Shown: in pieces, positions 1 through 64,000 of the stretch
Position numbering within the stretch: position 1 is the stretch's first letter
Layout: each line of letters begins with the position of its first letter
From: Kiritimatiellia bacterium
GTDB lineage: Bacteria > Verrucomicrobiota > Kiritimatiellia > RFP12 > UBA3636
Length of the DNA stretch: 64,000 nucleotides
Direction: 5' to 3'
NCBI GenBank assembly: GCA_045589455.1
Contig: JAZNPC010000010.1
Location: 149 to 64,148 of the forward strand
Position numbers and translations under genes: made by a program
Notes under the pieces: model-generated
Told to the model about the DNA's origin: nothing
Databases searched by the model: none
What the model saw: the letters and a program-made list of their open reading frames with translations, nothing else

Positions 1-98
1 GAAATCGCTAACGGAAATCATTTTTTGCTTGCAAAAATTACCGAAAAGGTGGAAAATTAAAGCATCTAAATTAAGTTATTTAAAAAAAGGATTTCAAA

Positions 99-1112
99 AT
101 GGCTGACATAGATTGGACAAAATTAGGCTTTGGTTATAGAGACACAAATTGTCATATTCGTTATACATGGAGAGACGGTAAGTGGGATAATGGCGAGCTT
201 GTGAAGGAGCCTTTTATCAATTTGCATATTGGTGCAGCATGCCTACACTACGGACAGGAAGCATTCGAGGGGATGAAGGCATTCCGTTGCAAGGACGGTA
301 AGGTGCGTATTTTTAGACCATTTGAAAATGCAAATCGTATGTTCCGTACAGCAAATCGTGCTTGCATGGCACCTGTTCCACCAGAGATGTTCGTTGATGC
401 AGTAAAGCGTGTAGTTCGAGCCAATGAAGAATTTGTTCCTCCATATGGTACAGGTGGCTCACTTTATATTCGCCCTCTATTGATTGGCTCTGGTATTCAG
501 ATTGGTGTTGCTCCTGCTAAGGAATACACATTTATCGTGATGGTAATGCCTGTTGGTGCATATTATAAGGGAGGTTTAAAGCCTGTCCGTGCAATTATTT
601 ATGATGAGTTCGATCGTGCAGCCCCTCTTGGAACTGGTGATATTAAGATTGGTGGCAACTATGCGGCAAGCCTTTATGCTCACGAAAAGGCAAAGGCAGC
701 TGGCTACCCAGTAGAGCTATACTTGGATTCAAAGAGCCATACATACGTAGAAGAGTTTGCTACATCAAACTTTTTGGGAATTAAGAAGGATGGAACTTAT
801 GTAACGCCAGATTCAACATCAGTATTGCCAAGTGTTACAAATCTAACACTAAAGCAGATTGCTGCCGACTCTGGGCGCAAGGTTGAGGTTCGCCCAATCC
901 CATTTACAGAGCTAGAAGATTTTGCTGAGATAGCAGCTTGTGGTACAGCTGTTGTTGTAACTCCAGTTTATGAGATAACACGCGGAGACAAGGTTATTAC
1001 ATTAGGTGATAGTGATTCTTGTGGTCCTGTTGTTCAGGAGTTATACGAAAAGGTACAAGCAATCCAGTATGGCGAAGCACCTGATATTTACGGTTGGTGC
1101 GAAGAAATTTAA
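99..1112 (+). CDS. ilvE: Branched-chain amino acid aminotransferase (class IV PLP enzyme)
   Basis: 337-aa ORF with full-length BCAT-like sequence (EGMKAFR, GGNYAASL, ACGTAVV segments). AAGGA Shine-Dalgarno lies just upstream of the ATG. Confidence 0.9.
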   Translation: MADIDWTKLGFGYRDTNCHIRYTWRDGKWDNGELVKEPFINLHIGAACLHYGQEAFEGMKAFRCKDGKVRIFRPFENANRMFRTANRACMAPVPPEMFVDAVKRVVRANEEFVPPYGTGGSLYIRPLLIGSGIQIGVAPAKEYTFIVMVMPVGAYYKGGLKPVRAIIYDEFDRAAPLGTGDIKIGGNYAASLYAHEKAKAAGYPVELYLDSKSHTYVEEFATSNFLGIKKDGTYVTPDSTSVLPSVTNLTLKQIAADSGRKVEVRPIPFTELEDFAEIAACGTAVVVTPVYEITRGDKVITLGDSDSCGPVVQELYEKVQAIQYGEAPDIYGWCEEI

Positions 1113-1189
1113 GTGCCAAGCTTTAACCTAAGATAATATATTTATTTCTTTACCCAGGAGGGTAGCGAAGCCACTCGGTGTTTCTAGGG

Positions 1190-2160
1190 AGAGAGACGCG
1201 AGACAATTAGACAGTGAAAAGCTAATTGTTGTTAGTCGCGTTGCTTATTGCTTTCGCCTAACACGGACACACATAGTGTGATTTTTACGGAGGACAATGG
1301 AGAATTGTACTAGCTTCCAATACTCCAAGAATCCCTCCGTGCCTCCTTACCTCTTTTTTCTCCGCGTTTCGCCGAAGGCTATAGCGAGAGCGCTTAAATA
1401 GTTGCACTTATTGCTTTCGCCTAACACGGAGGCTGGGGAGAACGGAGGCACGGAGAGGTTTGGGAAGATATTGGAGAAAGGGACTACAGCCCTTTGTGTG
1501 CTGACAGTATGACAGTTTGACAGAGCAGATGAGGGTGGCTTTGCCGCCCTAGACTCCCAACTGTCAAACTTTCCAACTCGCCCACTCGCAAACTGTCAAA
1601 CTTTCCAACACCTAAACAGTTCCATTTTTTTTGTATAGTTTGACAGTATGACAGTTTGATAGAGAAGATGAAGGTGGCTTTGCCGCCCTAGACCCCCAAC
1701 TGTCAAACTTTCCAACTCGCCCACTCGCAAACTGTCAAACTTTCCAAGCCTCAACACCTAAAAAGTTCCATTTTTTTATAGTTTGACAGTATGATAGTAT
1801 GACAGTTTGAGAGAGAAGATGAAGGTGGCTTTGCAGCCTCTCGCTTTCTCCCAAAACCCCATCACCCCTCCGTGCCTCCGTTCTCTTTATCCTCCGCGTT
1901 TCGCCGAAGGCTCAAGCGAGAGCGTTTAAATCGTTTCACTCATTGCTTTCGCCTAACACGGAGTACGGAGGTAAGGAGGAAAACTGCAAACAATAAAAAC
2001 CCCAGCAACTCTCCGTGTCTCCGTTCTCATGAAAATCACACTACGTGTGCTCCGCGTTTCGCCGAAGGCTATAGCGTCAGCTTGAAATCTGTCTTGTCGT
2101 CTAGCGTCTAACGTCACGATAGTCTTATCGTCTAATTGTCCTTGCGATAGTGCTTTAACA
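1190..2160. repeat. Mosaic of GC-rich intergenic repeat modules (left composite flanking the adhesin gene)
   Basis: Modules recur here and at 6561-7880 in the same order and orientation. Module A is 'tccgcgtttcgccgaaggct..agcgtttaaatcg..ttgctttcgcctaacacgga' (1361-1432, 1893-1963, partial 2049-2085). Module B is 'ggctggggagaacggag..tttgggaagatattggagaaaggg' (1431-1500). Module C is the 'tgacagtatgacagtttgacag...caactgtcaaactttccaac' units. ORFs in the track across this region are repeat-derived. Confidence 0.85.
1502..1850. repeat. Tandem array of a ~138-144-bp unit (about 2.3 copies) inside the mosaic
   Basis: Unit starts ('tgacagtatgacagttt') are at 1502, 1640 and 1784. Each unit contains TGACAG words and, downstream, their complements (ctgtcaaac), so it can fold into a long hairpin. 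It ends in a T7-8 run. Confidence 0.85.
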
Positions 2161-2359
2161 CCACGATTTAACATATTGCTTTTTCCCCCATGAGGGGGGC
2201 GACAATGACTCCGACTCTATAATGCTCTGTATTCTAGTTGCTTATCCAAGCACTTGTATGTGTTTAAGTGAAATTTCTTGACAAATATATGGTTGCTTAT
2301 GGTATTATTCAATCATAGTGAAATTTACTTTCTATATGATTATACTTGTGAGGTTAAAT

Positions 2360-5300
2360 ATGAAATTGTTAGAAAAATTTTTACTAGTTATACTTTGTTC
2401 CGTTAGTGTAATAACTCTTGCAGATACTACATATCGTGCTGGCTTACTCCAGAGTAAATTAAATCTTCAAAATAATGCAACTGGGGCTTTACCAACAGTA
2501 GACCTTGAACGCGTGCCTGGAACAGTAATGGCAAATATTTATGTCCCTAATGATAATGATGCTCCCAATGTTGGCTATTATAATGAATGGACTGGTAATA
2601 CAACATACTACAATACTCAAAATACGACCTTCGGTTATGCTGGACAAATGTGGTTTGTCAAAGATATCGAATATGTTTTTGGTAAGTATTTTGATGATTT
2701 CGGCTATGTGAAAATAGGTGATTCGGTAATCATTAACAACTCAAATTGGGAAGCTTTTGCTGTAGGTAATTTTACTCCAACTAGAACAGGATGGTATGAT
2801 GTAGAGTTTCGTGTTGGTGATGGAAATGGTGGTAAGGGCCCTAATGGTGGTGATTGGGGGCGCGATTTGGGTCTTGCTTGGAATACTAATGGTGTTACAA
2901 CTATGTCACCAAAGGATTCTTGGAATAAGATTGAAGACGATGGCTCAATGACATTTCTTCGCTGTATCACAGATGAAACCTTTGGAACACTAACTGATCT
3001 TAAACTAACAGATACAGGAGTTGATTTTTATATAACTGCTCCTGAAGTTTCAGATGTTTCTGCTACAATTTATTTTGGCTCAACAACGGGCATATTAGGC
3101 GATCCTTCCTCTTGGCAAAATGCATCCCAAACAGTAAATATTCCTGCTGGGGAAACGGGTGTCGTTGCCATTGAATGTACTGAAGGAGATTACCCTTTGT
3201 TTACAATATGTTGTTGTGGCGAATACAACGGAAATTTTGAACAATGGACTCCTGTTGTTTCCTCAGGAACATCTGCAACAGCTATTATTTCTGTAGCAGA
3301 TGTTCAATACACAAATGCAACTTGTGTGGTTACAATTGATAGCCTAGGAACTGGAGCAGAAATAGCAGATTTGTCTATAGAAATTAGTGAAACACCAGAT
3401 TTTGCTGGTGCTATACAATCAATTCCTTATGGTTCACAAATTTCAGATATTGGTCAATATTCTGTTGGGATTCCGAGCCTTTCAACTAATTGTATGTATT
3501 GGGCTCGTGCAGTTGTCGTAAATAATTTAGGTTCAACATTTCGTAGCAATCCAATCGATTTCAAGACTTTGTTGCCTGGTACACCTGTGTGTGGAATAGA
3601 GGCTCTTTCTAGAAGCTTTACTTCATTTACATTTGATCTGTCTGTCTCTGAATTTGGTGTAGGTGGAGAAAATGCAACAATTTCATTAGAGGTGTCAGAG
3701 ACAGAGGATTTCTCAGAAAAACTTACCTTTGGTGAAGCCTTTGTAACTAGTGCTCCTATAAAGAAATCAATTACGGCTACTAATTTGGACCCAGCTAAAA
3801 CCTATTATGTTCGAGGTAAGATTGTAAATTTCTGGGGAGTTGAGAATTTTTCTTTGACAGAAATTTTTTCCACAACAGATACTCCTGTAAAAATGTCTCA
3901 AATTTCATCAGTGTCTGGAGAAAATAATTCGGTTGTGCTCTCAATTAGTTCTATTGAGATGACTCCAGGCACAACCTATAATGTTGCATTCTATGTTGAC
4001 GGAAGGGTGATTGAAACTTTTGAGAATATGACTACACTTTCCTCTTTTTCTACAGAGTGGAGTGGTGCAAAAGGGTCTGAACATGAGTTAAAGATTGTTG
4101 TTGATTGCCTTTGGGGTGAAGAACAGTATTCTAATGAGTATTTGACAACCTTTATTGTTGGCTCATCAGTTGTCGGACTTGACTCAATCTCAAGCCTATC
4201 TACACAGGTATTGTTTGTTGGAGATAAAATAATGCTTCCAGAAGCAATAGGCACAGAGTTCTATAGCTGGAATACAAATTCAGTAATTAATGTTAATGGT
4301 AATGTTGTAAGTACATTAGAACCAGGCTGCAACATATTCAGACTTATAGCAAATGACAGTATAACAGGAGAAAGAACAGTAAAGGAAACTGGTATACTAA
4401 TTGTTGCTCCTGCACGAGAAACAATTAAAGGAGGTTTGTTCGTCCGTAGTGCTGATGGTAATTTTGATTGGAATAAGGCAGAGTCATGGGAGAGAATTTT
4501 AGGTACCAGCGACTATCCAAATAATCCAGACGATGTCGTTATGATTTATGGAGAGTTCTCTGGAGATAGAACAATCAATTTGAAGGAGGACATAACGATT
4601 GGATATTTGGGGGTAGGCGATTTGTCTACAAACAATAGAAAAGTAACACTTGGATCCTCTGGGTCACTAACGTTTAAAACCTCTGATGGAACAGCCTCGT
4701 GGATACGTTTGCCAGGAAAAATTAGTAATCCATGGATAGCATTTAATCGACCTGTTTCAATGGAGAATGATTTAGTTATTGATGGAATGTGTGGAGAAAG
4801 AATGCTTATTGATTTCTCGTCAACACTGACGGTTAATGAGTATCGTCTTTCCGCTACTCGTGTTGAGTGGTATGGTGGTGGGGCAGAATTTACTGATGGA
4901 CAATTTAGGCTTTATGGAGATGTTATTGGCTCTGGAATTATAGAAATTTATGCTAATACATTGATGACGCATAGAAATGTAAATACCAAATCATTCACAG
5001 GTATATGGAAAATTATGAATGGCCCTCATGATGGAAATTATGGTGGTGCAGGTCTATTTTTAGGTGGCACATATCTTTATAATGCAAAAGAATTGATAAT
5101 CGGCGGTGCATGGATGTCAAACAAAGAACGCCGTCTGGGTGCAAATGTTCAAACGGGTTGGCATAATGGATATCAATACGGAGCAATGACAAATGAGTGG
5201 AAAAATGTATTCCCTTCTCATGTTGTCATAGATGGAGGTAGGTTGCAGCTACTAAACGAAGGTCCTTTGGGCGGTGCTTCTTATAATGCGTATGTTGCAA

Positions 5301-6415
5301 CAGGTATTAGAGAGGATTATTTGGAAACAGATACATTGGAAATATCAAGTGGTCCAATGGGTAGCCTAGTCTCGAAGGTTGCAAAGCATCATCCTGGTAC
5401 ATATCCAAATGTAACTTCCACGATAACAAATCTTGTAGTAAGGAAGGGTGGTTCTGTTGCATTTGATATAAATACTATAGATAATGCTGGCTCTGCATAC
5501 CCTTTACTTACAAATTCAATGTATGTGGTTAATTCGCCAGAAGGTGTTTGGACTTCTCCCGATGGCTCCTATCAGGTGCTCCAATTCTTTAGCAAGAATA
5601 TTGAAGCAGAGACACATTATATTGCAATAAGAGATACTGCTACAGGAAAGATTAGCTTAACCAACTCCGTTACAACGAGGGGCTCATCGGGTAATTTCCG
5701 CGTTATTGATAAGTGGGACAATCCTAAAGAGGAAAGCTTCCCTGATGGGACAGAGTTTGTTTCCCTTTCTCTTTATCAAGAACGCAAGGTTGTTTTCTCT
5801 GAGCCAAATGCAACCATTAAGATTCTTTCTGGGTATTTGACAATGCCACATAATTCAGAATTTGGTAAATTGGATGATCCAAATACAGAAAGTGGAACTC
5901 TTGATTTTGGTGAAATAACTGGATATGTTTATTCAAGCTTCCAAAATAATTCTCCAGCAAAAATCGGGTGCAGAATTGTGGGCTCAAATGGATTGGTAAA
6001 ATCTGCTGGTGGAAAACTTGAATTATACCAACCATTGGATCAATTGTCTGGCGGTGTTTATGTAAATTGTGGTAGCCTAATTATGAAGAATGCCGCGACC
6101 TTTGGTGAAAATGATGTATATGTTTACGCAGGAGGAAAGGTAAGTATTTCTGGACAAAATCCGTTTAACACTAGAGCTACGCTTTATCTTGAAGAGCGTG
6201 ATTGGCTTCCTTGTTATAGTAAGCTTGATTTAGCAACAAGCGAGGAGGTAAAGGTTGGCAAGCTAATGGTAAATGGAACTTCTGTTCCTCGTGGTACTTA
6301 TGGTTCATCGCTCTCAAATGCAGAATTTGTAGATGACAATTTGTTTGAGGGTACAGGTGTAATAAAAGTATTAAGTGATGATTGCTTGCAACCAACTATT
6401 ATATTGATGAAGTAA
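2360..6415 (+). CDS. Large secreted surface/adhesin-like protein (signal peptide, PA14-like domain, Fn3/Ig-like repeats, beta-helix-type C-terminal half)
   Basis: ORF 2318-6415. I prefer the ATG at 2360 (GAGG upstream, then MKLLEKFLLVILCSVSVITLA signal-like N-terminus). There is a PA14-like stretch (GYVKIGDSVIINNSNWEAFAVGNFTPTRTGWYDVEFRVGDGNGG). Two ~100-aa repeats carry 'SETxDF...Y.(A/V)R..(V/I)VN' signatures. The C-terminal half has G/N-rich beta-strand repeats (GGKLELYQPLDQLSGGVYVNCGSLIMKN). Confidence 0.7.
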   Translation: MKLLEKFLLVILCSVSVITLADTTYRAGLLQSKLNLQNNATGALPTVDLERVPGTVMANIYVPNDNDAPNVGYYNEWTGNTTYYNTQNTTFGYAGQMWFVKDIEYVFGKYFDDFGYVKIGDSVIINNSNWEAFAVGNFTPTRTGWYDVEFRVGDGNGGKGPNGGDWGRDLGLAWNTNGVTTMSPKDSWNKIEDDGSMTFLRCITDETFGTLTDLKLTDTGVDFYITAPEVSDVSATIYFGSTTGILGDPSSWQNASQTVNIPAGETGVVAIECTEGDYPLFTICCCGEYNGNFEQWTPVVSSGTSATAIISVADVQYTNATCVVTIDSLGTGAEIADLSIEISETPDFAGAIQSIPYGSQISDIGQYSVGIPSLSTNCMYWARAVVVNNLGSTFRSNPIDFKTLLPGTPVCGIEALSRSFTSFTFDLSVSEFGVGGENATISLEVSETEDFSEKLTFGEAFVTSAPIKKSITATNLDPAKTYYVRGKIVNFWGVENFSLTEIFSTTDTPVKMSQISSVSGENNSVVLSISSIEMTPGTTYNVAFYVDGRVIETFENMTTLSSFSTEWSGAKGSEHELKIVVDCLWGEEQYSNEYLTTFIVGSSVVGLDSISSLSTQVLFVGDKIMLPEAIGTEFYSWNTNSVINVNGNVVSTLEPGCNIFRLIANDSITGERTVKETGILIVAPARETIKGGLFVRSADGNFDWNKAESWERILGTSDYPNNPDDVVMIYGEFSGDRTINLKEDITIGYLGVGDLSTNNRKVTLGSSGSLTFKTSDGTASWIRLPGKISNPWIAFNRPVSMENDLVIDGMCGERMLIDFSSTLTVNEYRLSATRVEWYGGGAEFTDGQFRLYGDVIGSGIIEIYANTLMTHRNVNTKSFTGIWKIMNGPHDGNYGGAGLFLGGTYLYNAKELIIGGAWMSNKERRLGANVQTGWHNGYQYGAMTNEWKNVFPSHVVIDGGRLQLLNEGPLGGASYNAYVATGIREDYLETDTLEISSGPMGSLVSKVAKHHPGTYPNVTSTITNLVVRKGGSVAFDINTIDNAGSAYPLLTNSMYVVNSPEGVWTSPDGSYQVLQFFSKNIEAETHYIAIRDTATGKISLTNSVTTRGSSGNFRVIDKWDNPKEESFPDGTEFVSLSLYQERKVVFSEPNATIKILSGYLTMPHNSEFGKLDDPNTESGTLDFGEITGYVYSSFQNNSPAKIGCRIVGSNGLVKSAGGKLELYQPLDQLSGGVYVNCGSLIMKNAATFGENDVYVYAGGKVSISGQNPFNTRATLYLEERDWLPCYSKLDLATSEEVKVGKLMVNGTSVPRGTYGSSLSNAEFVDDNLFEGTGVIKVLSDDCLQPTIILMK

Positions 6416-6515
6416 TAATCATATTATCCGTTTACAGCAAGCTAGTGCTATCGCACCAGAGCCGTAAACTAAACAGTGCTCTGCTTTTGCTATTGCAACT
6501 AGAGTGCCTCTCAAG

Positions 6516-6554
6516 GAGCCAATTCATTGACTGTGTCAGTTAATGAATTGGCTC
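6516..6554 (+). terminator. Stem-loop downstream of the adhesin gene (candidate intrinsic terminator)
   Basis: Perfect 13-bp inverted repeat gagccaattcatt / aatgaattggctc, followed by ttctcgtt, about 100 nt after the stop at 6415. Confidence 0.5.
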
Positions 6555-6560
6555 TTCTCG

Positions 6561-7880
6561 TTCCATGGGTGTCGGGTGATTGTCCTTGTGCTAGTGCTTT
6601 GTTGTGATGCGAGACTTTAGACGTTGAACGGACGCGAGACAATCAAACGTTGAAAGCTAATTGTCGTTAGTCGCGTTGCTTGTTGCTTTCGCCTAACACG
6701 GACACACATAGTGTGATTTTTACGGAGGACAAGGGAGCATTGTGCCAACAATCATTCCAGTACCCCAATCACCCCTCCGTGTCTCCGTTCCTCCAGAAAA
6801 CCACACTACGTGTGCTCCGTGTTTCGCCGATGGCTCAAGCGAGAGCGTTTAAATCGTTACACTTGTTGCTTACGCTCAACACGGAGTACGGAGGTAAATG
6901 GAGTACTATACTAACAATCATTATAATAACCCCAGCACCTCTCCGTGTCTCCGTTCTCTTAATCCTCCGCGTTTCGCCGAAGGCCACAGCGGGAGCGTTT
7001 AAATCGTTGCACTCGTTGCTTTCGCCTAACACGGAGACGCGGAGGCGCGGACAAAAGTGCTAGCAATCATTAACAACAACCCCATAACTCCCTCCGTGCC
7101 TCTGAGCCTCTTAATCCTCCGCGTTTCGCCGAAGGCTAGAGCGGGAGCGTTTAAATCGTTTCACTCATTGCTTACGCCTAACACGGAGGCTGGGGAGAAC
7201 GGAGACGCGGAGAGGTTTGGGAAGATATTGGAGAAAGGGGCTACAGCCCTTTGCGTGCTGACAGTATGACAGTTGGAGAGTGAAGATGAGGGTGGCTTGC
7301 CGCCCTAGACCCCCAACTGTCAAACTTTCCAACTCGCCCACTCGCAAACTGTCAAACTTTCCAACACCTAAACAGTTCCATTTTTTTATAGTTTGACAGT
7401 TTGACAGTATGATAGTATGACAGTTAGATAGTTGGAGAGAGAAGATGAAGGTGGCTTTGCCTCCTCTCGCTTTCTCCCCAAACCCCAGCACCTCTCCGTG
7501 TCTCCGTTCCTCCAGAAAACCACACTACGTGTGCTCCGCGTTTCGCCGAAGGCTAGAGCGCCAGCGACAAATCACTCAGCTGCGTACCCATCATCCGTGC
7601 AAATTTGTGCAAATTCGTGTTCGCGCCGCAGGCCTGAGCGTCAGCGTTTAAATCGTTGCACTCGTTGCTTTCGCTCAACACGGAGTACGGAGAAAAGGGC
7701 GCATTGTGCTAATCGTTTCACTCGTTGCTTTCGCTTAACACGGACACACATAGTGTGATTTTTACGGAGGTAAGGAGAATTGTGCTAGCAATCATTCCAA
7801 TACCCCAGAATATTCTCCGTGCCTCTGAGCCTCTTAATCCTCCGCGTTTCGCCGAAGGCTCAAGCGAGAGCGTTTAAATC
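6561..7880. repeat. Mosaic of GC-rich intergenic repeat modules (right composite flanking the adhesin gene)
   Basis: Same module set and order as 1190-2160. Module A copies lie at 6815-6886, 6965-7036 and 7117-7186, with partial or variant copies at 7535-7560, 7617-7690, 7700-7770 and 7841-7880. Module B is at 7189-7257. Module C units run 7258-7480. Confidence 0.85.
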
Positions 7881-8012
7881 AATCCTATCTGTGTTTCTGC
7901 GGGAGATAATATTGCGAAGCTCATTGTTATACAGAGTTGTTGACATACTATAATTTAAAGTGGTAACATATTGCCATATTCAATGTTAGATAGTTTTTTA
8001 AGGAAAGAAATT

Positions 8013-10397
8013 ATGAAAAAATTTATATTCTTGATTCTACTTGCTGTGGCAACGTGTTCTTTTGGCGCTTGGAGATATGTTGAAGATCCAGGCAAATGGA
8101 ATAATGCTGGCGATAAATCATATACCGGTTATATCACCGACGATACTACTTGGACTATCTACGTTCTTCAGCTATCTGATGGTACATGGCAGCTAGGTGC
8201 AGGTACATTTGGTGTTGACTATGGCTCTGGAGGTGGTTCTTGTAATGCAGGCAGACCAAGTGGTTCTTTAGAATCAAACCAAAAAACAGACACTGGTATA
8301 GGTTCTGGAGTCTTGGACCTTTGTGAGGCTTTTGACGATTTGCCAGATATGCAATTTACAGCAATCGGTCCTAGATGCTTCTATAATCATAAGCAAATTA
8401 CAGGAATTGTTATTCCTGCAGAAATTAAGGTGCTTAAAACCAGCGCATTTCAAGGCAGTTCTTTGACAAGTATAACATTTGAGGCAGGTTCTCAATTAAC
8501 AACTATTCAGGATTCTGTATTTAGAAGCGCACAAAGCATAAAGATACTTAATCTAAAGGACACAAAATTGGAAAGCATTGGATCTGGTTGCTTTGATGCT
8601 GCATTAGGTTTTAGAGAAATCTCTTTACCAAGCACCTTAACAACTCTTTCAAGCAGTGCTTTCTCTTACATTACAGACTCTGATATGGTATATCATTTCG
8701 CTGGTTCTATTCCAACAAGTATTGGCAGCTCTGCATTTCGTCCTAGAAGCTTAAGTGAAAAAATCAAATGGGCTTTTTACGTTGATGTAAATACAAAAGG
8801 AACTTGGCCAATCAGAACTGATGTTGCATTTGCAGATGCAACTCTTCCTATGGTAGATGGCGTTACTTTTGCCGAAGAAGATTATCTTGGTTATTTGTAT
8901 TTGTCAGATTTGCCTGGCAATAATATTAACAGCCCACAAAAGGTTTGGATATTTAAAGAAGGCGTATTAAGTGCTATAGTTCCTCCTTCTATCTCTGCAA
9001 TTACTCAGACAGGAAGAAAAGATGTTTCCATCGATTTGGCATTGGATATGGGAACTGCAGATGTAGCATCAATGGAAGTAACTCTGAATGATACAACAAT
9101 CACAAAAGAAGGAACAGAAGACGGTACTTACGATTTTTATTTTGATGAACTTTCCCTTGAAACAACATATTCATGGGTTGCAATTCTTAAGGATGCAAAT
9201 GGTGATATTGTTCAACAAATTGTTGGTTCAGCAACAACTCTTCCTCCAGATATTTCTCTAGGTAAAACTTCATATACACAGCCAGCTGATGGTCTTTCAG
9301 CAACTGTATATGTTGAGATTGTTGAATTAAAAGGAGAGTCAGCTGAGATTGCTTTTACCTTTGATGGGAATGACGCCGTGACACAAACAGTTACATCGGC
9401 AGGAAAATATGGTTTTGATGTTACCAATTTGACTTTAGGTGAAAAATATAATTATTCATTTGTGGTTACATCTTCTCAAAATTCAGATGTCGCTTCTATT
9501 AATGGTGTGCTTGAAGCAGATTATTATCATTGGGTTTATACTGCTGCACCGGCAGGAAGTATCCGTAATGGTATGCCATATACAGGTGAACTAACTGATA
9601 GAAATTGGCGTTTATATATCTATTGCCCAGACCCAGAGAAGCCAGATGAGTTTTGGCTAGGCTGTGGTGGTGCAGGAACGTCTGCCACAGACGCAAATGG
9701 TAGAGGTGCTCTTGATCTTACTGCTGTCTATGCTGATACGTTAGCAGCGGGCACACCTGTAAAGATTATAGATGTCAATAGCTTTGCATTTGTAAGTAAT
9801 CAAAATCTTGAGAAGCTTGTCTTGCCTCGATTCACTCAGAATATTAGATCATATACTTTTTATGGATGTAGATCGCTAACAAGTGTTGATTTGTCTAAGA
9901 CACAAATTACTAATATTTCTGCTCGTGCTTTCCAAGATAACTATGGCTGTACAGAGTACTACTTGCCTAGAACATTGGTTAGTGTTGGAGCATGTGCATT
10001 TGCATGGGGTCCAGCCAAGCGTGCAATTCATTTCTTGGGAGATGTCCCAACTGTTGAAATTACAACACAGGCTACAGGTACTGGTAATGTAGGTGGCGAT
10101 CAGTCTTTCTATTCTGGTAATAATAATAATCAATGGGCTTATTGTGTTGATGCAAAGACATATCCACGTTGGAAGACAGATGCGTCCACAATTCTTTATA
10201 CTGATGAGAATCCTTTCCCTGCTGCTAGTGAGCAGACATGGATCCCTGAGAGTGTTCAATATGGCAAAGTGGATGGTTATGCAAAGCCATTTGGTAATTC
10301 TACACTTGGGCGTGGTTGGGATTCCTCTGCATTTGGTCGTGCATATTTGATTCAAGAGAATTACTATAATCCAGCAACAGTATTGATGATATTTTAA
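8013..10397 (+). CDS. BspA-type leucine-rich-repeat surface protein (two LRR blocks separated by Ig-like repeats)
   Basis: ORF 7971-10397. I prefer the ATG at 8013 (AAGGAAAG upstream; MKKFIFLILLAVATCSFGAW signal peptide). LRR_5-like segments are present (AFQGSSLTSITFEAGSQLTTIQDSVF; YTFYGCRSLTSVDLSKTQITNISARAF). Confidence 0.7.
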   Translation: MKKFIFLILLAVATCSFGAWRYVEDPGKWNNAGDKSYTGYITDDTTWTIYVLQLSDGTWQLGAGTFGVDYGSGGGSCNAGRPSGSLESNQKTDTGIGSGVLDLCEAFDDLPDMQFTAIGPRCFYNHKQITGIVIPAEIKVLKTSAFQGSSLTSITFEAGSQLTTIQDSVFRSAQSIKILNLKDTKLESIGSGCFDAALGFREISLPSTLTTLSSSAFSYITDSDMVYHFAGSIPTSIGSSAFRPRSLSEKIKWAFYVDVNTKGTWPIRTDVAFADATLPMVDGVTFAEEDYLGYLYLSDLPGNNINSPQKVWIFKEGVLSAIVPPSISAITQTGRKDVSIDLALDMGTADVASMEVTLNDTTITKEGTEDGTYDFYFDELSLETTYSWVAILKDANGDIVQQIVGSATTLPPDISLGKTSYTQPADGLSATVYVEIVELKGESAEIAFTFDGNDAVTQTVTSAGKYGFDVTNLTLGEKYNYSFVVTSSQNSDVASINGVLEADYYHWVYTAAPAGSIRNGMPYTGELTDRNWRLYIYCPDPEKPDEFWLGCGGAGTSATDANGRGALDLTAVYADTLAAGTPVKIIDVNSFAFVSNQNLEKLVLPRFTQNIRSYTFYGCRSLTSVDLSKTQITNISARAFQDNYGCTEYYLPRTLVSVGACAFAWGPAKRAIHFLGDVPTVEITTQATGTGNVGGDQSFYSGNNNNQWAYCVDAKTYPRWKTDASTILYTDENPFPAASEQTWIPESVQYGKVDGYAKPFGNSTLGRGWDSSAFGRAYLIQENYYNPATVLMIF

Positions 10398-10493
10398 GCT
10401 AAGTGCGTATAATAAGTAATTAACGTTATGCTTCTACCTTATGCTTAATATGCGGGCATTCGTGGAGCATACGTTGATTTGCGTGAACTTTTT

Positions 10494-10526
10494 CGGAGTG
10501 TTGGGGATTCAGCCCCAAACACTCCG
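10494..10526 (+). terminator. Stem-loop about 100 nt downstream of the LRR gene (candidate terminator)
   Basis: cggagtgttgggg-attcag-ccccaaacactccg gives a 13-bp stem with one bulge, followed by tattgcttta. Confidence 0.45.
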
Positions 10527-10906
10527 TATTGCTTTATATACACCTACATACGCTATTGTGTCACCAGCACCACAATATAATCCACACAGGGCATTGCATT
10601 CTCTTAACACAGAGATGGTTGTAATTGCATTTGTGTAATTAAGTTATCCGTGTAAGTCATTCGTGTATGCACATTAGTGCAGTAAAACAGGATTAACAGG
10701 ATTGCTTGCGTTATAGCTTGAAGTGCGAGATTTTGTAATGTTTGGGGTTAGTCAGTGCTATCGCTTCAGGACTGAGCTATTCCGCTATATATTCCCTTAG
10801 TCTTTTAGAAAAATCGGTTGACTGCGGGGTGAGGGTATGGTAGAATCAAATGTGTTTTTTGCTAGTGTAAAGCAAAATGCTAATTTTTTCTAAAAAAGGA
10901 TTATAT

Positions 10907-12232
10907 ATGAAAACAAAGCTTGTAAAATTTATGTTTCTAATTAGTTGTTGTTGTCTAATGCCTACTCTATATGCAGCATGGACCCAGGATGGCTCCACTG
11001 CAACGGATGGAAATTGGATTTTAAGAATTGATACTAGTGATGGTGTTGTTAAAATTTTAGGGCCAAATGCTGGCTCAGGTGTTCTTGATATATCAACTAT
11101 CGCGAATGACTTGGGTTGCACTGGCGTGATTGTTGGAAATGAAGCTTTTATTGATAATAAAAATGTTACTGGATTGGTTCTCCCAGAAGACCTCATAGAG
11201 CTTTGTGATGGTGCATTTGAACGTTGCACAAATTTAGCTGGCGAGATCAGTACTACAGCAGCCTTCAAAATGTCTGGATATAATGCGTTTGATCGAACAG
11301 CAATTACCTCAGCTATCTTCCCGAATATGACAGGCTCTGTTGGTGCATGGGCATTTTATGAGTGTAAGCAACTAAAAACCGTTGTTCTTGGAGATGGGAT
11401 AACTTCTTTTGGAGAAAAAGCATTTTTCAGTTGTTCTGCACTTGAGTCTGTTTTGCCTAATACTTTGCAAAATGTTACTTTTATTGCTAACGAAGTATTC
11501 AAATATTGTTATGCATTAAAAAGTAGTATGTTTCTACCTAATGTTCGAGAAGTTAAATCTTTAGCATTTGAGGGTGTTGCTTGTGAAGAGATTTCTATGC
11601 CTTCTTGTACAAATATGGTGGGTGGTTGCTTTTATGGATCAAAGATTAAGAAAATTACTCATTCTCCTGATGTGCAGCTTAATGGAGATGTGTTCATTGG
11701 TTGTACTGAGTTAGAGGAGCTAGTTCCTGGAAAATTTAGGAATTTAAGTGTTATTCTAGATGGTACCTTTAAAAATTGCAATTCGCTAAAGAGTTTAGAT
11801 TTTACTGGTTGTACATTTACTTCTGTAAATATTAATTCAGCGCAGTATATGTATGAGATGAAGTATCTTGTGTTGCCAGAAACACTTACAGATATGGGAA
11901 ATTGGTCATTTGAGCGTATAAAGAATAGCGATGTTCTTTTCCGTGGCCCTAAACCAACAATTGGTGGCGGTAATGTTTTTGCTCATAATGGGAATAACCA
12001 AAAATTACGTAATAATATAATTTCTCTTGAAGAACATATTGCTTCATGGACAAATGCTAATTCTGGAGTAACTTTTACACCTCTAGCAAATGTCAGTGAT
12101 AATCAGAAGACAGATGACTATAAATATCCAACTACTAATATAGGGCGAGTTATTGGAACGGTTAACTTTGGTGCATCAACTCATTGGTTGTCTATTTTCA
12201 ATGAAATAGGCACAATTATATTTATAAGATAA
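10907..12232 (+). CDS. BspA-type leucine-rich-repeat surface protein
   Basis: ORF 10877-12232. I prefer the ATG at 10907 (MKTKLVKFMFLISCCCLMPTLYAAW signal-like). It contains repeated 'AF..C..L' LRR_5-like units and shares the N-terminal module with the 8013 gene. Confidence 0.7.
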   Translation: MKTKLVKFMFLISCCCLMPTLYAAWTQDGSTATDGNWILRIDTSDGVVKILGPNAGSGVLDISTIANDLGCTGVIVGNEAFIDNKNVTGLVLPEDLIELCDGAFERCTNLAGEISTTAAFKMSGYNAFDRTAITSAIFPNMTGSVGAWAFYECKQLKTVVLGDGITSFGEKAFFSCSALESVLPNTLQNVTFIANEVFKYCYALKSSMFLPNVREVKSLAFEGVACEEISMPSCTNMVGGCFYGSKIKKITHSPDVQLNGDVFIGCTELEELVPGKFRNLSVILDGTFKNCNSLKSLDFTGCTFTSVNINSAQYMYEMKYLVLPETLTDMGNWSFERIKNSDVLFRGPKPTIGGGNVFAHNGNNQKLRNNIISLEEHIASWTNANSGVTFTPLANVSDNQKTDDYKYPTTNIGRVIGTVNFGASTHWLSIFNEIGTIIFIR

Positions 12233-12236
12233 TAAT

Positions 12237-12288
12237 AAAAAAAAGGGGCTGTTGCAAAACTCAAAAGATTTGCAACAGCCCCTTTTTT
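12237..12288. terminator. Bidirectional intrinsic terminator between convergent genes
   Basis: A8 run, a perfect 14-bp stem ggggctgttgcaaa / tttgcaacagcccc, then a T6 run that overlaps the ptsP stop codon. Confidence 0.85.
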
Positions 12289-14593
12289 AGTCAGAGAAAA
12301 TCGCATCGGTAAATTCATCGATGCGGTTTTCTATGTCGGTAACAAGTGACATAGATAGCAAATCATTTGCATATTCTTCACATTGTTTAATTGTGAAGCG
12401 TGAAATTAATTCGCGAGCGCGTGGAATTTGAATTGCCTCTATACTGAAGTAGCGTAGGCCAATACCAATAAAGAATGGTATGTAGCGAGGGTCTCGACCC
12501 ATCTCACCACAAACAGATACATGCACTCCCTTGTCCTTTGCAACATCTGCAATTCTCTTTAAGCTCTTTAAAATTGCTGGATGATGTGGAAGATAGTAGG
12601 ATGCCACACTGTCATTTGTGCGGTCAACACCTAGTGTATATTGAATTAAATCGTTTGTTCCAATTGAGAAGAAGTCTGATTCCTCTGCAATTGTTTCTAG
12701 AACTGCGAGAATTGCCGGAATCTCAACCATTGTGCCAATGTTTGGAATGATAAGCTCTTTATCTCCTAGCTCAGCCTGAATGCTGTCTGCGCAGTCCCAT
12801 AGACGTTCTTTAGCCGCAATCATTTCCTCTACAGAAGAAATCATAGGGAACATAATGGAAGCGTTTTTACATTCTGTATATTGAATAGCACGTAGGATTG
12901 CGCGTAGCTGCTGATCCATTATATTTGTATAGCGTAGGGTAAAGCGCATTGAGCGTAAGCCCATCGCTGGATTCTCTTCCTTTGTCTTGTAAAGATATGG
13001 AAGAACCTTGTCGCCACCCGCATCAAGTGTTCTAAATGTAATAGGTTTACCATCTGCCTCTTGGATTAGGCGAGTGTAAATGTTTATCTGCTCAGCCTCT
13101 GTAGGGAGAGATTGGCGCATAATAAATGGAAATTCTGTTCTATATAAGCCAATGCCGTCAAAGTTTGCTTTGCGAGCATTCTGCACATCAGCAATTAGGT
13201 TGATGTTTGCCATTAGCATAATGCGTTCACCATCTAGGGTTACGGTTTCATTTGCATTGGCTAATTTATTTGTTGAAGCATTTAATTCATCAAGCTTTTG
13301 AGCCTGACTGCGGAGCTCAAAGTTGTAGCGACGCTCCTCGCTCGGGTTTACGTAAAGATAATCATTTGCACAATCAATAATTATTTGCTGACCCTTAGGA
13401 ATTCGGAGAAGGTCTAGCTCTTTAACAATGATTGTTGGAATGTCTAGTGAGCGAACAAGCAATGAAACATGTGCTGTAGCACCACCAGCGATTAAAGCAA
13501 TACCCTTAACATTGCCCTGAGCAATGCGTAGAATATCTGATGGAAGTAGCTTGTCGGCAATGATTATGTGTGGGCGAGTTAAAATACTATACTCTGGAGT
13601 TTCTTCAGAAACAGCTTCTAGAACTTGAAGAGTTAAATCCTCAACATCACGTGCCTTCTCCTGCATATACTCGTCATCACTTGACTCAAATAGCTTAATA
13701 AATTCGTTTCCTACCTCAACAATAGCTTGTGGGATAGAGTAGCCCTTTTCTGCAACAAGTGCCTTGATTTTCCCAAGGAAATTATCGTCGCGCATAATCA
13801 TTGCGCTAGATTCAAAAATCAAGGATGCTGCCTCTGGAAGGCGCTCATTTAGTGCTTCTGTGGATTCCTTAAGCTTTTTCTCAACAAGCTCAATTGCTTC
13901 ATCTATAGAGCGAACAGTTTCTGTTGGAAGCTGATTAGGATTTAAACGAGAATATTTTCGTGCAAATATGTGCGCCACGCCAATGCCCCAACCATGGGAT
14001 ACTGATGAACCACGATAGGATAGCTCCCCAGTAATCTCTAGAGGGCGCATACCACGCTCAATATCGCGCTTTGCAGATTCAATAGAAATCAATGCACTTG
14101 CATTCTGAATTGCGGAAACAACGTCGTTTGCATTCTCGCGGATGGAGCTAATTTCTTCTGCTAGGAATGGCTCACCAGTAGGACGAAGCAAAAGTATTGC
14201 ACCTACACGCTCCTTTCCCTGCAATAGAGGCACTGCTAGGTAGGTCTGGGTGTCATCATCTGGGAAATTGTGATGGCGAATATAGCCACGCATTGAAGAG
14301 GCACTTTCGGTATAGATTGTGCGACGTTCAGCAAGTGCTCTACCAATTAACCCCTCGCCAATCTTCAAAATGATTCGTGCTTTAGGGAACATTGGGAAGC
14401 CACATGCTGCCTTTTGCGTAAATTCACGGGTTACATTATCGTAGATAAAGATTGAGCCCTTAACAGCGCTATAGGTGTTTACAAAGTACTCTAACACATT
14501 TTGCAAAAATGCCTGAGTGCCATTGCTCTGGGAAATAATTTCCTTGAGCAATGGTTGGGCATTCTTTTGTTTTGTTAAAGTAAAATCAAACAT
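12287..14593 (-). CDS. ptsP: Phosphoenolpyruvate-protein phosphotransferase with N-terminal GAF domain (EI-Ntr type)
   Basis: 768 aa. It has an N-terminal GAF-like region followed by PEP-utilising enzyme regions (GGATAHVSLLVRSLDIPT phospho-His region; LYRTEFPF; SIGTNDLIQYT). Confidence 0.85.
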   Translation of the reverse strand: MFDFTLTKQKNAQPLLKEIISQSNGTQAFLQNVLEYFVNTYSAVKGSIFIYDNVTREFTQKAACGFPMFPKARIILKIGEGLIGRALAERRTIYTESASSMRGYIRHHNFPDDDTQTYLAVPLLQGKERVGAILLLRPTGEPFLAEEISSIRENANDVVSAIQNASALISIESAKRDIERGMRPLEITGELSYRGSSVSHGWGIGVAHIFARKYSRLNPNQLPTETVRSIDEAIELVEKKLKESTEALNERLPEAASLIFESSAMIMRDDNFLGKIKALVAEKGYSIPQAIVEVGNEFIKLFESSDDEYMQEKARDVEDLTLQVLEAVSEETPEYSILTRPHIIIADKLLPSDILRIAQGNVKGIALIAGGATAHVSLLVRSLDIPTIIVKELDLLRIPKGQQIIIDCANDYLYVNPSEERRYNFELRSQAQKLDELNASTNKLANANETVTLDGERIMLMANINLIADVQNARKANFDGIGLYRTEFPFIMRQSLPTEAEQINIYTRLIQEADGKPITFRTLDAGGDKVLPYLYKTKEENPAMGLRSMRFTLRYTNIMDQQLRAILRAIQYTECKNASIMFPMISSVEEMIAAKERLWDCADSIQAELGDKELIIPNIGTMVEIPAILAVLETIAEESDFFSIGTNDLIQYTLGVDRTNDSVASYYLPHHPAILKSLKRIADVAKDKGVHVSVCGEMGRDPRYIPFFIGIGLRYFSIEAIQIPRARELISRFTIKQCEEYANDLLSMSLVTDIENRIDEFTDAIFSD

Positions 14594-14633
14594 CTTTACA
14601 ATTTAAACGATATAACGACTATAAAATAATTAA

Positions 14634-15620
14634 TTATTTCTCAGATACAACAACCTCTTTGATGTTGTAAATTGGCTTGTTCTGTGATTCGTGGTATGTA
14701 CGAGTTGTTAACTCTGCAAGCAAACCAAGAACGATAAATTGTAAGCAGAAGCCTAGGAACATCAAAGGAGTGATAATCCAGAATGGGCGCTTTACCAAAA
14801 TTGCTCCACCAAACCAAGGAGCCTTAAATAGACCACAAGCTCCTCCTAGTGCTTCTACGCCAACAACACCAAGAAGAATCATTGCAAAAGCACCAAAGTA
14901 TAGACCAATTTTGCCGAATACTTGGATAGGACGTGTGCTATAGCTTAGTAAGAACTTAACGGTTAGAAGGTCTAGTACAACGCGAAGTGTGCGAGAAATT
15001 CCATATTTAGTTTTACCAAATTGGCGAGCATGGTGCTTAACTGGCATTTCTGTTACCTTGCCACCAACCCAGCTTGCATGAGCTGGAATAAAGCGGTGCA
15101 TCTCACCATAAAGATTTACTTGGCTAATAATCTCGCGGCGATAAGCCTTAAGAGAGCAGCCATTATCATGAATCTTTACGCCTGTCATTTTAGCGATTAG
15201 GCGATTTGCTATCATTGATGGTAGCTTGCGGTTTACAAAGGTGTCCTTGCGATATTTGCGCCAGCCACAAACAACATCATATCCTTCATCAAGCTTATCA
15301 AGCATAGCAGGAATATCTTCTGGATCATTTTGTAGGTCAGCATCAAGAGTAATTACTATTTCACCAGATGATTCCTTAATGCCTGCGCTCATAGCAGCTG
15401 TCTGACCAAAGTTTTTGCGGAACTTGATAAGCTTTAGGCATGGATACTTCTTTGCTTGCTCTAGTAATACATTCCAAGAGGAGTCTGTACTGCCATCGTC
15501 AACAAGAACAATCTCATAGGTCTTATTGAGCTTTGACAAAACATTGTGCAATTTTTCACAAAGAAATGGGATGCTTTCCTCTTCGTTATGAATTGGTGCT
15601 GTTACGCTAATGTCAATCAT
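14634..15620 (-). CDS. Family 2 glycosyltransferase, polyprenol-phosphate sugar transferase type (GtrB/ArnC-like) with C-terminal TM helices
   Basis: 328 aa with VLVDDGSTDSS and LDADLQNDPEDIP (DxD) motifs and a hydrophobic C-terminal third. Confidence 0.85.
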   Translation of the reverse strand: MIDISVTAPIHNEEESIPFLCEKLHNVLSKLNKTYEIVLVDDGSTDSSWNVLLEQAKKYPCLKLIKFRKNFGQTAAMSAGIKESSGEIVITLDADLQNDPEDIPAMLDKLDEGYDVVCGWRKYRKDTFVNRKLPSMIANRLIAKMTGVKIHDNGCSLKAYRREIISQVNLYGEMHRFIPAHASWVGGKVTEMPVKHHARQFGKTKYGISRTLRVVLDLLTVKFLLSYSTRPIQVFGKIGLYFGAFAMILLGVVGVEALGGACGLFKAPWFGGAILVKRPFWIITPLMFLGFCLQFIVLGLLAELTTRTYHESQNKPIYNIKEVVVSEK

Positions 15621-15666
15621 ATATTCCTCCTCTTGGAGTATTATAGGTGGTAGATATTAAATAAGC

Positions 15667-17277
15667 TTACTTGTTTGCTTTACGATAGCGCTCGATTAGA
15701 GCGTTTGTAGAAGAATCATGTGCAAGTGGTGAATCAGAAGCTAGCTCAGGAGCAATCTTTGCTGCGAGTAGCTTACCTAGCTGTACACCCCACTGATCAA
15801 ATGAGTAGATGTTCCATAGAACGCCTTGTGTGAATACCTTGTGCTCGTATAGAGCAACAAGAGCACCAAAGGTCTCAGGAGTTAGCTCGTCTGCTAGAAT
15901 TGTTGAAGTAGGGCGATTGCCATCAAATACCTTGTGAGGAACTAGCTCCTCGCTTGCACCCTCTGCGCGAACCTCGTCAGCTGTCTTACCAAAAGCAAGA
16001 GCCTCTGTCTGAGCGAAGAAGTTTGCCATTAGGTTGTCGTGGTGAGGAGGAATTGCATTGTGAGAGCGGCAGAAGCCGATGAAATCAGCAGGAATTAGCT
16101 TTGTGCCCTGGTGAATTAGCTGATAGAAAGCATGCTGTCCATTTGTACCTGGCTCACCCCAGATGATTGGACCAGTCTGGTAGCTTACGCGGTTGCCCTG
16201 CTTATCAACATACTTACCATTGCTCTCCATATCTAGCTGCTGCAAATATGCTGGGAAGCGGGCTAGGTATTGATCGTATGGAAGAACAGCGTGGCTCTGT
16301 GCATTGTGGATGTTATTGTAAACAATGCCGATTAGAGCCATGATTACAGGTAGATTCTGCTCATATGGAGCCTCAGCAAAGTGCTTGTCCATTGCATGGT
16401 AGCCATCTAGCATGCGATAGAAGTTTTCTGGACCAATTGAAAGCATTAGTGGTAGGCCAATTGCAGAAGGAAGAGAGTAGCGACCGCCAACCCAGTTCCA
16501 GAAGCCAAACATATTAGCTGTATCGATACCAAACTTTGATACCTCTTCTGCATTTGTGGAAACAGCAACAAAGTGCTTTGCAACTGCTTCGTCTGCCTTT
16601 AAAGCGTCTAGTAGCCATGCGCGTGCTGTATGAGCATTTGTCATTGTCTCAAGAGTTGTAAAGGTCTTAGATGCAACGATGAATAGAGTTTCCTCTGGAT
16701 CCTTGCCATAAACTGCCTCAGCGAAGTGTGTTGCATCAATGTTTGATACAAACTCAAATACTAGGTCGCGCTGAGCATATGGCTTTAGTGCCATAGTTGC
16801 CATTGCTGGGCCAAGATCAGAGCCACCGATACCGATATTGATGATGTTCTTAATCTTCTTGCCTGTGTAGCCCTTCCACTCACCAGAGCGAACGCGGTCA
16901 GCAAAGCCAGCCATCTTCTCTAGAACCTCATTTACGTCTGGCATTACATCCTTACCATCAACATAAATAGGTGTGTTGGAGCGATTACGTAAAGCGATGT
17001 GTAGTACTGGGCGACCCTCTGTTACGTTGATTTTCTCGCCGGAGTACATTGCCTTGATAGCCTCATCAAGCTTGCATGTGCGAGCCATAGCAAATAGCTC
17101 CTGCATCATCTTGCGAGAAACAAGGTTCTTTGAATAGTCAAGTGTTAGGCCTGCGCCTTCAACTGTCATGTCCTGTGCGCGTGCAGCATCCTCAGCAAAT
17201 AGCTGACGTAGGGTAGTAGACTTTAGCTGCTCAGCCTCTGCGCATACATTCTTCCACTCTGGTAAATCCTGAAACAT
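15667..17277 (-). CDS. pgi: Glucose-6-phosphate isomerase
   Basis: 536 aa with full-length PGI-like sequence ([29 protein letters not shown]). Confidence 0.95.
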
Positions 17278-17491
17278 GGTTTATAACCTTTCTATATCCT
17301 TATAATATATTACTCCGAATATGTTTTGGGGGCTATATATCTAGATTTGTGTAATTTAAATATTATTGTTTTTGTTTGTTTCTTTAAAATCGAAAAAAGG
17401 ACGCGTATTAAACCATTTTTCTGCCAAAAAAGCAAGATTAAACGAGTGTTTAAATTGAAAAGTTGGCAGAAAAATGATTTTTGCCTGTTTT

Positions 17492-18721
17492 TTAGGCTTC
17501 CATTGCGTCTGCAAGAGCTTGACCGAACTCACTGCACTTTAGCTCTGTAGCGCCATCCATTAGACGAGCAAAGTCATAGGTTACCTTCTTCTCAGAAATT
17601 ACCTTATCCATTGCCTTAATGATTAAATCAGCAGCCTCTGTCCAGCCCATATAGCGAAGCATCATCTCACCAGATAGGATTAGAGAGCCAGGATTTACCT
17701 TGTCTAGGTTTGCGTACTTTGGAGCAGTACCATGAGTTGCCTCAAATACAGCAGTACCTGTTGTGTAGTTGATGTTACCACCAGGAGCAATACCAATACC
17801 ACCTACGCATGCAGCAAGAGCATCAGATGCATAGTCACCATTTAGATTTAGAGTTGCGATCACGCTATACTCTGCAGGGCGAGTAAGAATCTGCTGCAAG
17901 AATGCATCGCAGATGCAATCCTTGATAACAATCTCTTTACCTGTCTTAGGATTCTTGAAGCTGCACCATGGACCATCACCGATTATCTCTGCACCAAACT
18001 CCTCACGAGCTAAAGCATAACCCCAATCACGGAAGCCACCCTCAGTGAACTTCATGATGTTGCCCTTGTGAACTAGAGTAACATTTGGTCTATCGTTCTC
18101 AATAGCGTAGTTGATAGCTGCGCGGATTAGACGCTCTGAGCCTTCCTTAGAAACTGGCTTAATACCAATAGAAGAAGTCTCTGGGAAGCGAATCTTCTTT
18201 ACGCCCATCTCGTTCTGTAGGAAATCGATTACCTTTTGTGCATTCTCTGTGCCCTGCATCCACTCAATACCAGCATAGATATCCTCTGTGTTTTCACGGA
18301 AGATAACCATGTCTGTTAGCTCTGGGTGCTTAACAGGAGAAGGAACACCTTGGAACCAGCGTACAGGACGCAAGCATACATACAAATCAAGCTCCTGTCG
18401 TAGAGCAACATTTAGAGAGCGGATACCGCCACCAACAGGAGTAGTTAGAGGACCCTTGATGCCAACTAGATACTTGCGAAATGCTTCAAGTGTCTCAGGT
18501 GGTAGCCAAATATCCTTGCCAGCTAGCTTGTTTGCTTTCTCGCCAGCATAAACCTCTAGCCAATCAATTTTACGCTTGCCGCCATATGCCTTCTCAACAG
18601 CTGCATTCCATACAACCATTGCTGCACGTGTGATGTCTGGACCAGTTCCGTCACCCTCAATAAATGGGATTGTTGGATTATCTGGTACATTTAATTTGCC
18701 GTCACAAATTGTAATTTGCAT
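17492..18721 (-). CDS. icd: NADP-dependent isocitrate dehydrogenase
   Basis: ORF 17492-18802 runs up to the neighbour's stop. I prefer the ATG at 18721 ([10 protein letters not shown]...; AAGGG upstream). IDH signatures are present ([23 protein letters not shown]). Confidence 0.93.
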
Positions 18722-18802
18722 TATGAACCCTTTGTTTTTTACTTTATTTTTGTTGCTGCGATGCTTCGATGGAAGCATCGTAGCGTTATTAAAATTAATC
18801 AA

Positions 18803-20692
18803 TTATAGATCGTTTGCAACAACCTTATCGAACTCATCAGTGATTTCCTTGCTTGGTGCCTTTGTTAGCAAGCTAATAACAACAATTGTGATGAGTGATA
18901 GAACAAAGCCAGGAACGATTTCGTATAGCTTGAAGATAGTTACATCAGGGAAGTTAGCTGCGAATACAAACTTCCAAACAATCGCTGTTACTGCACCAAC
19001 AACCATACCGGCTGCAGCACCAAAAATGTTTGTGCGCTTCCAGAATAGAGCAAGTAGAATTACAGGACCAAATGCAGCACCAAAGCCAGCCCATGCAAAT
19101 GAAACAATATCCATAACTTTGCTTAGGAATGTATTTGGTGTGTTTGAGCTAATCTCTTCTTTACCTTCATTTTTTAGCCCTTCTAGAATTTCTTTAGAAA
19201 CATTGATACTGGAAGCATTAGAATCTCTATATTTTGTACCGTTCCCTAGAGCAACAAACTCAATCACGTATTCTTTGTTTTCTATATCGAAGCAAACAGT
19301 AGAAAGAGATAAATTATCTTGATTTTCCACTTTTATTATTTTTTCTTCAATTGTTTGACGAATTTGCTTGCCGTTTTGTTGAGCTAGTTCGAATGTAGAT
19401 ATTTTATATTCTTTTACAACATTAGGATCAACCATCCAGTTCAAGGAAATTGAATTGTCCTCCATAAATTTACCATTGACTTTAGGTGCTTCATGCTTAC
19501 GTAAATCTTGGACTGTCATTGCTGCAGCAACTACTGCGATAACAGCAACAGACAAGCGGCTAACAAGAACAAGCTCCTTGTTGCTTGCGCCCTTGTGAAT
19601 CCACTTCTTGTAGATATCATTTGAGAAAGCAGAAGCAGATACAAGTAGCTGAGAGTCTGCTGTACTCATGATAGCAGCCAAAATTGCTGACATCATTACA
19701 CCAACGATTGCTGGGTGGAATAGCTGCTTAATCATATGCATAAAGATGTTCTCTGCATCTTTAACCTCAACACCGTGCTGGCTAGCAAAGATGTGACCTA
19801 GAACACCAACTGCGATTGCTGCAACTAGAGAAATAACAACCCATGTCATAGCGATGCGACGAGATTCTGTAATCTGGCGTGGGCTCTTGATAGCCATAAA
19901 GCGAACAAGAATGTGTGGCATACCAAAATAGCCAAGTCCCCAACCGATGTTAGAAATAATATCTGTTAGGAAGGAAACAGATTTGCCATTTTCTGCATTA
20001 GTAAATAGGTTCAAGTAGTAAGGATTTGCTGTGTTTAGATTATCAACAGTTGAAGCCCAACCACCAGCCTGGTAGATAACAAGAGCAGGAACAACAACAA
20101 TTGCAAAGAACATTAGAGTTCCCTGAATTAGGTCTGTCCAACAAACAGCCATGAAGCCACCTAGTAGTGTGTAGGAAACAATCACAATTGCACCAATAAT
20201 TAGAGCAACCATTGGAGAAATTCCAAAGGTTGTTGTGAATAGCTTTGTGCAAGCAACGAATCCAGATACTGTGTAGAATAGGAAGAATGTAAGAATGATT
20301 AGCGCTGCAACACCGCGTAGAACGCCTGAATTATCGTGGAAACGATTTGAGAAGAACTCAGGAATTGTCACAGAGTCATTACATGCGTGGGAATATGTGC
20401 GTAGGCGCTTTGCAACTATTTTCCAGTTAAGGTATGTGCCGATAACTAGACCAACACCGATCCAGGAAGCGCTTAGACCAGAGGCGTAGACTGCACCAGG
20501 AAGACCCATTAAAAGCCAACCACTCATATCTGATGCCTGAGCAGATAGAGCAACTACCCACTTATTCATTTTGCGGTCACCTAGATAGTAATCTCCAAGT
20601 GTTGATGATTTTTTACTGAATAGGAAACCAATTCCTAGCATGATGATTAGATAAACGACGAATGCGCCAATAATGTAATATTGATATTGCAT
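18803..20692 (-). CDS. putP: Sodium:solute symporter, PutP-like, with a ~130-aa inserted soluble domain
   Basis: 629 aa. PutP-type motifs are present (AQASDMSGWLLMGLPGAVY; SFAWAGFGAAFGPVILLALFWKRTN). A non-hydrophobic insertion (aa ~394-527, nt 19112-19513) sits between them. Confidence 0.8.
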   Translation of the reverse strand: MQYQYYIIGAFVVYLIIMLGIGFLFSKKSSTLGDYYLGDRKMNKWVVALSAQASDMSGWLLMGLPGAVYASGLSASWIGVGLVIGTYLNWKIVAKRLRTYSHACNDSVTIPEFFSNRFHDNSGVLRGVAALIILTFFLFYTVSGFVACTKLFTTTFGISPMVALIIGAIVIVSYTLLGGFMAVCWTDLIQGTLMFFAIVVVPALVIYQAGGWASTVDNLNTANPYYLNLFTNAENGKSVSFLTDIISNIGWGLGYFGMPHILVRFMAIKSPRQITESRRIAMTWVVISLVAAIAVGVLGHIFASQHGVEVKDAENIFMHMIKQLFHPAIVGVMMSAILAAIMSTADSQLLVSASAFSNDIYKKWIHKGASNKELVLVSRLSVAVIAVVAAAMTVQDLRKHEAPKVNGKFMEDNSISLNWMVDPNVVKEYKISTFELAQQNGKQIRQTIEEKIIKVENQDNLSLSTVCFDIENKEYVIEFVALGNGTKYRDSNASSINVSKEILEGLKNEGKEEISSNTPNTFLSKVMDIVSFAWAGFGAAFGPVILLALFWKRTNIFGAAAGMVVGAVTAIVWKFVFAANFPDVTIFKLYEIVPGFVLSLITIVVISLLTKAPSKEITDEFDKVVANDL

Positions 20693-20904
20693 TTCTTTTC
20701 TTTTCTTTCCCTATAAGTTATAATTTTTTATTTATTAAAAAAATGTGCGATTGAAAATACTATACCATTTATTATAGGGGTTATGCAAGGATTTTAGAAG
20801 GAAGCCACATGCAAAGCTCGTAAATGCGGGGAATGAACTAGAATCATAGAAGTAGAACTAAAAGGAAAATAAAAGCGCCCATATGGAGCGCTAGTGCTCG
20901 CTCT

Positions 20905-21015
20905 GCGCATCTCTATCTTCGGGAGAATCTCTCGTACTTCTAGCCATCCCACCCTCCCAAACTCCCAATATTCTTCAGACGAGAGCCAGCGTAGGATTAG
21001 CCGCCACGTGCATCA
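20905..21015. repeat. Copy of the dispersed GC-rich repeat family (reverse orientation)
   Basis: Contains 'agccagcgtaggattagcc' (20984-21002), the reverse complement of 'ggctaatcctacgctggct' at 24982 and 37192. It also contains 'acgtgcatcac' (reverse complement of 'gtgatgcacgt') and 'acttctagccatc'. Confidence 0.7.
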
Positions 21016-21067
21016 CATCAGTAGAATTAGTACCTAATTACTGAATTCAATACAGATAGGGTGAATA

Positions 21068-21138
21068 ACACAAATGCGCCAAAACACATTTGTGTACGAG
21101 TATTCTGATTGACAAAAGTGCTTCACAAAGGTTAGAAT
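21068..21138 (+). promoter_or_regulatory. Candidate sigma70-type promoter preceded by a 9-bp inverted repeat (possible operator) for the first MacAB-like operon
   Basis: TTGACA (21109-21114), an 18-nt spacer, then TAGAAT (21133-21138), about 53 nt upstream of the ATG at 21191. The inverted repeat acacaaatg-N10-catttgtgt lies at 21068-21095. Confidence 0.4.
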
Positions 21139-21190
21139 TATAGGAAAAATCCACATATAGGTGGCAATTAATAGTGATATCGGGGTAGAT

Positions 21191-22912
21191 ATGAAGAAAA
21201 AGGTAATTTTTGTTGCTTTGGTGATTGCAATTGCTGCAATTGGATTTGTTTTTTGGGGAAGAGAAAAAGCAAATCCACTTGAAAACGAGATTTTATATAC
21301 GGTTACTAATGGTCCGTTAGTTATTAATGTGACTGAAGCTGGTACAATTAAACCGCAAGAACAAATAATTTTAAAGAGTGCGGTTGAAGGCCGTAGGTCT
21401 ATTATTTATCTTATTCCAGAAGGTTCTTTTGTTAAAAAAGGTGATTTGCTTGTAGAGCTAGATGTTTCTGAGTTAGAAACAAAACGCGCAGACCAAGAAA
21501 TTATCGTTCAAAATGCTGAGACTGAGAAATTAATTAAGGCAGATGATCTAATTGTGGCTCAAAATCAAGCGAAGGCAGATATTGAGCTTGCAGAGCTAAA
21601 GGTACGCTTTGCTAGAGAAGATTTGCTTAAATATATTGAAGGTGAATATCCTAAAAACCTTTCAGAGGCAGAAGGAAGCATAAAGCTTGCTGAAGAAGAA
21701 TTAGAGCGTGCAAGAGATAAGATGGAATGGTCAAAAAGACTTTATGAAGAAAAATACCTTTCTGAAACAGAAATGCGTAGTGATGAGCTTTCTTGGAAGC
21801 GTGCAGAGCTAAATTTAAGAACAGCAAGAGGAAATTTAGATCTTTTACAGAATTACACCTATAAGCGTCAGGTTGCTCAGCTTGAGAGTGACCTTTCTCA
21901 AGCAGAAATGTCATTAGAGCGCACAAAGCGCAAAGCAAATGCAAGCGTAAGCTCTGCAGAAGCTACGCTTCGTGCAAAGGAGCTAGAGTATTCTCGCCAA
22001 CTTGAGCGATTAAAATATTATGAGAGACAAGTAGCTAATGCAAAAATTTATGCACCAATGGATGGTCTTGTAATATATGCTACAAGTGCAAATAATCGTT
22101 GGGGAAATAGAGAACCTTTATCCGAGGGTATTGAAGTCCACGAACGTAATGAGCTTATATATTTGCCAACAACAGCATCTTTTCAGGCAGAGATAGAGGT
22201 TCATGAAAGTAATTTAAGAAAGATAGTTCCTGGATTGCCTGTGCGAGTTCGTGTTGATGCAGTTGATAGAGCCTTTAATGGTGTTGTTTCTCAAGTATCT
22301 CCATTACCTGATGCCCAGAAGATGTGGCAAAATCCAGACCTCAAGGTTTATAAAACAATCATTAAGCTAGATGGAGGCGGGGATTTATTAAGATCTGGTA
22401 TGAATTGCGTTGCTGAAATCATTATTGAGCAATTTGTTGAAACACTTTATATTCCAATACAATGTGTTGTAATGGTAAATGGTGAAAGTGTTGTTTATGT
22501 TGTTGATTCTGAAGGAAATCTTGAGCAGAGAAAGGTTGAGCTTGGGCTAGATAATGGTCGTTTTGTTCAAGTAATTTCTGGACTTTCCGAGGGAGAAAGG
22601 GTTATGGAAAATCCTCCATTAGATGGTTCAGAGTCTGAAACAAGTAAAACCTTGGCCCATGAAGGAACTACACCTGTGAATGCTCCTAATGCTCCAATAG
22701 TGCCTGCATCTACAGCTATTCAAACACCTCCATCTCAAGCCACGCCTCAGCAAGAAGCAGCGGCACCAAATGCGAAGCCTACAGAACAAGCAAAGGCAGT
22801 AGAGGAGGCTGTTGAACAGCCTAGTGCTGCTTTAGATCAACCTATTGTGGAAGCACCTACAAATACAACTATTGAGGCAACTACTGTAGTAGCGACAGAT
22901 GTACAAGAATAG
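21191..22912 (+). CDS. Efflux periplasmic adaptor (HlyD/MacA family) with a long low-complexity C-terminal tail
   Basis: ORF 21161-22912. I prefer the ATG at 21191 (MKKKVIFVALVIAIAA anchor). It has a coiled-coil hairpin region and a beta-barrel region (IYAPMDGLVIY). The last ~90 aa are P/A/T/Q/E-rich. Confidence 0.8.
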   Translation: MKKKVIFVALVIAIAAIGFVFWGREKANPLENEILYTVTNGPLVINVTEAGTIKPQEQIILKSAVEGRRSIIYLIPEGSFVKKGDLLVELDVSELETKRADQEIIVQNAETEKLIKADDLIVAQNQAKADIELAELKVRFAREDLLKYIEGEYPKNLSEAEGSIKLAEEELERARDKMEWSKRLYEEKYLSETEMRSDELSWKRAELNLRTARGNLDLLQNYTYKRQVAQLESDLSQAEMSLERTKRKANASVSSAEATLRAKELEYSRQLERLKYYERQVANAKIYAPMDGLVIYATSANNRWGNREPLSEGIEVHERNELIYLPTTASFQAEIEVHESNLRKIVPGLPVRVRVDAVDRAFNGVVSQVSPLPDAQKMWQNPDLKVYKTIIKLDGGGDLLRSGMNCVAEIIIEQFVETLYIPIQCVVMVNGESVVYVVDSEGNLEQRKVELGLDNGRFVQVISGLSEGERVMENPPLDGSESETSKTLAHEGTTPVNAPNAPIVPASTAIQTPPSQATPQQEAAAPNAKPTEQAKAVEEAVEQPSAALDQPIVEAPTNTTIEATTVVATDVQE

Positions 22913-22915
22913 GCA

Positions 22916-23629
22916 ATGGAACAATCTACCATGATGAAAATAGATCCTTCGCGTACTTATGCTGTAAAGTTTGAAAATCTATCCAAGCATTATGATTTTG
23001 GTGGTCAGATTGTTCGCGCACTAGATGGAGTAACCGCTTGTTTTGAAAAGGGAAGCTTTTGGGCTATTATGGGTGCTAGCGGTTCTGGCAAAAGTACAAT
23101 GTTGAATATTCTAGGTTGCTTAGATAGACCTACAACAGGACAGTATTTCCTTGATGGGAAGGATGTTTCTAGATTAAATGATGATGATTTAAGTGATATT
23201 CGCTTAAATTACCTTGGATTTGTTTTTCAGAGTTTTAATTTGATTCCTCAATTGACTGTTGCAGAAAACATTGCTCTTCCTTTGTATTACAGGGGAGTTT
23301 CAGAGGAAGGGTGTTTAATTAAGGCAAAGGAAATGGCGGAGGTCGTGGGGCTCTCAAATCGATTAGAGCATAGACCAATGCAGCTTTCTGGTGGCCAACA
23401 GCAGCGTGTAGCAATTGCCCGAGCATTATCAACAGATCCAGTTGTTTTGCTTGCTGACGAGCCAACAGGCAACCTAGACTCTACCACAAGTGTAGAAATT
23501 ATGAAGCTTTTGGACGAAATGAACCGCTATGGTAAAACAGTAATTATGGTTACTCATGAGCCTGATATTGCTGAATTTGCACAGCATCGATTGATTATGA
23601 AGGATGGCAAAATAGATAGGATTAGTTAA
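22916..23629 (+). CDS. ABC transporter ATP-binding protein (MacB/LolD-type)
   Basis: Walker [10 protein letters not shown], signature [15 protein letters not shown], Walker [13 protein letters not shown]. Confidence 0.9.
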
Positions 23630-23630
23630 G

Positions 23631-24908
23631 ATGATTAATTTAAGCTATACTTCATTTAAGCGAAATGTTCGCCTAGGAATAAAGAATCTACTATTGCATA
23701 AGCTTCGCTCAATGCTGACGATGCTTGGCCTTGTTTTTGGTGTTGGTAGTGTTATTGCCATGTTAGCAATTGGTGAAGGAGCAAGTGAGGAGGCTCTAGA
23801 ACAAATCCGTATGCTAGGAAGTAAAAATATTATTATTACTTCAGTTAAGCCTGTAGAAGAAAATGCAAAACAAAATAATAATATCCGGCTCAGTGTTTAT
23901 GGATTGTTGTATAATGATTTTTATGCGATTAGTGAAACAATACCAACGGTTTCTTGTGTGGTGCCTGTAAAGGCCATGGAAAAGGTCGCAAGATATGAAG
24001 ATTCCTCAAGTAATTTAAGAATTGTTGGCACAACAAAGGATTGGTTTAAACTGGTTGATAGAGAAAAACTAATTGGCCGAGTTTTAACAGAGAATGATGT
24101 GGTAGAAAGCCGTTCTGTTGCTGTGTTAACGGAATCAGGAGTTCGTAAGCTATTGGCCAACGAAAATGCTGTAGGTGAATTTCTTCGAATTGGCGGAAAT
24201 TCGTATGAAATTGTTGGTGTTATTAAAACAGAAAAGCTAGCAGACTCTGGAATGCAAATGCCTGATAGAGAGGCAGATGTATATATACCAATATCAACAG
24301 TTCGACTACACTATGGAGATAGATATACTCAAAATAAGGAAGGCACTAGAATTAGTGAATTGGTTCAACTACACCAAATTATTGTTGAGGTAAGTGAAGA
24401 GAGTAAAGTAGAAGCAACTGCAAAAACTATAGAACGTTTGTTATCTATTTCACATTCTAAGAAGGATTATGAATTAAGTGTGCCATTGTCTTTGTTGCGC
24501 CAAGTAGAAGCCACTAAACGAACCTTTTCTATTGTATTGGGAGCCATTGCCGGAATTAGCCTTCTTGTAGGTGGTATTGGTATTATGAACATTATGCTTG
24601 CTACAGTTACAGAGCGCACTCGTGAAATCGGCATTCGAAGGGCAATTGGTGCAAAACGCAATCAAATTGTTATGCAATTTTTGATAGAAACACTTGTATT
24701 GTCAATTACTGGAGGTGTTATAGGTGTTTGTTTCGGTATTTTTATACCATATATGGTAACAATTTTTGCTGGCATGCCAACAGTTATAACAGTTTGGAAT
24801 TTAGTGCTATCGCTAGGAATAAGTACATTGACTGGTATTGTTTTTGGCCTTTATCCAGCAATTAGAGCCGCAAAGCTAGATCCAATTATCGCTTTGCGTC
24901 ATGAGTAG
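23631..24908 (+). CDS. ABC transporter permease (MacB/FtsX-type, 4 TM with periplasmic domain)
   Basis: 425 aa with an FtsX-like C-terminal region (GGIGIMNIMLATVTERTREIGIRRAIGA) and a LYPAIRAAKLDPIIALRHE end. Confidence 0.88.
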   Translation: MINLSYTSFKRNVRLGIKNLLLHKLRSMLTMLGLVFGVGSVIAMLAIGEGASEEALEQIRMLGSKNIIITSVKPVEENAKQNNNIRLSVYGLLYNDFYAISETIPTVSCVVPVKAMEKVARYEDSSSNLRIVGTTKDWFKLVDREKLIGRVLTENDVVESRSVAVLTESGVRKLLANENAVGEFLRIGGNSYEIVGVIKTEKLADSGMQMPDREADVYIPISTVRLHYGDRYTQNKEGTRISELVQLHQIIVEVSEESKVEATAKTIERLLSISHSKKDYELSVPLSLLRQVEATKRTFSIVLGAIAGISLLVGGIGIMNIMLATVTERTREIGIRRAIGAKRNQIVMQFLIETLVLSITGGVIGVCFGIFIPYMVTIFAGMPTVITVWNLVLSLGISTLTGIVFGLYPAIRAAKLDPIIALRHE

Positions 24909-24974
24909 CTTGGATAGCTATAAATTAGATAATTAGATTTTATATTTCTATCGGGGTGGCGTATGTGATGGCTA

Positions 24975-25340
24975 GGGCGACGGCTAATCCTACGCTGGCT
25001 CACGCGGAGACGCAGAGACGCAGAGCTAGCGTGATGCACGTGACGCCGAAGGGACGCAGAGACGCTGAGGGCGCGGAGGACGCGGGGCTGGTGTGATGGG
25101 TGTGGTGTTGGGGCGCGAATGCGCACATTACCGCTTGTTGTTGCCTTGTCTTATTGCGAAATCTAACGAAGCAATAAGGCAACTGCCAAGCGCTAATGTG
25201 TACGACCCACCAAGGCTTTTAAGACGAGGAGCGTGATGCACGTGATGGTGTTTTGGATGCACCAAGCTTGGTTGTGCGCTGCGCCGCGTGCGGCGCAGAG
25301 AACGCGCTTGTGTGATGGCTAGAAGTGCTAGTTTCAGCGG
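24975..25340. repeat. GC-rich repeat block including a ~200-bp element shared with 50301-50497
   Basis: 25025-25222 is near-identical to 50301-50497. It contains 'ggctaatcctacgctggct', 'gtgatgcacgtgacgccgaagggacgcagagacgc' and an internal hairpin cttattgc-N13-gcaataag (25150-25178). Confidence 0.85.
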
Positions 25341-25487
25341 GTGAACTACTCAGATGTATCTTTACTTAATATATTTAAAACCTATTGTTGAAAATAGGGG
25401 CGTTTTTTGCTAAAATTTATAGAAATAAATTTTTTATTTTTGTGTGAGTTTAAAGAATACTATAGATAAGAGATAAAGGATTAAAAG

Positions 25488-25880
25488 ATGAAGAAAATTC
25501 TAATGATTTGTTCTGTAGCCATGTCAGTCATGTTAATGGTAGTAATGTTGTCCGGGTGTGAATCTGCAGATGGTTATTCTATTGAGGTAAATGCTTCCTC
25601 ATATTCTGTAGGAAATGGTGGCACTGTCTATCTTTCGGCTTCTGGTTGGGATGATTATACTTGGTCGCTAAGTGATAACTCATTAGGTTATTTAAATAAG
25701 CTTAATGGTTCAAGTGTGATTTACACCTCACGTGCAGCATCTGGCACACAAAAGATAACTATTGTTGCACGTGGTTCTGGTGCCGTTGCAGAAACTCCAA
25801 CAGATAATAATTCAAGTAATAAGACACAAAAAGTCACCTCATCTCCTTTGGTTAGAACAATTGAGATTACACATAAATAA
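25488..25880 (+). CDS. Small lipoprotein of unknown function
   Basis: 130 aa with a signal peptide and lipobox-like LSGC (MKKILMICSVAMSVMLMVVMLSGCESADG). AAAGGA Shine-Dalgarno upstream. Confidence 0.6.
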   Translation: MKKILMICSVAMSVMLMVVMLSGCESADGYSIEVNASSYSVGNGGTVYLSASGWDDYTWSLSDNSLGYLNKLNGSSVIYTSRAASGTQKITIVARGSGAVAETPTDNNSSNKTQKVTSSPLVRTIEITHK

Positions 25881-25911
25881 TTTTGATAATTAAGATTAAG
25901 GATTTTTAAAT

Positions 25912-27933
25912 ATGGATAAAAGAAGAATTGTGGTAACCTCTGCGTTACCTTATGCAAATGGTGATATACATTTGGGCCATTTGGTAGAGTATCTACAGAC
26001 AGATTTTTGGGTTCGTTATCAGAAGCTTCGAGGCAATGAGTGCACATATGTTTGCGCTGATGATACACACGGCACACCAATTATGATTCGTGCAAAGAAG
26101 GATGGTATCACACCTGAAGAGCTAATTGCAGAGAGCTACAAGCGCCACACTGCAGATTTCTCTGAGTTTCAGATTAAATTTGATAATTTTTACTCTACAA
26201 ATTCTCCAGAGAACCTTGAGTTTTGTAAGCAGATTTATGCAAAGCTAAAGGAAAATAATGCGCTAGATTTCCGTAGTATTCCTCAGCTTTATTGCCCAAC
26301 AGATAAGATGTTCCTCCCAGATCGTTTTGTACGCGGCACTTGCCCTAAGTGCGGTGCAGAGGATCAGTATGGTGATTCCTGCGAGAAGTGTGGTGCAACT
26401 TATAACCCAACAGATTTGAAGGATGTTCACTGTTCTGTTTGTGGTGAGCGTAAGCTAGAAACTCGTGAGAGCGAGCACATCTTTTTCAATCTTGAGCAGT
26501 TTAAGGAATACCTACGCTCATGGTTAAAGGACCATACAGCAGAGGATGTTGCTAACAAGCTTTATGAGTGGTTTGATGAAGGTACAACTCTAATGCCATG
26601 GGATATTTCTCGTGATGCTCCATACTTTGGCTTTGAGATTCCTGATCATCCTGGCAAGTATTTCTATGTATGGCTAGATGCACCAGTAGGCTACATGGCT
26701 TCATTAAAGAATTGGTGTACCAAGAATAATGAGGATTTTGATGCTTGGTGGAATAATCCAGATGCAGAGCTTTATCATTTCATTGGTAAGGATATTGTCC
26801 GTTTCCACTGCTTGTTCTGGCCAGCAATGCTTCATGCAGCAGATTTTAAGGGCCCATCACAGGTATTTGTACATGGCTTCTTAACAGTTAACGGCAAGAA
26901 GATGAGTAAGTCACGCGGTACATTTATTAGTGCTCGTACATACTTGGATTGCCTAGACCCAGCATTCTTGCGTTACTACTATGCTTGCAAGCTAAATAAC
27001 ACAACTGATGACGTAGATTTAAATCTTGAGGATTTTGTACAGCGCGTAAATAGCGATCTTGTTGGTAAAATCACCAACCTCGCTTCACGTGGTGTTCAGA
27101 TGCTTAATAAGCGCCTAGACGATGGTATGGGTGTAATGGACGAAGAGGGCTTGAAGCTACGTGAGGAATTCTTGTCCCGTGCAGAGACTATAGCCGCTCA
27201 CTATGAAGCTCGCCGTTTCTCACAGGTTCCTGTTGAGGTATGTCGTCTAGCAGATTTGGCTAATGAATACTTTGATGCAAAGCAGCCATGGGCAACAATT
27301 AAGACAGACCCAGAGGCAACTCGCATTACATTGACCAACATCTTAAATCTCTTCCGCATAATGGCAATTTACCTCTCACCAATTCTTCCTGTTTATGCAG
27401 AGAAGGCAGCAGCGCTATTTGGTGAGCAGCCATATACATGGGATGATATCAATAAGAAGCTAGAAAATCAGAAGGTTGCTAAGTATGAATATTTGGCTTC
27501 TCGCGTACCACCTGAGAAGGTTGAAGAGATGGTAGAGAAGTCAAAGGTTCAGGCTGAAGCAGCAGCTGAGGCTCCTGCAGTACCTGCAATTCCTCTTAAG
27601 GCTGAGGTTGAATTCCCAGAATTTGATAAGGTAGATATGCGTGTGGCGCTAGTTGAGTCTGCAAGCTTTGTAGAAGGCTCAACAAAGCTACTTCAATTCA
27701 CCTTGGACCTTGGTCCTTTAGGTAAGCGCAATATCTTCTCTGGTATTCGTGCATACTATCCTGACCCACAGGTGTTGGTTGGCAAGAAGCTAATAGTTGC
27801 GGCTAATCTAAAGGCTCGTAAGATGCGCTTTGGCGTTTCTGAGGGTATGATTCTTTCTGCAGGCTCAGAGGAGAAGGGCTTCTCTGTTCTTACAGTTATG
27901 GATGATGCACAACCAGGTGATTTAGTTTCCTAA
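25912..27933 (+). CDS. metG: Methionine--tRNA ligase with C-terminal tRNA-binding (EMAP-like) domain
   Basis: 673 aa. HIGH-type motif (ANGDIHLGH), KMSKS motif, a Zn knuckle (CPKCGAEDQYGDSCEKCG) and a C-terminal VDMRVALV...KMRFGVSEGMIL domain. Confidence 0.95.
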   Translation: MDKRRIVVTSALPYANGDIHLGHLVEYLQTDFWVRYQKLRGNECTYVCADDTHGTPIMIRAKKDGITPEELIAESYKRHTADFSEFQIKFDNFYSTNSPENLEFCKQIYAKLKENNALDFRSIPQLYCPTDKMFLPDRFVRGTCPKCGAEDQYGDSCEKCGATYNPTDLKDVHCSVCGERKLETRESEHIFFNLEQFKEYLRSWLKDHTAEDVANKLYEWFDEGTTLMPWDISRDAPYFGFEIPDHPGKYFYVWLDAPVGYMASLKNWCTKNNEDFDAWWNNPDAELYHFIGKDIVRFHCLFWPAMLHAADFKGPSQVFVHGFLTVNGKKMSKSRGTFISARTYLDCLDPAFLRYYYACKLNNTTDDVDLNLEDFVQRVNSDLVGKITNLASRGVQMLNKRLDDGMGVMDEEGLKLREEFLSRAETIAAHYEARRFSQVPVEVCRLADLANEYFDAKQPWATIKTDPEATRITLTNILNLFRIMAIYLSPILPVYAEKAAALFGEQPYTWDDINKKLENQKVAKYEYLASRVPPEKVEEMVEKSKVQAEAAAEAPAVPAIPLKAEVEFPEFDKVDMRVALVESASFVEGSTKLLQFTLDLGPLGKRNIFSGIRAYYPDPQVLVGKKLIVAANLKARKMRFGVSEGMILSAGSEEKGFSVLTVMDDAQPGDLVS

Positions 27934-27955
27934 CAACTAATAGCCTAATAGCCAA

Positions 27956-28726
27956 ATGAAGCCTTATCCGCCACTTATTTTTGCACAATGGAAGCAGTCC
28001 TTATCGTTGCTACGAGAGGCACAGCAAAGCATTGGCACAGAGGGGCAGGATAAGGCTGTTTTGCGTGCGGCAGCATATATGCAGGCCTCAGCAGATGAGC
28101 ATTTACGGAGGCTTGCTGAGCTCTTGCATGTAGGGATGACTGGTGCCGAATTTCTTTGTGTGCTTGTGCCTGTGGAGCGTGTGGCTTCTCGAGACCATGT
28201 CACCGATGCTACTATGCTTGCAGAGGTAACGACAGACGATGCTGAGCAACCTTTAGCTCAGACTCTTCCTCTAATCGTTATTCTTGATAATTTACGCTCA
28301 GCTATCAATTTAGGCGGAATATTTCGTACCTCAGAATTTTTTGGTGTTTCAGAAATTTGGCTTTGTGGCTACACTGCCACACCAGAGCATGAGCATGTGG
28401 CAAAGTCAGCAATGGGAACAGACAAATTGGTCGCATGGCGCTATTTCGAAAATACATCAGAAGCAATTCTTGAAGCAAAGAAGCAGGGCTATCATTGCTA
28501 TGCTTTAGAAACCTCTCCAAATGCCAAAAATATAAATGAATTTAAATTTTCCTTCCCATGTGTGTTAGTTTTGGGTAATGAGAGATTTGGTGTCTCACAG
28601 GATGCATTAGCTTGCTGTGATGAGTTATTGGCAATACCGGGATTTGGTCGAAAGAATTCAATTAATGTAGCCAGTGCTTTTGCAATTGCAGCAAATCAAA
28701 TTAGTCATGCTTTTCGTAGTAGGTAG
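27956..28726 (+). CDS. TrmH/SpoU-family RNA 2'-O-methyltransferase with N-terminal extension
   Basis: SpoU motifs are present: NLGGIFRTSEFFG, LVLGNERFGVS, IPGFGRKNSINVASAF. Confidence 0.8.
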   Translation: MKPYPPLIFAQWKQSLSLLREAQQSIGTEGQDKAVLRAAAYMQASADEHLRRLAELLHVGMTGAEFLCVLVPVERVASRDHVTDATMLAEVTTDDAEQPLAQTLPLIVILDNLRSAINLGGIFRTSEFFGVSEIWLCGYTATPEHEHVAKSAMGTDKLVAWRYFENTSEAILEAKKQGYHCYALETSPNAKNINEFKFSFPCVLVLGNERFGVSQDALACCDELLAIPGFGRKNSINVASAFAIAANQISHAFRSR

Positions 28727-28731
28727 AATTT

Positions 28732-29352
28732 ATGGAACTCGGAGCAATTAAAAATCTAGCCTATGAGCTAATTGGCAATAAGGAAGAAGTTCCTCACGGA
28801 GTGGGATACCGCCTTGCTCATGGTTATAGAGTTGGTGCAATTGCAGAATGGATTGCACATGAGCTAGGAGAGAGCGATGAGCTACTTTTTGTTGCTGGCA
28901 TACTTCATGACATTGGTAAGGATAAGGCAGGACATCCAGAGGATGATGGAATAATGCATGGTCCGCGCGGAGCCGAGATTATTCGCAAGCAATTTATTCA
29001 TTTTATGAGCATAAATGAGCTTCAAAGAGTTGCTACAATGGTTGAAAATCATAATGCTCGCCCCAAAAGTAAGTGGTTTATCGATAAAGAGAAGCCACAG
29101 CATTCAACTGAGGTCTTAATACTTCAGGATGCAGATTTGCTAGATCATTTTGGTGAAGAAGGCATAAATATTACACTTAATTGGGGACGTTTTTTCAAAA
29201 AAACTCGCGAACAAATCCTTAAGGAATGGAAATATGGTGAGAGAGTAGCTCGAATGCATGAAGAGGTGCGCCGCTCTCTTAATTTTGATGTGTCAGTTCG
29301 TGAGTTTGATCGACGCCTAAAAATCATGCAGGATTACTTTTTAAAATTTTGA
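28732..29352 (+). CDS. HD-domain phosphohydrolase
   Basis: H...HD motif (AGILHDIGK) and a downstream LQDADLLDHFG. Confidence 0.75.
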   Translation: MELGAIKNLAYELIGNKEEVPHGVGYRLAHGYRVGAIAEWIAHELGESDELLFVAGILHDIGKDKAGHPEDDGIMHGPRGAEIIRKQFIHFMSINELQRVATMVENHNARPKSKWFIDKEKPQHSTEVLILQDADLLDHFGEEGINITLNWGRFFKKTREQILKEWKYGERVARMHEEVRRSLNFDVSVREFDRRLKIMQDYFLKF

Positions 29353-29483
29353 TTTGTCAGTTTTAGGGTTTTAATTACGTATTAATACTATAGCAGGATT
29401 GTTTTGCTAAATTTTGATTTGTCAGTTTTGGGGTTTTAATTACGTATTAATACTATAGCAGGATTGTTTTGCTAAATTTTGAT
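29346..29483. repeat. 65-bp tandem duplication (2 full copies plus an 8-bp start of a third)
   Basis: 'attttgat' recurs at 29346, 29411 and 29476. The two units differ by 1-2 nt (ttttagggtt vs ttttggggtt). The first unit starts in the last codons and stop of the HD gene. Confidence 0.9.
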
Positions 29484-29570
29484 GCTGTGTTTTAACGAAT
29501 AATAAGCACATACATATAGGCGATTTAGTAGTTTTGTTTTTTTGTTTTAAAAAAAGAAAGGGATATAATA

Positions 29571-30422
29571 ATGTTTACAATAGCATGTGGCAAATGTGGT
29601 CAGAATTATGAGGTTGATCAAGAGTATTGCGGTGCTTCATTTGAATGTGTTAGTTGTGGCGAGACAATAGTTGTGCCAATGCTGGAACAAGACAATAGCA
29701 AGGTATTTGTTCAACCTCAACCTCAACCTCGACCTCAGCAGCAGCCGTCACGGTTGAATTCTCAGCCGGTAGGAAATAGTTCTAAGTTAGTAATAAATAA
29801 AACAAGACCCCAAAGCCCTTCTAGAGTGTCTTCTACTTATTCTTCACCTTCCTCCTTCAAAAATCCATATTTATCCCAACGACCTAATCGTTCTAGCAAC
29901 ACATGGTTTAAACTAATATTTTTTATTATTGTTCTAGGATTAATAGGTGGTGGAGTTTACTTTTTTGTAAACGATTCAAAGAAGGATACTTCTACAAATG
30001 TTAGTGATAACAATGCTTCTGGGAAAAATAATGGAGGAGAAAGTAGAGATGATTCAACAATAGATATAAACGACTATAATGCACGTAAAAAATACGAGTC
30101 TAAGGATGCATCAAATGTTCCATTTAGAATTATGCAAGTGTTAAAAAGCGATGTAGAATCCGGCTTTACTTTTGTCTTGTGTGTACTACAGGAGCCAACA
30201 TCTGGAGGCAGATTTATGGATACAGAGGTCGTATTTGGTTTAATGTTTGACGGGAGTGACGTTTCGTCTATAAACTTTTCAAAAACATGGGTGGACGATC
30301 TGTATTGGGCGGGGTACTACACATATACAACTGTTGAAAATAAAGAAAACACGATTAAAATATTTACCGTTGATTTAGATCTATCGGTGGGGGCTTTGAA
30401 GGCACAAGGACTTCTTGATTAG
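29571..30422 (+). CDS. Zinc-ribbon membrane protein (N-terminal CxxC...CxxC, P/Q/S-rich linker, one TM, C-terminal domain)
   Basis: CGKCGQNYEV...CVSCGETIVVP, then the QPQPQPRPQQQP linker, then TM WFKLIFFIIVLGLIGGGVYFFV. AAAGGGA Shine-Dalgarno upstream. Confidence 0.6.
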   Translation: MFTIACGKCGQNYEVDQEYCGASFECVSCGETIVVPMLEQDNSKVFVQPQPQPRPQQQPSRLNSQPVGNSSKLVINKTRPQSPSRVSSTYSSPSSFKNPYLSQRPNRSSNTWFKLIFFIIVLGLIGGGVYFFVNDSKKDTSTNVSDNNASGKNNGGESRDDSTIDINDYNARKKYESKDASNVPFRIMQVLKSDVESGFTFVLCVLQEPTSGGRFMDTEVVFGLMFDGSDVSSINFSKTWVDDLYWAGYYTYTTVENKENTIKIFTVDLDLSVGALKAQGLLD

Positions 30423-30558
30423 TTATGTAATCACAAGACATATTGTAATCTATTTTAGAAATTCATTCTATTTTTTCTGGGGGAGGCAAAATGTATTTGG
30501 TTGTATTTGACTTATTTACCCATTAATACCCTGCATTTCTAACAATTAACCGTATTAC

Positions 30559-30654
30559 GCTCCTCATCTCAAAAATCTTGTGTGCGTACACACTGGCGCT
30601 TGGCAGTTGCCTTATTACTTCGAAGATTTCGTAATAGCAAGGCAATAACAAGCG
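30559..30654. repeat. Inverted partial copy of the ~200-bp repeat element
   Basis: Reverse complement of 25137-25231 / 50410-50500, with scattered substitutions. It retains the hairpin (cttattac-N13-gtaatagc here). Confidence 0.8.
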
Positions 30655-30713
30655 CCAGTGTTTTTGTCGTTGTATCCACCACGAGAGCTCTGCGCCCCAG
30701 CGTCTTCCCCGAC

Positions 30714-30808
30714 CACCATCCTGTCCACCGTCCTGTCCACCATCCTGTCCACCGTAGTTTTAACGTAGGTGGAAGTTTTAACGTAGGTGGAAGCCTTGGC
30801 GTAGGTGG
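30714..30808. repeat. Adjacent short tandem repeats: 12-bp x3.5 followed by 18-bp x3
   Basis: caccatcctgtc / caccgtcctgtc / caccatcctgtc / caccgt, then agttttaacgtaggtgga x2 plus agccttggcgtaggtgg. The 'ccacc' and 'ggtgg' cores are complementary. Confidence 0.85.
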
Positions 30809-30968
30809 TTGCGTCCTTTGGGCCCACGTAAGCCATCATTATAGCATTGCATCGAATTTAGGCCGATACTGCCCAATTAGCATTGAAACAGTAGTAAATC
30901 TATGGTAAAATAAAATTTCAAATTATGTAATAGAATTTCGTTAAAAATACAGTATTAAGGATAATAAA

Positions 30969-32210
30969 ATGGAAACAACAAAAAAGAATGTTGGTTTTAA
31001 TGGTAAGCAAATGATTATTTGGCTTGCTGCTCTAGTAATTGGTATCGTTGTAGGATTATGCTTTGCTTCAGATGGTGCAGTTATAAAGTTTTGTGACTTT
31101 ATAGCAGGTATCTATACTCGTTTATTTAAGTTTGTTGCTGTACCAACAATTGCACTTGTTATCACAACAACATTGGCTTCCCTAGGTGGTCAGAAGAATA
31201 CAGGTAAAATCTTTGGTTTTACAATTATGTATACAATTTTAACAACACTTGTTGCTTCAATTTTGGGAGCTGTTCTTTATGAGGTGATTGCTCCAAGATC
31301 AATCCCTCCGAAAATGATCGCTAGCAGTGCAGAGAAGGTTGCTAAGTATGAGGGTGATGTTTCTGGTGTGTATGAGCATATCCTAAATATTGTTCCAGAC
31401 AATGTAATCAATCCTTTTAGCAGTGGCAGTGTATTAAGCATCCTAATCATTGCTGCAGCTGTTGGTCTATCTCTAGCATTCATTAAGCGCACAGAAAATA
31501 CAGAGGCATTACTAAAGGGAATCAATGGTCTTCAGGAGGTTTTCTTTGCAATCATTCGTGCACTAGTATGGGCATTGCCACTAGGTATTATCGCGTTTGC
31601 TGCTCAGCTAGCAGTTCAGATGTCTGGCGAGATGGCTGTTGATTCAATTGGTAAGTATGTTGCTGTTGTTCTAGGTGGAAACCTAATTCAGTTCTTCATC
31701 ATTCTCCCATTGTTCCTACTAATCTCAGGTATCAATCCTCTACGCGTATTCAAGAATATGCTTCCAGCTGTATTGATGGCATTCTTTACAAAGAGCTCAA
31801 CAGCAACTCTTCCTGTAACAGTGGCTTCTGCAGAGAATAACATGAAGGCAAAGCCAGAGGTTGCTCGCTTTGTTCTACCTATGTGCTGCACAATCAATAT
31901 GAATGGCTGCGCTGCATTTATTCTTGTTACATCTCTATTTGTAATGCAGAATGGCGGCATTGAGTTGTCTATTGCAACAATAGCTATTTGGGTGTTGATT
32001 TCTGTTATTTCAGCAATTGGTAATGCTGGTGTGCCAATGGGTTGCTTCTTCCTAACACTATCCTTGATGTCAAGTGTTGAAGGAGCTCCTCTAGGTGTGC
32101 TAGGTGTAATTCTACCAATCTATGCAATTATTGATATGGTTGAGACAGGCGTTAACGTATGGTCTGACTCCTGCGTTTGCGCTATGGTAAATAAAAAGCT
32201 AGATAAATAA
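30969..32210 (+). CDS. Dicarboxylate/amino acid:cation symporter (DAACS family)
   Basis: 413 aa, polytopic, with family motifs (FFTKSSTATLPVT; CTINMNGCA). AAGGA Shine-Dalgarno upstream. Confidence 0.85.
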   Translation: METTKKNVGFNGKQMIIWLAALVIGIVVGLCFASDGAVIKFCDFIAGIYTRLFKFVAVPTIALVITTTLASLGGQKNTGKIFGFTIMYTILTTLVASILGAVLYEVIAPRSIPPKMIASSAEKVAKYEGDVSGVYEHILNIVPDNVINPFSSGSVLSILIIAAAVGLSLAFIKRTENTEALLKGINGLQEVFFAIIRALVWALPLGIIAFAAQLAVQMSGEMAVDSIGKYVAVVLGGNLIQFFIILPLFLLISGINPLRVFKNMLPAVLMAFFTKSSTATLPVTVASAENNMKAKPEVARFVLPMCCTINMNGCAAFILVTSLFVMQNGGIELSIATIAIWVLISVISAIGNAGVPMGCFFLTLSLMSSVEGAPLGVLGVILPIYAIIDMVETGVNVWSDSCVCAMVNKKLDK

Positions 32211-32235
32211 CTAAATTTCTATAGGGGAGGTATCT

Positions 32236-32697
32236 ATGATTAAAGACAAAATTTCAAATTCAGCACTTTATTTAAATGCACATCCTTTATTTGCAAAGGC
32301 ATTTGAATGGCTTAAAGAATTTGGGGCAACAGCACCAGATGGTAAGGTCTTTATCGAGGGCGAGGATTTAATTGCTATCCCTCAGCATTATACCTCTCAT
32401 CCATATACTGATGATAAGTATGAAACCCACAAGCGCTACATCGATATTCAGGTAGTGCTAGAGGGTGAGGAGCTTGTTTATTTAGGTAATCCAGATCAGA
32501 TGCCAGTAAATATACCATTCGATGTAGAGAAGGATATTGATTTTCGTACTGGCTTTGGAGAGCCTACAACCCTAAGTGCTGGTGAGTTTATGGTTATCTA
32601 TCCACATGAGGCACATGAGCCTGGTGTTTCAACTGCAGCTGGAGATAAGCTTGTTCACAAGATTATCTTCAAGGTTGCTGTTAGTCGCCTAAAGTAA
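32236..32697 (+). CDS. YhcH/YjgK/YiaL-family (DUF386) cupin-like protein
   Basis: 153 aa with the family-typical core HKRYIDIQVVLEGEE...IYPHEAHEPG. Confidence 0.7.
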   Translation: MIKDKISNSALYLNAHPLFAKAFEWLKEFGATAPDGKVFIEGEDLIAIPQHYTSHPYTDDKYETHKRYIDIQVVLEGEELVYLGNPDQMPVNIPFDVEKDIDFRTGFGEPTTLSAGEFMVIYPHEAHEPGVSTAAGDKLVHKIIFKVAVSRLK

Positions 32698-32706
32698 AGC
32701 GCAACT

Positions 32707-33597
32707 ATGGAAGGCTGTTGTAATTGTAATCACAGCCATGTGCATACACATGGCACAAATGATTCGCATACTAGCGCAATAAGTAAAATTGCTGTGCAGG
32801 ATTGTGCAGTTTGTGTCCGTGATGTATGCTTTTCATATCAAGGACCTGAAGTGCTGCACAATGTGTCTTTTGAGATTCCAAAGAAATCGCTAGTAGCAGT
32901 AATTGGTCCTAACGGAGGAGGTAAGACAACCTTGCTTCGCCTTTTACTTGGCGATTTAAAGCCTCGCTACGGAAGGATTGAGATATTTGGAAAAGAGCCT
33001 AGCTCCCAACGCACACGCATAGGACTTGTTCCTCAACAAATTAATTTTGATAATCAATTTCCTATTTCTGTTCTTGAAGCAGTAATGACAGGCTGCATTG
33101 GTTCAAAAGTTTTCGGTGGCTTCTCTAATGCTGATAAAAAAGCTGCTCTTGGTGCAATCAAGAAGGTAGGACTAGAGGGCTTTGAAAAGAAGCGCTTTTC
33201 AGAGCTATCCGGAGGTCAACGTCAGCGTGTCATAATAGCACGAGCGCTTTCAAATAATCCTGATTTATTATTCCTTGATGAGCCTACAGCAAATGTAGAC
33301 TCTGCCACAGAGCTCGAGTTGTTTAAATTGTTTCAGGAGCTCGCAAAGGAAAAAACGCTTATAATGGTTTCCCATAATGTACGCGTTGTTATTTCCCACG
33401 CTACACATTTGCTATGTGTAAACCATACTGCACATCTACACGATTTGGTTGAGGGAATTAATGTTGATACAGAGCTGATACCTCTAAATAAAATTGGAGA
33501 TTTAAAGAGCTTTGTTCATGAGCATACCCCATCTCATGTTCAGCATTTGATGGAGGCTTTATATAAGCCACATAATGCTGAAAAGCAGAGTGATTAG
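32707..33597 (+). CDS. Metal-type ABC transporter ATP-binding protein (ZnuC-like) with Cys/His-rich N-terminus
   Basis: Walker A GPNGGGKTT, signature LSGGQRQRVIIARAL, Walker B LLFLDEPTANVD. The N-terminus is MEGCCNCNHSHVHTHGTNDSH. Confidence 0.8.
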   Translation: MEGCCNCNHSHVHTHGTNDSHTSAISKIAVQDCAVCVRDVCFSYQGPEVLHNVSFEIPKKSLVAVIGPNGGGKTTLLRLLLGDLKPRYGRIEIFGKEPSSQRTRIGLVPQQINFDNQFPISVLEAVMTGCIGSKVFGGFSNADKKAALGAIKKVGLEGFEKKRFSELSGGQRQRVIIARALSNNPDLLFLDEPTANVDSATELELFKLFQELAKEKTLIMVSHNVRVVISHATHLLCVNHTAHLHDLVEGINVDTELIPLNKIGDLKSFVHEHTPSHVQHLMEALYKPHNAEKQSD

Positions 33598-33618
33598 ATT
33601 TTGTTTTAAGGAGCTTTT

Positions 33619-35622
33619 ATGCAGCTAGCACAGCTAAAGGATGATATGGCATTACAACCTTATATGCCAAAATTAAAGGAACGTAAGCAGCGCCTTGCAG
33701 CATTAAAGAAGAAGCTTGCCCCAAAAGGGAAGCTTGCAAGCTTTGCTTGCGGTCATGAATATTATGGTTTACACCATTTGAAGGGCGGAGGCTGGTGCTT
33801 TCGAGAGCTTGCCCCTAATGCGACAGGTATGTGGTTAGTGGGTGATTTTTCCAATTGGGAGCGTCAGCCTACCTATGAAGTAAAGCGCATTAATGATGAA
33901 GGTGTTTGGGAGTTAAATCTTCCTGAGGAGGCCATTCACCATGGACAGCACTATCAGCTTCAGCTTACTTGGAATGGCGGAGAAGGACAGCGCTTGCCAA
34001 GCTATGTAAGGCGCGTGGTACAAGACGTTGCCACAAACATTTTTTCTGCTCAAGTTTGGGCTCCAGAGCAGCAATATATTTGGAAAAATCCAAAATTTAA
34101 AATTACCTTTAAAACACCATTAATCTATGAGAGCCATATTGGCATGGCTCAGGAGGAGATGCGTGTTGGCACATACAATGAATTTAGAGAGCACACCCTG
34201 CCACGAATAGCAAAGGCGGGCTATAATACCGTTCAGCTGATGGCTATTATGGAGCACCCGTACTATGGCTCCTTTGGTTATCAGGTGGCTAATTTCTTTG
34301 CTTGCTCTTCACGTTTTGGAACTCCAGAAGAATTGAAGCAGCTTATTGATGAAGCACATAGCATGGGAATTGCCGTGATTATGGATATTATCCATTCTCA
34401 CTCTGTGCGCAATGAAAATGATGGCTTGGCACGCTTCGATGGCACAGATTACCTCTATTTCCATGGAGGAGAGCGTGGTCATCACCCAGTGTGGGACTCA
34501 TCATGCTTTGATTATGGCAGACTATCAACACTTCATTTACTTCTATCAAATTGCCGCTATTGGCTAGATGAATTCCATTTTGATGGCTTCCGCTTTGATG
34601 GTGTTACAAGTATGCTTTATTTGCACCATGGCTTAGGTGTAGATTTTGTTAGCTATGACCAATACTTTGATAGCCAAGTAGACGAAGATGCTTATACTTA
34701 TCTTGGTCTAGCAAATCAGGTGATTCATGAGGTTCGCCCTGATGCAATAACAATTGCTGAGGATGTTAGTGGAATGCCAGGGCTTGGTGCTCCTCAAAAG
34801 GATGGTGGTGCAGGGTTTGATTATCGCCTTGCAATGGGTATTACAGAGGCATGGGGTAAGCTAGCACGTGAGGTTAAGGATGAGGATTGGTACATCCCAT
34901 GGCTATGGCATGAGCTAACAAATCGTCGTGCTGATGAAAAGACGATTAGTTACGTGGAGTGTCACGATCAGGCTCTTGTTGGTGGTAAAACACTTTTCTT
35001 TGAAATGACAGGTCCAGCAATCTATGATTCAATGCATAAGCGCTCCGGCAATCTAACGATTGAGCGCGCAGTTGCATTGCATAAGCTTGCACGCCTAGCC
35101 ACGCTTGCTACTGCGGGTCATGGCTATCTCAATTTTATGGGCAACGAATTTGGTCATCCAGAGTGGATTGATTTTCCTCGTGAAGGAAATAATTTCTCAT
35201 ACAAGCATGCTCGTCGTCAGTGGAGTATCCGTGATAATCCATTGCTTCAGTTCTCTGTACTCGCAGACTTTGATGAGGCAATGCTAAAGCTATTTAATGA
35301 AAATAGCGAGGCGCTTACAGAGATTCCACGTCAGCTTTATGCTAGCGGGGAAGAGAAGCTACTTGCATTTTCACGCGGAGAGCTATTCTTTATCTTTAAT
35401 TTCCACCCAACGCAATCCTACACCGATTGGAAGCTTATGGTTCCTCCAGGAGATTATAAGCTAATGCTTACAACTGATTCAGTAAGATTTGGTGGACATG
35501 AAAGAGTATCTCTTCCGCAGACATATTTTACAATGCCATCACTTTGGGGTAATGAACAGGTGCTTCATATAAGCATGTATGTTCCATCTCGCTGTGCATT
35601 GGTATTAAAGCGCAATGATTAA
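33619..35622 (+). CDS. glgB: 1,4-alpha-glucan branching enzyme, GH13 (eukaryote-like subfamily-8 type)
   Basis: 667 aa with GH13 regions (DIIHSHS; FDGFRFDGVTSMLY; IAEDVSG; ECHDQ) and the GNEFGHPEWIDFPREGNNFSY motif typical of GBE1-like enzymes. Confidence 0.88.
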   Translation: MQLAQLKDDMALQPYMPKLKERKQRLAALKKKLAPKGKLASFACGHEYYGLHHLKGGGWCFRELAPNATGMWLVGDFSNWERQPTYEVKRINDEGVWELNLPEEAIHHGQHYQLQLTWNGGEGQRLPSYVRRVVQDVATNIFSAQVWAPEQQYIWKNPKFKITFKTPLIYESHIGMAQEEMRVGTYNEFREHTLPRIAKAGYNTVQLMAIMEHPYYGSFGYQVANFFACSSRFGTPEELKQLIDEAHSMGIAVIMDIIHSHSVRNENDGLARFDGTDYLYFHGGERGHHPVWDSSCFDYGRLSTLHLLLSNCRYWLDEFHFDGFRFDGVTSMLYLHHGLGVDFVSYDQYFDSQVDEDAYTYLGLANQVIHEVRPDAITIAEDVSGMPGLGAPQKDGGAGFDYRLAMGITEAWGKLAREVKDEDWYIPWLWHELTNRRADEKTISYVECHDQALVGGKTLFFEMTGPAIYDSMHKRSGNLTIERAVALHKLARLATLATAGHGYLNFMGNEFGHPEWIDFPREGNNFSYKHARRQWSIRDNPLLQFSVLADFDEAMLKLFNENSEALTEIPRQLYASGEEKLLAFSRGELFFIFNFHPTQSYTDWKLMVPPGDYKLMLTTDSVRFGGHERVSLPQTYFTMPSLWGNEQVLHISMYVPSRCALVLKRND

Positions 35623-36387
35623 GTGATGACAAAGCTAATAATTTTTGATTTAGATGGCACCGTGTATCTAGGTGAAAAAGAGGTGCCTGGTGCAGCAGCG
35701 TATATTAAGGATTGCCATGCCAAGGGGATTCGCACGATGTTTGTAACAAATCGTTCTAATCGTGTGCCGGAGCTTGTTCTGGAGCAACTACAGGGTTATG
35801 GTATACCATGTGAACTTTCCGATGTAATGACTACAGCACTTGCATCTGCCGCTTATATAAAAGAGCCATCTAAGGTCTATATTATCGGTGAGGCAGGCTT
35901 ACGCATTGCTTTAGAAAATGCTGGTCACACAGTGGTAGAGGATGAGCAACCAGACTACGTTGTAGTAAGTATAGATCGCGAATTTACTTATGCAAAGCTT
36001 GCTAAGGCTGCAGATTATATTCTTAAGGGCGCAAAATTTATTGCAACAAATCCAGACCATCGCTTGCACCTAAATGGGCGCGTATGCCCAGGCTCAGGTA
36101 CAATCGTTGCAGCAGTCGAGACAGCAACAGATGTTAAACCAATTATGCTTGGCAAACCAGAGCGTGCTTTAATTGATGCAGCACTTGAGGCTGCTGGAGT
36201 TTCTTCAGATGAGGCGATTGCAATTGGAGACAATTTAGAGACAGATATTCCAGCTGCTGCCACTGCCGGTGTGCGTAGTGTGCTTATTCTAACAGGCTAT
36301 TCGAAGCGCGAGGACTGTGCCACAGCAAGGTTTAAGCCAGATTACATTGTGGAGGATTATTCAGAGCTATCACAGCTAGCATTATAA
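35623..36387 (+). CDS. HAD-IIA family phosphatase (NagD-like)
   Basis: DxD motif IFDLDGTVY, VTNRS and GDNLETDI. The start is GTG 35623 or ATG 35626, immediately after the glgB stop. Confidence 0.8.
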   Translation: MMTKLIIFDLDGTVYLGEKEVPGAAAYIKDCHAKGIRTMFVTNRSNRVPELVLEQLQGYGIPCELSDVMTTALASAAYIKEPSKVYIIGEAGLRIALENAGHTVVEDEQPDYVVVSIDREFTYAKLAKAADYILKGAKFIATNPDHRLHLNGRVCPGSGTIVAAVETATDVKPIMLGKPERALIDAALEAAGVSSDEAIAIGDNLETDIPAAATAGVRSVLILTGYSKREDCATARFKPDYIVEDYSELSQLAL

Positions 36388-36426
36388 GGTCTATCACAGC
36401 TTAGCGCGTAAGAAATAGAGGTGAAT

Positions 36427-37134
36427 ATGTTTGATTTTAAGGATAAGGTAGTTGTAATTACTGGTGGAGCAAGAGGTATTGGAAAACAAATTCGTAAGTC
36501 CTTTGAAGAAGCCGGTGCTAAGGTTTGTATTGTTGACCTTTTAGAAAACGACTATTTTGTTGGTGATATATCAGATAAGGCAACCCTAGAGCGCTTTGCA
36601 GAAAAGGTAATTGCTGATTATGGTAAGGTTGATTTCTTAATCAACAATGCAGCGCCTAAAATGTGTGGCATTACAGAGGGAAGCTACGAGGATTTTGAGA
36701 ATGCTTTGAGTGTAGGTGTAGTTGCACCATTTTACCTTTCAAAGCTATTTGCTCCACATTTTGTTGAAGGTGCAAGTATAGTTAATATATCCTCTTCCCG
36801 TGATCGTATGAGTCAGCCAGAAACAGAGAGCTACACTGCTGCAAAAGGCGGAATACATGCATTAACTCATGCGCTTGCTGTAAGCTTGGCAGGTAAGGTG
36901 CGTGTAAATTCAATTTCTCCTGGCTGGATTGATACTAATTTTGTTACATATGAAGGCCCAGATGCTGTTCAACAGCCAGCGGGAAGGGTAGGTAATCCAA
37001 ATGATATAGCCAATATGGTGTTGTATCTCTGCTCTGATATGTCTGGCTTTATTACAGGTGAAAACATTTGCATTGATGGTGGAATGACCAAGCAAATGAT
37101 TTACCACGGCGATTATGGTTGGACACTGAAATAG
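36427..37134 (+). CDS. Short-chain dehydrogenase/reductase (SDR)
   Basis: TGGARGIG cofactor motif, NNAA, and the catalytic YTAAKGG (YxxxK). The ATG at 36427 has GAGG upstream (the ORF track starts at GTG 36421). Confidence 0.85.
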   Translation: MFDFKDKVVVITGGARGIGKQIRKSFEEAGAKVCIVDLLENDYFVGDISDKATLERFAEKVIADYGKVDFLINNAAPKMCGITEGSYEDFENALSVGVVAPFYLSKLFAPHFVEGASIVNISSSRDRMSQPETESYTAAKGGIHALTHALAVSLAGKVRVNSISPGWIDTNFVTYEGPDAVQQPAGRVGNPNDIANMVLYLCSDMSGFITGENICIDGGMTKQMIYHGDYGWTLK

Positions 37135-37184
37135 GTGCGATTTTTTCGACAGAATTCTCTAGATTTCTGCGGATGCTGTGCCGT

Positions 37185-37245
37185 GCGTGATGGCTAATCC
37201 TACGCTGGCTCCCGCCTAAGGGAAGATTGGGAGCTTGCCTCATGC
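37185..37245. repeat. Copy of the dispersed GC-rich repeat module
   Basis: 'gtgcgtgatggctaatcctacgctggctc...gattgggag' matches 24975-25000 and the reverse complement of 20950-21010. Confidence 0.7.
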
Positions 37246-37379
37246 TAACCATCATAAGGTTTTGGTGAACAATTCAAATGTTTTTCACTTCCTAAATTTA
37301 GAAAAAAGTGTGGTAATATCTTGGTTTTTTTTGTATAATCTTTACTTATTTTGTTACAACCTTATATGAAAGAATTTAT

Positions 37380-38390
37380 ATGAAACTAAATCCAGCATTG
37401 AAAAAGCGCTCCCTAATGTCTCTAAATGACTTTTCTGATGCAGAAATGCTTGAGCTTATTGATTTAGCAATTGCTCTTAAAGAGCGTCGTGACAACGGTA
37501 TACGTGGAGAATTGTTGAAGCGAAAGAATTTTGCATTAATATTTGAAAAAAGCTCAACGCGTACTCGTTGTTCAGCAACAATTGCTGCTCAGGATGAAGG
37601 TGGCTATGCTACCTACCTAAATGGGAATGATATCCATCTTGGTGCAAAGGAATCTGTGAAGGATACAGCTCGCGTTCTTGGCCGCATGTTTGATGGTATT
37701 ATGTTCCGTGGTTTTGCTCAGGATACAGTTGAGCAGCTACGCGAATTTTCTGGCATTCCTGTATGGAATGGCTTGACAGATGATTACCATCCGACACAGA
37801 TTCTTGCTGATTTAATGACAATGAAGCAGTGCTTTGGCTCAGTAAAGGGTAAGAAGCTTGTTTACATTGGCGATGGTAGAAATAATGTTGCAAACTCTCT
37901 AATGCTTGGTTGTGCTAAGGCTGGTGTTAACTATGTTAACTGTACACCACCTGAGCTAAATCCACTTCCTGAGTTAGTTGAACACGCTCGCGAAATTGCT
38001 GCTAGAAATGGCTCAACAGTTGAGGTGATGCATGACCCAGAGGAGGCTGTTGTTGGTGCAAATGCTCTTTATACAGACGTTTGGGTGTCTATGGGTGAGG
38101 AAGCAAAGAAGGCAGAGCGCCTAAAGCTACTTGCTCCATACCAAATTACTATGGATTTGATGAAAAAGACGGGTAATGCAGATGGAGAACTAATATTCCT
38201 ACATTGCTTGCCAGCATTCCATGATAATCAAACAACTGCGTCAAAGGATACTGGTGCTCTTGAAGTGACTGATGAGGTTTTTGAATCAAAATACTCAAAG
38301 GTATTTGATGAGGCAGAAAATCGCATGCATACAATCAAGGCATTGTTTGTTTCCTCATTAACATCAGCAGACGAATTTGAGACTAAGTAA
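37380..38390 (+). CDS. argF: Ornithine carbamoyltransferase
   Basis: 336 aa with STRTRCS, HPTQILAD, DVWVSMGEE and HCLPAFH motifs. Anabolic and catabolic roles are not distinguishable from sequence. Confidence 0.88.
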   Translation: MKLNPALKKRSLMSLNDFSDAEMLELIDLAIALKERRDNGIRGELLKRKNFALIFEKSSTRTRCSATIAAQDEGGYATYLNGNDIHLGAKESVKDTARVLGRMFDGIMFRGFAQDTVEQLREFSGIPVWNGLTDDYHPTQILADLMTMKQCFGSVKGKKLVYIGDGRNNVANSLMLGCAKAGVNYVNCTPPELNPLPELVEHAREIAARNGSTVEVMHDPEEAVVGANALYTDVWVSMGEEAKKAERLKLLAPYQITMDLMKKTGNADGELIFLHCLPAFHDNQTTASKDTGALEVTDEVFESKYSKVFDEAENRMHTIKALFVSSLTSADEFETK

Positions 38391-38414
38391 GCATTTGGAA
38401 GGGACTAAATTATT

Positions 38415-39485
38415 ATGAATTTAACAGATTATACATGGGAAGAATTTAGTCAACTACCAATGCCTACTAAGGTTGAATGCTTTAAAAGAGAGGATGGGTT
38501 TCCTGCCCATACTCTTTTTGCGCAGCAATTTGACCGTGAGACATTGGATAGACTTTGTGATTTAGCAACAAAAATCCGTAAGATTGCAAAGAAGCGCGAC
38601 GGAATGCTTTTCCTAAATAGCCTTTTGGCTCATAAACGCGCAATGCTATATTTCTCTCAGCCTAGTTCACGTACATTCTTGTCCTTCTATTCTGCTTGCC
38701 AGATTATGGGCTTAAAGGTTGCTGAAGTGCGTGATGCAGCAACATCATCAGAATTTAAGGGTGAATCAAAGGAGGATTCAATTCGTACCTTTAGTTCATA
38801 CTTTGATTTGATTATTATGCGTACACAGGAGAAGGGACTTGCAGAGCATATGGCATGGACGTTATCCAATTCAGAGCGTCCTTTACCAATCATTAATGCG
38901 GGCTCTGGAAAGGATCAGCACCCAACTCAAGCACTTCTTGATATCTACACTCTAAAGCGTAGCTTTGAGGATAATGGAGGTCTGAAGAATCGCGCTATTA
39001 TGTATGTAGGTGATTTGCTACGTGGTCGTACAGTTCGCTCGCTTTCCAATTTACTTATGAATTACGAAGGTATTGAGCATATATTTGTTGCTCCAAAAGA
39101 GCTACAAATTAAGCAAGATATTCTAGATATGCTAGAAGCAAAAGGTTCGAAGTATTCTGTGCTTACAGATATGCGTGAGCGCCTTGCTGATGTTGATGCT
39201 GTCTATATGACACGTATTCAGGATGAGTGGGATAAAACAAAGGGAGAGAGCGCAAGCATTGATATTTCTGCATATAAGATTGGTAAGGCAGAAATGGACA
39301 TGATGAAGCCAACCTCTGTACTTCTACACCCATTGCCACGCCGCGATGAAATTTCTACTGATTGCGATCATGATCCTCGTGCCATGTACTGGCGTCAGAT
39401 GCGCAATGGTATGTGGATACGTGCTGCTCTCATTGCTGCAACCTTTGGTTTAACAAAAACAATTCTAGCTTATGATGCTGAATAG
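38415..39485 (+). CDS. pyrB: Aspartate carbamoyltransferase-like transcarbamylase (divergent, N-terminally extended)
   Basis: 356 aa with an ATCase-type layout: SSRTFLSF (in place of STRTRxSF), KGESKEDS, IIMRT, HPTQALLD, GDLLRGRTVRS, MTRIQDEW and HPLPRRDE. Confidence 0.6.
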   Translation: MNLTDYTWEEFSQLPMPTKVECFKREDGFPAHTLFAQQFDRETLDRLCDLATKIRKIAKKRDGMLFLNSLLAHKRAMLYFSQPSSRTFLSFYSACQIMGLKVAEVRDAATSSEFKGESKEDSIRTFSSYFDLIIMRTQEKGLAEHMAWTLSNSERPLPIINAGSGKDQHPTQALLDIYTLKRSFEDNGGLKNRAIMYVGDLLRGRTVRSLSNLLMNYEGIEHIFVAPKELQIKQDILDMLEAKGSKYSVLTDMRERLADVDAVYMTRIQDEWDKTKGESASIDISAYKIGKAEMDMMKPTSVLLHPLPRRDEISTDCDHDPRAMYWRQMRNGMWIRAALIAATFGLTKTILAYDAE

Positions 39486-39554
39486 GTATCAGCAAGCATA
39501 GTGGTATTGCATTAGTATAATTTAATTAAAAATTCAGTTTTAGAGAAATAATAA

Positions 39555-40379
39555 ATGGAAACTTTTTTTTGTGGATTACCAGTTGTTGATGCATTTATGA
39601 CATCAGATTGGATGGGAAAATTTATCGTTATATTATTAATAATTTTCTCTAGCTATAGCTTTGTGAAGATAGTTGTTCGTTACTCAATTTATAAAGCTAC
39701 AGATGCAGAACATCAAAGGCTAATGTCAATTTATAGACAGTATAAGCATCCAGCCGGAATAATTTATGAAGGCTTAGTTAAGGGTATTTGTAATGTTGAA
39801 ATCTATAGAACTGTGATGCTTGAGCTTGTTCCAAAGCTAGAGCAACATGGGATATCTTCTGAGCAGCTTCGTCGCTGGAAGGGTGACACGCCATTGCCAA
39901 GCCTATCCATTCAAGAATTGTCAAAAATTAAGGTTATTGCTGAGAGTGAATTGGCTAAACAGCTTCGTTACCTTGAAAATGATTTAAGCACAATTGGAAC
40001 AATTTCTGTGATTGCTCCATCATTAGGCTTGTTTGGCACTGTTTGGGGTGTGCTACTTTCCTTTATGAGCATGGCTGATGGTTCTGGTGCTGCTATCATT
40101 ACAAACGTTGCACCTGGTATCGGTGGTGCATTGTTGACAACAGTGGCAGGCTTGGTTGTGTCTATCCCAACAACTCTTGTATATAATATTCTTTGTACTA
40201 AGCTACGCATATATACAGGTCAGGCAGAGAGCTTTGTTGATAGATTGATTGCAGACATATATTTATATCATTCACCAAAGGAGAATTTGGTTCAGATTGC
40301 CCAGTTATCAGCAATTCCACAGCAGCCTCAATATACAGCAGCAGAAAATTATGAAGTAGGAGGCAAGTATAATGCCTAG
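39555..40379 (+). CDS. exbB: MotA/TolQ/ExbB-family proton channel
   Basis: 274 aa with 3 TM segments and the conserved C-terminal region (LGLFGTVWGVLLSF...ALLTTVAGLVVSIP). Confidence 0.8.
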   Translation: METFFCGLPVVDAFMTSDWMGKFIVILLIIFSSYSFVKIVVRYSIYKATDAEHQRLMSIYRQYKHPAGIIYEGLVKGICNVEIYRTVMLELVPKLEQHGISSEQLRRWKGDTPLPSLSIQELSKIKVIAESELAKQLRYLENDLSTIGTISVIAPSLGLFGTVWGVLLSFMSMADGSGAAIITNVAPGIGGALLTTVAGLVVSIPTTLVYNILCTKLRIYTGQAESFVDRLIADIYLYHSPKENLVQIAQLSAIPQQPQYTAAENYEVGGKYNA

Positions 40380-40773
40380 ACGCCATAAGGCTGGCTATAA
40401 GCCAGTAGCGGAAATGAATCTCACCCCGCTTATGGATTTGACCTTCATTCTGCTAATAACATTTATCATTACGTTCCCTTTAATAGAAAACGGGATACCT
40501 ATCAAATTACCTCAAGGGAAGTCTAAGCCAATTGATGTGTCTCAAAAATCAGTTTCTATTACGGTTGATAAGGAAGGGCGTTATTTTATCGGAGATGAGA
40601 TTGTTTCGATTGATGAACTAAGAGCAAATTTGCAAAATCAAAAAGCAGAGAGTCCAGATTTACGTGTTATAATTCGCGGAGATGTTAAGGCTGAGTATGG
40701 TTCAATTGCTGAGATTGCAAAGCTATTAAGTGAAATGGGAATTAAAAATACATCTCTTGCTTTACAGGAGTAG
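40372..40773 (+). CDS. exbD: ExbD/TolR-family biopolymer transport protein
   Basis: 133 aa with MNLTPLMDLTFILLITFII, and an 8-nt overlap with the exbB end. Confidence 0.85.
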   Translation: MPRRHKAGYKPVAEMNLTPLMDLTFILLITFIITFPLIENGIPIKLPQGKSKPIDVSQKSVSITVDKEGRYFIGDEIVSIDELRANLQNQKAESPDLRVIIRGDVKAEYGSIAEIAKLLSEMGIKNTSLALQE

Positions 40774-40779
40774 ATATAA

Positions 40780-41559
40780 ATGAATATTAAGCAGGTAGAA
40801 AAAAAAGCCTACATAATTTCATTTATTGTACATGCAGTACTAATAGTGGGGCTTGTTGTGGCTTCGATAATTAACGAGTTTTCTTGTACTCAAGAGCCCG
40901 TTGATGATGCCATGCCAATAGAGTTCACTGTTGACGTATCTTCTTTTGAGCAACAAGACGAACCAGTGGGAGATTTAATTGATGATTTAGAGCCCGAACC
41001 AGAACCCGAGCCAGAGCCAGAGCCAGAACCCGAGCCAGAGCCTGAGCCAGAGCCAGACCCTGATGCAGTGTCTGAGCCAGAGCCAGAGCCTCAACCTGAA
41101 AGACCTAGGCGCAAGCCTATTCAGACTTCTGATAAGGTTGTTATGATTAACCAGCCAAATATTCAACCACCTCCTTCTACACCTTCTCCAAGGGAAAGAA
41201 GTGATGATCTTACAGAAGAAGAGGTTAAGAAGCTTCTTGAAATTGGAGCAACAGCATCGGATCATACTTCGGTCCCTGGCGAACGTGAGCGTTGCCTTGC
41301 ATTGGTGTATAAGAAATTCTATGAAGCATGGCGTCGTCCAAGTCTCGCACCAACAGATGTTGCACGTGGTGCTGAGTTGACAATTTGGTTGGGCGATAAT
41401 GGTAGTATAAAAAAATATGAGCTTACTCGTTCTTCCGGTAATCGTCAGCTTGATGCTTCTGTTAAAGATGCTGCTCGTGTTGTTCGCCGTATACCAGGAT
41501 TAACATCAGGATTTATTAGAGATAATAGGACTTTAACAATCGAATTTAACCTCGAATAA
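40780..41559 (+). CDS. tonB: TonB-like energy transducer with (EP)n spacer
   Basis: N-terminal TM, an EPEPEPEP... run (nt ~40990-41100) and a C-terminal TonB/TolA-like domain (TRSSGNRQLDASVKDAARVV). Confidence 0.7.
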   Translation: MNIKQVEKKAYIISFIVHAVLIVGLVVASIINEFSCTQEPVDDAMPIEFTVDVSSFEQQDEPVGDLIDDLEPEPEPEPEPEPEPEPEPEPEPDPDAVSEPEPEPQPERPRRKPIQTSDKVVMINQPNIQPPPSTPSPRERSDDLTEEEVKKLLEIGATASDHTSVPGERERCLALVYKKFYEAWRRPSLAPTDVARGAELTIWLGDNGSIKKYELTRSSGNRQLDASVKDAARVVRRIPGLTSGFIRDNRTLTIEFNLE

Positions 41560-41573
41560 GGATAAGATGATTT

Positions 41574-42380
41574 ATGAAATCGAGCTATATAAAATTTACA
41601 ATTGCTTTAATTGCATTTACATCTTCATTGCTATTTTCATATGCCAAGCAGCCTCCAGCAAATATTTCTTCTGATGCAGCTACTTATGAGGAAAATCTCT
41701 TAACAAACGAGCAGCGTGACACTCTACAGGTCGAAATGATAAGCCTTCAGCGTGATATTATTGCTGCAAATAGAGCTATAGATGAGATTCCTGAAGTTAA
41801 AGCAGCAAAGGAAGAAATGTATCGTTTAACAAAGGAAAAGGCTCCAAAATCTGAGATTGTTGCAGCAAGAGCAAGATATAATGAGCTAAGGTTTGCAGAG
41901 CAAAAAAAAGATCCAATACTTGTGAAAAAACTTGAGCGTTATGAATATATCGCGTCATTGCTTGAATATGACAAGCTTAGAAATAAGGTTGCAAGAGCGC
42001 GTATGCCAGCAGAGGATGTGGCGGCAGAGAGACCTGTTGTTCAGATGGCTCGACCAGCATACGAGGTTCAAGTGGCACGCGAGTTGGAGGAACAAAAGCA
42101 AGGTGCAGAAGAGGCTTTAGACGAAGATATAACAACTTCAGAAAATGAGTTGCCACATAATGTTGTAAAATTATTTGAGAATAATGAGGTGCATATAGCA
42201 GGCAAAATTGTCCAATGGGATGAATTGGCAGTTGCATTTGAAGAATTATATAAGCAAGAGCCTGAGCTTGAACTCCAAATGGATGGTGAGGTAGAGACAC
42301 CTGTTTCAAAGCTAATGGAAATGATGAGGCTTGCACGAGAAGCAGGCTTTAAGGATGTATCTATTCGGAGACTATTTTAA
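41574..42380 (+). CDS. Secreted/anchored coiled-coil protein with ExbD-like C-terminal region
   Basis: 268 aa with a signal-like N-terminus. The C-terminus (VHIAGKIVQWDELAVAFEELY...LQMDGEVETPVSKLMEMMRLAREAGFKDVSI) resembles the periplasmic domain pattern of ExbD/TolR. Confidence 0.45.
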   Translation: MKSSYIKFTIALIAFTSSLLFSYAKQPPANISSDAATYEENLLTNEQRDTLQVEMISLQRDIIAANRAIDEIPEVKAAKEEMYRLTKEKAPKSEIVAARARYNELRFAEQKKDPILVKKLERYEYIASLLEYDKLRNKVARARMPAEDVAAERPVVQMARPAYEVQVARELEEQKQGAEEALDEDITTSENELPHNVVKLFENNEVHIAGKIVQWDELAVAFEELYKQEPELELQMDGEVETPVSKLMEMMRLAREAGFKDVSIRRLF

Positions 42381-42397
42381 TTGTAGGAAGGGATAAA

Positions 42398-42790
42398 ATG
42401 TTTCAGAGTAAATTATCTATAGAGCAACAGGAGTTTCGCTTTAAGGAAGCTTTAAAAGCAATACCTGTAAAGAATACTCAAGCTCGTATTGTGGAAAAGG
42501 ACGAGGTTACAGGAGAACTTCATATAAAGGTTGTTCTTGTTTATAAAGGAACAATCATGAACTTCCTTCGTAGAATTTTAAAAGCAAATACTGAGAAAAC
42601 CTATGTTTTAGACTCAATAGGTACTCAGGTTTATGAAATGATAGACAATAAGAGTACATTTGAGCAATTAATTGACAAATTCTGTGAAAAGGAAAAGCTA
42701 ACCTTTTTAGAGGCTAGAGCATTGCTAGGACAATATTTCCAAACTCTTACCCGTCGAGGTATAATTGTTCCTATGGTTCCTAAAAAATAG
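42398..42790 (+). CDS. PqqD-family (RRE-like) small protein
   Basis: 130 aa. The C-terminal half (YVLDSIGTQVYEMIDNKSTFEQLIDKFCEKEKLTFLEARALLGQYFQTLTRRGII) fits the PqqD winged-helix pattern. Confidence 0.5.
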   Translation: MFQSKLSIEQQEFRFKEALKAIPVKNTQARIVEKDEVTGELHIKVVLVYKGTIMNFLRRILKANTEKTYVLDSIGTQVYEMIDNKSTFEQLIDKFCEKEKLTFLEARALLGQYFQTLTRRGIIVPMVPKK

Positions 42791-42816
42791 CTAGAGCAAT
42801 TTAAGTTTTATATAGA

Positions 42817-43746
42817 ATGATAGAAGAGAAATATCTTGTTGAGCCTTTTGAAGGTAAATCTCCTAGAGCGGATGCTTGGCTAGCTAAGACAAGTGAACAC
42901 TCACGTTCTCGCATTCAAAAGCTTTTTGAGCAAGGAAATATATTGTGTAATGGTGTTCCTTTGGATACATTGTCACATAGATTACAATTTGGCGAATGCT
43001 ATACAATAACTATTCCAGATGCAGCACCTACAGGAATTCAGCCAGAAAATATACCTTTAGACATCTTGTATGAGGATGATGCAATTGTTGTTGTGAATAA
43101 GCCACCTCAGCTTGTTGTTCACCCAGCACCAGGTCATGAGAGTGGAACGCTTGTTAATGCATTGCTTTATCATTATCCAGGAATCTTTTCTATAGGAGGA
43201 GAGGATCGTCCAGGAATTGTGCATCGCCTAGATCAGGACACCTCTGGAGCTTTAATTGTTGTCAAGACGGATAAAGCAATTGTAGCTCTTCAAGAGGCTT
43301 TCCAAAAAAATGAAGTAAAAAAGACTTATAAAGCCTTGGTTCATGGAGTGCCTTATCCAATAGCAGGTCGCATAGAGACCAATATAGGGCGCAACCCACA
43401 GGATCGAAAAAAGATGTGTGTATTGCAGGAGCATGGTAGAAATGCTATTACTGAGTACACAACTGAGCGCGACTTTGGTAATGCTTCTCTTGTAAGCGTA
43501 AATATTGAGACGGGACGCACGCATCAGATCCGTGTGCACATGAACTATTTGGGCAATCCGGTAATAGGCGATCAGACCTATGGTAGCTTCCGTAGGGATA
43601 TGCGTATGCCAATAAAGCTAAAGCGTCAGATGCTTCATGCAGCTAAGCTAGAGTTTATGCATCCTGTGCGCAAGCGAGAGCGAGTAGTGGTAGAGGCCCC
43701 GCTTCCAGCAGATATGCTTGAGCTAATCGAAGCATTAAAGGCGTAG
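42817..43746 (+). CDS. rluD: RluA-family 23S rRNA pseudouridine synthase (RluD-like)
   Basis: S4-like N-terminus, the catalytic HRLDQDTSG motif and GRTHQIRVH. Confidence 0.88.
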   Translation: MIEEKYLVEPFEGKSPRADAWLAKTSEHSRSRIQKLFEQGNILCNGVPLDTLSHRLQFGECYTITIPDAAPTGIQPENIPLDILYEDDAIVVVNKPPQLVVHPAPGHESGTLVNALLYHYPGIFSIGGEDRPGIVHRLDQDTSGALIVVKTDKAIVALQEAFQKNEVKKTYKALVHGVPYPIAGRIETNIGRNPQDRKKMCVLQEHGRNAITEYTTERDFGNASLVSVNIETGRTHQIRVHMNYLGNPVIGDQTYGSFRRDMRMPIKLKRQMLHAAKLEFMHPVRKRERVVVEAPLPADMLELIEALKA

Positions 43747-43800
43747 TGTGGCGCACGTGACGCTAAAGGGACGCCTTGCACACCAAGTGCGCACTCATTT
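43747..43800. repeat. Short copy of the 'cacgtgacgc..aagggacgc' repeat module between convergent genes
   Basis: 'gtggcgcacgtgacgctaaagggacgcc' resembles 'gtgatgcacgtgacgccgaagggacgca' at 25030, 50254 and 50306. Confidence 0.6.
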
Positions 43801-43821
43801 TAAGAAATCCTATGCTTTTTG

Positions 43822-45228
43822 TTATTCCTGCGAGTTATCGTCAATTGGATTTCCACCAAAGGCGGTGAATATTTCTACTGCATATGCTGAAAGTGCTTGA
43901 TTGTGTAAAATAATTGCTTTTTCTGCGTTTAAATAGTTGCGCTGATGAGTTAGTACGGTAACAAAATCACATTCTCCTTGCTCATAAAGTAGCTGTGATG
44001 CAGTAACACATTCTTCATAATATTTTAGTGCTTCCTCAAGCTTTTCCTCACGCTCATATTCGTGCCGGTAATTACTTAGAGCAGTCTCTGCCTCAGTTAC
44101 AGCATTAATAACAGTCTCCTCATATCTAAGTAGAGCTTCATTTGCTTTTTCCTCTGCTGCCTCTTGTGCTGCCTTTAGTTTTCCTCCTTCAAACAAAGGT
44201 ATACTAATGCGCGGGCCAAATCCTGCTGTACGTAGTCCATCAGACCAGCTAGACAACGAATCTGCAGCTGCACCTATGCTTGCACTAATAGAAATCTGAG
44301 GGAAACGATTTGCCTTTGCCACACCAATTCGTGCTGTTGCAGCATTAAGCGCTTCCTCCGCTTGGCGAATGTCTGGCCTACGTTCAAGTAGTGCTGCAGG
44401 AGTGGAAGCTGGGAATAAGCCATTTCGAGGAATTGGTGCCTTCTCTTCCAATAGCTCTGTATATTCACCAGGATATTTCCCAAGCAGCTGCTCAATCAAG
44501 TATTGCTGTGCATTAAGCTTTGCTCTCATATTAGGTAGCTCGGCTTCTGCTGTGCGAACCTGAGCTTCTGCGGCAATAACATCAATTCCTGTTGTAAAAC
44601 CAGCCTCACCCTTAGCCCTAGAAATTTCTAAAGACTGCTTTTGAAGCTCAAGGTTTTTTTCTGCAATTTCATATTGAGCTTGTAGTGAACGATAGCTGAA
44701 ATAGGCTTGAGCAACCTCAGCGCATAGAATTAGCTTTGCATCTCTTACAGAATAACCAGCTGCATTTAGCTCTGCTGTTGCTGCTTCAATAGAGCGACGA
44801 TTTGCTCCAAAGAAATCTAGTACCCATGAAGCAGAAACACCAACAGAGTAGTTCCCTCCAGAGGAATCTGGATTCCAACGCTTCTCTTCAGAGCCACTTC
44901 CAGTTGCAGAAATAGAAGGGTAGAGCGATGCCCCAGTTTGTTGAAGTGTTAGCTCTGCTTGCTTAAAGCGTGAAACAGCTTGCTGCAATGATAAATTGCT
45001 ATCAATTGCTTCCTTCATCAGCTGCACAAGAATCGGATCATTAAAGCTTTCCCAAAAATTGATAGAAAGTAGAACGTTTTCATCCTCCTCGTTAGTAGGA
45101 TTGAGAGAAAGGTTTTCATAATTTTCTGGATGATTTTTTAGTGTCGGTCTTACAGCATTTGGTCCAAGAAGACAACCAGAGGTAAGTAATGCAGGTAAAA
45201 CGATTGCAAATAATGATAACTTTTTCAT
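43822..45228 (-). CDS. Outer-membrane efflux lipoprotein (NodT/TolC family)
   Basis: ORF 43822-45267. I prefer the ATG at 45228 (MKKLSLFAIVLPALLTSGC lipobox), which removes the overlap with the upstream permease. It shows the typical two-repeat OMF sequence. Confidence 0.85.
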   Translation of the reverse strand: MKKLSLFAIVLPALLTSGCLLGPNAVRPTLKNHPENYENLSLNPTNEEDENVLLSINFWESFNDPILVQLMKEAIDSNLSLQQAVSRFKQAELTLQQTGASLYPSISATGSGSEEKRWNPDSSGGNYSVGVSASWVLDFFGANRRSIEAATAELNAAGYSVRDAKLILCAEVAQAYFSYRSLQAQYEIAEKNLELQKQSLEISRAKGEAGFTTGIDVIAAEAQVRTAEAELPNMRAKLNAQQYLIEQLLGKYPGEYTELLEEKAPIPRNGLFPASTPAALLERRPDIRQAEEALNAATARIGVAKANRFPQISISASIGAAADSLSSWSDGLRTAGFGPRISIPLFEGGKLKAAQEAAEEKANEALLRYEETVINAVTEAETALSNYRHEYEREEKLEEALKYYEECVTASQLLYEQGECDFVTVLTHQRNYLNAEKAIILHNQALSAYAVEIFTAFGGNPIDDNSQE

Positions 45229-45244
45229 AATAAATCTCCTTTCC

Positions 45245-46603
45245 TTATTCATAGCGAAGTGCATCAATTGGATTTAGACGCGCTGCACGCCATGCTGGGT
45301 AAAAACCAAAGCATACACCGATAGTGGCAGACACTGCCACAGCCATTGCTATTGCGCCAATAGATGGAGCAACTGGCCAGCCATTCATGCTTGAAACAAT
45401 TGTAGAACAAAGTCTTCCACCCAAAATTCCTAGCAAACCTCCAAGTAAGCAAAGTATCAATGATTCTACAAGAAATTGTATTAGAATATCCTTGCCCTTT
45501 GCTCCAACTGCCATTCTTAATCCAATTTCACGTGTGCGTTCAGTAACAGAAACAAGCATAATATTCATGATACCAACGCCACCCACAATTAGAGAAATAA
45601 GTGCAACAATTAACAATAGACTTGTCATTAACTCTGAGGTTTGAGTAAATGTGTTAAGAAGCTCAGTCATATCGCGAATTTCAAAGTCATTAGGCTCATC
45701 ATCAGCAAGCTTGTGACGTCTCCGCAATAGCTCTGTTATTTCATCAACAGCGCTTTGAATTGAGCTGGCATCTGTTGCAGCAACCATAATTTGATTGATG
45801 TTATTAAAGCGAATAGGCATTAGGTAGTTTTTGGATTGGGTAGCATCGCGAGTAGGATACAATTGTACAGCTTTTGTTGGGTAGCGATCTCCTCGAGAAT
45901 AACTACTAGAGCTTGATGAAGCTGTTGCTGCCATTCCTCCACCACGAGAAAGTCTGTTTCGCATAGTGGTCCATGGGATGACGATTAAATCATTTTGGTC
46001 CATGCCCATGAGATTAGCGCCTTTAGGAGCTAGTGTGCCACGTACGGTAAATATTACATTGTTCAAGCGGATGGTTTGTCCAATAGGTGAATCTTCTCCA
46101 AATAACTCTTTAACTACAGTTTGACCTAGCATACAAACACAGGCTGCTGTATTAACATCTAGTGCTGTGAAAAATTCTCCCTCAGCAAGCTCCCATTCAT
46201 TAACATCAAAATATTGCTCATTACCAGATGCAATCTGTCCTGGAGTCCAGTTTTTATTTCCATAAACTGCTTGAACCGTTGCTCCACGTACAACAGGTGT
46301 TGCTGCTTTAACAGATGGACACTCACGAATGATTGCATCGCAGTCTGCACTAGTAAGTGTAATGCCAGTGCCTGAACCAGTACTAACACCTCCAGTACGT
46401 ATCGATGTAGGGGAAATCATGAGCATATTTGAACCCATATTTGAAATTGAGGTTTCAATTTGCCCTTTAACACCAGAGCCGATTTCCATCATCGTAATTA
46501 CGGCTGCAATACCAATTACAATGCCTAACATTGTAAGGATAGATCTTGTTATATTTCTACGCAATGCCTTGATTGCTGTTATAAAGGGTTGTGTAATATT
46601 CAT
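45245..46603 (-). CDS. ABC transporter permease (MacB/FtsX-type)
   Basis: 452 aa with GGVGIMNIMLVSVTERTREIGLRMAVGA and a FYPAWRAARLNPIDALRYE end. Confidence 0.88.
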   Translation of the reverse strand: MNITQPFITAIKALRRNITRSILTMLGIVIGIAAVITMMEIGSGVKGQIETSISNMGSNMLMISPTSIRTGGVSTGSGTGITLTSADCDAIIRECPSVKAATPVVRGATVQAVYGNKNWTPGQIASGNEQYFDVNEWELAEGEFFTALDVNTAACVCMLGQTVVKELFGEDSPIGQTIRLNNVIFTVRGTLAPKGANLMGMDQNDLIVIPWTTMRNRLSRGGGMAATASSSSSSYSRGDRYPTKAVQLYPTRDATQSKNYLMPIRFNNINQIMVAATDASSIQSAVDEITELLRRRHKLADDEPNDFEIRDMTELLNTFTQTSELMTSLLLIVALISLIVGGVGIMNIMLVSVTERTREIGLRMAVGAKGKDILIQFLVESLILCLLGGLLGILGGRLCSTIVSSMNGWPVAPSIGAIAMAVAVSATIGVCFGFYPAWRAARLNPIDALRYE

Positions 46604-46604
46604 T

Positions 46605-47306
46605 TTACACCTCCTTTATTAAATCGCTATTAGCGATAAGTCCATCCTTGATATGAATTGTGGTTTTTGTATAATCACAAACCTCAGCATCATGTGTTAC
46701 AAGAATAATTGTAATATTATCCTCTTTATTGAGCTGCTGAAACATTCTTAAAATTTCATCGGTTGTAACAGAATCAAGATTTCCAGTTGGCTCATCAGCA
46801 AAAAGAATTTTTGGTCGATTAATCAGTGCTCGGGCTATTGCAACACGCTGCTGCTGTCCACCGGAAAGCTGAGCAGGGTGATGGTGCATTCGTTCCTTTA
46901 GACCAAGCCTTATTAATAGCTCTTCTGCCCATTCTTTGTTTTCCTTCTTGCTTGCTCTTGTTTTGCTATATTCGAGTGGCATTAGCACATTTTGGAGCGC
47001 AGATGTACGAGAAAGCAAATTGAAGTTTTGAAATACAAAACCAATTCTGCCAGAACGAAGCTCAGCACGCTCATTTGCGGAAATGTTAGCCACATTTTTA
47101 CCATCTAACCAATATTCGCCAGAGGTTGGGTTGTCAAGAAAACCAAGAATATTCATAAGAGTTGATTTTCCAGATCCAGAGGCACCCATAAGAGCAACTA
47201 GATCGCCCTGTGCAATGCTAAGGGAAATTCCTTTTAGAACAGGAACTTCTAGCCCACCATTAAGCTTATAGGTTTTTGTAAGGTTTTTTAACTCAATTAA
47301 ACTCAT
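46605..47306 (-). CDS. ABC transporter ATP-binding protein (MacB-type)
   Basis: Walker [25 protein letters not shown] and [12 protein letters not shown]. Confidence 0.9.
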
Positions 47307-47373
47307 ATTTTCCTCCTTTCCAAATTAATGCAAAGGCTTATTAATGATAGTAGTGTATATACTATTACTATTG

Positions 47374-48654
47374 TTAGCGGCGAGGAGAACTACCTGAGCC
47401 TCTCTTAGGCTTTGGCATATTTGGCATAAATGGATTCTTTGTTTCAGATTTACTATCATCTTCAGATATTACTTTTGATGATGTAATGATTTCCATTCCT
47501 TCAACAAGCTCAGGCGATTCAATCGCTGCCATTGTGCCATTATTGAGTATTACATTAACCTTAATTGGGCGGATGTTGCCATTTGCTTCTTTAATATGAA
47601 CAATTGCTTCATTTGGGGCTATATCTGGTAAAGGAGCTCCAGCAGGTCTCCATCTAATAGCTCTAGCAGGGATGATTAGAGCATCTTCTGCCTTTTCAAT
47701 TTCAAAAAGAACATTAGCTGTTAGATAAGGTATTAGTTCCATATTTGCATTGTCCACATCAATCTCAACGATGTAGGTAACAACATTGGAGGTTATTGTT
47801 GCATTGTAGCGTATACGTTTAACTGTTCCCTCATATACTTTTCCTGGGAATGAGTCAACAGAGAAAGAAACAGACATGCCTTCTTTTATGCTACCTACAT
47901 CTGCCTCATTTACAGCAGCCCAAATTTGCATTTTATCTAATTCTTTTGCTACTAAAAACATTGATGATACAGACATACTAGAGACAACGGTTTGTCCTAG
48001 GTTTACTCTACGATCAATAACAACACCATCAACGGGAGATGATATTGTGCAATAAGCAAGATTTCTTTCTGCCTTTTCTACATTTGCCCTAGCTTGCACC
48101 ACCTGAGCTTCAGCTTGAAGAATTTTGGCTTCAGCTGAAATTTTGTCAGCAACAGCAATTTTATAGCTTGCTTCATATGCATCATATGAGCTTTGTGAAA
48201 GAGCAGGGCCAACACCAATCTTTTGTGCTCTATTCCAATCCTTTTCTGCTTGCCATAAACGAGCCTCTGCTTGTTGAACAGCAGCCTGTGCAGCTGTAAC
48301 ATTTGCTAGTGCATTACTATATGAAGCTTGAGCAACTTCAAAATCTGCTAGATATGTCACATCATCAAGTTTGGCAAGAATCATTCCATTTGTAACAGTA
48401 GAACGATAATCTATTGTGTTGCCATTTGTATCCGTACCAAATGATATAATTTGTCCAGAAACTTGAGCACCCACGTCAATTAGTTCCTCTGGTTCTAGAG
48501 TGCCAGATGCAGAGATAGTTGTCGCTATTGTACCGCGAGATAGCTTCTCTGTTGTATAAACTGTTACTTCTTCGTTACCTTTGAGTAGTACAGGTAGCGT
48601 AATTGCTCCTATTATAGCAATCCCTAATATTATAAATATAACCTTCTTTTTCAT
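47374..48654 (-). CDS. Efflux periplasmic adaptor (MacA/HlyD family)
   Basis: 426 aa with a membrane anchor, a coiled-coil hairpin, ISSPVDGVVIDRRVNLGQTV and a basic C-terminal tail. Confidence 0.85.
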   Translation of the reverse strand: MKKKVIFIILGIAIIGAITLPVLLKGNEEVTVYTTEKLSRGTIATTISASGTLEPEELIDVGAQVSGQIISFGTDTNGNTIDYRSTVTNGMILAKLDDVTYLADFEVAQASYSNALANVTAAQAAVQQAEARLWQAEKDWNRAQKIGVGPALSQSSYDAYEASYKIAVADKISAEAKILQAEAQVVQARANVEKAERNLAYCTISSPVDGVVIDRRVNLGQTVVSSMSVSSMFLVAKELDKMQIWAAVNEADVGSIKEGMSVSFSVDSFPGKVYEGTVKRIRYNATITSNVVTYIVEIDVDNANMELIPYLTANVLFEIEKAEDALIIPARAIRWRPAGAPLPDIAPNEAIVHIKEANGNIRPIKVNVILNNGTMAAIESPELVEGMEIITSSKVISEDDSKSETKNPFMPNMPKPKRGSGSSPRR

Positions 48655-48674
48655 ATTGCTTCTCCTCGTTTATT

Positions 48675-48708
48675 TGAATTTGCATTCATAATAGTGAATT
48701 TATATTCA
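48675..48708. promoter_or_regulatory. Two 14-bp palindromes TGAAT-N4-ATTCA spaced 20 bp apart (candidate operator pair) upstream of the macA-like operon
   Basis: tgaatttgcattca (48675-48688) and tgaatttatattca (48695-48708), 21-54 nt upstream of the minus-strand start at 48654. Confidence 0.35.
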
Positions 48709-48916
48709 TTTGTCAAGTGGCTTTTTTTATTTTTTTTCTATGTTTTGTTAAGCATCAAAGTTGTTTGCCATTTAAACCTAGCACTTTTAGCCACCACGTG
48801 CCATGGTATTGATTGCGAGGTTTAGATGTATTCTGTTGATAATTGAGAGCCCCATAAGTATGTTGATAGTAAATTGATAATTTGATAAAATGATTCTAAT
48901 AAATAGGGGAATAAAT

Positions 48917-50239
48917 ATGAAAAAGTTTTTACTCTTTGTTGTTTTATTAGCACTTTCAGTGAATGTATTTGCTGAAAATAAATTTAGTCCTGAAACAGTA
49001 GCCGCGCAAGAGGCTTTTATAAATGATGGTTTTGGTATTTTTATTCATTGGGGTATTTATGCAATTCATGGGAAGGGCGAGTGGTGGCTTAATAAATCAA
49101 AAATGCCTTTAGAGGAATATGAGGCTGTAGCATCTCAATTTAATCCAACAAATTTTGATGCAAATGCTTGGGCTGAAGCTTTTGCTGATGCTGGTGCACG
49201 CTATGTAACAATTACCTCACGCCACCATGATGGCTTTTCTATGTTCGCTACCACAAATACAACCTACGATATTGTGGATGCAACACCATATAAGCGCGAT
49301 CCGATGGCTGAGCTTGCTACAGCATGTAAGAAGCATAACTTGAAGCTAGGCTTCTATTATTCTCTCCTTGATTGGCGCCGAGAGGATTTTCCTCATTATA
49401 AAGGCCGCGGAGATTATGATTCATATTATGCCTTTATGAAGGGGCAGCTGGGAGAGCTCTTAACTAATTATGGACCAATTAATTGCATATGGTTTGATGG
49501 GCAATGGGCGCGCACTGACGCTGGCTTTGATTGGCGCTTGCCTGAGCTATTTGATTATGTTCGCTCAATTCAACCATCCTGCTTAGTTGGTAATAATTCA
49601 CATGTATCACTTCAGCCTGGTGAGGATTTCCAAATTTGGGAAATTAATTATCCAGGAGGTCACACAGGTCACATGAATGATAAGCAAACCATTGCAACAA
49701 ATGTACCTTTGGAATGCTGCTGGTCAATGACCTCTGATGCATGGGGATATCAGCCTAATGATTTGATGGAAAAGAATCCATCAAAGGAGCTCATTCGAAA
49801 GCTAGTGCGCACTCGTTTTCTTGGCGCAAATCTTCTACTAAATGTTGCTCCTGCTCCAGATGGATCCATTCCTGAACCCGCATTAGAGCGTCTCAAGGAT
49901 ATTGGAGAGTGGATGGATAAGTATGGCGATACCATTATAGATGCAAAGCCTGGTCATATTTATTTGGGAGGTCACAAGGAGTTCTCTAATGTAATTTCTA
50001 CTATCTCTGAGGATGGTAAAACAATACATTTGCATATTTTAACAGATGGCAAGAAGGATTTTGGATTATGGATCCCATTCCCAGATACAATTGTAGCAAT
50101 CACCAATCGCATGACAGGTGCTGAGCTACCATTTGTGCAGAAAATGCATCATTCAAAGCGCTACTTATCTCTACACCTAGATTTAGAGGCTGATGTGCCA
50201 GACACAATTCTCGACATCACTATCGACCCTTCAAACTAA
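48917..50239 (+). CDS. Alpha-L-fucosidase (GH29), secreted
   Basis: ORF 48890-50239. I prefer the ATG at 48917 (AGGGGA upstream; MKKFLLFVVLLALSVNVFA signal). GH29-type segments are FGIFIHWG, TSRHHDGFSMF and WFDGQW. Confidence 0.85.
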   Translation: MKKFLLFVVLLALSVNVFAENKFSPETVAAQEAFINDGFGIFIHWGIYAIHGKGEWWLNKSKMPLEEYEAVASQFNPTNFDANAWAEAFADAGARYVTITSRHHDGFSMFATTNTTYDIVDATPYKRDPMAELATACKKHNLKLGFYYSLLDWRREDFPHYKGRGDYDSYYAFMKGQLGELLTNYGPINCIWFDGQWARTDAGFDWRLPELFDYVRSIQPSCLVGNNSHVSLQPGEDFQIWEINYPGGHTGHMNDKQTIATNVPLECCWSMTSDAWGYQPNDLMEKNPSKELIRKLVRTRFLGANLLLNVAPAPDGSIPEPALERLKDIGEWMDKYGDTIIDAKPGHIYLGGHKEFSNVISTISEDGKTIHLHILTDGKKDFGLWIPFPDTIVAITNRMTGAELPFVQKMHHSKRYLSLHLDLEADVPDTILDITIDPSN

Positions 50240-50248
50240 TCTCTAGCA

Positions 50249-50700
50249 GCTAGCGTGATGCACGTGACGCCGAAGGGACGCAGAGACGCAGAGACGCAGA
50301 GCTAGCGTGATGCACGTGACGCCGAAGGGACGCAGAGACGCAGAGGGCGCGGAGGACGCGGGGCTGGTGTGATGGGTGTGGTGTGGGGCGCGAATGCGCA
50401 CATTCCCGCTTGTTGTTGCCTGGGTTTATTGCGAAATCTAACGAAGCAATAAGGCAACTGCCAAGCGCTAATGTGTATGACCCACCAAGGCTTTTGAGGT
50501 TGGGGGCGTGAAAAACAATCAACAATCAACAGTCTACTGCCAACAATGGAGTCTTAACGTCTAATGTCGTTCAATTGTCTATCGTCTAATTGTCACATAG
50601 GAACACCCGTTTGGTGAAGGCAACCCGCCTACTAGCTCAGGAGAAATATAGTCTATCTCCACATCTTCCTTAGGCGTGAGCCATCGCAGACGCCATCTCC
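50249..50700. repeat. GC-rich repeat block: 52-bp tandem duplication, the ~200-bp element, and 'cgtctaa' modules
   Basis: 'gctagcgtgatgcacgtgacgccgaagggacgcagagacgcagag' starts at 50249 and again at 50301. 50301-50497 matches 25025-25222. 50550-50600 ('cgtctaatgtcgttcaattgtctatcgtctaattgtc') resembles 2090-2140. Confidence 0.85.
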
Positions 50701-50810
50701 GCTCGAGATGTAAAATCTATAATTGATAATTCTTGAATTATCATTTTATAAGTGATAATATATCGCTACAAAATGTTAAAAGATTGATTTTATACGCTTA
50801 GCGTAATTCG

Positions 50811-50957
50811 TCTTCGTGAAAATCGCCAAATTTAAACGAGTATGGACGGACAAGCGCGTGCAAGGTGTATTGTACCATTTGCGCGTCTCTATGTTTGCTC
50901 ATACAAGGTGTTTGGCGATACCTCACGGAGGCAAATTTTAGGGACGCGTTTTTTTAT
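50811..50957 (+). other. Inverted-repeat-bounded ~120-nt element ending near a T7 run (candidate structured RNA or recombination-site remnant)
   Basis: 'ttcgtgaaaatcgccaaa' (50813-50830) pairs with 'tttggcgatacctcacggag' (50911-50930). There is an internal hairpin gcaaggt..accatttgc. 'acgcgttttttt' ends at 50957. Confidence 0.3.
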
Positions 50958-51082
50958 TCTCTAAAATAGGCTTCCATGCTAAGAAATAAAAATTATATCT
51001 ATTGGCATAAGTTTTTTATTACTAAATAGGAATAAATATAGAAATCGGTATCTGTTTGTAGAGTTAAACATAGGAGAAAATT

Positions 51083-51504
51083 ATGCGTGACGATATAAAT
51101 TTTGATGAAGAAAAGCTAAAAAAGAGCAGTCCAAGTATGCCCCAAAGGATGAGAATGAGATTAAAGAGAAGGTTTTAAATAAAGAAGAAAAGTTGAATAG
51201 CAAGTTTTCTACAATAGAAAAGTTAAAGCCTTATTGGGACGATTTTAAAACAATTTTCTCTATGATTAAGGATTGCGTTACTGGAAAGTATAAAGAAACA
51301 CCATTTACAACAATTGCTAGCTTAGCTGGTGTATTAATTTATGTTCTTTCTCCAATTGATTTAATGGCTGATTTCATTCCACTTCTAGGATATGTGGATG
51401 ATGCTGCAATCTTGGGTCTTGCCATTAAACTAGCTGCTGCAGATATTGAAAAATATCGTCAGTGGAAAAAGACAATAGATGTAGAAGAAAAGCAGGTCAA
51501 CTAA
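51083..51504 (+). CDS. DUF1232/YkvA-family membrane protein; full-length product requires a -1 frameshift at 51118-51124 (otherwise TTG start at 51193)
   Basis: AGGAG lies 7 nt upstream of ATG 51083, opening a 31-codon ORF. The DUF1232 frame (..YVLSPIDLMADFIPLLGYVDDAAILGLAI..) is open from 51109 and is reached by a -1 slip on A AAA AAG. Confidence 0.55.
51118..51124 (+). other. Candidate -1 ribosomal frameshift heptamer A AAA AAG (or homopolymer indel site)
   Basis: In the ATG-51083 frame the codons read cta-aaa-aag. X XXY YYZ = A AAA AAG, the same heptamer as the E. coli dnaX site. Confidence 0.35.
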
Positions 51505-51517
51505 TTTTCCCCAAAGA

Positions 51518-51551
51518 GCAAATCTAGCCTAGATTTCTTAGCTAGATTTGC
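51518..51551 (+). other. Intergenic stem-loop between the DUF1232 gene and the next ORF
   Basis: Perfect 11-bp inverted repeat gcaaatctagc / gctagatttgc with a 12-nt loop, followed by tttcccc. It starts 14 nt after the stop at 51504. Confidence 0.35.
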
Positions 51552-51584
51552 TTTCCCCATAAATATATTCAAGAAATTGTAATT

Positions 51585-52172
51585 ATGAATAACATAGATA
51601 CTGGCCACGGAGCTGAAATTGCAGTAGGCTTAAGGAGTTGCTCTTCGATTATCCTTGTCCCTATTATTGCAATATGCTCAGGCATTATCATTGGTAAAGA
51701 GTACGGAACAGTTGTTGGTATTCTTGGTGGTATTGTTTGTAGCTCTATCTTTTTTAAGCTTTACCATAGGTTTATCGCTACGCAGATTAAAGGACTTACA
51801 GTACTAGACTGCTTGATTCCGTTTTTAGTTTCACTCGTTTCTGGTGTCATTTTTGCTCCAGTGTCACTTTTTTCAGCTAGTGTCTTTTCAATAGCCACAT
51901 GTATTTACTCTGGAGTACTATTGTCAGCAACACTATTCTTGTATAAGGCACAAAAAGTGTCTGTAGGATACCTTGTATTCCCATTTCTAGTCTTTATGTA
52001 TGAAATATTACCTATAGAGCTACCAACGGATCTAGATAACATATTTGCGCTTTCTGGTAATACAGTTCATCAGTTTATTGCATTAACTGCAGCTAAGATG
52101 AAAAAATCGCTCTCTAATGATTCTCCTACCTCAACAGATGACGAGACCATTATTGATGTCGACCCAGAGTAG
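51585..52172 (+). CDS. Polytopic membrane protein of unknown function (about 5 TM, acidic C-terminal tail)
   Basis: 195 aa with successive hydrophobic, G/S-rich segments. The tail is SNDSPTSTDDETIIDVDPE. Confidence 0.55.
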   Translation: MNNIDTGHGAEIAVGLRSCSSIILVPIIAICSGIIIGKEYGTVVGILGGIVCSSIFFKLYHRFIATQIKGLTVLDCLIPFLVSLVSGVIFAPVSLFSASVFSIATCIYSGVLLSATLFLYKAQKVSVGYLVFPFLVFMYEILPIELPTDLDNIFALSGNTVHQFIALTAAKMKKSLSNDSPTSTDDETIIDVDPE

Positions 52173-52248
52173 AAGCATATTTGGTAAATATATTTTATTT
52201 TGCATAGTATCATTTCTATGATGTAATAAAGAAATAAAGAAAGTTTTT

Positions 52249-53868
52249 ATGTGTTTATGGATTGTTGTTGGTTCTATTTTAGCATTTATTATAACAATAT
52301 GTATTATGTATTGGAATGTTGTTAAAATTTTATTAATTATAGTTGCTATAATTTATGTGCTATCTTTATTAGTCAGCTTAATTAAAAAAGTAATTAAAAA
52401 GGTTGAGCATGAAAATGAGTTGAAATTATTTGCTATAAATGAAGAGAATAAAACCGAAGAAAAAAAACAAAACATAAATTTCAAAAAGTTGTCAAATATA
52501 CTTTTTGTATCAACAATAGATTTAAGAGAGCATCCATTAAAAAACGAAAAGTATAAAAAACGTAAACAATATTTTGAAGTATTAATGTTTCTAATTAATA
52601 ATTCAGTGATTTCAGAAAAATTGAAAGATTTTACTGAAGGTCGTTTATCTATGTATTTTGATTGTTTGTTGCCTGAATTGATGTCTGAAAAGAGTGAAAT
52701 ATTAAATCAAAAAATAGAAGAAAAGGTTTTTATAAAAAAATTAATGCCTTTGTTTTATTTTGCTAATGTAAAGTATTCATATATATTTCTGTCAGATTTG
52801 TGTTTGTTTCTTCAAGAAGAATCGCTAATTTCATATGCAATAGTTGTATTAAAACGATATCTACCCAAATTTATGTGGGCAAAAATAGATAAAAAATATT
52901 ATAGAATTAAAAATTTATCAGTAATATCTGAAAAATATAAGCAGATTGCTGTTTTAATAGAGCAATATAAAACCAATATTGAATTTTTTGCTAGAAAGGA
53001 AAAAAGGGTAATTGTTACAGCTCTTGTTAGTGCAGGAAAATCAACACTAATTAATTCTTTAATTGGAGAAAGATTAACTAGAACAAAATCGGAAATTTGT
53101 ACAAGTAATTTGGCATACATATATAATAAAGCCTATAATGATGGGACCCTTCATTTTTATCAAAATGATAATAAAAAATCTTCTATAAACCAATGTGTGT
53201 GCTTTAATGCAAGTGAAGATGACATAAATACTTATGATATAAATGAAAAAATAAATGTTTCTGCATCGTTTTTAGGTGTTTACTCAAATTGGTCTAGAAT
53301 TTGTTTAATAGATACACCAGGGGTTGATGCTGCTATTAATGTGGAACATGGGGAGTGTACAAAAAAAGCTCTTTTAAATGAGTGTTATGATATGATTCTT
53401 TATGTGGTAAGTCCAAATCAAATAAGTACGGATTCACAAAAAGAATATTTAAAATGGATATTAAATAATCTTCCTAAAAAAAAGATAGTTTTCGTTATTA
53501 ATAAATTAGATACATTAAAACCTAAAGAAGATAGTATAGCTGATACAATATTTAATTTTTATAAAGATTTATGTGATATCGGTTTTAAGAATCCTACTAT
53601 TTGTCCAATATCTTCTTATTTTTCTTTCTTATTAAAGCAAAAAATATCAGGAAAAGACTTTTCCGAAGATGAAATTGACGATTTTAGGTTTTATAGTAGT
53701 AGGTTTTCTAAACCATTTTATAATTTATCAGGATATTATAACGAAGAATTAGAAGATATTAATCTTGAAATAAATGATTTATTGCAATTAAGCAAACGTT
53801 GTGGTTTATATGGTATTGAAAAAATAATAAATGAGGAAATAAATGAAAAAAATATTTATAAAATATAA
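52249..53868 (+). CDS. Membrane-anchored dynamin-like GTPase (LeoB/C-like)
   Basis: 539 aa with N-terminal TM helices (aa 1-45). G1 is ALVSAGKST (53020-53046), G3 is DTPG (53311-53322) and G4 is NKLD (53500-53511). Confidence 0.75.
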   Translation: MCLWIVVGSILAFIITICIMYWNVVKILLIIVAIIYVLSLLVSLIKKVIKKVEHENELKLFAINEENKTEEKKQNINFKKLSNILFVSTIDLREHPLKNEKYKKRKQYFEVLMFLINNSVISEKLKDFTEGRLSMYFDCLLPELMSEKSEILNQKIEEKVFIKKLMPLFYFANVKYSYIFLSDLCLFLQEESLISYAIVVLKRYLPKFMWAKIDKKYYRIKNLSVISEKYKQIAVLIEQYKTNIEFFARKEKRVIVTALVSAGKSTLINSLIGERLTRTKSEICTSNLAYIYNKAYNDGTLHFYQNDNKKSSINQCVCFNASEDDINTYDINEKINVSASFLGVYSNWSRICLIDTPGVDAAINVEHGECTKKALLNECYDMILYVVSPNQISTDSQKEYLKWILNNLPKKKIVFVINKLDTLKPKEDSIADTIFNFYKDLCDIGFKNPTICPISSYFSFLLKQKISGKDFSEDEIDDFRFYSSRFSKPFYNLSGYYNEELEDINLEINDLLQLSKRCGLYGIEKIINEEINEKNIYKI

Positions 53869-56134
53869 CCCTTATTATTTGGAAACAAAATTTACTATAG
53901 ATGGTAAATCTCTTCCTACAAATAGTGAAATTAATGCACGTATTAATCAACCTGATGTGCGTCTACAAGAGTGGATAGAAGATTTACCTCAGCTTTTGAT
54001 TGATGAATGTAACGATAAGAAGTTTGACATTCAATTTCATGGTACTATATTAGATTACGAAGATGTTAAAGAGGTGTTTGAATGTGCTTCTAATGAAGAA
54101 AAGTTAGAGGTGAAGCTAGATAGAATACCTGCAAAAGAAACATCTGAAAAGGAATCTTTAATTGAAGATGTATTTAAAGAAATACAAAATGGACCTATTG
54201 ATGAACTACGTGATGAGAAAATAATTAATGCATTTAATAATGCAAAAAATAGTGAGTTTGAAATTTGTGTTGTAGCTACAATGAGTGCAGGTAAGTCTAC
54301 ATTGATAAATTCAATGCTTGGAGACAAAATGATGCCTTCAAGTCAAGAGGCTTGCACGGCCATTATTACTAGAATTAAAGATGTTGATTCAAATGTTAAT
54401 TGGCATGCTAAAGTATTTGGAAAAGATAACGAACTATTAGAATCAGTTGAAAGTCTTACATATGAAGAGATGGATAGATTTAATAGAGATTCTAAAGTAT
54501 CTTTAATACAAGCCGAAGGTAATATTCCTTTTGTAACCTCACAAAAAACTTCACTAGTTTTAATTGATACTCCTGGTCCAAATAATTCTAGAGATAAAGA
54601 ACATGAAAAAGTTCAAAGTAGATTTTTAGGTAAGTCGTCTAAAGCACTTGTCCTTTATATTATGGAAGGGACATATGGAAATAATGACGACAATGAATTG
54701 CTTCGTAAGGTTGCAGAGAGTATGAAGTCAGGCGGAAAGCAATCTAAAGACCGTTTCCTTTTTGTTATAAATAAGGTTGATGATCGTAAGCAAGAAGATA
54801 GTAAAATGGAGGATATGCTTTTAAGAATTAAGGACTATTTACAAATACATGGAGTTAAAAATCCAAATTTATATCCTGCAGCAGCTTTACCCGCACTTAA
54901 CATAAGATTAATGCAATCACATAATGACATTCTTGATGAAGACATTCTTGATGAAACAGAATTTAAAGTTAAAAAGTTAAATAGAAATGTTGATTTGCAT
55001 TTAGAAAAGTATTCTTCATTACCATTAAGCCTTAGAAGAAAAATTGATTCTGATTTAGAAATTGCTAAAAATAATGGAGATGTGTTTACACAGGCCTTAA
55101 TTCATACAGGAATAGTTTCTGTTGAGACGGCGATTCGTCAATATGTTGAAAAATATGCAAAAACAGCGAAAATTAAAAATATTGTAGATACTTTTAAAGG
55201 AAAATTAGAGGCTGTTTCTTATGAACAAGAAATGAAGAAAGAGATTGCTAAAAATGAAGAAGAGTGTGAAAAGATTACTGCACAAATAAGTTCGATAGAG
55301 AGTCAAATTAAAGACGGAAAAAATGCTCAAGTATTTAAAAAAGAAGTTTCAAAAGCATTGAAAAAAGTTAAAAAAGAAATAGAGGAAAAGATTAATCAAA
55401 ATGTAGAAGAGTTTCAAAATGAATTATTGGAAATAATTAACACATATGGGAATGATGATATTCCCGTTGAAAAAATCTCTTCAATTTTGTCTCAGGTAAG
55501 TAAAAAGGTAAAGTCAATCGAAGCAAATTTTCAAGTTGCTTTAGAGGGATCAATCAATACTGGATTAATATCAACAAGTAAATATCTTTTAGAAGAGTAT
55601 AAAACAAAACTATCATCGTTAACAAAAGATATAGATTTGAAAAACCTTTCAGGAGTTTTTATTGACCCATTGAAGTTAATGTCAGGTAGTGTTCCAAGTA
55701 TAGATAGCTTAAATATTGATGTAGAAGAAAAAGAAGAGGTAGTAGGTGAAGAATGGATTGAAAATACAAACAAAAAATGGTGGAAGTTTTGGACTTGGTT
55801 TGATGATCCTGGTCATTATATAACAAAGTATAAAACTGTAAAATATGTTTTAGGTAGCGAATTAGCTCAAGAAATGCTCGCACCTATAGAGGATACATTA
55901 ATTCAAAACGGAGAATCTGCATTAAAACAAGCGTTATATCAATCTCAAAGAATAGCGGAAAAATATGAGAAAGAGTTTGTTCGTTTAGATGATGTATTGA
56001 CAAAAAAATTGCGTGAGTTAAAACAAATTACTTCTGATAAAACAAACAAAGAGAAGTTGATTAACGATGCACAAGGAAAATTAAATTGGTTAGATAATAT
56101 TAAGAAAAGAGTTGATTCGATTCTTGAAATATAA
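53843..56134 (+). CDS. Large dynamin-like GTPase with helical stalk (LeoA/DynA-like)
   Basis: 763 aa. G1 is ATMSAGKST (54275-54301), G3 is DTPG (54566-54577) and G4 is NKVD (54770-54781). The C-terminal ~360 aa are K/E-rich and helical, with a Trp-rich patch WIENTNKKWWKFWTWF (55754-55801). The start overlaps the previous ORF by 26 nt; GAGGA Shine-Dalgarno upstream. Confidence 0.8.
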   Translation: MKKIFIKYNPYYLETKFTIDGKSLPTNSEINARINQPDVRLQEWIEDLPQLLIDECNDKKFDIQFHGTILDYEDVKEVFECASNEEKLEVKLDRIPAKETSEKESLIEDVFKEIQNGPIDELRDEKIINAFNNAKNSEFEICVVATMSAGKSTLINSMLGDKMMPSSQEACTAIITRIKDVDSNVNWHAKVFGKDNELLESVESLTYEEMDRFNRDSKVSLIQAEGNIPFVTSQKTSLVLIDTPGPNNSRDKEHEKVQSRFLGKSSKALVLYIMEGTYGNNDDNELLRKVAESMKSGGKQSKDRFLFVINKVDDRKQEDSKMEDMLLRIKDYLQIHGVKNPNLYPAAALPALNIRLMQSHNDILDEDILDETEFKVKKLNRNVDLHLEKYSSLPLSLRRKIDSDLEIAKNNGDVFTQALIHTGIVSVETAIRQYVEKYAKTAKIKNIVDTFKGKLEAVSYEQEMKKEIAKNEEECEKITAQISSIESQIKDGKNAQVFKKEVSKALKKVKKEIEEKINQNVEEFQNELLEIINTYGNDDIPVEKISSILSQVSKKVKSIEANFQVALEGSINTGLISTSKYLLEEYKTKLSSLTKDIDLKNLSGVFIDPLKLMSGSVPSIDSLNIDVEEKEEVVGEEWIENTNKKWWKFWTWFDDPGHYITKYKTVKYVLGSELAQEMLAPIEDTLIQNGESALKQALYQSQRIAEKYEKEFVRLDDVLTKKLRELKQITSDKTNKEKLINDAQGKLNWLDNIKKRVDSILEI

Positions 56135-56145
56135 AGGAGTATATT

Positions 56146-56664
56146 ATGCCTTTAACTAAAGCATTTTATGAAGCAATAAGAACAAAAAATGTTCGTCGAG
56201 TTAGAATAATGTTAAAAAATAGCCTTGTTGTTGATCCATCCTTTTCTGAATATAAATCAATGATTGATATTGCATCTAATTTAGAAGGATTGTTTGATGA
56301 GCATGATGGAAAGATTTTTAATAATGAAAAAAGTTTTTGGAACGATGAATATGTAAGTAAAGAAATGGCAAGACTTATTTCTAATTTTTCTAAGGAAAGA
56401 ATTGATCATTTAAAGGATGTTATTCGTTTCTTGAATCCGATGAATACTAATCAACAAAAGCATTATGGTAAATCCAAAAGGTTTTCACATCAAAAGAGAA
56501 AAATAATTACAGGAGCAGTTGTTGGTGCTACAATTGGTGCATTGTTAGGTAATGTAATAAATGACGAGAATGGAATTGTGTCAGTATTATTCGGAGTTGC
56601 AGGAGCTATAGCTGGTAGTGTTGTTGTGAATTGTATCTCTAATGAGGATAAAGGAAATGAGTGA
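56146..56664 (+). CDS. Glycine-zipper two-TM membrane protein of unknown function
   Basis: 172 aa with AAGGAG Shine-Dalgarno upstream. The C-terminus is ITGAVVGATIGALLGNVI...VSVLFGVAGAIAGSVVVNCI (nt 56503-56637). Confidence 0.6.
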   Translation: MPLTKAFYEAIRTKNVRRVRIMLKNSLVVDPSFSEYKSMIDIASNLEGLFDEHDGKIFNNEKSFWNDEYVSKEMARLISNFSKERIDHLKDVIRFLNPMNTNQQKHYGKSKRFSHQKRKIITGAVVGATIGALLGNVINDENGIVSVLFGVAGAIAGSVVVNCISNEDKGNE

Positions 56665-59600
56665 TAGAGTTGTTTTGGTCAAAGACCATAATTTGAACAA
56701 TTCAATTTTGACGGATGATAATCTTATTGGACAAGGAGAGGGTAAATTTCCTTCGATAACTAAATTGGAGTCAAATTTAAAAGAATCAAGTAAGCTTGTA
56801 CAAGATATTGTTTTGAAAAATTATTTACACAAGTTAAAAGATTTAGAAGTTGTTCCTTTGCCCAATGAATTCAAAGATATAAATAAGCTTCGAATTTTTG
56901 AAATAAACGAAATGGTTTATCAAAAGGATGAATATTCAACCTATAAATTTGCTTCTGTTTTTAGCTCTTTACAAAGCTTAGATTGTGGAGTGTTTATTAT
57001 TGTCAATAGCAATGGAGAAAAAACAGATTTTTATATGGGAGTTCGTTCTAAAGATAATAATCGTACTACTAAATCTTTAAAAGATACTTTGAAAAATGCT
57101 TTGATTGGGCATTTCCCTGGTGTTAAAGTGAAAGATATGTTAGACCCAGAAGTAGAGGATTTTTTATCTGAAATTTCAAAAAATAATGTATCTTCAGTAT
57201 CATGTATTGCTAATAATAAAGATGAAGATTTTAAGAATAATGATAATTTTATCCAAGGTCTTGAAAAATTGGCTTTAGCAATGCAAGGGAAAAAATATAC
57301 TGCTATAGTGCTAGCAAACTCTATTAATAATAGTCAAATTTCGGATGTTCGGAGTGCTTATGAAACCATTTACACTCAGATATCTCCTTTTGCTAATATG
57401 CAACTTTCATATGGGACGAATACTGCTTTAAGTATTTCTGATGCTTTGTCTAAAGGAGCTACAACAGGAAGTTCTTATTCTAAAAATATAGGTACTTCTA
57501 GAGGAACTTCAACATCAAGTGGGGATACATATTCCGAATCAGCTTCAAAGCCTGACATTTTATCTTCTGGATTAAAGATTGCGGGGGCTGCTATTTTAGG
57601 AGCCGCTGCTATAGCTACTGCTATTCCTACAGGAGGGGTTAGTTTAGCAGTAGCTGGAGCAGCTATAGTGAATTCAATTCCAATGGTAACCAAAACCAAA
57701 GGTCGTTCTCACTCAAAAAACAAATCTCAAAGTGTAACATCTAACGAAGGTGAAACATTTGGAGAAAATTCTAGTACTTCTGAAAATGCTACCCATACTA
57801 TAGGAGAAACCATTGGAAAAACAGAAAATATGCAGTTAACAATGCAAAATAAAACATTGTTAAATACATTGGAGAAAATAGATTGTCAGTTACAACGTCT
57901 TAATGAGTGTGAAAGTTTAGGGATGTGGGAATGTGCTGCGTATTTTATGTCAGATAGTTTAGAAACTGTTGAGATGGCCGCAGGAACATATAAGGCTTTA
58001 ATGAAAGGCTCTAAATCAGGTGTTGAAACATCCGCAATTAATACTTGGGGATGGTATGAAAAAAATAAAATTCCAATATTATGTGAATATATTACAAATT
58101 TTATACACCCAATATTTGCCTACCCTACAGATGGAGAATTTATCCCAGTGACTCCAGCATCAATGGTAAGTAGTAATGAGCTTGCAATTCAAATGGGGTT
58201 GCCTAGGAAATCTGTATGTGGTTTTCCTGTTGTTGAACATGCTGAATTTGGAAAAGAGGTTGTTTCTAACTTAGACATTAAATCCTCAAGAACTATTCCT
58301 ATTGGGAATATTTTTTCTATGGGTTCAGAAACAAAAACACCAGTTAAATTAAGTATAGATTCATTGACAATGCATACATTTGTGACTGGTTCAACAGGTT
58401 CAGGTAAGAGTAATACATTATATGAGATTTTGTATCAATTGCATAATTTCAATAATGTCCCTTTTCTAGTAATAGAACCAGCAAAAGGTGAGTATAAAAA
58501 CATTTTTGGAAATTCTCATAATGTGTCAGTATATGGAACGAATGCAAAGAAAACTGAGGTCTTAAAAATAAACCCTTTTAGTTTCCCAGATGATATTCAT
58601 GTATTAGAGCATTTGGATAGACTAGTAGAAATATTTAATGTATGTTGGCCAATGTATGCTGCGATGCCCGCAATTTTGAAGGAAGCAATTGAAAAGGCAT
58701 ATATTTCTGTTGGTTGGGATTTGATTGATTCAATAAATGTCAATGGAAATATATTCCCAAATTTCACTGATGTTTTAGAACAAATTGAGATTGTTATTAA
58801 TGAGTCTCAATATTCAAAAGATTGTAAAGGAGATTATTCTGGTGCTTTAACAACGAGAATTCGCTCTATGACAACAGGTTTAAATCGTCTTATTTTTACA
58901 CAAAATGAAATTTCTAATTCTGATTTATTTGATAAAAGTGTTATTGTTGATTTAAGTAGAGTTGGATCTACAGAAGAGAAAGCTTTAATTATGGGAGTTC
59001 TTGTAATGAAGCTGAATGAATATAGAATGACATCAGGGAAGATAAATAGCTCATTGTCTCACATAACAGTTTTGGAAGAAGCACATAATTTGTTGAAGCG
59101 TACATCAACAGAACAAAGCTCAGAGAGTTCAAACCTTCTTGGTAAATCAGTAGAAATGCTCTCAAATTCTATCGCAGAAATGCGTACATATGGAGAGGGA
59201 TTTATTATTGCTGATCAAGCACCAGGTTTGTTAGACATGTCTGTAATACGAAATACAAATACAAAAATTATACTTCGTTTGCCAGAGAAAAGTGATAGAG
59301 AATTAGTTGGTTATGCTGCTTGTTTAAAGGATAATCAGTTAGATGAAATCTCTAAGCTGCATAGAGGCGTTGCGGTAATATATCAAAATGATTGGATAGA
59401 GCCAGTTCTTGTACAGATTAGAAAATGCAATTTAGAAGAGAATTCTTATTCATACAACCCGCCATCAAAACAAACATCAAAACCGAATGTCTTGAAGCAA
59501 TTGATAAATTTTTTAATATGTAATAATGTTAGGGAAAAATTAGATTTCTCTATTGCAGATATAGAGCAAGGAATAGATTTTTTAGCTTTGTCTTCGTCAA

Positions 59601-59950
59601 ATTTAAATTTTATTAAAAAACTACTTGGAGAATATAAAAAGTTTAATTCATTAGAAATATGGAGTAACCATAAATATAATTCACTTGCTTTAAATATAGT
59701 GAATATTCTTAATCTTAGAAATAAAATTGAGCAATTAGTTTTAAATTCATCTAATAACTCATCGTTAACACATGATTTAAAAGAAATTGTTTTAGATATA
59801 TTCCCAAAATCTTCTGAATCATTTATTATGACTTTAATACATTTGTTTATGAAGGACTTTAGTTTAAGTCGAGAGGAAAATGAACAACGTACTAAAATAT
59901 ATTTAAATTGGTTAAGTTATATTACAAAATATGGAGTAAAAAATGATTAA
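56657..59950 (+). CDS. Membrane-embedded HerA/FtsK-superfamily P-loop ATPase (N-terminal domain, S/T/G-rich segments, 2 TM, DUF87/HerA-like ATPase, C-terminal helical domain)
   Basis: ORF 56642-59950. I prefer the ATG at 56657 (GGATAAAGGAA upstream; ATGAGTGA overlap with the previous stop). Walker A is GSTGSGKS (58388-58411) and Walker B is ITVLEEAH (59063-59086). IIADQAPGLLD...NTNTKIILRL follows. The TM pair LKIAGAAILGAAAIATAIPTGGVSLAVAGAAIVNSIPMV spans nt 57563-57685. Confidence 0.75.
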   Translation: MSDRVVLVKDHNLNNSILTDDNLIGQGEGKFPSITKLESNLKESSKLVQDIVLKNYLHKLKDLEVVPLPNEFKDINKLRIFEINEMVYQKDEYSTYKFASVFSSLQSLDCGVFIIVNSNGEKTDFYMGVRSKDNNRTTKSLKDTLKNALIGHFPGVKVKDMLDPEVEDFLSEISKNNVSSVSCIANNKDEDFKNNDNFIQGLEKLALAMQGKKYTAIVLANSINNSQISDVRSAYETIYTQISPFANMQLSYGTNTALSISDALSKGATTGSSYSKNIGTSRGTSTSSGDTYSESASKPDILSSGLKIAGAAILGAAAIATAIPTGGVSLAVAGAAIVNSIPMVTKTKGRSHSKNKSQSVTSNEGETFGENSSTSENATHTIGETIGKTENMQLTMQNKTLLNTLEKIDCQLQRLNECESLGMWECAAYFMSDSLETVEMAAGTYKALMKGSKSGVETSAINTWGWYEKNKIPILCEYITNFIHPIFAYPTDGEFIPVTPASMVSSNELAIQMGLPRKSVCGFPVVEHAEFGKEVVSNLDIKSSRTIPIGNIFSMGSETKTPVKLSIDSLTMHTFVTGSTGSGKSNTLYEILYQLHNFNNVPFLVIEPAKGEYKNIFGNSHNVSVYGTNAKKTEVLKINPFSFPDDIHVLEHLDRLVEIFNVCWPMYAAMPAILKEAIEKAYISVGWDLIDSINVNGNIFPNFTDVLEQIEIVINESQYSKDCKGDYSGALTTRIRSMTTGLNRLIFTQNEISNSDLFDKSVIVDLSRVGSTEEKALIMGVLVMKLNEYRMTSGKINSSLSHITVLEEAHNLLKRTSTEQSSESSNLLGKSVEMLSNSIAEMRTYGEGFIIADQAPGLLDMSVIRNTNTKIILRLPEKSDRELVGYAACLKDNQLDEISKLHRGVAVIYQNDWIEPVLVQIRKCNLEENSYSYNPPSKQTSKPNVLKQLINFLICNNVREKLDFSIADIEQGIDFLALSSSNLNFIKKLLGEYKKFNSLEIWSNHKYNSLALNIVNILNLRNKIEQLVLNSSNNSSLTHDLKEIVLDIFPKSSESFIMTLIHLFMKDFSLSREENEQRTKIYLNWLSYITKYGVKND

Positions 59951-60896
59951 TAATTTTGACATTAGTAATATCAATAAATTTAACAATGAACTAAAGGATT
60001 GTAATTTATATAAGCAGATTGAAGGAGAAGATAAAAAAAAATCAGGAATAGAAAAATCTCTGGATAATGTTTGTACTCAAGAAACAAATCCAAGTGTTGA
60101 TGAACAAGGACATGTATATAGAAAAGAGAATGGAGATTTGCTCCCTAATAATAATTTCGTGATGGGTGAAAATACATTTAAAACAGATGATAATGGCAAA
60201 ATCTACGCTATAGATGGAAAACTTGTTCCAGAAAATAAGTATGAATTAAATTGTGCTTCGTATGAAACAGACGAATTGGGACGTATTAGAAAAGTAGTTG
60301 CTCAAGACTTAAAGATAACACCAGAAAACTTAAGAGATTCCACAGCACAAACTTTAGTTGGCGGCAAAGATAGATTGCTAGGAGATAATGGCGGTCATTT
60401 GGTTGCTCGTATACATGGGGGCGATGCTGGTATTGGAAATCAAGTAGCTGTTCGCGACGTAATTAATAAAGGTGATTGGAAGATTGATGAGAATACAATA
60501 AGTGATTTAATAAAAAAAGGTAAAAATGTCAGGACGGAAGCGGAAATTTTTTATGATGGTAATTCTGAGCGACCATCTAAAATAGAGATTTCAATCTATT
60601 CTAATGGAGAAAAAATAAGCGAAGCTGTTTATGATAACAATATTGGATCGAAGGATTTATTAGGATTGGAAAAACTTAAAGATATATTAAGCCCTAGTGA
60701 TTATCAAAACCTTTGCGATGAAATTTCTCAATTAGAAAAAAATGGAGATAAGGTTAGTATTACTTCTGTAACATTTAAGTCAGGAGAAGATCCTTCAATA
60801 GCAGTGAGAAATGAAACAACGGAAAAAACTTGTTATTGGCCATGGAATACACGCAATGAAGGAAAAACATTGAGTGATGTATTTCACAATTCATAA
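59943..60896 (+). CDS. His-Me finger nuclease, Endonuclease_NS_2-like (EsaD/YeeF-type toxin domain)
   Basis: 317 aa. The start overlaps the ATPase stop (ATGATTAA). The pre-toxin pattern YETDELGRIRKV is present. Catalytic pattern: GDNGGHLVARIHGG (60381-60407) ..GNQVAV..INKGDWKIDEN..NVRTEAEIFYDGNSERPSKIEISIY. There is no signal peptide or TM. Confidence 0.7.
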   Translation: MINNFDISNINKFNNELKDCNLYKQIEGEDKKKSGIEKSLDNVCTQETNPSVDEQGHVYRKENGDLLPNNNFVMGENTFKTDDNGKIYAIDGKLVPENKYELNCASYETDELGRIRKVVAQDLKITPENLRDSTAQTLVGGKDRLLGDNGGHLVARIHGGDAGIGNQVAVRDVINKGDWKIDENTISDLIKKGKNVRTEAEIFYDGNSERPSKIEISIYSNGEKISEAVYDNNIGSKDLLGLEKLKDILSPSDYQNLCDEISQLEKNGDKVSITSVTFKSGEDPSIAVRNETTEKTCYWPWNTRNEGKTLSDVFHNS

Positions 60897-60916
60897 ACAA
60901 CAGGTAGGTGTAAATA

Positions 60917-61309
60917 ATGGAAATAACTATAACCTATGAAGAGGTTTCTAATATAATAAAAACCAAATCTAATGTAAATGCGACATTTACAATGATTGAC
61001 AGCGAATCAATAAGTGTTAAAGTTAAACCTGGATTGCTTATTCCTGCGGTTAATATAACCTTAAAATTAGAAAAAGATGCTAAAGAGTATAAAATTCGTT
61101 ATGGCTCTGGTGTTGTGTCTCTTCTAGTAACAAAAATAGTAAATTTGTTCGTAAATGATAAACTACCTGAATTTGTCAGATTAGATACATCGAATAATAC
61201 TTTATCTTTTGATTCTACAATTAAGCATAATGGGATTGTTGTAGATATTAAGGATATTACATTTTTAGAAGAAAAAATTTCAATATCTTTATTTTTAAAA
61301 GATTTGTAA
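60917..61309 (+). CDS. Small beta-rich protein, candidate cognate immunity/inhibitor of the upstream nuclease
   Basis: 130 aa, 20 nt after the nuclease stop, with AGGTAGGTG Shine-Dalgarno upstream. The role is inferred from position only; I recognise no motif. Confidence 0.4.
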   Translation: MEITITYEEVSNIIKTKSNVNATFTMIDSESISVKVKPGLLIPAVNITLKLEKDAKEYKIRYGSGVVSLLVTKIVNLFVNDKLPEFVRLDTSNNTLSFDSTIKHNGIVVDIKDITFLEEKISISLFLKDL

Positions 61310-61734
61310 AATTATCAGTCATCTCATATTGCTCAACCTAAATTCGGTGTTGCGCATCTGAGTTATTCACCAGATTATTCTAATGTCAAAATCATCACTT
61401 AACAAAATCAATGACCGGCTTTAATTATGCTACAATGAAGGGTTAAAAAAAGCAACAATCAAAGCATTGTCTCCTAAGTATTATGTATTTGTAGAAGTTT
61501 GATAGGTTTTTGGAATAAAAATCATTGTCTATTTTATTAGAGTTAGTATTGTGATTTGTAAGCATTTGTAGTTGTATTTTTGTTCCACCTTCCATAAGAT
61601 TTATTCGTCAAATGAGGAATAAACAAATGTAGGCGGGATGTGCTGCTAGGGTTCCGTGAAATCGCCAAGGCCGTATTTCGGCAATATGATGAATGACCTA
61701 ACACCATTCCGCTTACTTCTTTTAAGGAGATTAT

Positions 61735-62451
61735 ATGAACGAAAACATTTTGCAAGCAAAACTAGATAAATTGTTTGATAATTGGAAGGCAGCAATAGAT
61801 GCTTGTCCAGAAATTCCTGCAGAAATTAAGGAATGCTTCGTGCGCGATGGCTTCTATCCAGGCTACCTAAACCAAAAGTGTAAGGTGCTGTTTGTGGCTC
61901 GCGAATCACTTAGTGTTGAAGGAGATTATATAAAAGAGGTTTTTGATGCATATAAAAGTAAACGTGTTGGTGGCAAAAATATCAATCAGTATCAATTCCA
62001 TGCGTTAATGATGTATATAGCATATGCTCTAAATAATAATTGCTTTGATTGGAATAGCATTCCTTGGGCAGAAAAGCTCTGCGAGACATTTGGTACGCCT
62101 GGCGGACTTAGCTTCGCTTTTATGAATTTGTCTAAATTCAGTAATTGGTCGAAATCTAGTTGGCAAAGTAATTGGAATTTGATAAATTCTTCTCTAAATG
62201 TTAGTGGCAACGATTCTTTCATCAAACAGGAAATTGAATTGCTAGACCCAGATGTAATTATTACTATGAATTTAGATGGTAATTTAAGTTACTTGGGTGA
62301 AATGCGCAAGATTGTTAATACCACCGATATCAATAAATATGCTTACAAGATCAATGGTAAGGAAATACCTCTCTACGATATGTGGCATTTTTCTGCCCCA
62401 AGTAAGTCGCCAAGAGGAAATTATTTGGAGCCACTTAGTAAATTAGTTTAA
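61735..62451 (+). CDS. Hypothetical protein, possibly uracil-DNA-glycosylase-fold
   Basis: 238 aa with AAGGAG Shine-Dalgarno upstream. It loosely resembles UDG-superfamily motif positions (KVLFVARES ... LDPDVIITMN ... WHFSAPS). Composition is closer to the core genome. Confidence 0.3.
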   Translation: MNENILQAKLDKLFDNWKAAIDACPEIPAEIKECFVRDGFYPGYLNQKCKVLFVARESLSVEGDYIKEVFDAYKSKRVGGKNINQYQFHALMMYIAYALNNNCFDWNSIPWAEKLCETFGTPGGLSFAFMNLSKFSNWSKSSWQSNWNLINSSLNVSGNDSFIKQEIELLDPDVIITMNLDGNLSYLGEMRKIVNTTDINKYAYKINGKEIPLYDMWHFSAPSKSPRGNYLEPLSKLV

Positions 62452-62465
62452 AAGGGAGAAAAAAC

Positions 62466-62666
62466 ATGGCAAAGCAACGTGTTGATTTGACAGATAAGAA
62501 GTGTGCTACCTGTCGTTGGTGGCAAGGTGATCGTGAGGTGATATTTTGGTCTCGTAAGCCATTTAAAGTCGAGTGCGATGCACAAGGTATGTGTCCATCC
62601 TGCAAGCAAAATAAGACCTATAGCTTTAGCTGCAGAAATTGGGTTCCATGGGAAAAGCTTCCATAA
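62466..62666 (+). CDS. Small Cys-rich protein (CxxC ... C ... CxxC ... C)
   Basis: 66 aa with GGGAGAAAAAAC upstream. Cysteines occur in CATCRWW, ECDAQGMCPSC and FSC. Confidence 0.4.
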   Translation: MAKQRVDLTDKKCATCRWWQGDREVIFWSRKPFKVECDAQGMCPSCKQNKTYSFSCRNWVPWEKLP

Positions 62667-62748
62667 TGCTACGTTTGACAGTTAATTACTGAATTTAGAT
62701 TAAAAATATAAATGAGGTTTTATAACTTAAAGTAAGGAAAAAAGTAAT

Positions 62749-64000
62749 ATGAGAAGTTGTCTAACTGTGTTTTTAGGAATCGTTATTATTGGTGCTATTC
62801 TTCTGATATATTTCTTTTGGGAAGCAATAATAGCGTTATTATTAGCGTTGTTACAAATAGTTTTGACATTTATTGCAATAGTGGTGGGAATTGTGGTAAT
62901 GATTGCTGTAGTAAGTTATTTTAGGAAAAGAAAAATAAAAGAATTAGCACGCTTAGAGCGGGAAAGAAATGCTACATTAGAAAATAGAATTCGAGAAGAA
63001 GTTTATATACCGGTTCCTGAATATGCAGTTACATCTAACAATTATTATGAATGCTTACACATTCTTGAAGAAGCTGCAGATTATAAAAGAAGGATTGAAA
63101 ATGCTTCATCAAAGCTTGAAAAGAGCCAATTAAAAAATGAGTTGTCTAATTTCAGGCTTAAATCATTCTATGTTATTTCTCTACGTCATGAAGTTGATGA
63201 AGAAAAATGGGCGTCTTATGAAACAAAGATTAATAATATTTTATCTAAAAATGGTGATTGGAATTTGCTAAGAATAGAAGATAATGAAAAATCATTAGTT
63301 ACTGGAAAATACGAAGCTAAAGTAAAAAATAATTTAGGTAATATAACATTGAGGCTTGAGGATAATAATATCGATGATGTCATTAAAAGAGTTGATTTGA
63401 TTAAAGATTTTGATACATCAGGTATTTTTACAACGCACAGTTTGACTAAGCTTAATGATAAAACAGAACAAATGACTAAATGTTATGATTCTATTGAGAA
63501 GAGGTATAAAGAGCTATCGGATGTGGGTGAAATAACTAATAAGATTTTGGTAGAAGCTCGTGGTGCTGCATATCGGAATATTTTCTTAGGTGTAGAACTT
63601 TTGAATTATATTAGAGATAATTCTGGAGGAACGGGGCTAAAGGTTCAACATGATTCGGTTGATATGCAAGAAATTAATCTTTCAACAGATATTCCATTAA
63701 GTAGTTTGAATATTGATTTTGGAGAAGTTTTGAAAGTGGGTTTGTTTAACAAAGAAGGCACTAAAGCTATTTCAAGAATTTTGAAAAATCCTAAGAGTAT
63801 TGGTTACAATAGTGCTTTAATTGGCATTTCTGTTGCAAAAGAACTTTTAAAAGCACGTAATAAAGCAATTCAGGCAAATATAAAACAACAAAAGGAACTG
63901 ATAAAATGTATTGACGATGCTTGTAAAAATTATACAAATACTCGTGCTCAAATGTTTAGAGCAATTGAAATAGTTAAAGCGATTGTTCATTCAAATGCAG
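62749..64000 (+). CDS. Membrane-anchored coiled-coil protein of unknown function (3'-truncated by the window end; absent from the ORF track)
   Basis: I translated it by hand. ATG 62749 has AAGGAAAAAAG upstream, and the frame stays open for 417 codons to 64000. The N-terminus MRSCLTVFLGIVIIGAILLIYFFWEAIIALLLALLQIVLTFIAIVVGIVVMIAVV gives two or more TM segments, followed by K/E-rich helical sequence. The region is AT-rich. Confidence 0.6.
   Translation, partial: MRSCLTVFLGIVIIGAILLIYFFWEAIIALLLALLQIVLTFIAIVVGIVVMIAVVSYFRKRKIKELARLERERNATLENRIREEVYIPVPEYAVTSNNYYECLHILEEAADYKRRIENASSKLEKSQLKNELSNFRLKSFYVISLRHEVDEEKWASYETKINNILSKNGDWNLLRIEDNEKSLVTGKYEAKVKNNLGNITLRLEDNNIDDVIKRVDLIKDFDTSGIFTTHSLTKLNDKTEQMTKCYDSIEKRYKELSDVGEITNKILVEARGAAYRNIFLGVELLNYIRDNSGGTGLKVQHDSVDMQEINLSTDIPLSSLNIDFGEVLKVGLFNKEGTKAISRILKNPKSIGYNSALIGISVAKELLKARNKAIQANIKQQKELIKCIDDACKNYTNTRAQMFRAIEIVKAIVHSNA

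Follow-up and report, generated by a model that had tools for sequence, protein, structure and literature searches.

Two long intergenic spacers in a Kiritimatiellia bacterium are probably local copies of a lineage-specific mosaic repeat family

Bacterial interspersed mosaic elements (BIMEs), which consist of REP/PU units, occur in Enterobacteria and Pseudomonas, and REPINs are mobilised by RAYT. The Neisseria intergenic mosaic elements (NIMEs) consist of RS units flanked by 20-nt dRS3 repeats, dRS3 being a phage-integrase target. The BOX elements of Streptococcus pneumoniae (~100–400 nt) have three module types in the order boxA-boxB(n)-boxC and no known transposase. A REP unit is a 20–40-bp imperfect palindrome with an unpaired GTAG/CGTC tag at one end (PMC3733652). 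BIMEs are described as alternating-orientation units with regular spacing and conserved linker motifs (PMC2817692).

The window analyzed here is a stretch of 64,000 nt from a Kiritimatiellia bacterium. An earlier note had reported that the segments 1190–2160 and 6561–7880, on either side of a large gene, shared a set of modules with identical order and orientation, and our analyses reproduced this at essentially those coordinates, with a k-mer census of the window placing the repeat composites at 1194–2144 and 6579–7880. The features of the region were as follows.

1195–1247, + strand: S arm, the right arm of a 'CGTCT/AGACG-word' hairpin module, with AGACG-type words; left end of the left composite (sequence read)
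1248–1288, + strand: R core (1248–1267), then the mini-palindrome Hl, CACACATAGTGTG, and a T run (1268–1288); Hl scored terminator-like
1289–1360, + strand: spacer hairpin of ACGGAG words (purine-rich), linker and CTCCGT words (pyrimidine-rich)
1361–1430, + strand: A unit, with L core (1361–1379), conserved 31-nt loop and R core (1411–1430)
1431–1501, + strand: P1' (GGCTGGGGAGAACGGAGGCACGGAGAGG) and module B; 91% identity to 7188–7257
1502–1850, + strand: TGACAG/CTGTCA tandem of 139 nt, 146 nt and a partial ~64 nt
1851–2069, + strand: C+P2, second A unit (L at 1893, R at 1943), spacer hairpin, Hr (2030–2050), third L core (2051–2069)
2070–2156, + strand: E arm of CGTCT words (2070–2141) and loop' (TTGCGATAGTGCTTT, 2142–2156); right end of the left composite
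2360–6415, + strand: gene for a large secreted/surface protein, function unassigned by family; 1351 aa from the ATG at 2360, the ORF opening with GTG at 2318
6515–6560, + strand: unique hairpin after the stop codon, AGCCAATTCATT...AATGAATTGGCT (sequence reading; conserved in Logan contig L094)
6572–6682, + strand: E-arm tail and loop' (6572–6600), then S arm (6601–6682), longer by one word block than in L094
6683–7187, + strand: R-Hl-spacer-Hr, then three A units of period ~152 nt by TRF (L at 6816, 6966 and 7118; R at 6866, 7016 and 7168)
7188–7470, + strand: P1', module B and ~1.5 copies of the TGACAG unit
7471–7577, + strand: C+P2, Hr, L core (7535–7553) and 'X' end (TAGAGCGCCAGCGACAAATCA), the commonest terminus of the family
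7578–7880, + strand: rearranged tail, with an L2-type unit (7610–7684), R at 7725, Hl at 7745, spacer, L at 7841 and half an A loop to 7880

Within the window, the L core (TCCGCGTTTCGCCGAAGGC) was found eight times and the R core (TTGCTTTCGCCTAACACGGA) nine times at up to three mismatches, always on the + strand and always in the two flanks, to which the TGACAG/CTGTCA unit was also confined. The diagnostic 19- and 20-mers of L and R occurred in none of 100 dinucleotide shuffles. Comparison of the flanks with each other by blastn, plus strand only, aligned 1195–1431 with 6631–6886 (79% identity), 1332–1662 with 7089–7415 (91% over 331 nt), 1641–1924 with 7259–7566 (81%) and 1997–2089 with 7480–7573 (89%). 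The best match of each flank was the other flank (96% over 91 nt, 91% over 331 nt). Judged from these alignments, the two flanks are paralogous direct repeats.

Module copy number differed between the flanks, as had been noted previously. The L-loop-R A unit preceded the TGACAG block once on the left; on the right it did so three times, in an array with a period of 152 and 2.5 copies by TRF. The ~140-nt TGACAG unit was present in ~2.4 copies on the left and ~1.5 on the right, near the 2.3 and 1.3 first given. Two stretches of the left tandem, 1502–1608 and 1641–1747, were 96% identical. Past 7553, the right composite had extra rearranged modules without a left counterpart. The ends of module A had been called imperfect inverted repeats; they were indeed inverted, with L and R complementary at just ~14 of 19 positions.

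Across the copies studied, the inverted L and R cores alternated and were joined by two conserved kinds of linker, the 31-nt A loop and the ~70–80-nt spacer hairpin, giving the period of 152 nt. Extensions of the arms were optional and comprised H, the CGTCT/AGACG arms and the TGACAG units, each formed from 7–9-nt word repeats. Intact E-loop-S hairpins were present in loci L005, L033 and L045, and show S and E to be the two arms of one module. The L core continued into the A loop and R in 26 copies, into the X end in 39 or more and into the E arm in 10. The recurrent end …GGC-N3-AGCG-N2-AGCGACAAAT, seen in 39 or more copies, was the sole defined end. It was an oddity of the family that all module arms were made of 7–9-nt word repeats. 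The period in the arms was ~8 nt (TRF periods of 8 and 16, and direct reading), and there were at least five word types (CTCCGTG, CGTCT, TGACAG, CGCAGAG and CCACCGTCCTGT).

The large protein had no match in Pfam, NCBIfam or PDB, and its earlier label of 'adhesin' is therefore unsupported. Contig L094 encoded a 98%-identical protein, and both ends of this contig broke within repeats. The region upstream of the gene (2157–2359) was unique and had promoter-like hexamers, and the hairpin at 6515–6560 is a possible terminator of the gene. The association of the repeats with this gene proved to be incidental: elsewhere the neighbors were housekeeping genes, and more distant homologues of the protein (27–36% identity) had no repeats nearby.

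Evidence for a wider family came from a scan of a genome collection, in which 93 stretches contained the exact 19-mer. Of these, 45 had 60–500-nt homology to the composites, and all 45 were from four Kiritimatiellae MAGs of ruminant-rectum origin that are closely related to the window's organism; the ilvE product was 96% identical to its counterpart in MAG RGIG4692. We sampled 372 kb around the exact 19-mer matches, ~10% of each MAG, and found 96 L cores at ~45 loci, so that the modules belong to a dispersed family, as the earlier note had envisaged, and are not unique to this locus. As a separate observation, the exact 19-mer core also lay within the TIR of a 200–330-nt MITE in Saprospirales MAGs (Saprospiraceae, Lewinellaceae). 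Other word-built modules were found in long spacers of the window itself (10599–10695, 24964–25248, 30554–30810 and 50250–50511).

All repeat copies seen lay between long ORFs, with neighbors such as fusA, gyrB and uxaC as well as genes for a GH2 mannosidase and a Na/Pi transporter. Where the two flanking genes were co-oriented, the repeats ran with them ~10 times and against them ~12 times; repeat orientation relative to genes is random. By hand tally, 30 of 37 contig termini within the sampled loci were inside repeats. Mean copy identity was equal within and between genomes, and for 42 of 90 copies (33 expected) the nearest neighbor belonged to the same genome; the copies did not cluster by genome and gave no sign of a recent burst.

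The structural heterogeneity that had been anticipated was seen both between samples and between species. In the S module, a 97.8%-identical Logan contig of a different sample differed by an indel of a 27-nt word block. In another species, positions 1–501 of L005 were co-linear with 1690–2153 of the window (83%) and adjoined other genes. Module content and length varied freely among loci. Between related species, the repeats in orthologous spacers (those of uxaC and fusA, and the L021/L033 pair) could not be aligned, and the DNA downstream of ilvE was different in three lineages. The modules are thus dispersed, intergenic, orientation-unbiased and copy-variable; their content turns over from one related species to the next, and short-read assemblies break within them. 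Based on these observations, we consider it likely that both spacers represent local, paralogous members of a non-coding, lineage-specific mosaic repeat family, which occupies many of the long intergenic spacers in a small clade of ruminant-hindgut Kiritimatiellae. The family appears to be undescribed so far; it resembles known bacterial mosaic repeats and is not specific to the large gene.

Both composites folded far better than their own shuffles. As single-stranded DNA, the left composite gave folding energies of -170.6 and -190.7 kcal/mol for the + and - strands, respectively (z = -10.7 and -13.8), and 46-nt arms within the composites were 78% complementary. The strand opposite L folded better in 40 of 42 clusters, which hints at a single-strand role, the difference being partly one of base composition (the shuffle means differ); another part may represent inherited mismatches. 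The loop of the A unit was conserved as strongly as its arms, which is unexpected for a pure hairpin element and could indicate a sequence-specific function.

An unlikely alternative is that the words themselves are functional, in inverted arrays that a DNA-binding protein of the host (nucleoid-associated, insulator-like or topological) would recognize, with the hairpins a by-product. Every arm consisted of short word repeats, the E and S arms were complementary at the level of words alone (no better within than between copies), no covariation was found for the modules, and orientation was independent of transcription; REP/BIME elements are also known to bind IHF, gyrase and Pol I (PMC2817692). 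Nevertheless, the number of word types would require either more than one protein or a single, highly tolerant one, no candidate was identified, and fast turnover at orthologous sites argues against a position-specific function.

We regard it as quite unlikely that recombination takes place at the E...S half-hairpins, or at the loop' core ATTGTCCTTGYGMTAGTGCTTT, with the large gene a mobile cassette inserted in a hairpin loop, comparable to attC or Xer/dif. The gene is bracketed by E and loop' (2070–2156) and by E tail, loop' and S (6572–6682), with 2128–2156 repeated at 6572–6600 as a 29-nt direct repeat (83% identity). In the same relative order, E with a half-loop and a half-loop with S bracket three genes in L089, and in L006 unique DNA and then a gene come after E with a half-loop; intact E-loop'-S hairpins exist, and RYYYAAC/GTTRRRY-like words (GTCTAAC, GTTAGAC) lie within the arms. 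These words, however, are a trivial consequence of the AGACG word composition, the E/S complementarity is that of words, and the same orientation of two adjacent composites has a 50% chance of arising at random. Moreover, an entire composite is duplicated co-linearly in the two flanks, which are not halves of one split site. No integrase, recombinase or invertase was found among the window ORFs scanned, and the neighbors were mostly housekeeping genes, not cassette arrays. An integron attC/cassette assignment was rejected on the lack of an integrase among those ORFs and on the position of the repeats between housekeeping genes in either orientation.

That the composites are transcribed structured RNAs (3'-end stabilizers, terminators or a large non-coding RNA) is very unlikely, even though they fold strongly, folding under RNA parameters favored the strand opposite L in 35 of 42 clusters, the H modules resemble small hairpin and T-run terminators on both strands, and the composites lie between a terminator-like hairpin and the promoter region of the next gene. 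An Rfam 15 structured RNA family was rejected, with zero matches at the gathering threshold across the whole window and three matches, all at chance level, at E up to 5 in 1100–8000. The RNAalifold consensus was weak (-13.8 kcal/mol), with compensatory change in 2 of 24 pairs, and the random orientation and freely varying content and length also speak against such a role. The composites carried short ORFs only, confined to repeats. Finally, gut bacteria commonly use invertons for surface genes, and the ends of the left composite (1195–2156), directly upstream of the large gene, are imperfect inverted repeats over ~115 nt that could flip a 750-nt interior as a phase-variable promoter, but this is most improbable given that no invertase was nearby, composites of this kind were found after or between housekeeping genes elsewhere, the gene is preceded by unique sequence of its own, and orientation in L094, from another sample, was identical at both junctions covered.

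Returning to a dispersed mosaic repeat family, its members would be selfish or neutral DNA, like BIME, NIME and BOX elements and MITEs, that spread through an enzyme acting in trans and/or homologous recombination, with slippage and unequal crossing-over enlarging and shrinking the arrays. Among ~50 ORFs scanned with Pfam/NCBIfam in the sampled DNA there was no RAYT or IS200/IS605 TnpA, and tblastn of the 372 kb with approximate IS200 TnpA and YafM queries gave no match (best E = 0.17). No transposase or integrase was found in the DNA sampled, and no parent IS lay beside the Kiritimatiellae copies examined or beside the Bacteroidota MITE. There was no target-site duplication and no clean pair of empty and filled sites, orthologous spacers being too diverged for clean empty sites. 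Because no such enzyme, duplication or pair was found, we infer mobility solely from the distribution of the copies.

The large gene would be a bystander that may have arrived, or been bracketed, through recombination between composites. Deletion or amplification of the gene is plausible because its flanks are paralogous direct repeats (331 nt at 91%), although no junction was observed; with 90–330-nt direct repeats of 88–96% identity, the gene would be prone to RecA-mediated loss or duplication. The repeats could also have side effects on transcription, as weak bidirectional hairpin barriers between genes.

BIMEs share several properties with this family: they are extragenic, multi-copy and lineage-specific, their palindromic units alternate at regular spacing through two conserved kinds of linker, a unit is amplified in tandem with a locus-dependent copy number, and adjacent inverted units can form larger hairpins (PMC2817692, PMC3733652, PMC3116915). 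The family had been described as BIME/REP-like, and this holds for the mosaic of hairpin modules in variable copy number, while membership in REP/BIME proper is unsupported. Its units are 125–150 nt and its composites 1–1.3 kb, as against 20–40 nt for REPs and ~100–300 nt for BIMEs, and there is no GTAG/CGTC tag in register: the only small palindromes were CACAC-NTA-GTGTG (with GTAG in the loop, not at the head) and GCC-GAA-GGC, and CGTC was found only inside the CGTCT words of the E arm. Further differences are the arms of 7–9-nt words, the loop conserved like the arms and the lack of a RAYT in the sampled DNA.

By architecture alone, the family is like NIMEs, kilobase-scale intergenic mosaics of 50–150-nt modules with a constant ~20-nt repeat between them, which often adjoin surface-protein genes and are associated with rearrangement break points (PMC1797815, PMC3454330). 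No sequence relation to NIMEs is expected. In contrast to these elements, whose dRS3 is the target of a phage integrase, no such integrase was seen here, the ~20-nt cores are an inverted L/R pair, and the neighbors are mostly housekeeping genes. Like MITEs (e.g., Correia elements), the repeats have long terminal inverted repeats and no coding capacity and are dispersed, intergenic and assembly-breaking, and their E/S and P1/P2 arms recall eukaryotic foldback elements, whose inverted terminal repeats consist of short tandem repeats. They differ from MITEs in having a single defined end, with no target-site duplication, parent IS or empty site seen, and in forming arrays and recombinant mosaics, not discrete insertions. 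BOX elements are also alike by architecture, having a modular order with fixed modules at the ends, a variable number of copies of an internal module, pairing of the ends into a long stem, and an intergenic, non-autonomous character; unlike BOX, the present family has more than 10 module types, nested palindromes and word-repeat arms.

Analyses of the first 12 kb of the window by ORF calling and domain scanning identified a large ORF with a repeat-filled spacer on each side. The features, in order, were:

99-1112, ilvE-like class IV aminotransferase gene (ORF calling and domain scan)
between the ilvE-like gene and the large ORF, 1.2-kb spacer filled with repeats (left composite, 1195-2156)
2360-6415, ORF of 1351 aa (ORF calling)
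between the large ORF and the first BspA-type gene, 1.55-kb spacer filled with repeats (right composite, 6572-7880)
7971-10397 and 10877-12232, a tandem pair of genes for BspA-type leucine-rich-repeat surface proteins, immediately after the right composite

When the two spacers were compared by blastn on the plus strand, they gave a co-linear chain of four matches:

1195-1431 with 6631-6886, plus strand
1332-1662 with 7089-7415, plus strand, 331 nt at 91% identity
1641-1924 with 7259-7566, plus strand
1997-2089 with 7480-7573, plus strand

Two inverted core sequences, L (TCCGCGTTTCGCCGAAGGC) and R (TTGCTTTCGCCTAACACGGA), were present in eight and nine copies, respectively, at up to three mismatches, all on the plus strand and all within 1190-2160 or 6561-7880. 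Neither core appeared in 100 shuffles of the sequence. The TGACAG/CTGTCA unit was also limited to the two spacers. Together, the blastn chain, the confinement of the cores and their absence from shuffled sequence confirmed the proposal of the earlier note that both spacers are co-linear repeat composites. The unequal module copy number it described was borne out as well: the TGACAG block is preceded by one L-loop-R unit (A unit) in the left composite and by three in the right (TRF period 152), and there are ~2.4 copies of the TGACAG unit on the left to ~1.5 on the right. The closest relative of each flank was the other flank (96% over 91 nt, 91% over 331 nt), and the flanks of the large gene form direct repeats 5.4-5.8 kb apart, the pattern that Campbell-type integration or local duplication leaves. 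The label "adhesin" given to the large gene was a guess, as the 1351-aa protein had no Pfam, NCBIfam or PDB match. The contigs of its more distant homologues (27-36% identity) were without the repeats.

A scan of GTDB (one genome per species) for the exact L core, a 19-mer, yielded 93 stretches, 45 of which had 60-500 nt of homology to the composites. These 45 loci came from four MAGs: Kiritimatiellae RGIG4692 (roe deer rectum), RGIG9845 (yak) and RGIG990 (cattle), and "uncultured Verrucomicrobia" SRR6425821_bin.29. RGIG4692 is closely related to the window's organism, with an ilvE product 96% identical and other DNA segments 94-96% identical. ORF maps placed the repeats between long ORFs, and only short, repeat-confined ORFs overlapped them. 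A tally of contig termini falling within the loci indicated that 30 of 37 end in repeats. L094, a Logan contig of 97.8% identity from a different sample, spans 2051-6711 of the window, and both its ends break within repeats. A second Logan contig (L127), from a third lineage with an ilvE product 95% identical in amino acids, ends 168 nt past ilvE in ATGAAGCA word repeats (8289-8456), a further word type at an assembly break. Among JGI metagenome contigs, a family-specific pattern had no matches and the bare 19-mer had 29, all coding coincidences of the "…PRFAEG…" type. The repeat family had no match in IMG/VR viral contigs, PLSDB plasmids or a phage collection, and an exact-protein look-up of the window's ilvE and BspA-like proteins returned no record.

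The repeats follow a grammar in which L and R alternate, connected by two conserved linkers. One is a 31-nt "A loop" (…AGCG-NN-AGCGTTTAAATCGTT-N-CACT…). The other is a 70-80-nt spacer hairpin, in which a linker separates purine-rich ACGGAG words from the pyrimidine-rich CTCCGT words that follow. An optional mini-palindrome, H, consists of CACACATAGTGTG plus a T run after R and the complement before L, making a symmetric extension of the arms. Two long arms are a further optional and symmetric extension: E, of CGTCT words, follows L, and S, of AGACG words, precedes R. In every arm, short words repeat at a period of 7-9 nt, based on TRF periods of 8 and 16 and direct reading. Hairpins in which E, an intervening loop' and S are intact were found at three loci (L005, L033 and L045), which indicated that E (2070-2141) and S (1195-1247, 6601-6682) in the window are the two arms of one module, and therefore that the left composite opens with a right arm and closes with a left arm. 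At the start of the right composite are the final 29 nt of a left arm plus loop' (6572-6600; 83% identity to 2128-2156), followed by S. Within the 372 kb of the 45 loci and the window there were 96 L cores, which always led into GGC-N3-AGCG-N2-AGCG and then took one of three routes: the A loop and R (26), an "X" end, …ACAAATCA (39), or the E arm (10). The X end was often a border with unique DNA or with another repeat family. At the simplest loci the L/X end was fixed and the extension on the opposite side was variable.

Other long spacers in the window hold other word-built modules of this repertoire, including a second dispersed, GC-rich family:

24964-25248, GC-rich family of GACGCAGAG-type words, long copy
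50250-50511, the same family, long copy
30554-30654, minus strand, the same family
20936-21047, the same family
37186-37237, the same family
30554-30810, word-built module
10599-10695, word-built module

The two long copies of the GACGCAGAG-word family are 94% identical, and 16 of the 45 related loci also carry this family, often immediately past the X end of an L module. At 30700-30810 there is a word-built hairpin, CCACCRTCCTGT x3.4 facing AGTTTTAACGTAGGTGGA x2.9, whose words also occur at the end of another locus, L031. An AT-rich 65-nt unit is repeated 2.2 times (98% identity) at 29344-29483, in the spacer upstream of the ORF at 29571-30422. AGAGCC x17 (40989-41090) is coding sequence, a low-complexity linker inside a TonB/TolA-like ORF (40780-41559), rather than an intergenic repeat. 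The window also contains two paralogous MacB-type ABC efflux clusters, 21161-24908 (plus strand) and 43822-48654 (minus strand), each with an HlyD-like adaptor, an ABC ATPase and a MacB/FtsX permease, the latter also with an outer-membrane factor. At 51600-61000 there is a low-GC island (25-34% compared to ~40% elsewhere) that looks like a horizontally acquired, defence-type region, with the following genes:

52249-56134, two dynamin-family GTPases
56642-59950, HerA/DUF87-type ATPase
59943-60896, non-specific endonuclease

At other loci the L/R repeats adjoin fusA, gyrB, uxaC, the genes of a GH2 mannosidase and a Na/Pi transporter, and some large surface proteins, which shows that the family has no specific link to adhesin-like genes. 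Repeat orientation was nearly always uniform inside a cluster, and random relative to co-oriented flanking genes (~10 with, ~12 against). In 13 clusters L lay on the G-rich strand and in 28 on its complement (p = 0.03), but non-independence of the clusters and confounding of skew with gene direction leave at most a weak bias. A segment of 500 nt or more from the left composite (TGACAG unit-C-P2-L-A-R-spacer-Hr-L-E, where C and P2 are further modules) recurs co-linearly at L005, in another species and beside other neighbour genes, which indicated that whole composites were copied, and not modules alone. In orthologous spacers, between genes ~85% identical between species, the repeats were unalignable or absent, and the DNA past ilvE differs in three lineages. 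In a comparison for empty versus filled sites, the uxaC, fusA, L021/L033 and ilvE spacers were unalignable, so insertion boundaries could not be drawn. Copies were not grouped by genome to any meaningful excess, and the module types therefore seem older than these species.

Based on these findings, we consider it probable that the repeats are a lineage-specific, non-coding mosaic family comparable to BIMEs, NIMEs, BOX elements and MITEs. Such selfish or neutral DNA would build up in spacers, with a trans-acting enzyme and/or recombination copying it to new sites and with slippage and unequal exchange shifting its copy number. The direct repeats flanking the large gene would then be a ready substrate for its RecA-mediated deletion or duplication. 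If this reading is correct, it would account for the unusually long intergenic spacers in these gut Kiritimatiellae and, since contigs end in repeats, for the heavy fragmentation of their MAGs, and the repeats would mark gene-order breaks between relatives. Bacterial mosaic repeats would gain a family from a little-studied phylum. Direct repeats of 90-330 nt around a large secreted protein would offer a plausible route to gene gain, loss or duplication, which would bear on surface variation in a gut symbiont.

Given that every arm is composed of short words, we also considered whether the repeats are arrays of protein-binding words, which we regard as unlikely. More doubtful still is a role as recombination sites at which gene cassettes are captured in hairpin loops, an explanation suggested by split E...S pairs in the window as well as at another locus, L089. 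At L089 an E arm plus half-loop (7740-7942) and a half-loop plus S arm (3759-3865), on the minus strand, bracket three genes over ~3.9 kb in the same E...S order as around the window's large gene, and the bracketed genes run antisense to the repeats. The window ORFs scanned and ten repeat-adjoining ORFs of other loci included no transposase, integrase or invertase, and Pfam and NCBIfam identified no transposase in ~50 ORFs scanned. A tblastn search for Y1 transposases over the 372 kb had a best E of 0.17, a weak test with two query sequences that are not citable as references. Integron, inverton and iteron/origin readings were set aside, as no recombinase or replication gene was found in the DNA sampled and the repeats lie between ordinary housekeeping genes.

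When folded, the left composite forms a single giant nested hairpin (as single-stranded DNA, -170.6 kcal/mol, z = -10.7 for the plus strand and -190.7 kcal/mol, z = -13.8 for the minus strand). That the repeats are a structured RNA was nonetheless judged decidedly improbable. In an alignment of 23 A units the loop was as conserved as the arms, and the RNAalifold consensus of these copies was weak (-13.8 kcal/mol), with compensatory change in 2 of 24 pairs. E and S were no more complementary within copies than between them, their match being one of word content and not base by base. The repeats had no Rfam match at the gathering threshold or at a relaxed E-value. The better-folding strand was opposite to L in 40 of 42 clusters under DNA parameters and 35 of 42 under RNA parameters, which is partly base composition (shuffle means were ~10 kcal/mol apart between the left-composite strands); shared ancestral mismatches may explain a further part, and the bias is not counted as evidence. 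The ends of the left composite are inverted repeats over ~115 nt, and its being an invertible promoter is very improbable.

The identical 19-mer, TCCGCGTTTCGCCGAAGGC, is also multi-copy in MAGs of Saprospiraceae and Lewinellaceae, where it sits within the long terminal inverted repeat of a 200-330-nt palindromic MITE with a TTCGCC-GAA-GGCGAA hairpin between direct ATCCGCG words (loci L003, L007, L014, L025, L027, L034, L036, L055, L060, L062, L069, L072, L081, L087 and L091). No transposase lay next to ten copies of this MITE, the ten adjoining ORFs being ordinary genes. The word-plus-hairpin build common to the two phyla could reflect common descent, convergence or chance. We give little credence to the further speculation that word-built inverted arrays (AGACG/CGTCT, ACGGAG/CTCCGT, TGACAG/CTGTCA and others) at the conserved core TTTCGCCGAAGGC-N3-AGCG-N2-AGCG are the recognition ends of an undescribed mobilisation or recombination system, maybe common with Bacteroidota, that inserts or exchanges whole genes in hairpin loops, with E...S around the surface-protein gene a captured cassette. 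The build of the arms from word repeats, the conservation of the loop and the occurrence of the 19-mer in two phyla merit a second look; only the arms and the 19-mer might lead to a new mechanism.

No account of such repeats in Kiritimatiellae turned up in a full-text literature search. They differ from REPs, defined as 20-40-bp palindromes with a GTAG or CGTC tag (PMC3733652), in both respects, and no RAYT was found in the DNA sampled. Like MITEs they have inverted repeats, but no target duplication or parent element was found at the copies sampled. Their modularity is similar to that of NIME and BOX elements. With BIMEs, whose architecture is set out in PMC2817692, they share the alternation of inverted units, the two types of linker and the tandem amplification.

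Follow-up and report, generated by a model that had tools for sequence, protein, structure and literature searches.

Three related intergenic sites in the window

The window, that is, the whole 64-kb stretch of DNA that was analysed, carries related sequences at three sites, termed copies A, B and C. Copies A and B lie shortly 3′ of stop codons, as an earlier note on this DNA had seen (they start 9–117 nt past the stop), and the gene 5′ of B encodes a fucosidase. The near-identity of A (25002–25236) and B (50248–50511), first judged by eye, amounts to 94% across 235 nt by BLAST; repeat detection pairs 25002–25112 with 50278–50388 at 97% and 25109–25236 with 50384–50511 at 91%. Copy C (30554–30666) is inverted, and its BLAST alignment reaches across 30554–30661. 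Repeat detection finds an inverted match of 92% between 30585–30622 and both 25167–25204 and 50442–50477. A 21-mer (AATAAGGCAACTGCCAAGCGC) is exact in A, B and C, with a chance expectation of 0 (100 shuffles). Because of the repeat detection, this shared 21-mer and the duplication of a module in B, the three are regarded as a repeat family and not as chance likenesses.

The three sites are copies of one non-coding repeat unit of ~190–240 bp. Its modules come in the order header mini-hairpin (GCGTGATGCACGTGA), GACGC array (8–10-mers, variable in repeat number), G-rich linker, imperfect hairpin of 72–77 nt and tail of ~35 nt. The unit begins with AGCGTGATGCACGTG at its 5′ end and closes with ...GAGGAGCG at its 3′ end, the base of the stem reads ACAC.../...GTGT, and the hairpin has a conserved mismatch 7–8 pairs above the stem base. 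The features are as follows.

24955–25023 (+): adjoining module of another dispersed family (GTGATGGCTA...GGCTAATCCTACGCTGGCTC, then three of ACGCAGAG); it abuts A, and B has its 8-mer array alone
25024–25069 (+): module 1 of A, header GCGTG-ATG-CACGT(GA), then CGCCGAAGGGACGC, then the GACGC array with a period of ~8 nt (repeat detection)
25070–25123 (+): G-rich linker of A (GGGCGCGGAGGACGCGGGGCTGGTGTGATGGGTGTGGTGTTGGGGCGCGAATGCG), common to A, B and locus L016
25124–25200 (+): hairpin of A, 77 nt, imperfect; −43.2 kcal/mol, z −3.5; 112.8 bits
25201–25233 (+): tail of A (TACGACCCACCAAGGCTTTTAAGACGAGGAGC), homologous across all subtypes
30554–30589 (−): tail of C, with a small hairpin GTGTGTACGCACAC followed by AAGATTTTTG on the minus strand (BLAST)
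30590–30661 (−): hairpin of C, 72 nt, with compensatory changes that make the outer 14-bp stem perfect; z −6.4 on one strand and −6.7 on the other; 93 bits
30666–30810 (−): 5′ part of C, a diverged linker (...GCAGAGCTCTCGTGGTGGATACAACGACAAAA) and different arrays, a 12-mer ×3.4 and an 18-mer ×2.9 (repeat detection)
43741–43786 (+): solo diverged module-1-like sequence between convergent genes; 61% by repeat detection, 84% over 31 nt by BLAST
50248–50345 (+): module 1 of B, twice in tandem 52 nt apart (starts 50248 and 50300), the first 9 nt past the fucosidase stop
50346–50398 (+): G-rich linker of B (sequence comparison)
50399–50475 (+): hairpin of B, with two pair-breaking substitutions relative to A; 105.8 bits with two non-standard pairs, z −1.4
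50476–50511 (+): tail of B (repeat detection)

In the hairpin of A, the 14-bp outer stem contains a C.C mismatch; an internal loop, a TTGCCTT/AAGGCAA stem, an apical ATTGC/GCAAT stem and a 13-nt loop make up the rest. A different module then begins at 25229–25245 with a second header motif (AGCGTGATGCACGTGAT). The family that adjoins A on the other side has a period-8 array at 25002–25025, and a 20-mer belonging to it occurs at 20983 (−), 24982 (+) and 37192 (+), where none is expected. The ~200-bp element of the earlier note is real, but it is a chain of modules that are also found singly elsewhere in the window. The 52-nt tandem duplication described for the 5′ module of B was found as claimed. 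Copy C had been called inverted and truncated; the inversion stands, but the tail is homologous and the 5′ part has been swapped for other tandem arrays (12-mer at 30713–30753, 18-mer at 30756–30808), so that C is a diverged full unit and not simply a truncated one. Read on the plus strand, TTTTT (30661–30665) directly follows the stem of C.

The hairpin fold is constrained

Twenty further distinct copies were found on related metagenome contigs, in at least 11 other intergenic regions and at least 14 gene contexts; they were reached through spurious ORFs called across the repeats (a 165-aa chimera of reading frames served as query), a route that favours spots with two adjacent units and may skew the picture of pairing and context. 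In a representative protein library, spurious ORFs that run across such repeats form 38 clusters. Near-identical strains have short-read contigs that stop in the repeat-rich spacers of A and C, one (L001) ending 38 nt into copy A and another (L017) in the arrays beside C. Taken together, the contig ends, the 20 further copies and the 38 ORF clusters support a multicopy status of the unit.

The earlier note had placed a central hairpin of cttattgc/gcaataag, flanked by ttgcc/ggcaa, in each copy. The inner stems hold, but the extent was underestimated: an outer 14-bp stem (CACATTACCGCTTG / CAAGCGCTAATGTG) encloses them, for a total of ~77 nt and 26–31 pairs. The two inner stems share one G, so both cannot form in full. 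The compensating change seen in C is present in the apical stem, where G-C becomes A-T (alignment columns 45/61).

All 23 distinct copies form the same hairpin (26–31 pairs, z −3.3 to −9.7), in five hairpin subtypes, and 90% of the cells are paired. Both sides have changed in 7 of the 21 tested pairs, a value reached by none of 500 shuffles, and RNAalifold independently reports 8 of 15 pairs as compensatory, e.g., 20/70 (GC:11, AU:10). In type IV the mid-stem CGCTTG/CAAGCG is swapped for GGAATGAG/CTCATCC. The substitution rates of stem and unpaired positions are 0.024 and 0.080 in type II, 0 and 0.062 in type III, and 0.023 and 0.161 in type IV; stems were 3–7 times less variable than unpaired positions in three of four subtypes. 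Since all copies fold alike, stem pairs show compensatory changes and stems change more slowly in three of four subtypes, the hairpin fold is the constrained part of the unit. The suggestion in the earlier note that selection preserves a fold whose stem positions co-vary is thereby upheld on 23 copies, and the family is a clean case of a fold maintained by compensatory change across five or more subtypes. A further basal helix, pairing a GTGGTGG linker with a GACCAC tail, was dropped as it was not consistently above shuffled flanks.

Folding energy is equal on both strands, and this absence of a strand preference fits a DNA-level palindrome. The canonical strand has more G.U pairs than the other (29 vs 9).

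Mosaic organisation, distribution and relation to known repeats

All copies are intergenic and occur in either orientation. Shared junction motifs (GCGTGATGCACGTGA or AAGTGCGAAGAAGGGACGC) chain the units to modules from other repeat families, in a head-to-tail arrangement or in convergent pairs. Convergent pairs of a type IV and a type II/III unit were seen in five gene contexts, conserved at 78–88% with conserved linker motifs and ragged ends; copies A, B and C of the window are solitary, with no convergent pair. Half of the paired copies are oriented against transcription. Of 12 scorable units of types I–III, 10 have the same sense as the gene upstream of them (two-sided binomial ~0.04, our own count), and the six scorable type IV units are divided into two sense and four antisense. 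Module copy number varies, module 1 being single in A and double in B, and at locus L033 units of 192 nt stand in tandem. Another repeat family forms a nested insertion with the same 18-mer on both flanks. At locus L018, two convergent pairs flank a single AAA_14/DUF4143 gene.

The relatives identified through metG are Kiritimatiellae MAGs from the ruminant rectum (best tblastn segment 97–98% aa and 82–86% nt over the aligned region), and the element was not found in their syntenic regions at the A and C sites compared. Where the window carries ~470 bp of repeats, the spacer of one sister species (L005) is plain, 123 bp long and equipped with a canonical terminator, and another (L004) is without the whole of window 29350–30874; in this comparison, at A and C alike, flanking genes or larger blocks differ too. 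Contigs from same-strain samples are 99–100% identical. In comparison with the sister species, synteny breaks off exactly at copies A and C, and B lies ~1.5 kb ahead of a low-GC island. Their position at synteny breaks makes the copies candidates for driving or marking plasticity of the genome in this lineage.

Wider searches were negative. The exact 21-mer had no match in 185,579 species-representative genomes, two scans of viral contigs gave no match, and BLAST against plasmids and phages found none. A 19-mer scan of JGI metagenomes returned eight matches, of which six were the coding sequence of rpmI (ribosomal protein L35, KHKATAKRF) and the other two (L011, L012) unrelated chance hits. 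Exact look-up of ten spurious ORFs of the window found none on record, and the fucosidase 5′ of copy B was likewise not on record. A 701-aa chimeric query of all reading frames yielded 8000 chance candidates and no match.

The earlier suggestion of a MITE-like element survives in part. Like MITEs, the units are short, non-coding, hairpin-capable, dispersed in both orientations and absent at two sister sites. Unlike them, they have ragged, module-wise ends and no cognate IS was found. In the aligned copies, neither the hairpin nor the whole unit is flanked by a duplicated 2–10-mer; the direct repeat GCGTGATGCACGTGA on both sides of A is the header of the next module, and is absent at B, C and E. 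The two ends of the unit have no inverted relation, the sole inverted repeat being the internal 72–77-nt hairpin. Lacking a target-site duplication and whole-unit terminal inverted repeats, the unit does not qualify as a MITE. No mobilising enzyme was found: genes for a transposase, a RAYT (Y1 transposase, PF01797) or an integrase are lacking both from the 64-kb window and from the gene tables that cover ~190 kb of related loci. A clean pair of filled and empty sites with exact junctions was not found either. Given no target-site duplication and no such pair, it is from the distribution alone that we infer mobility.

Well-studied bacteria commonly carry interspersed hairpin repeats (REP/BIME, ERIC, BOX, Correia, NIME), which influence mRNA stability, termination, rearrangement and strain typing. 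Kiritimatiellota are known mostly from MAGs, and no description of REPs, or of repeats of this kind at all, was found in the literature on this group. The unit family is best read as new REP/BIME-, NIME- or BOX-like interspersed mosaic repeats, nearer these than to a classical MITE, and the unit is probably a member of a lineage-specific, multi-subtype family of this sort in uncultured gut Kiritimatiellae. The family is previously undescribed yet of an ordinary kind, mosaic "junk-or-regulatory" intergenic repeats, and the finding involves no new principle.

With REP/BIME the units share strictly intergenic, multicopy imperfect palindromes that are combined with other short motifs into mosaics, and a fold kept through compensatory change. 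Neighbouring palindromes of BIMEs are described as often being in alternating orientation (PMC2817692), which the five contexts with convergent pairs resemble. Alternating palindromes, other conserved motifs and intergenic confinement, the features that define a BIME, all occur here. The differences are that the hairpin measures 72–77 nt and a REP 20–40 nt, that every unit includes a header motif and tandem GACGC repeats, and that, unlike REP-RAYT systems, neither the window nor the related loci hold a RAYT gene. Nor is the hairpin a doublet of two REPs, as its arms are not palindromic themselves.

BOX elements of Streptococcus pneumoniae have the structure boxA-boxB(n)-boxC. The units are like them in being modular, ~100–250 bp long, variable in the number of an internal module, intergenic in both orientations and predicted to form a stable stem-loop; however, the sequences are unrelated, the fold lies inside one module and not between terminal modules, and the units chain with other families via their shared junction motifs. 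NIME consist of RS units separated by dRS3 repeats, and Correia elements have a TA target duplication and 26-bp terminal inverted repeats. A likeness to NIME is that a short shared motif links different units into intergenic mosaics, but the motifs at the junctions have no relation to dRS3. As with Correia elements, transcription of the units could give hairpins, but the units have neither the TA duplication nor the 26-bp terminal repeats.

Under this reading as mosaic repeats, the fold, whether in single-stranded DNA or RNA, would be needed for copying or retention of the unit. An enzyme encoded elsewhere may mobilise the units in trans, after the model of REP/REPIN or MITE-like elements, or they could alternatively be copied by recombination at the shared header and junction motifs. 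Read-through from an upstream gene would place a very stable stem-loop in the 3′ UTR, where it may impede transcription or exonucleases as a side effect.

RNA-level and DNA-level alternatives

The sense bias of types I–III and the G.U excess would fit an RNA-level role better, and count against the mosaic-repeat explanation. If the unit were a cis-acting 3′-UTR element, the stem-loop and tail would terminate or insulate transcription, or shield the mRNA 3′ end, with selection acting locus by locus and repetition being secondary. Such a role is doubtful, though several observations agree with it. Besides the sense orientation, the G.U excess and the placement of A and B just past stop codons, the long stem of C leads directly into TTTTT on the plus strand and its minus strand offers the small hairpin with TTTTT. 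Type I has TTTT ~19 nt past the stem, and the corresponding spacer of L005 carries a textbook terminator instead of repeats. Canonical terminator-like sites are, moreover, not enriched between 30 and 50 kb (20 vs 15.2 ± 3.5 expected) and lie mostly inside genes. Like Rho-independent terminators, the units are stable stem-loops just 3′ of genes, but the stem is 3–4 times the usual length and loop-interrupted, and most copies either have no U-tract or have it out of place. Only copy C, read on the plus strand, continues from the stem straight into a T-run; no T-run occurs in types II and III, and CTTATTAAG stands in types IV and IIb. Of the terminator/insulator option in the earlier note, a canonical terminator is not supported, as the T-run is inconsistent, and a terminator scanner did not call the large hairpins of A, B or C. 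Also unfavourable to a 3′-UTR element are the mostly antisense type IV (4/6), the folding energy without strand preference, the pair-breaking substitutions of copy B and the embedding of units among unrelated repeat modules, which is unexpected for a dedicated terminator. Rfam 15 gave no match in the window at gathering thresholds, and at E ≤ 1 only miRNA-precursor models at 18–21 bits (thresholds 60–78).

REP/BIME bind gyrase, IHF and Pol I, and dRS3/NIME are recombination and integration hot spots. By analogy, the GACGC arrays and hairpin could be candidate binding platforms, protein-binding or recombination sites that mark or promote rearrangement at the DNA level. GACGC recurs in arrays at an 8–10-nt period, the apical TCGAAGCAAT and the stem mismatch keep their position across subtypes, and the synteny breaks at A and C, the low-GC island beyond B and the gene enclosed by two convergent pairs at L018 would be in keeping with such sites. 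Even so, the proposal is improbable as the main explanation: no binding protein is known, and synteny breaks may merely be where insertions are tolerated. It is also compatible with the mosaic-repeat reading and does not exclude it.

It would be a long shot for the units to be substrates of an undescribed Kiritimatiellota mobilisation system, or a new class of 3′-UTR RNA structure with its own processing enzyme. A single-strand-DNA transposase or recombinase, or a retroelement, would then recognise the long hairpin with its fixed mismatch and cut or join at the shared header (GCGTGATGCACGTGA), and modules would be shuffled into mosaics at points of genome rearrangement.

An independently transcribed small RNA gene in several copies, another option of the earlier note, is very improbable. 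The hairpin is stable and conserved, and a weak promoter-like TTGGCA-18-TAGATT (9/12) lies inside it on the minus strand of A and B, but this match does not exceed chance and belongs to the palindrome. A conserved promoter or promoter-terminator frame is missing, as are an Rfam family and a strand preference in folding energy, and the two orientations and variable modules speak against a defined transcript. Integron attC-like sites marking gene cassettes can safely be dismissed: imperfect hairpins 3′ of unrelated genes, with structure conserved beyond sequence and a conserved mismatch, recall attC, but R′′/R′ core sites (RYYYAAC / GTTRRRY) are missing at the stem base, the copies in the window are separated by ~5 and 20 kb that include housekeeping genes (metG among them), both orientations are found, and the window has no integrase. 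The TR/VR of a DGR was rejected, as the A–B differences are not adenine-specific, the copies are non-coding and 3′ of stop codons, and the window has no RT; CRISPR and retron ncRNA readings were considered and rejected, and so was a G-quadruplex array, the loops between G-runs being 9–12 nt.

Whatever the origin of these mosaic repeats, they and their companion repeat families have two practical effects on the study of gut Kiritimatiellae, both of which matter for annotation and binning. Short-read assemblies are visibly broken by them, since contigs end at the repeats. The repeats also yield spurious ORFs of 47–214 aa that are already present in public protein databases.

Architecture and window copies of the repeat unit

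One architecture, from header to tail, is common to all copies of the repeat, three of which (A, B and C) lie in the window.

Modules of the unit, in order, and the copies in the window
Header: GCGTG-ATG-CACGT(GA)
Segment after the header: ends in GAAGGGACGC
Array: GACGC-containing 8-10-mers, variable in length
Linker: includes GTGGTGG
Hairpin: between linker and tail
Tail: GTWCGMCC..AAG..GAGAYGMGGAGC
25002-25236: copy A, both neighbours on the plus strand; after a DevBCA/MacB-like ABC exporter operon, before a small lipoprotein-like ORF and metG
30554-30666: copy C, inverted, plus-strand genes on both sides; after a 283-aa zinc-ribbon membrane protein, before a dicarboxylate symporter
50278-50511: copy B, among co-directional plus-strand genes; after an alpha-L-fucosidase

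The earlier note had described two near-identical copies and an inverted third, which was confirmed by reading of the sites and by repeat detection. The latter aligned A and B in two gapless blocks (97% and 91%), while BLAST gave 94% over 235 nt; repeat detection puts the complementarity of C's arms to A and B at 92%. All three copies hold the 21-mer AATAAGGCAACTGCCAAGCGC without a change (0 expected from shuffles). Repeat detection also recovered the tandem duplication proposed for the 5′ module of B, with a spacing of 52 nt. The central hairpin of the note is present, but the fold is larger than described: an outer 14-bp stem (CACATTACCGCTTG/CAAGCGCTAATGTG, one C.C mismatch) encloses the noted parts and an internal loop, inside which are a TTGCCTT/AAGGCAA stem and then an apical ATTGC/GCAAT stem. 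Compensating changes had been claimed for the inverted copy and are found in both its outer and apical stems. The outer stem of C is perfect, with T-A to C-G and A-T to G-C changes and the C.C mismatch repaired, and its apical stem carries a G-C to A-T change.

Further copies and constraint on the hairpin

Because the repeats are rich in G+C and the genome in A+T, few stop codons fall on their antisense strand, and ORFs are called there. DNA pattern scans of metagenomes, viral contigs and species-representative genomes (a set that does not include the window's genome) gave nothing useful, and copies were hunted with the peptides of these ORFs in two rounds. The first found proteins P0001 and P0002; the second, with a 165-aa chimera of three frames as query, found 15 proteins. 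The contigs encoding matched proteins, all from ENA metagenome assemblies, were then scanned with a covariance model built on the hairpin. Run on the window without filters, this model found A, B and C only (next best 15 bits), and in the related contigs it found 20 further distinct copies, a set biased by the use of spurious ORFs towards places with two adjoining units. The genes that precede these copies include yidC, uvrC, a Fic gene and a GH3 gene. When a representative library of 1.84 billion proteins was searched with a profile, 38 clusters of spurious ORFs came up (E<0.001), further subtypes included; the hairpin repeats thus occur widely in this lineage. Hypothetical proteins of 47-214 aa that are translated repeats make up at least 38 clusters in public metagenome-derived sets (P0001-P0045); they show motifs such as NTLALGSCLIASKDKAITKATTSGSV and SASLRRHVHHAS and are annotation artefacts.

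The hairpins fall into five subtypes. Type I comprises A, B, C and one copy in related contig L016; type III has a short apical stem; type IV carries GGAATGAG/CTCATCC in place of the mid-stem CGCTTG/CAAGCG; types II and V are the other two.

The hairpin fold is constrained. All 23 distinct copies fold into a hairpin of 26-31 pairs (z -3.3 to -9.7), and in an alignment of related copies from few subtypes, on which these statistics rest, 90% of cells are paired and 7 of 21 pairs are changed on both sides. The observed pairing values were reached by none of 500 shuffles, and slid controls drop to 25-42% paired. Given no structure, RNAalifold still predicted an outer and a middle helix, 8 of their 15 pairs being compensatory. 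The earlier proposal of a conserved fold with co-varying stem positions is supported. Within subtypes, change in stem against unpaired columns was 0.024 vs 0.080 (type II), 0 vs 0.062 (III) and 0.023 vs 0.161 (IV); in type I there was no difference. A mismatch 7-8 pairs from the base keeps its position in most copies of types I-IV, as C.C in types I-III and C.A or C.T in type IV, and is repaired in copy C and type V. Uncompensated pair breaks occur in single copies, such as B.

Mosaics, companion repeats and synteny

In five gene contexts, type IV units and type II or III units face each other tail-to-tail. These composites share 78-88% identity over 470-730 bp and have ragged ends. Their A+T-rich centre (L015 9915-10020; same position in L018, L019, L025, L034 and L035) holds the palindromic ATTATAAT, an (AATGAAG)n heptamer array of 2-7 copies and the motif GGTAGAGTTGAGTGGTTTTTTCTCC, with no counterpart of these in the window. 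The composite of L019 contains a nested member of a different repeat family, with CGTCCCTTCTTCGCACTT on both sides, and in L033 two type III units stand in tandem with a period of 192 nt. The header occurs six times in the window (0.7 expected) and heads different modules. What emerges is a mosaic in which modules are joined at motifs they share.

In L018 (7749-10217), an AAA_14 + DUF4143 ATPase gene (8235-9566) has convergent hairpin pairs on both sides and a Fic gene after it, and may be an inserted block bounded by hairpin repeats. Intergenic regions of 1.2-1.5 kb at window 1200-2100 and 6650-7900 are dense with other G+C-rich repeat families, with units of the form CCTCTCCGTGTCTCCGTTC...CACACTACGTGTGCTCCG...TTTCGCCGAAGGC, a 152-bp tandem repeat (x2.5, 6815-7188) and (AGTTTGAC)n arrays. 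The CCTCTCCGTGTCTCCGTTC-type family is also seen in L015, L019, L025 and L039, adjoining or nested in hairpin units, and about 3 kb of L019 without called genes is built of its ~150-bp units. Exact copies of a third dispersed motif, GGCTAATCCTACGCTGGCTC, stand at 20983(-), 24982(+) and 37192(+), all intergenic (0 expected), and a GTGATG(CACGTG)-type header precedes each of them. The 6-nt periodic (AGAGCC)n at 40965-41099, inside a TonB-like gene, codes for a Pro/Glu-rich spacer and is ordinary.

The relatives found through metG are Kiritimatiellae MAGs from the rectum of cattle, yak and roe-deer (best tblastn segment 97-98% amino-acid identity; aligned region 82-86% nucleotide identity). Both metG and the small ORF recur in sister species L002-L005, none of which has the repeat block. 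L005 also shares the promoter region of the small ORF (window 25377-25487) and, in the place of the window's ~470 bp of G+C-rich repeats, holds a spacer of 123 bp that includes a textbook terminator (GGGGCGTCC-TTCG-GGACGCCTC-TTTT). In L004, an HD-domain gene is joined directly to the symporter gene, and window 29350-30874 (the 283-aa ORF and copy C with its arrays) is absent. Copies A and C therefore lie at synteny breaks. The L005 terminator (9323-9365) resembles module 1 (window 25046-25061, GACGCCGAAGGGACGC), but the two GACGC of module 1 are direct, not inverted. A 65-bp tandem repeat (x2.2, 98% matches, 29328-29483) precedes the gene of the 283-aa zinc-ribbon/transmembrane protein (29571-30422), which has no Pfam match; this block, with copy C, is all missing from L004.

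Two Logan contigs with proteins identical to the window's both end in repeat-rich spacers, as multicopy repeats break short-read assemblies: L001 stops at window 25039, 38 nt into copy A, and L017 begins in the arrays beside C, 214 nt upstream of the following gene. L001, from a near-identical strain, is missing ~360 bp of the window (19129-19524 vs L001 5878-5910), in or beside a sodium:solute symporter gene that encodes 629 aa in the window and was called at 506 aa in L001. The two are 98.6% identical on one side of this point and 93.4% on the other, a step suggestive of recombination between strains with its boundary here.

Nature of the repeat family

The repeat is real, non-random and structured. 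It is best read as a new family of a known kind, bacterial interspersed mosaic repeats that carry a constrained hairpin, likened to REP/BIME, NIME, BOX or Correia-like repeats; the description of BIMEs follows PMC2817692. For the host phylum, a full-text search that combined the class name with "repetitive extragenic" turned up no paper. How the family spreads, and what part it may play in transcripts, we infer.

The evidence is divided on whether the fold acts in RNA or in DNA. Of 12 scorable units of types I-III, 10 are sense to the gene upstream (two-sided binomial ~0.04, uncorrected for relatedness), and the canonical strand has more G.U pairs than the other (29 vs 9); both point to RNA. 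DNA is favoured by the about equal folding of both strands (mean advantage of the reverse ~1.8 kcal/mol, sd 3.4), by type IV copies being mostly antisense, and by the units acting as modules of a DNA mosaic, placed at synteny breaks. No Rfam family reached gathering thresholds in the window; at E<=1 there were miRNA-precursor models only (~20 bits).

The terminator suggested earlier did not hold as a canonical one: a terminator scanner did not call the large hairpins, and a T-run directly follows the stem in C only (plus strand), lies ~19 nt away in type I and is lacking in types II and III. The unit does not qualify as a MITE either: no unit-level terminal inverted repeats or target duplication were found, and no cognate transposase in the window or the related loci; the 64-kb window encodes no transposase, RAYT, integrase or reverse transcriptase. 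attC, DGR and CRISPR were rejected on membership features, and BLAST found no similarity of the repeat to plasmids and phages.

Copy B lies ~1.5 kb upstream of an island with 25-34% G+C, against ~40% elsewhere. Its genes (~51500-64000) include those for two dynamin-family GTPases, a HerA/FtsK-like ATPase of 1102 aa and a non-specific DNA/RNA endonuclease, besides several ORFs with no Pfam match, and the island appears to be horizontally acquired and possibly anti-phage.

Follow-up and report, generated by a model that had tools for sequence, protein, structure and literature searches.

Gene content and sequence features of the locus

The window analysed here, a stretch of 64,000 nucleotides from a Kiritimatiellia bacterium, carries a fucosidase gene, GC-rich repeats, and then an AT-rich block of plus-strand genes. 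The left edge of this block is marked by a 123-nt hairpin (50810-50932, plus strand), the base of which is the inverted pair ttcgtgaaaatcgccaaa / tttggcgatacctcacgga and the terminator-like tail of which reaches position 50955. The features of the region are as follows.

50248-50511, no strand assigned: GC-rich intergenic repeat copy, native to the genome, with more copies at 25.0 kb and elsewhere
50723-50752, plus strand: candidate sigma-70-type promoter read from the sequence (-35 TTGATA at 50723-50728, spacer of 18 nt, -10 TATAAG at 50747-50752)
50810-50962, plus strand: full element as matched by a covariance model from phage-contig members only
50810-50819, plus strand: P1 5' strand GUCUUCGUGA, from the fold; P1 covaries in the family
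50813-50830: ttcgtgaaaatcgccaaa, 5' member of the inverted pair
50820-50831, plus strand: internal loop 5' side AA (50820-50821), then P2 5' strand AUCGCCAAAU
50832-50909, plus strand: variable upper hairpin, with the apical 3' strand GCGCGUCUCU at 50881-50890
50910-50932, plus strand: P2 3' strand GUUUGGCGAU, loop 3' side ACC (50920-50922), P1 3' strand UCACGGAGGC
50911-50929: tttggcgatacctcacgga, imperfect inverted partner of ttcgtgaaaatcgccaaa
50940-50955, plus strand: trailing segment AGGGACGCG and U7 run, complementary to 50881-50890
50949-50955: T7 run
51084-51504, plus strand: first downstream gene, a DUF1232 membrane protein, apparently frameshifted at an A6 run
51585-52172, plus strand: 195-aa protein without a family match
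52249-60896, plus strand: five-gene cassette of two dynamin-like GTPases, a small TM protein, a 1102-aa DUF87/HerA ATPase, and an Endonuclea_NS_2 nuclease
60917-61309, plus strand: 130-aa ORF after the cassette
61355-61372, plus strand: 18-nt motif CATCTGAGTTATTCACCA, which also adjoins two GC-rich repeat clusters
61653-61670, plus strand: copy 2 (UCCGUGAAAUCGCCAAGG), which repeats the 5' arm in direct orientation, P1 bases included, within the leader of the next gene module
61735-64000, plus strand: AT-rich genes of 238 aa and 66 aa, then an ORF starting at 62749 and leaving the window

A preliminary description of this DNA proposed a left boundary of the block, and this is correct: synteny with L167, the closest relative, ends at the fucosidase stop codon, and L167 has a different AT-rich block at the same place after the fucosidase. 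GC content is 0.53-0.69 in the repeat and drops at about 50700. Repeat DNA had been described on both sides of the block; this holds on the left, where 50270-50510 is about 96% identical to 25009-25240, but not on the right, where an 18-nt motif is all there is. The consensus of the motif, CATCTGAGTTATTCACCC, occurs in three copies (21059-21076 and 25339-25356 on the minus strand, 61355-61372 on the plus strand) against 0.04 expected. The fragment gcgcatctgagttattcacc quoted earlier from 61352-61371 is present, and all the other strings quoted were likewise found in their places. The suggestion that the block was inserted into a repeat-bearing intergenic region fares less well: its right-side case consists of this single motif, and a search for a genome with the empty site found none. 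The right edge had been placed at 61.3-61.7 kb. To the right of it GC content is 0.30-0.35 and plus-strand ORFs continue through 64000; because AT-rich genes extend to the window end, this is not the end of the island, but the place where a conserved cassette meets more AT-rich genes. The cassette is conserved in L175-L178, with the gene order kept and 39-65% amino acid identity. No integrase domain was found by domain search of the island ORFs examined, which bears out the initial impression that no integrase is visible.

The foldable element of about 120 nt reported near the T7 run is confirmed by both the fold and the family model described below. On the plus strand, the hairpin folds at -53.8 kcal/mol (z = -4.6), a stability reached by 0 of 200 shuffles, against only -40.2 kcal/mol for the minus strand of the region. 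The 3' half of the element alone forms a terminator-like hairpin with U7 (-31.8 kcal/mol, z = -5.2). The apical 3' strand at 50881-50890 has an alternative partner at 50940-50949, followed by U7; together with this strand, the trailing segment AGGGACGCG and the U7 run are predicted to be an alternative intrinsic terminator. By fold comparison, the terminator state is less stable than the long hairpin by 6-23 kcal/mol, so that the terminator might rarely form without a trans-acting factor.

A family of covarying elements from phages

Structured RNA elements of a large and widespread family that appears to be undescribed, defined here from IMG/VR contigs (L186-L305), precede variable accessory and defence genes in gut phages; the hairpin is one of them. 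The viral-contig scan used the P2 pattern alone (AUCGCCAAA / UUUGGCGAU, 55-85 nt apart) and matched at least 120 loci, among them at least about 80 true members, at least 51 of which are distinct. These distinct relatives share a common architecture of P1, an AA/RCC loop, P2, a variable upper hairpin, a trailing segment, and a U-run. Since P2 was the search pattern, its invariance is an ascertainment artefact, and its presence in the window, at 50822-50830 and 50911-50919, follows by construction. The loop AA is absent from the search pattern and invariant in 40/40 sequences; the window loop, AA / ACC, fits the family rule of 5' AA and 3' (A/G)CC between P1 and P2. The window element likewise has a basal helix P1 (GUCUUCGUGA/UCACGGAGGC) of the kind seen in the family, with at least 7 pairs and variable sequence, and a trailing segment complementary to the apical 3' strand and followed by a U-run.

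A covariance model (R2) was built from 28 viral phage-contig members, with the window element excluded. It scores the window element at 60.7 bits (rough E of about 1e-11) over model positions 1-147 of 147. This is the top match in the 128 kb searched, and the runner-up in the window scores 21.3 bits. The same viral-only model gives 45-51 bits to independent prophage copies (L180-L185). The Rfam comparison advised in the preliminary description was also run and matched no Rfam 15 family: nothing in the window reached the gathering threshold, and at E up to 10 nothing relevant appeared for 50200-51200 or for the prophage and viral members.

Covariation was computed on an alignment of 40 sequences, with slid pairings and 500 shuffles as controls. 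P1 has changes on both sides in 7/7 pairs, with 96.8% of cells paired, and the apical helix in 6/8 pairs; slid pairing of these helices leaves only 33-44% of cells paired, and none of the 500 shuffles reaches the observed score. For the terminator helix, 86.5% of cells are paired versus 37-52% when slid, 8/13 pairs have changed on both sides, and again 0/500 shuffles score as high. Both alternative pairings, the long hairpin and the terminator, thus covary. Moreover, folding favours the forward strand over its reverse complement in 51/51 members, by 8.5 kcal/mol on average, and a U-rich tail (at least 5 T per 8-nt window) comes after the trailing helix in 50/51. The option of a small RNA, raised earlier, came close: what is present is a strand-specific, covarying structured-RNA family.

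The strand preference bears on the view that the element acts as DNA, either as a MITE-like palindromic repeat of the ERIC/Correia type or as a boundary sequence for cargo exchange, with the RNA fold a by-product. Conserved inverted ends with a variable interior would suit this view, as would the flanking of a cassette by the motif in the window and, in phages, a position where conserved lysis genes give way to variable cargo. One contig (L292) is a chimera with its junction in the conserved 3' P2, 94% identical to L189 upstream and 99.9% identical to L212 downstream. However, the forward strand is favoured in 51/51 members by G-U pairs, a bias that selection on a double-stranded DNA site would not produce; the trailing terminator strand covaries with the apical strand although it is not part of the inverted repeat; no target-site duplication is seen in the flanks; and the window has a single full copy, as phage contigs generally have one copy in a fixed context without dispersed copies. 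We regard this view as improbable. A MITE or palindromic repeat as such was rejected: the inverted ends are present, but there is one full copy in the 64-kb window, no flanking duplication, and a fixed phage context.

Genomic context and possible conditional termination

Upstream of the phage members lie an endolysin gene (Amidase_3 or GH108) and a gene for a lipoprotein of about 160 aa with a C-terminal TM segment. Variable cargo follows on the same strand, namely an HSDR_N endonuclease, an Mrr_cat restriction endonuclease, a TPR protein, lipoproteins, and small TM proteins. The element nearly always points toward this cargo, the first ORF of which starts 55-100 nt past the 3' arm. In the prophage copies L180-L185 the U-run adjoins the ATG of a 71-aa membrane protein, and this promoter-leader-ORF unit recurs across different phage backgrounds. 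Like the phage members, the window copy has same-strand cargo downstream, but the fucosidase gene and repeats are upstream of it in place of lysis genes, and its U-run lies 128 nt from the first ORF, which looks frameshifted. The window copy is also atypical in that its genome uses Shine-Dalgarno sites.

In every viral member displayed, a TAnnTTTG-type box precedes P1 by about 45-55 nt; two of these boxes end in A rather than G. No such box is present in the window upstream of the hairpin. The candidate sigma-70-type promoter of the window, which encloses the palindrome TGATAATTCTTGAATTATCA (50724-50743) and was unlisted by a consensus scan, lies about 55-60 nt upstream of P1, a position equivalent to that of the phage box.

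Based on these observations, we give an even chance to the interpretation that 50810-50955 (plus strand) is a phage-type conditional-terminator leader RNA gating accessory or defence genes. The element would be transcribed from its own promoter, about 45-60 nt upstream of P1, toward the accessory/defence block. Its RNA would have two mutually exclusive folds, one being the long hairpin (P1, AA/RCC loop, P2, variable upper stem) and the other the intrinsic terminator formed by the 3' strand of the apical stem and the trailing segment, followed by the U-run; the long hairpin would therefore act as an anti-terminator. Such a promoter-proximal conditional terminator, a riboswitch-like transcription attenuator, would gate read-through into the cargo. 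Since the long hairpin is the more stable fold, we infer that regulation works by capture or disruption of the 5' arm or of the P2-loop module: a factor (a putative protein, RNA, or ligand) would take this conserved module, and the terminator could then form.

A second copy of the 5' arm may add another level of control. The direct partner quoted earlier at 61653-61670, tccgtgaaatcgccaagg, matches the hairpin arm in 14/15 bases with a 1-nt deletion, shares with the window hairpin the rare P1 sequence CGTGA, and precedes an ATG at 61735 by 64 nt. In 4 of 48 members, a second 5' arm matching P1 is found at 72-82 nt downstream, 1-4 nt ahead of the cargo ATG, against 0/48 in the upstream control; L237 also carries such a copy. 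The motif pair pointed out in the preliminary description is therefore meaningful, given these P1-matched arms just upstream of cargo start codons. In the window, copy 2 is atypical in its distances, 10.7 kb from the hairpin and 64 nt to the ATG. It was computed to pair with the 3' arm at -30.6 kcal/mol, versus -29.3 kcal/mol for the true 5' arm. The direct partner fits the cognate second part of such elements, but at a distance of 10.7 kb. In the subset of members with a 5'-arm copy by the cargo start codon, pairing of this copy with the 3' arm would add translation control. In the window, an insertion of about 10.7 kb (the DUF1232 gene and the cassette) may have separated copy 2 from the hairpin, or copy 2 may be the remnant of a second leader.

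Could the hairpin and copy 2 merely be AT-rich intergenic DNA folding by accident and an accidental 14-nt match? A blind local alignment of the two edges is indeed not significant, as 121/300 shuffles score as high. However, the exact 14-mer CGTGAAATCGCCAA has an expected count of 2.7e-4 in the window and is the 5'-arm form found independently in prophage copies, the independent model gives 60.7 bits, and the shuffle z-scores are -4.6 and -5.2. Covariation of both helices and the model score effectively refute a chance origin, to which we assign a negligible probability.

We likewise consider it highly improbable that a 10.8-kb tyrosine-integrase insertion left the 14-15-nt direct repeats at 50815 and 61655 as its attL/attR cores. 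They do flank the block of the DUF1232 gene and the cassette, and in prophage L180 an integrase gene lies less than 0.8 kb from the element. The block itself, however, has no detected integrase, and the second arm, 72-82 nt away on the same transcript, covaries with P1, which is a signature of RNA pairing rather than of an att core. In prophage L185 the element is internal by about 1.9 kb, between the integrase and 128-aa genes and the lysis genes, so that these two genes lie between it and the chromosome junction; this speaks against the attachment-site relic considered in the preliminary description.

The unit from promoter to terminator equally defines a stand-alone sRNA gene. A phage-type sRNA gene of this kind, producing an RNA of about 190 nt whose 3' arm acts in trans on 5'-arm targets such as 61653-61670, with read-through incidental, seems unlikely to us, though less so than the DNA-level readings. 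Nearly all members have their own promoter box and a U-rich terminator, the 3' arm is computed to pair with copy 2 (-30.6 kcal/mol) as well as with its own 5' arm, and the 10.7 kb between hairpin and copy 2 suits action in trans. Against this, the stable fold locks the 3' arm inside the hairpin; a close same-strand cargo ORF follows in near-constant orientation, 55-100 nt past the 3' arm; the U-run directly abuts the ATG in L180-L185; and copy 2 is confined to L237 and 4 of the 48 members tested.

A broader form of the conditional-terminator interpretation, which we put forward tentatively and as rather less probable than its basic form, is that the elements are a new class of sensor RNAs, riboswitch-like or protein-responsive, in which the P2-loop module reads a factor common to distant bacterial phyla and switches the cargo of temperate phages and defence islands, this module doubling as a crossover point for cargo. 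If this is true, the window preserves the insertion of a 10.7-kb dynamin/HerA/nuclease block that split the sensor from its cognate anti-sequestor copy.

Comparison with known systems

In terms of riboswitch criteria, the element has a switch resembling an expression platform, namely its covarying alternative pairings. It is similar to terminator/anti-terminator leaders (the T-box, the pyrR leader, and the RAT bound by LicT/SacY) in its promoter-proximal position and in having one strand with two exclusive partners; as in attenuator leaders, one pairing completes a stem followed by a U-run, and compensatory changes keep both pairings. It differs from them in having no Rfam 15 match, in its sensor, where a long helix of largely Watson-Crick pairs and a small AA/RCC loop take the place of a multi-junction aptamer, and in that the anti-terminator is the thermodynamically favoured state.

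Like the element, the ERIC, Correia, and other palindromic repeats are imperfect palindromes of 120-150 nt with conserved ends, and they are transcribed into hairpin RNA, as the element would be. In contrast to them, the element is single-copy with fixed orientation and context and shows no target-site duplication; its basal helix covaries, as does its terminator strand, which lies beyond the palindrome. In integron attC sites, the boxes R''/L''...L'/R' (RYYYAAC ... GTTRRRY) flank promoterless cassettes; an attC site was rejected, as the arms CGUGAAAAUCGCC / GGCGAUACCUCACG are without the AAC...GTT core of this consensus.

The term phage 'moron' (Hendrix/Juhala) refers to an accessory gene that has been inserted among conserved phage genes together with its own promoter and terminator. 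The units described here would likewise be autonomous transcription units, and they too carry variable accessory genes, downstream of the lysis cassette in temperate phages and in contexts that are mosaic and exchangeable; a conserved structured terminator leader between promoter and gene is, however, not part of the classical moron description. Finally, the put RNA of phage HK022 consists of two separate stem-loops without a terminator inside. The element resembles it as a phage-encoded, promoter-proximal structured RNA with sequence-conserved lower stems that would act in cis on termination, a likeness that is a mechanistic analogy only. By this analogy, conservation of the element across hosts would follow from a universal target, for example RNA polymerase.

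The hairpin at the left edge and its relatives in phages

The strings quoted in the preliminary description of this DNA all occur where it placed them, and the foldable element that it noticed at the left edge of the AT-rich block is confirmed as a 123-nt imperfect hairpin, with the inverted pair 50813-50830 / 50911-50929 as its base. The folding energy of the forward strand is -53.8 kcal/mol (z = -4.6; 0 of 200 shuffles were as stable), that of the reverse strand of the region only -40.2 kcal/mol. Folded by itself, the 3' half (50876-50958) forms a different, terminator-like hairpin of -31.8 kcal/mol (z = -5.2). The Rfam scan that had been proposed for this region (Rfam 15, gathering and relaxed thresholds) found nothing in the window or in the family members described below, and the window holds no tRNA or tmRNA genes.

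Features of the hairpin region
50724-50743: perfect 9-2-9 palindrome TGATAATTCTTGAATTATCA, inside a promoter candidate
50810-50932 (+): hairpin, consisting of the basal helix P1, the inner helix P2 and the apical stem
50881-50890 with 50940-50949 (+): alternative terminator stem in the fold of the 3' half, GCGCGUCUCU with AGGGACGCG(U), U7 directly after

A two-arm pattern detected, among metagenome contigs, one human-gut locus in three samples (prophage copies L180-L182). Its arms are those of the window, including the extension CCUCACGG outside the search pattern, and its asymmetric loop is of the same kind (A/CC, versus AA/ACC in the window), with a hairpin interior wholly unlike that of the window. 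As in the window, the apical 3' strand has its complement in a trailing segment, after which comes a U-run. Homologues of the 71-aa membrane protein whose gene adjoins this element yielded two more variants with full context (L183-L185). The flanks of the L180 copies were compared with those of the window and showed no homology; a cognate DNA-binding protein common to the loci was rejected, as no protein is shared between them, and a chance fold or match was excluded. The copies L180-L185, otherwise near-identical, differ in the length of the U-run that separates the terminator stem from the small-ORF ATG (4 to 9 residues), and this variation could tune termination.

In viral contigs, the 15-mer alone gave 86 chance matches, none with a hairpin, and two-arm and 3'-arm patterns that included P1 matched nothing because P1 is variable. 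The family emerged only when these contigs were scanned for the P2 helix by itself, ATCGCCAAA-N55-85-TTTGGCGAT. This pattern matched at least 120 viral loci, and the matches listed include about 80 true members, 51 of them distinct; since the pattern came from this window, both P2 conservation and family size are biased. A covariance model trained on 28 viral members, with the window and L180-L185 left out, scored window 50810-50962 at 60.7 bits over the full length, the next best place in the window at 21.3 bits, and L180-L185 at 45-51 bits; the P2 part of such a score follows by construction, the remainder does not. BLAST against GenBank phages and plasmids gave no match, IMG/VR contains no relatives of the L180 integrase, and the literature search returned no description of the leader element or of the gene cassette discussed below. 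No corresponding Rfam 15 family, GenBank phage or paper was found; the leader-RNA family is apparently undescribed.

Covariation, strand bias and genomic setting of the family

Covariation was counted on an alignment of 40 sequences.

Pairing and both-side changes in the helices of the family
P1: 96.8% of cells paired; both-side changes in 7 of 7 pairs
Apical helix: 88.7% of cells paired; both-side changes in 6 of 8 pairs
Controls for P1 plus apical helix (whole structure): slid, 33-44% paired; 0 of 500 shuffles reach the score
Alternative terminator helix: 86.5% paired; both-side changes in 8 of 13 pairs; slid, 37-52%; 0 of 500 shuffles

Thus the apical 3' strand has two evolutionarily maintained partners, which is the signature of a terminator/anti-terminator switch. 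The internal-loop AA and the GG.G before the 3' strand of P2 are invariant, and neither was part of the search pattern. Moreover, the forward strand is stabler than its reverse complement in all 51 members, and 50 of the 51 carry a U-rich tail, so the structure matters at the level of RNA (or of a single strand) and on one strand. The strand asymmetry, together with the covarying trailing strand, argues against a purely DNA-level role as a boundary or MITE-like element, although recombination does occur at the element, as the junction within the 3' P2 of one chimeric member demonstrates. This member (viral contig L292, 2283-2434, minus strand) has its junction in the conserved 3' P2, and its P1 is broken. 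It shares 94% identity with L189 over the 5' part and the flank upstream, and 99.9% with L212 over the 3' part and 1.5 kb downstream, and is direct evidence for cargo swapping at the element.

The surroundings of the viral members follow one plan. A TAnnTTTG-type promoter box stands ~45-55 nt upstream of P1 in every viral member shown (with a final A for G in two), and the genes upstream encode an endolysin (Amidase_3 or GH108) and a ~160-aa lipoprotein with a C-terminal TM segment. PHROGs gave no name for the latter; its lipoprotein signal, C-terminal TM segment and place after the endolysin suggest a u-spanin-like protein. Variable cargo on the same strand starts 55-100 nt past the 3' arm and includes an HSDR_N endonuclease, an Mrr restriction endonuclease, a TPR protein, lipoproteins and small membrane proteins. 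In the prophage copies L183-L185 one unit is built from a Bacteroidota-type promoter box (TACTTTTG), ~55 nt of leader, the hairpin, the U-run and the ATG, and this unit is found again in different prophage backgrounds. A stand-alone sRNA gene would have the same parts, and it is a rival to our reading of the element as a leader. A relic attachment site, one possibility raised in the preliminary description, is contradicted by two observations. The L185 element is internal to its prophage by ~1.9 kb, with the integrase/128-aa genes on one side and the lysis genes on the other, and no integrase was found among the ORFs examined in the AT-rich block.

The window copy is atypical of the family in that lysis genes are not upstream, and the promoter candidate 5' of its hairpin is sigma-70-like (TTGATA-18-TATAAG) in place of the TAnnTTTG box. 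Shine-Dalgarno sites are used in the window genome and not in the hosts of the phage members; this usage argues only against Bacteroidota as the origin, and the heptamer repeats described below had prompted the idea of a cyanobacterial one. The palindrome at 50724-50743 has the half-sites TGATAAT/ATTATCA of a 7-1-7 Fur box, but with a spacing of 6, and may be an operator.

The AT-rich block, its edges and the second 5'-arm copy

Most of the window is ordinary chromosome of ~40% GC (metG, glgB, carbamoyltransferases, ptsP, a MacAB-TolC cluster, a GH29 fucosidase), and from ~50700 through the window end the GC content is 0.25-0.35.

Contents of the AT-rich block
51084-51504 (+): DUF1232 gene, apparently frameshifted, then a 195-aa protein (+)
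52249-60896 (+): cassette of two dynamin-like GTPases, small TM protein, 1102-aa DUF87/HerA ATPase and Endonuclea_NS_2 nuclease
After the cassette (+): 130-aa protein; 425-nt spacer; 238-aa protein, 66-aa protein and an ORF running off the window
61653-61670 (+): second copy of the hairpin's 5' arm

The DUF1232 gene appears split by a frameshift in an A6 run, with a 31-codon frame that starts from the ATG at 51084 and the domain in the frame 51193-51504; this could reflect a pseudogene, a sequencing error or programmed slippage. The cassette recurs in the same gene order, at 39-65% amino acid identity and preceded by a WYL regulator, in the unrelated mobile elements L175-L178. PADLOC reported weak single-gene matches only (LeoA/LeoBC, HerA, mad8), and the cassette may be an undescribed defence system. 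Since its order is kept in these elements, position 61309 is the end of the conserved cassette and not of the AT-rich DNA, which continues with its genes to the window end; the stretch 61.3-61.7 kb is not an edge of the island.

The left boundary is real. In L167, the closest relative retrieved (fucosidase 84% identical in amino acids), the sequence is collinear with window 38779-50209 at 79-85% nucleotide identity, and the similarity ends with the stop codon of the fucosidase. From 86 nt past that stop, L167 carries another, different AT-rich block (11418-19940), which encodes a 410-aa protein, an ABC ATPase like mad3/AriA, DO-GTPase2, 329-aa and 130-aa proteins and a patatin. The site 3' of the fucosidase is thus a variable hotspot, carrying alternative defence-like cargo. 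In another relative, L174 (3-2027, compared with window 43132-50235), rluD is followed directly by the fucosidase and the MacAB-TolC cluster (43822-48654) is absent, so that stretch is a second variable segment. A scan of genome contigs with widely conserved GH29 peptide patterns gave, as best among the matches listed, a Bacteroidales fucosidase with 45% identity. Look-ups of the window's proteins for exact matches gave none.

Repeat DNA had been described as abutting both sides of the block. This holds on the left, where the copy at 50270-50510 is ~96% identical to 25009-25240; on the right there is one 18-nt motif only, CATCTGAGTTATTCACCC, to which the 20-mer at 61352-61371 that had suggested a repeat fragment belongs.

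Copies of the 18-nt motif (three in the window, 0.04 expected)
21059-21076 (-)
25339-25356 (-)
61355-61372 (+)

Two of the copies sit at gene-proximal ends of GC-rich repeat clusters. Such intergenic repeats with heptamer runs occupy 1200-2300, 6650-7950, 20700-21160, 24910-25480, 30420-30970, 37135-37380 and 50240-50700; the copies at 25.0 and 50.3 kb are 96% identical, and the related metagenome contigs L173 and L174 carry such repeats or end at them. The ORF 40780-41559, which adjoins ExbB/ExbD genes, contains a tandem repeat of 12 nt (GAGCCAGAACCC-like, eight registers) at 40965-41099; the stretch that it codes for is Glu-Pro-rich, like that of TonB-like proteins.

The viral contigs L195, L197/L198, L237 and L262 carry the 5' arm of their own element twice. 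The second copy is found 72-82 nt past the 3' arm, and 1-4 nt separate its end from the cargo ATG. Such copies were counted in four of 48 members versus none of 48 upstream controls, L237 being a fifth case recognized by eye. The P1 part of the second copy matches the P1 of its own element (CUCGUAG, UCUUGUG, CUCGUUG), which makes it a cognate pairing partner of the 3' arm. In the window, 61653-61670 matches the 5' arm in 14 of 15 positions, with one A deleted. The P1 bases CGUGA are present both here and in the window hairpin and in 0 of 51 viral members, an exact match to its 14-mer is expected 2.7e-4 times in the window, and with the 3' arm it pairs at -30.6 kcal/mol, versus -29.3 for the true 5' arm; in a blind alignment of the two block edges it was not significant. 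From the P1 bases, the rare 14-mer, the pairing and the phage precedents, the direct partner noted in the preliminary description is a genuine feature of the family. In the window, though, it is separated from the hairpin by 10.7 kb and from the next ATG by 64 nt. Three explanations are possible: insertion of the DUF1232 gene and the cassette may have split the second arm from its leader, the copy may be the remnant of a second leader heading the next module, or it may serve as a target in trans. The direct repeat CATAAG..AGGAATAAA (51006-51036 / 61593-61623) is weak; it could mark insertion junctions, but it is only marginal, since scores as high came from 22 of 500 shuffles and from 2 of 29 real-sequence controls.

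A conditional terminator as the proposed function

Given the structures, covariation, strand specificity and context, our reading is that the element is a promoter-proximal conditional intrinsic terminator. We infer that it is transcribed; the long hairpin would then be the anti-terminator, and the conserved 5' arm or P2-loop the module on which some factor acts as the trigger. The long hairpin is stabler than the terminator state by 6-23 kcal/mol, hence the default is probably read-through and the regulated event probably termination.

Bacterial immunity and host-fitness traits stem in large part from accessory genes carried by temperate phages and defence islands. To our knowledge, little has been established about how expression of these genes is controlled, least of all in gut Bacteroidota phages. 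A conserved two-state covarying leader shared by cargo genes of many unrelated kinds would offer a general regulatory handle on them, a practical marker for cargo and defence loci in metagenomes, and a candidate new class of riboswitch or attenuator. For the window itself, a vague island-edge motif gives way to a specific model in which a cassette lies between a leader and the leader's cognate second arm. In its design the element is the same as classical attenuators and the expression platforms of riboswitches, and its genomic context is that of phage morons.

Follow-up and report, generated by a model that had tools for sequence, protein, structure and literature searches.

Does an A-AAA-AAG heptamer that joins two reading frames at the start of a small bacterial gene mark a site of programmed frameshifting of the kind known from dnaX, or is it the trace of a simple mutation? 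The question is raised by a locus in the window – the whole 64,000-nucleotide stretch of Kiritimatiellia DNA analysed here – in which a short, well-initiated frame runs into a second frame encoding a DUF1232 domain. The features on which the argument turns are these:

51052-51086, plus strand: cluster of seven changes private to the window (codon 2 changed from AGT to CGT and, immediately before the Shine-Dalgarno sequence, five substitutions with a 1-nt insertion)
51072-51076, plus strand: Shine-Dalgarno sequence AGGAG, read directly from the DNA; originally the ribosome-binding site for the entire DUF1232 gene
51083-51178, plus strand: 31-codon open reading frame (ORF); codons 1-14 are the true DUF1232 N-terminus and codons 15-31 are out of frame
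51118-51123, plus strand: A6 tract, the lesion site; A7 in relatives (DNA alignments and tally)
51124-51504, plus strand: codons 15-140 of the ancestral DUF1232 gene, shifted to the -1 frame relative to the ATG
51193-51195, plus strand: TTG, first start-like codon of the downstream frame; Leu38 in intact orthologues
51585-52172, plus strand: intact partner gene (195 aa), which accompanies the DUF1232 gene in a conserved block (50708-52174)

As the preliminary description of this locus had proposed, a good Shine-Dalgarno sequence serves the ATG at 51083 – although across a spacer of 6 nt (AAAATT) and not of 7 – and no Shine-Dalgarno-like sequence is found within 20 nt upstream of either the TTG at 51193 or the ATG at 51262, the latter being the first ATG of the downstream frame and residue 24 of the TTG-initiated ORF. 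AGGAG is identical in 17 of 19 tallied sequences, including the window and the frameshifted loci L009 and L010, with AGGAA in L013 and L014. The frame that begins at 51083 runs for 31 codons (MRDDINFDEEKLKKSSPSMPQRMRMRLKRRF) to a TAA at 51176-51178, and the TTG sits 15 nt beyond this stop; the DUF1232 frame is open from 51109, after a TGA at 51106-51108, and has the TTG as its first start-like codon, all of which confirms the layout originally described. Together with the next G, the A6 tract forms A-AAA-AAG (51118-51124), which, read as CTA AAA AAG, stands in the X-XXY-YYZ phase of the ATG frame. Recomputing the frames gives a -1 slip product of 140 aa, in keeping with the approximate length first reported.

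This fused product carries the domain expected of it, matching Pfam DUF1232 (PF06803) with 46.4 bits (E 3.2e-12; the gathering score of the family is 23 bits) over residues 77-112, which align to positions 1-36 of the 37-position profile. Used as a query against protein collections, it retrieved single-frame matches 138-146 aa long, which align with 91-100% of the query at 73-98% identity, together with a more distant group at 58-64% identity; one relative, P0004 (177 aa, 79% identity), begins further upstream than the others, and another is labelled in its source as ‘uncharacterized membrane protein YkvA (DUF1232 family)’. Clustering at 90% puts 26 proteins of 138-162 aa into the cluster of the best match; the ones for which contig counts are listed represent ~80 contigs, and one is named as the Kiritimatiellae MAG protein MBQ8569937.1. 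Seventeen distinct single-frame proteins (138-162 aa) match the fused product along its full length (100%) at 88-99% identity, and in their alignment with it residues 3-17 (DDINFDEEKLKKEQS) do not vary; the residues MxDDINFDEEKLKK of the 31-codon ORF likewise match intact orthologues. Single-frame proteins thus cover the fused product end to end, and the two ORFs are, as had been suggested, two pieces of one protein. That two frames should join into one conserved protein goes beyond chance; the heptamer itself does not, with AAAAAAG found 34 times in the window and 36.0 +/- 5.4 times expected from shuffles. The 103-aa product of the downstream frame, for its part, was found on a single NCBI contig, which makes the allele of the window a singleton.

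The decisive evidence comes from the DNA of related loci. Sixteen of them (L001-L005, L011 and L012-L021; independent assemblies from Logan, ENA and, at NCBI, the Kiritimatiellae MAG JAFUOX010000006) read ...GAAAAGCT-AAAAAAA-GAGCAG, with an ATG, seven A's and one frame, where the window has six; they encode a protein of 138-140 aa from CTA AAA AAA GAG in one frame. Among all 19 sequences tallied, ATG and A7 go together in these 16, ATG and A6 in the window, and AAG and A6 in L009 and L010. The loci were fetched mostly through intact proteins, so the tally is biased towards A7, but the direction of the inference is independent of this bias; pattern scans of JGI metagenomes for an A6/A7 census gave no matches. 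The nearest relatives of the window, L001 and L011, are ~2% diverged from it and both A7 – L011 being a GTDB representative, MAG RGIG4692 from roe deer rectum. Only three substitutions, all in codons 39-134, separate the window from L001, with no further lesion in codons 15-140, and adding one A to the window sequence gives back a 140-aa protein with 98-99% identity to P0001 and P0020.

Further afield, the tract itself disappears. L006, a distant orthologue, has CTA AAG TCT GAA in a single frame; L023 and P0008-P0011 lack the tract at this point, with their N-terminal extension still in frame, and in orthologues at 58-74% identity the first 40 residues are likewise in frame although no A tract is present. 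It follows that the N-terminal ~40 codons are genuinely coding, and that the heptamer and the two-frame layout are not conserved in the family. The comparison of orthologues, which the preliminary description had suggested as a check, thus finds close relatives with A7 in a single frame and distant ones in a single frame without the tract. No orthologue was seen to start at the codon equivalent to 51193 with a ribosome-binding site of its own, as had also been considered, the TTG being Leu38 in intact relatives. An A7 tract had been thought of as a possible outcome of resequencing, one that would mean a simple error; it was found in the orthologues, in single-frame genes, which bears out that idea in spirit.

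We therefore regard the window, with high confidence, as carrying a single-base deletion (A7 to A6), or a base-calling error, in a normally single-frame DUF1232 gene – an answer already contained among the alternatives of a one-nucleotide indel, an error or decay in the preliminary description. The intact gene consists of one uninterrupted frame of 138-140 codons for a small helical DUF1232 (YkvA-like) protein, whose longest homopolymer, in the list of its runs, is the A7 tract. Loss of one A turns CTA AAA AAA GAG (L-K-K-E) into CT-A-AAA-AAG-AG. Because this shortening in itself creates the slippery heptamer, the ‘dnaX-type heptamer’ is an automatic by-product and not an evolved recoding signal.

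The opposite reading – an evolved dnaX-type programmed -1 frameshift that makes the 140-aa protein alongside a 31-aa peptide at a fixed ratio – was the one put foremost for this locus, and it has some attractions: the heptamer is canonical, lies in the right phase behind a strong initiation site, and gives on a -1 slip a bona fide conserved protein. Yet the comparison tells largely against it, as the two-frame arrangement occurs in no intact relative, the 16 ATG-retaining close relatives being A7 and single-frame, and the deletion itself makes the heptamer. Nor were the usual stimulators found. The 76 nt downstream (51125-51200) fold with only -3.1 kcal/mol (z +0.83; 160 of 200 shuffles fold as well), and the 20 nt upstream of the heptamer (AATTTTGATGAAGAAAAGCT) hold no Shine-Dalgarno-like element of the GGAG/AGGA type. 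The 0-frame tail, SSPSMPQRMRMRLKRRF, is not conserved and has no counterpart in relatives, because they do not translate that frame, and in L009 and L010 the A6 tract coexists with a destroyed start codon. In dnaX of Escherichia coli and in elements of the IS3/IS911 type, the identical A-AAA-AAG in the X-XXY-YYZ phase fuses two frames by a -1 slip, as it could in the window; there, however, the sites are conserved among orthologues and flanked by an upstream Shine-Dalgarno-like element and a downstream hairpin or pseudoknot, and both products are functional, whereas the window has the site only in a deleted allele, without stimulators and with a meaningless 0-frame tail. Judged from these sequence comparisons, programmed frameshifting at this locus is not supported, and we consider it highly improbable.

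What, then, would the deletion mean for expression? Ribosomes starting at the ATG at 51083 would stop after 31 codons, and no more than traces of full-length protein could be made, through -1 slippage occurring spontaneously at a heptamer without stimulators. Since the slip falls on Lys-Lys, the product of such slippage would be identical to the ancestral protein. Weak re-initiation at the TTG at 51193 might in addition give a 103-aa form without residues 1-37. In E. coli, AAG is highly slippery because a tRNA-Lys(CUU) is lacking, which may not be so in this organism. Residual expression from the A6 allele could be higher or lower than in E. coli, and a tRNA scan of the window found no tRNA gene. 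For comparison, the best V-VVA-AAG heptamers in E. coli frameshift at ~0.3% when no stimulator is present, and the most favourable 3' context raises this to no more than ~3.7% (Sharma et al., PMC4066793).

An AlphaFold2 model built on a 14-sequence alignment (mean pLDDT 74, pTM 0.69) places residues 9-44 in three helices, with ten-residue blocks averaging pLDDT 67-87. As these residues are modelled as helical, the truncation is predicted to remove structured protein; the same residues are conserved in orthologues down to 58% identity. Membership of the DUF1232/YkvA family of small membrane proteins (PF06803) is clear from the domain match, although the clade of the window differs from the rest of the family in having a conserved charged N-terminal extension of ~40 residues. 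A search of the literature on DUF1232/YkvA returned nothing functional. The DUF1232 gene is most likely null or strongly hypomorphic in this genome.

Another parallel is offered by the herpesvirus thymidine kinase alleles with one base gained or lost in a G7 run, which are leaky homopolymer frameshifts with compensatory slippage (Atkins et al., PMC5009743). There, as in the window, an indel of one base in a seven-base run inactivates the gene, while the run permits a low level of wild-type-like protein; in thymidine kinase, however, this product has been demonstrated and is selectively relevant, whereas in the window any rescue would be hypothetical and nothing observed points to a benefit of the indel. 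The A6 allele fits the category of an ‘indel plus low-level compensatory frameshifting’ (PMC5009743), not that of programmed recoding.

Whether the missing base is missing from the organism or only from its assembled sequence is a separate question. A sequencing or assembly artefact, by which one A was dropped from the consensus while the organism has A7 and an intact gene, is less likely than a real deletion, though of substantial probability. A change of one nucleotide in homopolymer length is the classic error type, the allele occurs on one contig only and its nearest relatives are A7, and the rest of the ORF is pristine, with no positive sign of long-term decay. The private cluster at 51052-51086 could also mark a locally poor consensus, for example through strain mixture in a MAG. 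This segment is otherwise nearly invariant across the 16 other aligned loci, and the window has ten private states in 50720-51490 where the other loci have 0-3 each; the 108 ‘private’ positions of L001 at 50720-50830 were set aside as terminal gaps, since L001 has no sequence left of ~50831, and its real private states number two (51412 and 51417). Besides a poor consensus, the cluster could reflect relaxed constraint or a gene-conversion patch, and it also counts in favour of a real mutation.

Against an artefact, the other homopolymer runs of the 64-kb window show no comparable break of an ORF, and ORFs of up to 1365 aa are intact. When a one-base indel was introduced in silico at each of 129 runs (30 of them A/T runs of at least 7) and ORFs rejoined by at least 150 nt were scored, no within-gene rejoining was found in the window, the only matches lying at gene starts or junctions (82, 53846 and 59938); the scan is blind to small gains, so that 51118 itself was not flagged. 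In addition, two other assemblies share the A6 tract, and a third has lost a base from another A run. Over the shared block, L009 and L010, from two sequencing runs (SRR34955601 and SRR34955603), differ from the window by 6-7%. Flanking markers differ as well, since codon 2 is altered only in the window, and codons 5 and 25 only in L009; with the nearest relatives of the window at A7, the A6 events are therefore independent. The L009/L010 copy has furthermore lost its start codon (ATG to AAG, at position ~410), lacks the 195-aa partner gene and has different cargo at the same hotspot, which indicates a decayed copy. The pN/pS ratio of L009 (0.25-0.40, compared with 0.08-0.17 among intact pairs and 0.28 for the very close pair L001-L011) is suggestive, on too few sites to carry weight.

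The third case belongs to a different lineage of the family. L022 (from DRR337763; positions 1758-2230, compared with the intact L023 at 624-1064) is a 74%-identical orthologue in which a 1-nt deletion shortens an A5 run to A4 in codons 22-23 (CCT AAA AAT to CCT-AAAAT). Its layout is that of the window, a 31-aa ORF ending at the same TAA followed by a truncated DUF1232 ORF, and the deletion site is not a slippery heptamer. Independent frameshift alleles elsewhere mean either that such alleles of this gene occur or that three pipelines erred in the same 5' 70 nt. On sequence comparison, deletions in 5' A-runs in three lineages are better explained by real inactivation that recurs at homopolymers than by error. 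Within the deletion explanation we accordingly favour, without great certainty, a real mutation – an early pseudogene or loss-of-function allele – and give a smaller yet substantial share to a base-calling or assembly error.

Another conceivable reading is phase variation. The A7/A6 tract would then be a contingency switch for a DUF1232 gene that heads a variable defence-gene hotspot of gut Kiritimatiellae, either a reversible on/off switch or, with A6 alleles leaking wild-type protein through -1 slippage, a selectable dimmer. The tract does lie in the 5' coding region, and both of its lengths occur among close relatives, where the difference of one base toggles the frame, as at contingency loci with a 5'-proximal mononucleotide tract; A6 has arisen independently at least twice, and behind the block that the gene leads, the cargo varies (in the window it comprises dynamin-like GTPases, a HerA-like ATPase and a nuclease). 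Phase-variable contingency tracts, however, usually have 8-9 or more units, which makes seven A's shorter than is typical. OFF alleles are also rare (3 of the 19 loci, in a sample biased towards A7), and one lineage, L009/L010, combines A6 with loss of the ATG, which speaks of irreversible decay and not of switching. The L022 deletion, in an A5 run, suggests instead a generic mutability of A-runs in a Lys-rich segment. A switch of either kind is thus improbable in our estimate; were it real, the recurrent 5' A-run deletions of the window, L009/L010 and L022 would reflect selection for silencing a costly or toxic membrane protein.

The surroundings of the gene do not alter the verdict on the frameshift, but they are of some interest in their own right. 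The conserved block (50708-52174) consists of a 375-nt leader, the DUF1232 gene and the 195-aa gene, the product of which has no Pfam or PADLOC match; it recurs at 92-98% identity in most related assemblies, in unrelated flanks, while in L011 it is 81% identical overall, with the partner gene ~40% diverged. The edges of homology are sharp, at ~50708 and ~52174 (loci L002, L009 and L011-L021 compared), and a blastn search of phage GenBank entries with the block gave no match. Divergence within it is mosaic: 50708-51200 is near-identical in all loci, 51200-51500 is ~20% diverged in L002 and L004, and L005 is a recombinant; 51500-52150 of the window is identical to L002 but ~40% diverged in L011. 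For this reason the complete lack of synonymous differences in codons 1-38 is no evidence of dual coding, since the near-identity of 50708-51200 across loci extends to the non-coding leader; the codon segment has only five substitutions, and the block is a mosaic of the recombination type.

Behind the block lie 8.7 kb of cargo (52175-60882) of low GC content (26-32%), followed by a second conserved block (60883-62666) that in L017-L021 stands almost directly behind the DUF1232 pair. The cargo – probably a defence island – encodes two dynamin-like GTPases (weak LeoA/LeoBC matches), a 1102-aa HerA-like ATPase, a 172-aa protein with weak glycine-zipper and SLATT matches, and a 317-aa Endonuclea_NS_2 protein (a non-specific endonuclease). 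Related loci carry different cargo at the same place, and the DUF1232 gene thus seems to stand at the head of a variable hotspot of defence genes. A second A7 run (53846-53852) falls where the dynamin-like ORFs 52249-53868 and 53843-56134 overlap by 26 nt. With one A fewer, the two would read as a single protein of 1303 aa; since L012 also has two separate dynamin-like genes, their separation is probably native.

The leader (50708-51082) contains, at 50805-50970 on the plus strand, a hairpin of ~125 nt (50810-50932) and a second stem, with a folding energy of -60.9 kcal/mol compared with -38.2 for shuffles (z -6.1 on the plus strand but only -3.0 on the minus strand); the DUF1232 operon may thus have a structured RNA in its 5' leader. 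L009 and L010 have two differences in the hairpin compared with ~15 in 50970-51066. The few substitutions in the hairpin include none that is compensatory, and hence lend no covariation support; no Rfam family was found on the whole window at the gathering threshold, or on 50200-51250 at E values up to 1. A scan of viral contigs for the hairpin likewise gave no match; other scans of viral contigs gave one, in L024, a chance match in unrelated sequence.

Several repeats lie in and around this region. A perfect 46-nt direct repeat with 52-nt spacing and GACGCAGA-type 8-mers (50248-50345) is found in the GC-rich non-coding stretch between an alpha-L-fucosidase gene and the conserved block. At 50721-50746, at most 15 nt from the left edge of the block, a 12-nt inverted repeat (AATTGATAATTC / GAATTATCATTT, 2-nt spacer) looks like an operator or recombination site. 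A dispersed repeat family has copies at 1286-1448, 1868-2096, 6735-7205 and 7616-7880 of the window and at 9353-9596 and 14127-14519 of L017; in L017-L021 its copies flank a module extending from the DUF1232 gene to a VanY-like gene, in inverted orientation.

The feature is thus an ordinary frameshift allele or a miscall, of an already known kind, and should be annotated as a frameshifted DUF1232 gene (disrupted, or a suspected homopolymer error), neither as a recoding site nor as a 103-aa protein initiated at TTG. The trap that it illustrates is general: one base lost from an A7-G run in the phase NNA AAA AAA G manufactures a textbook A-AAA-AAG. As deletions can create the heptamer in this way, patterns of a heptamer with two frames need comparative support before they are called programmed. 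For the family itself, the recurrence of 5' frameshift alleles in three lineages is a minor curiosity, albeit one that might hint at selection against the gene.
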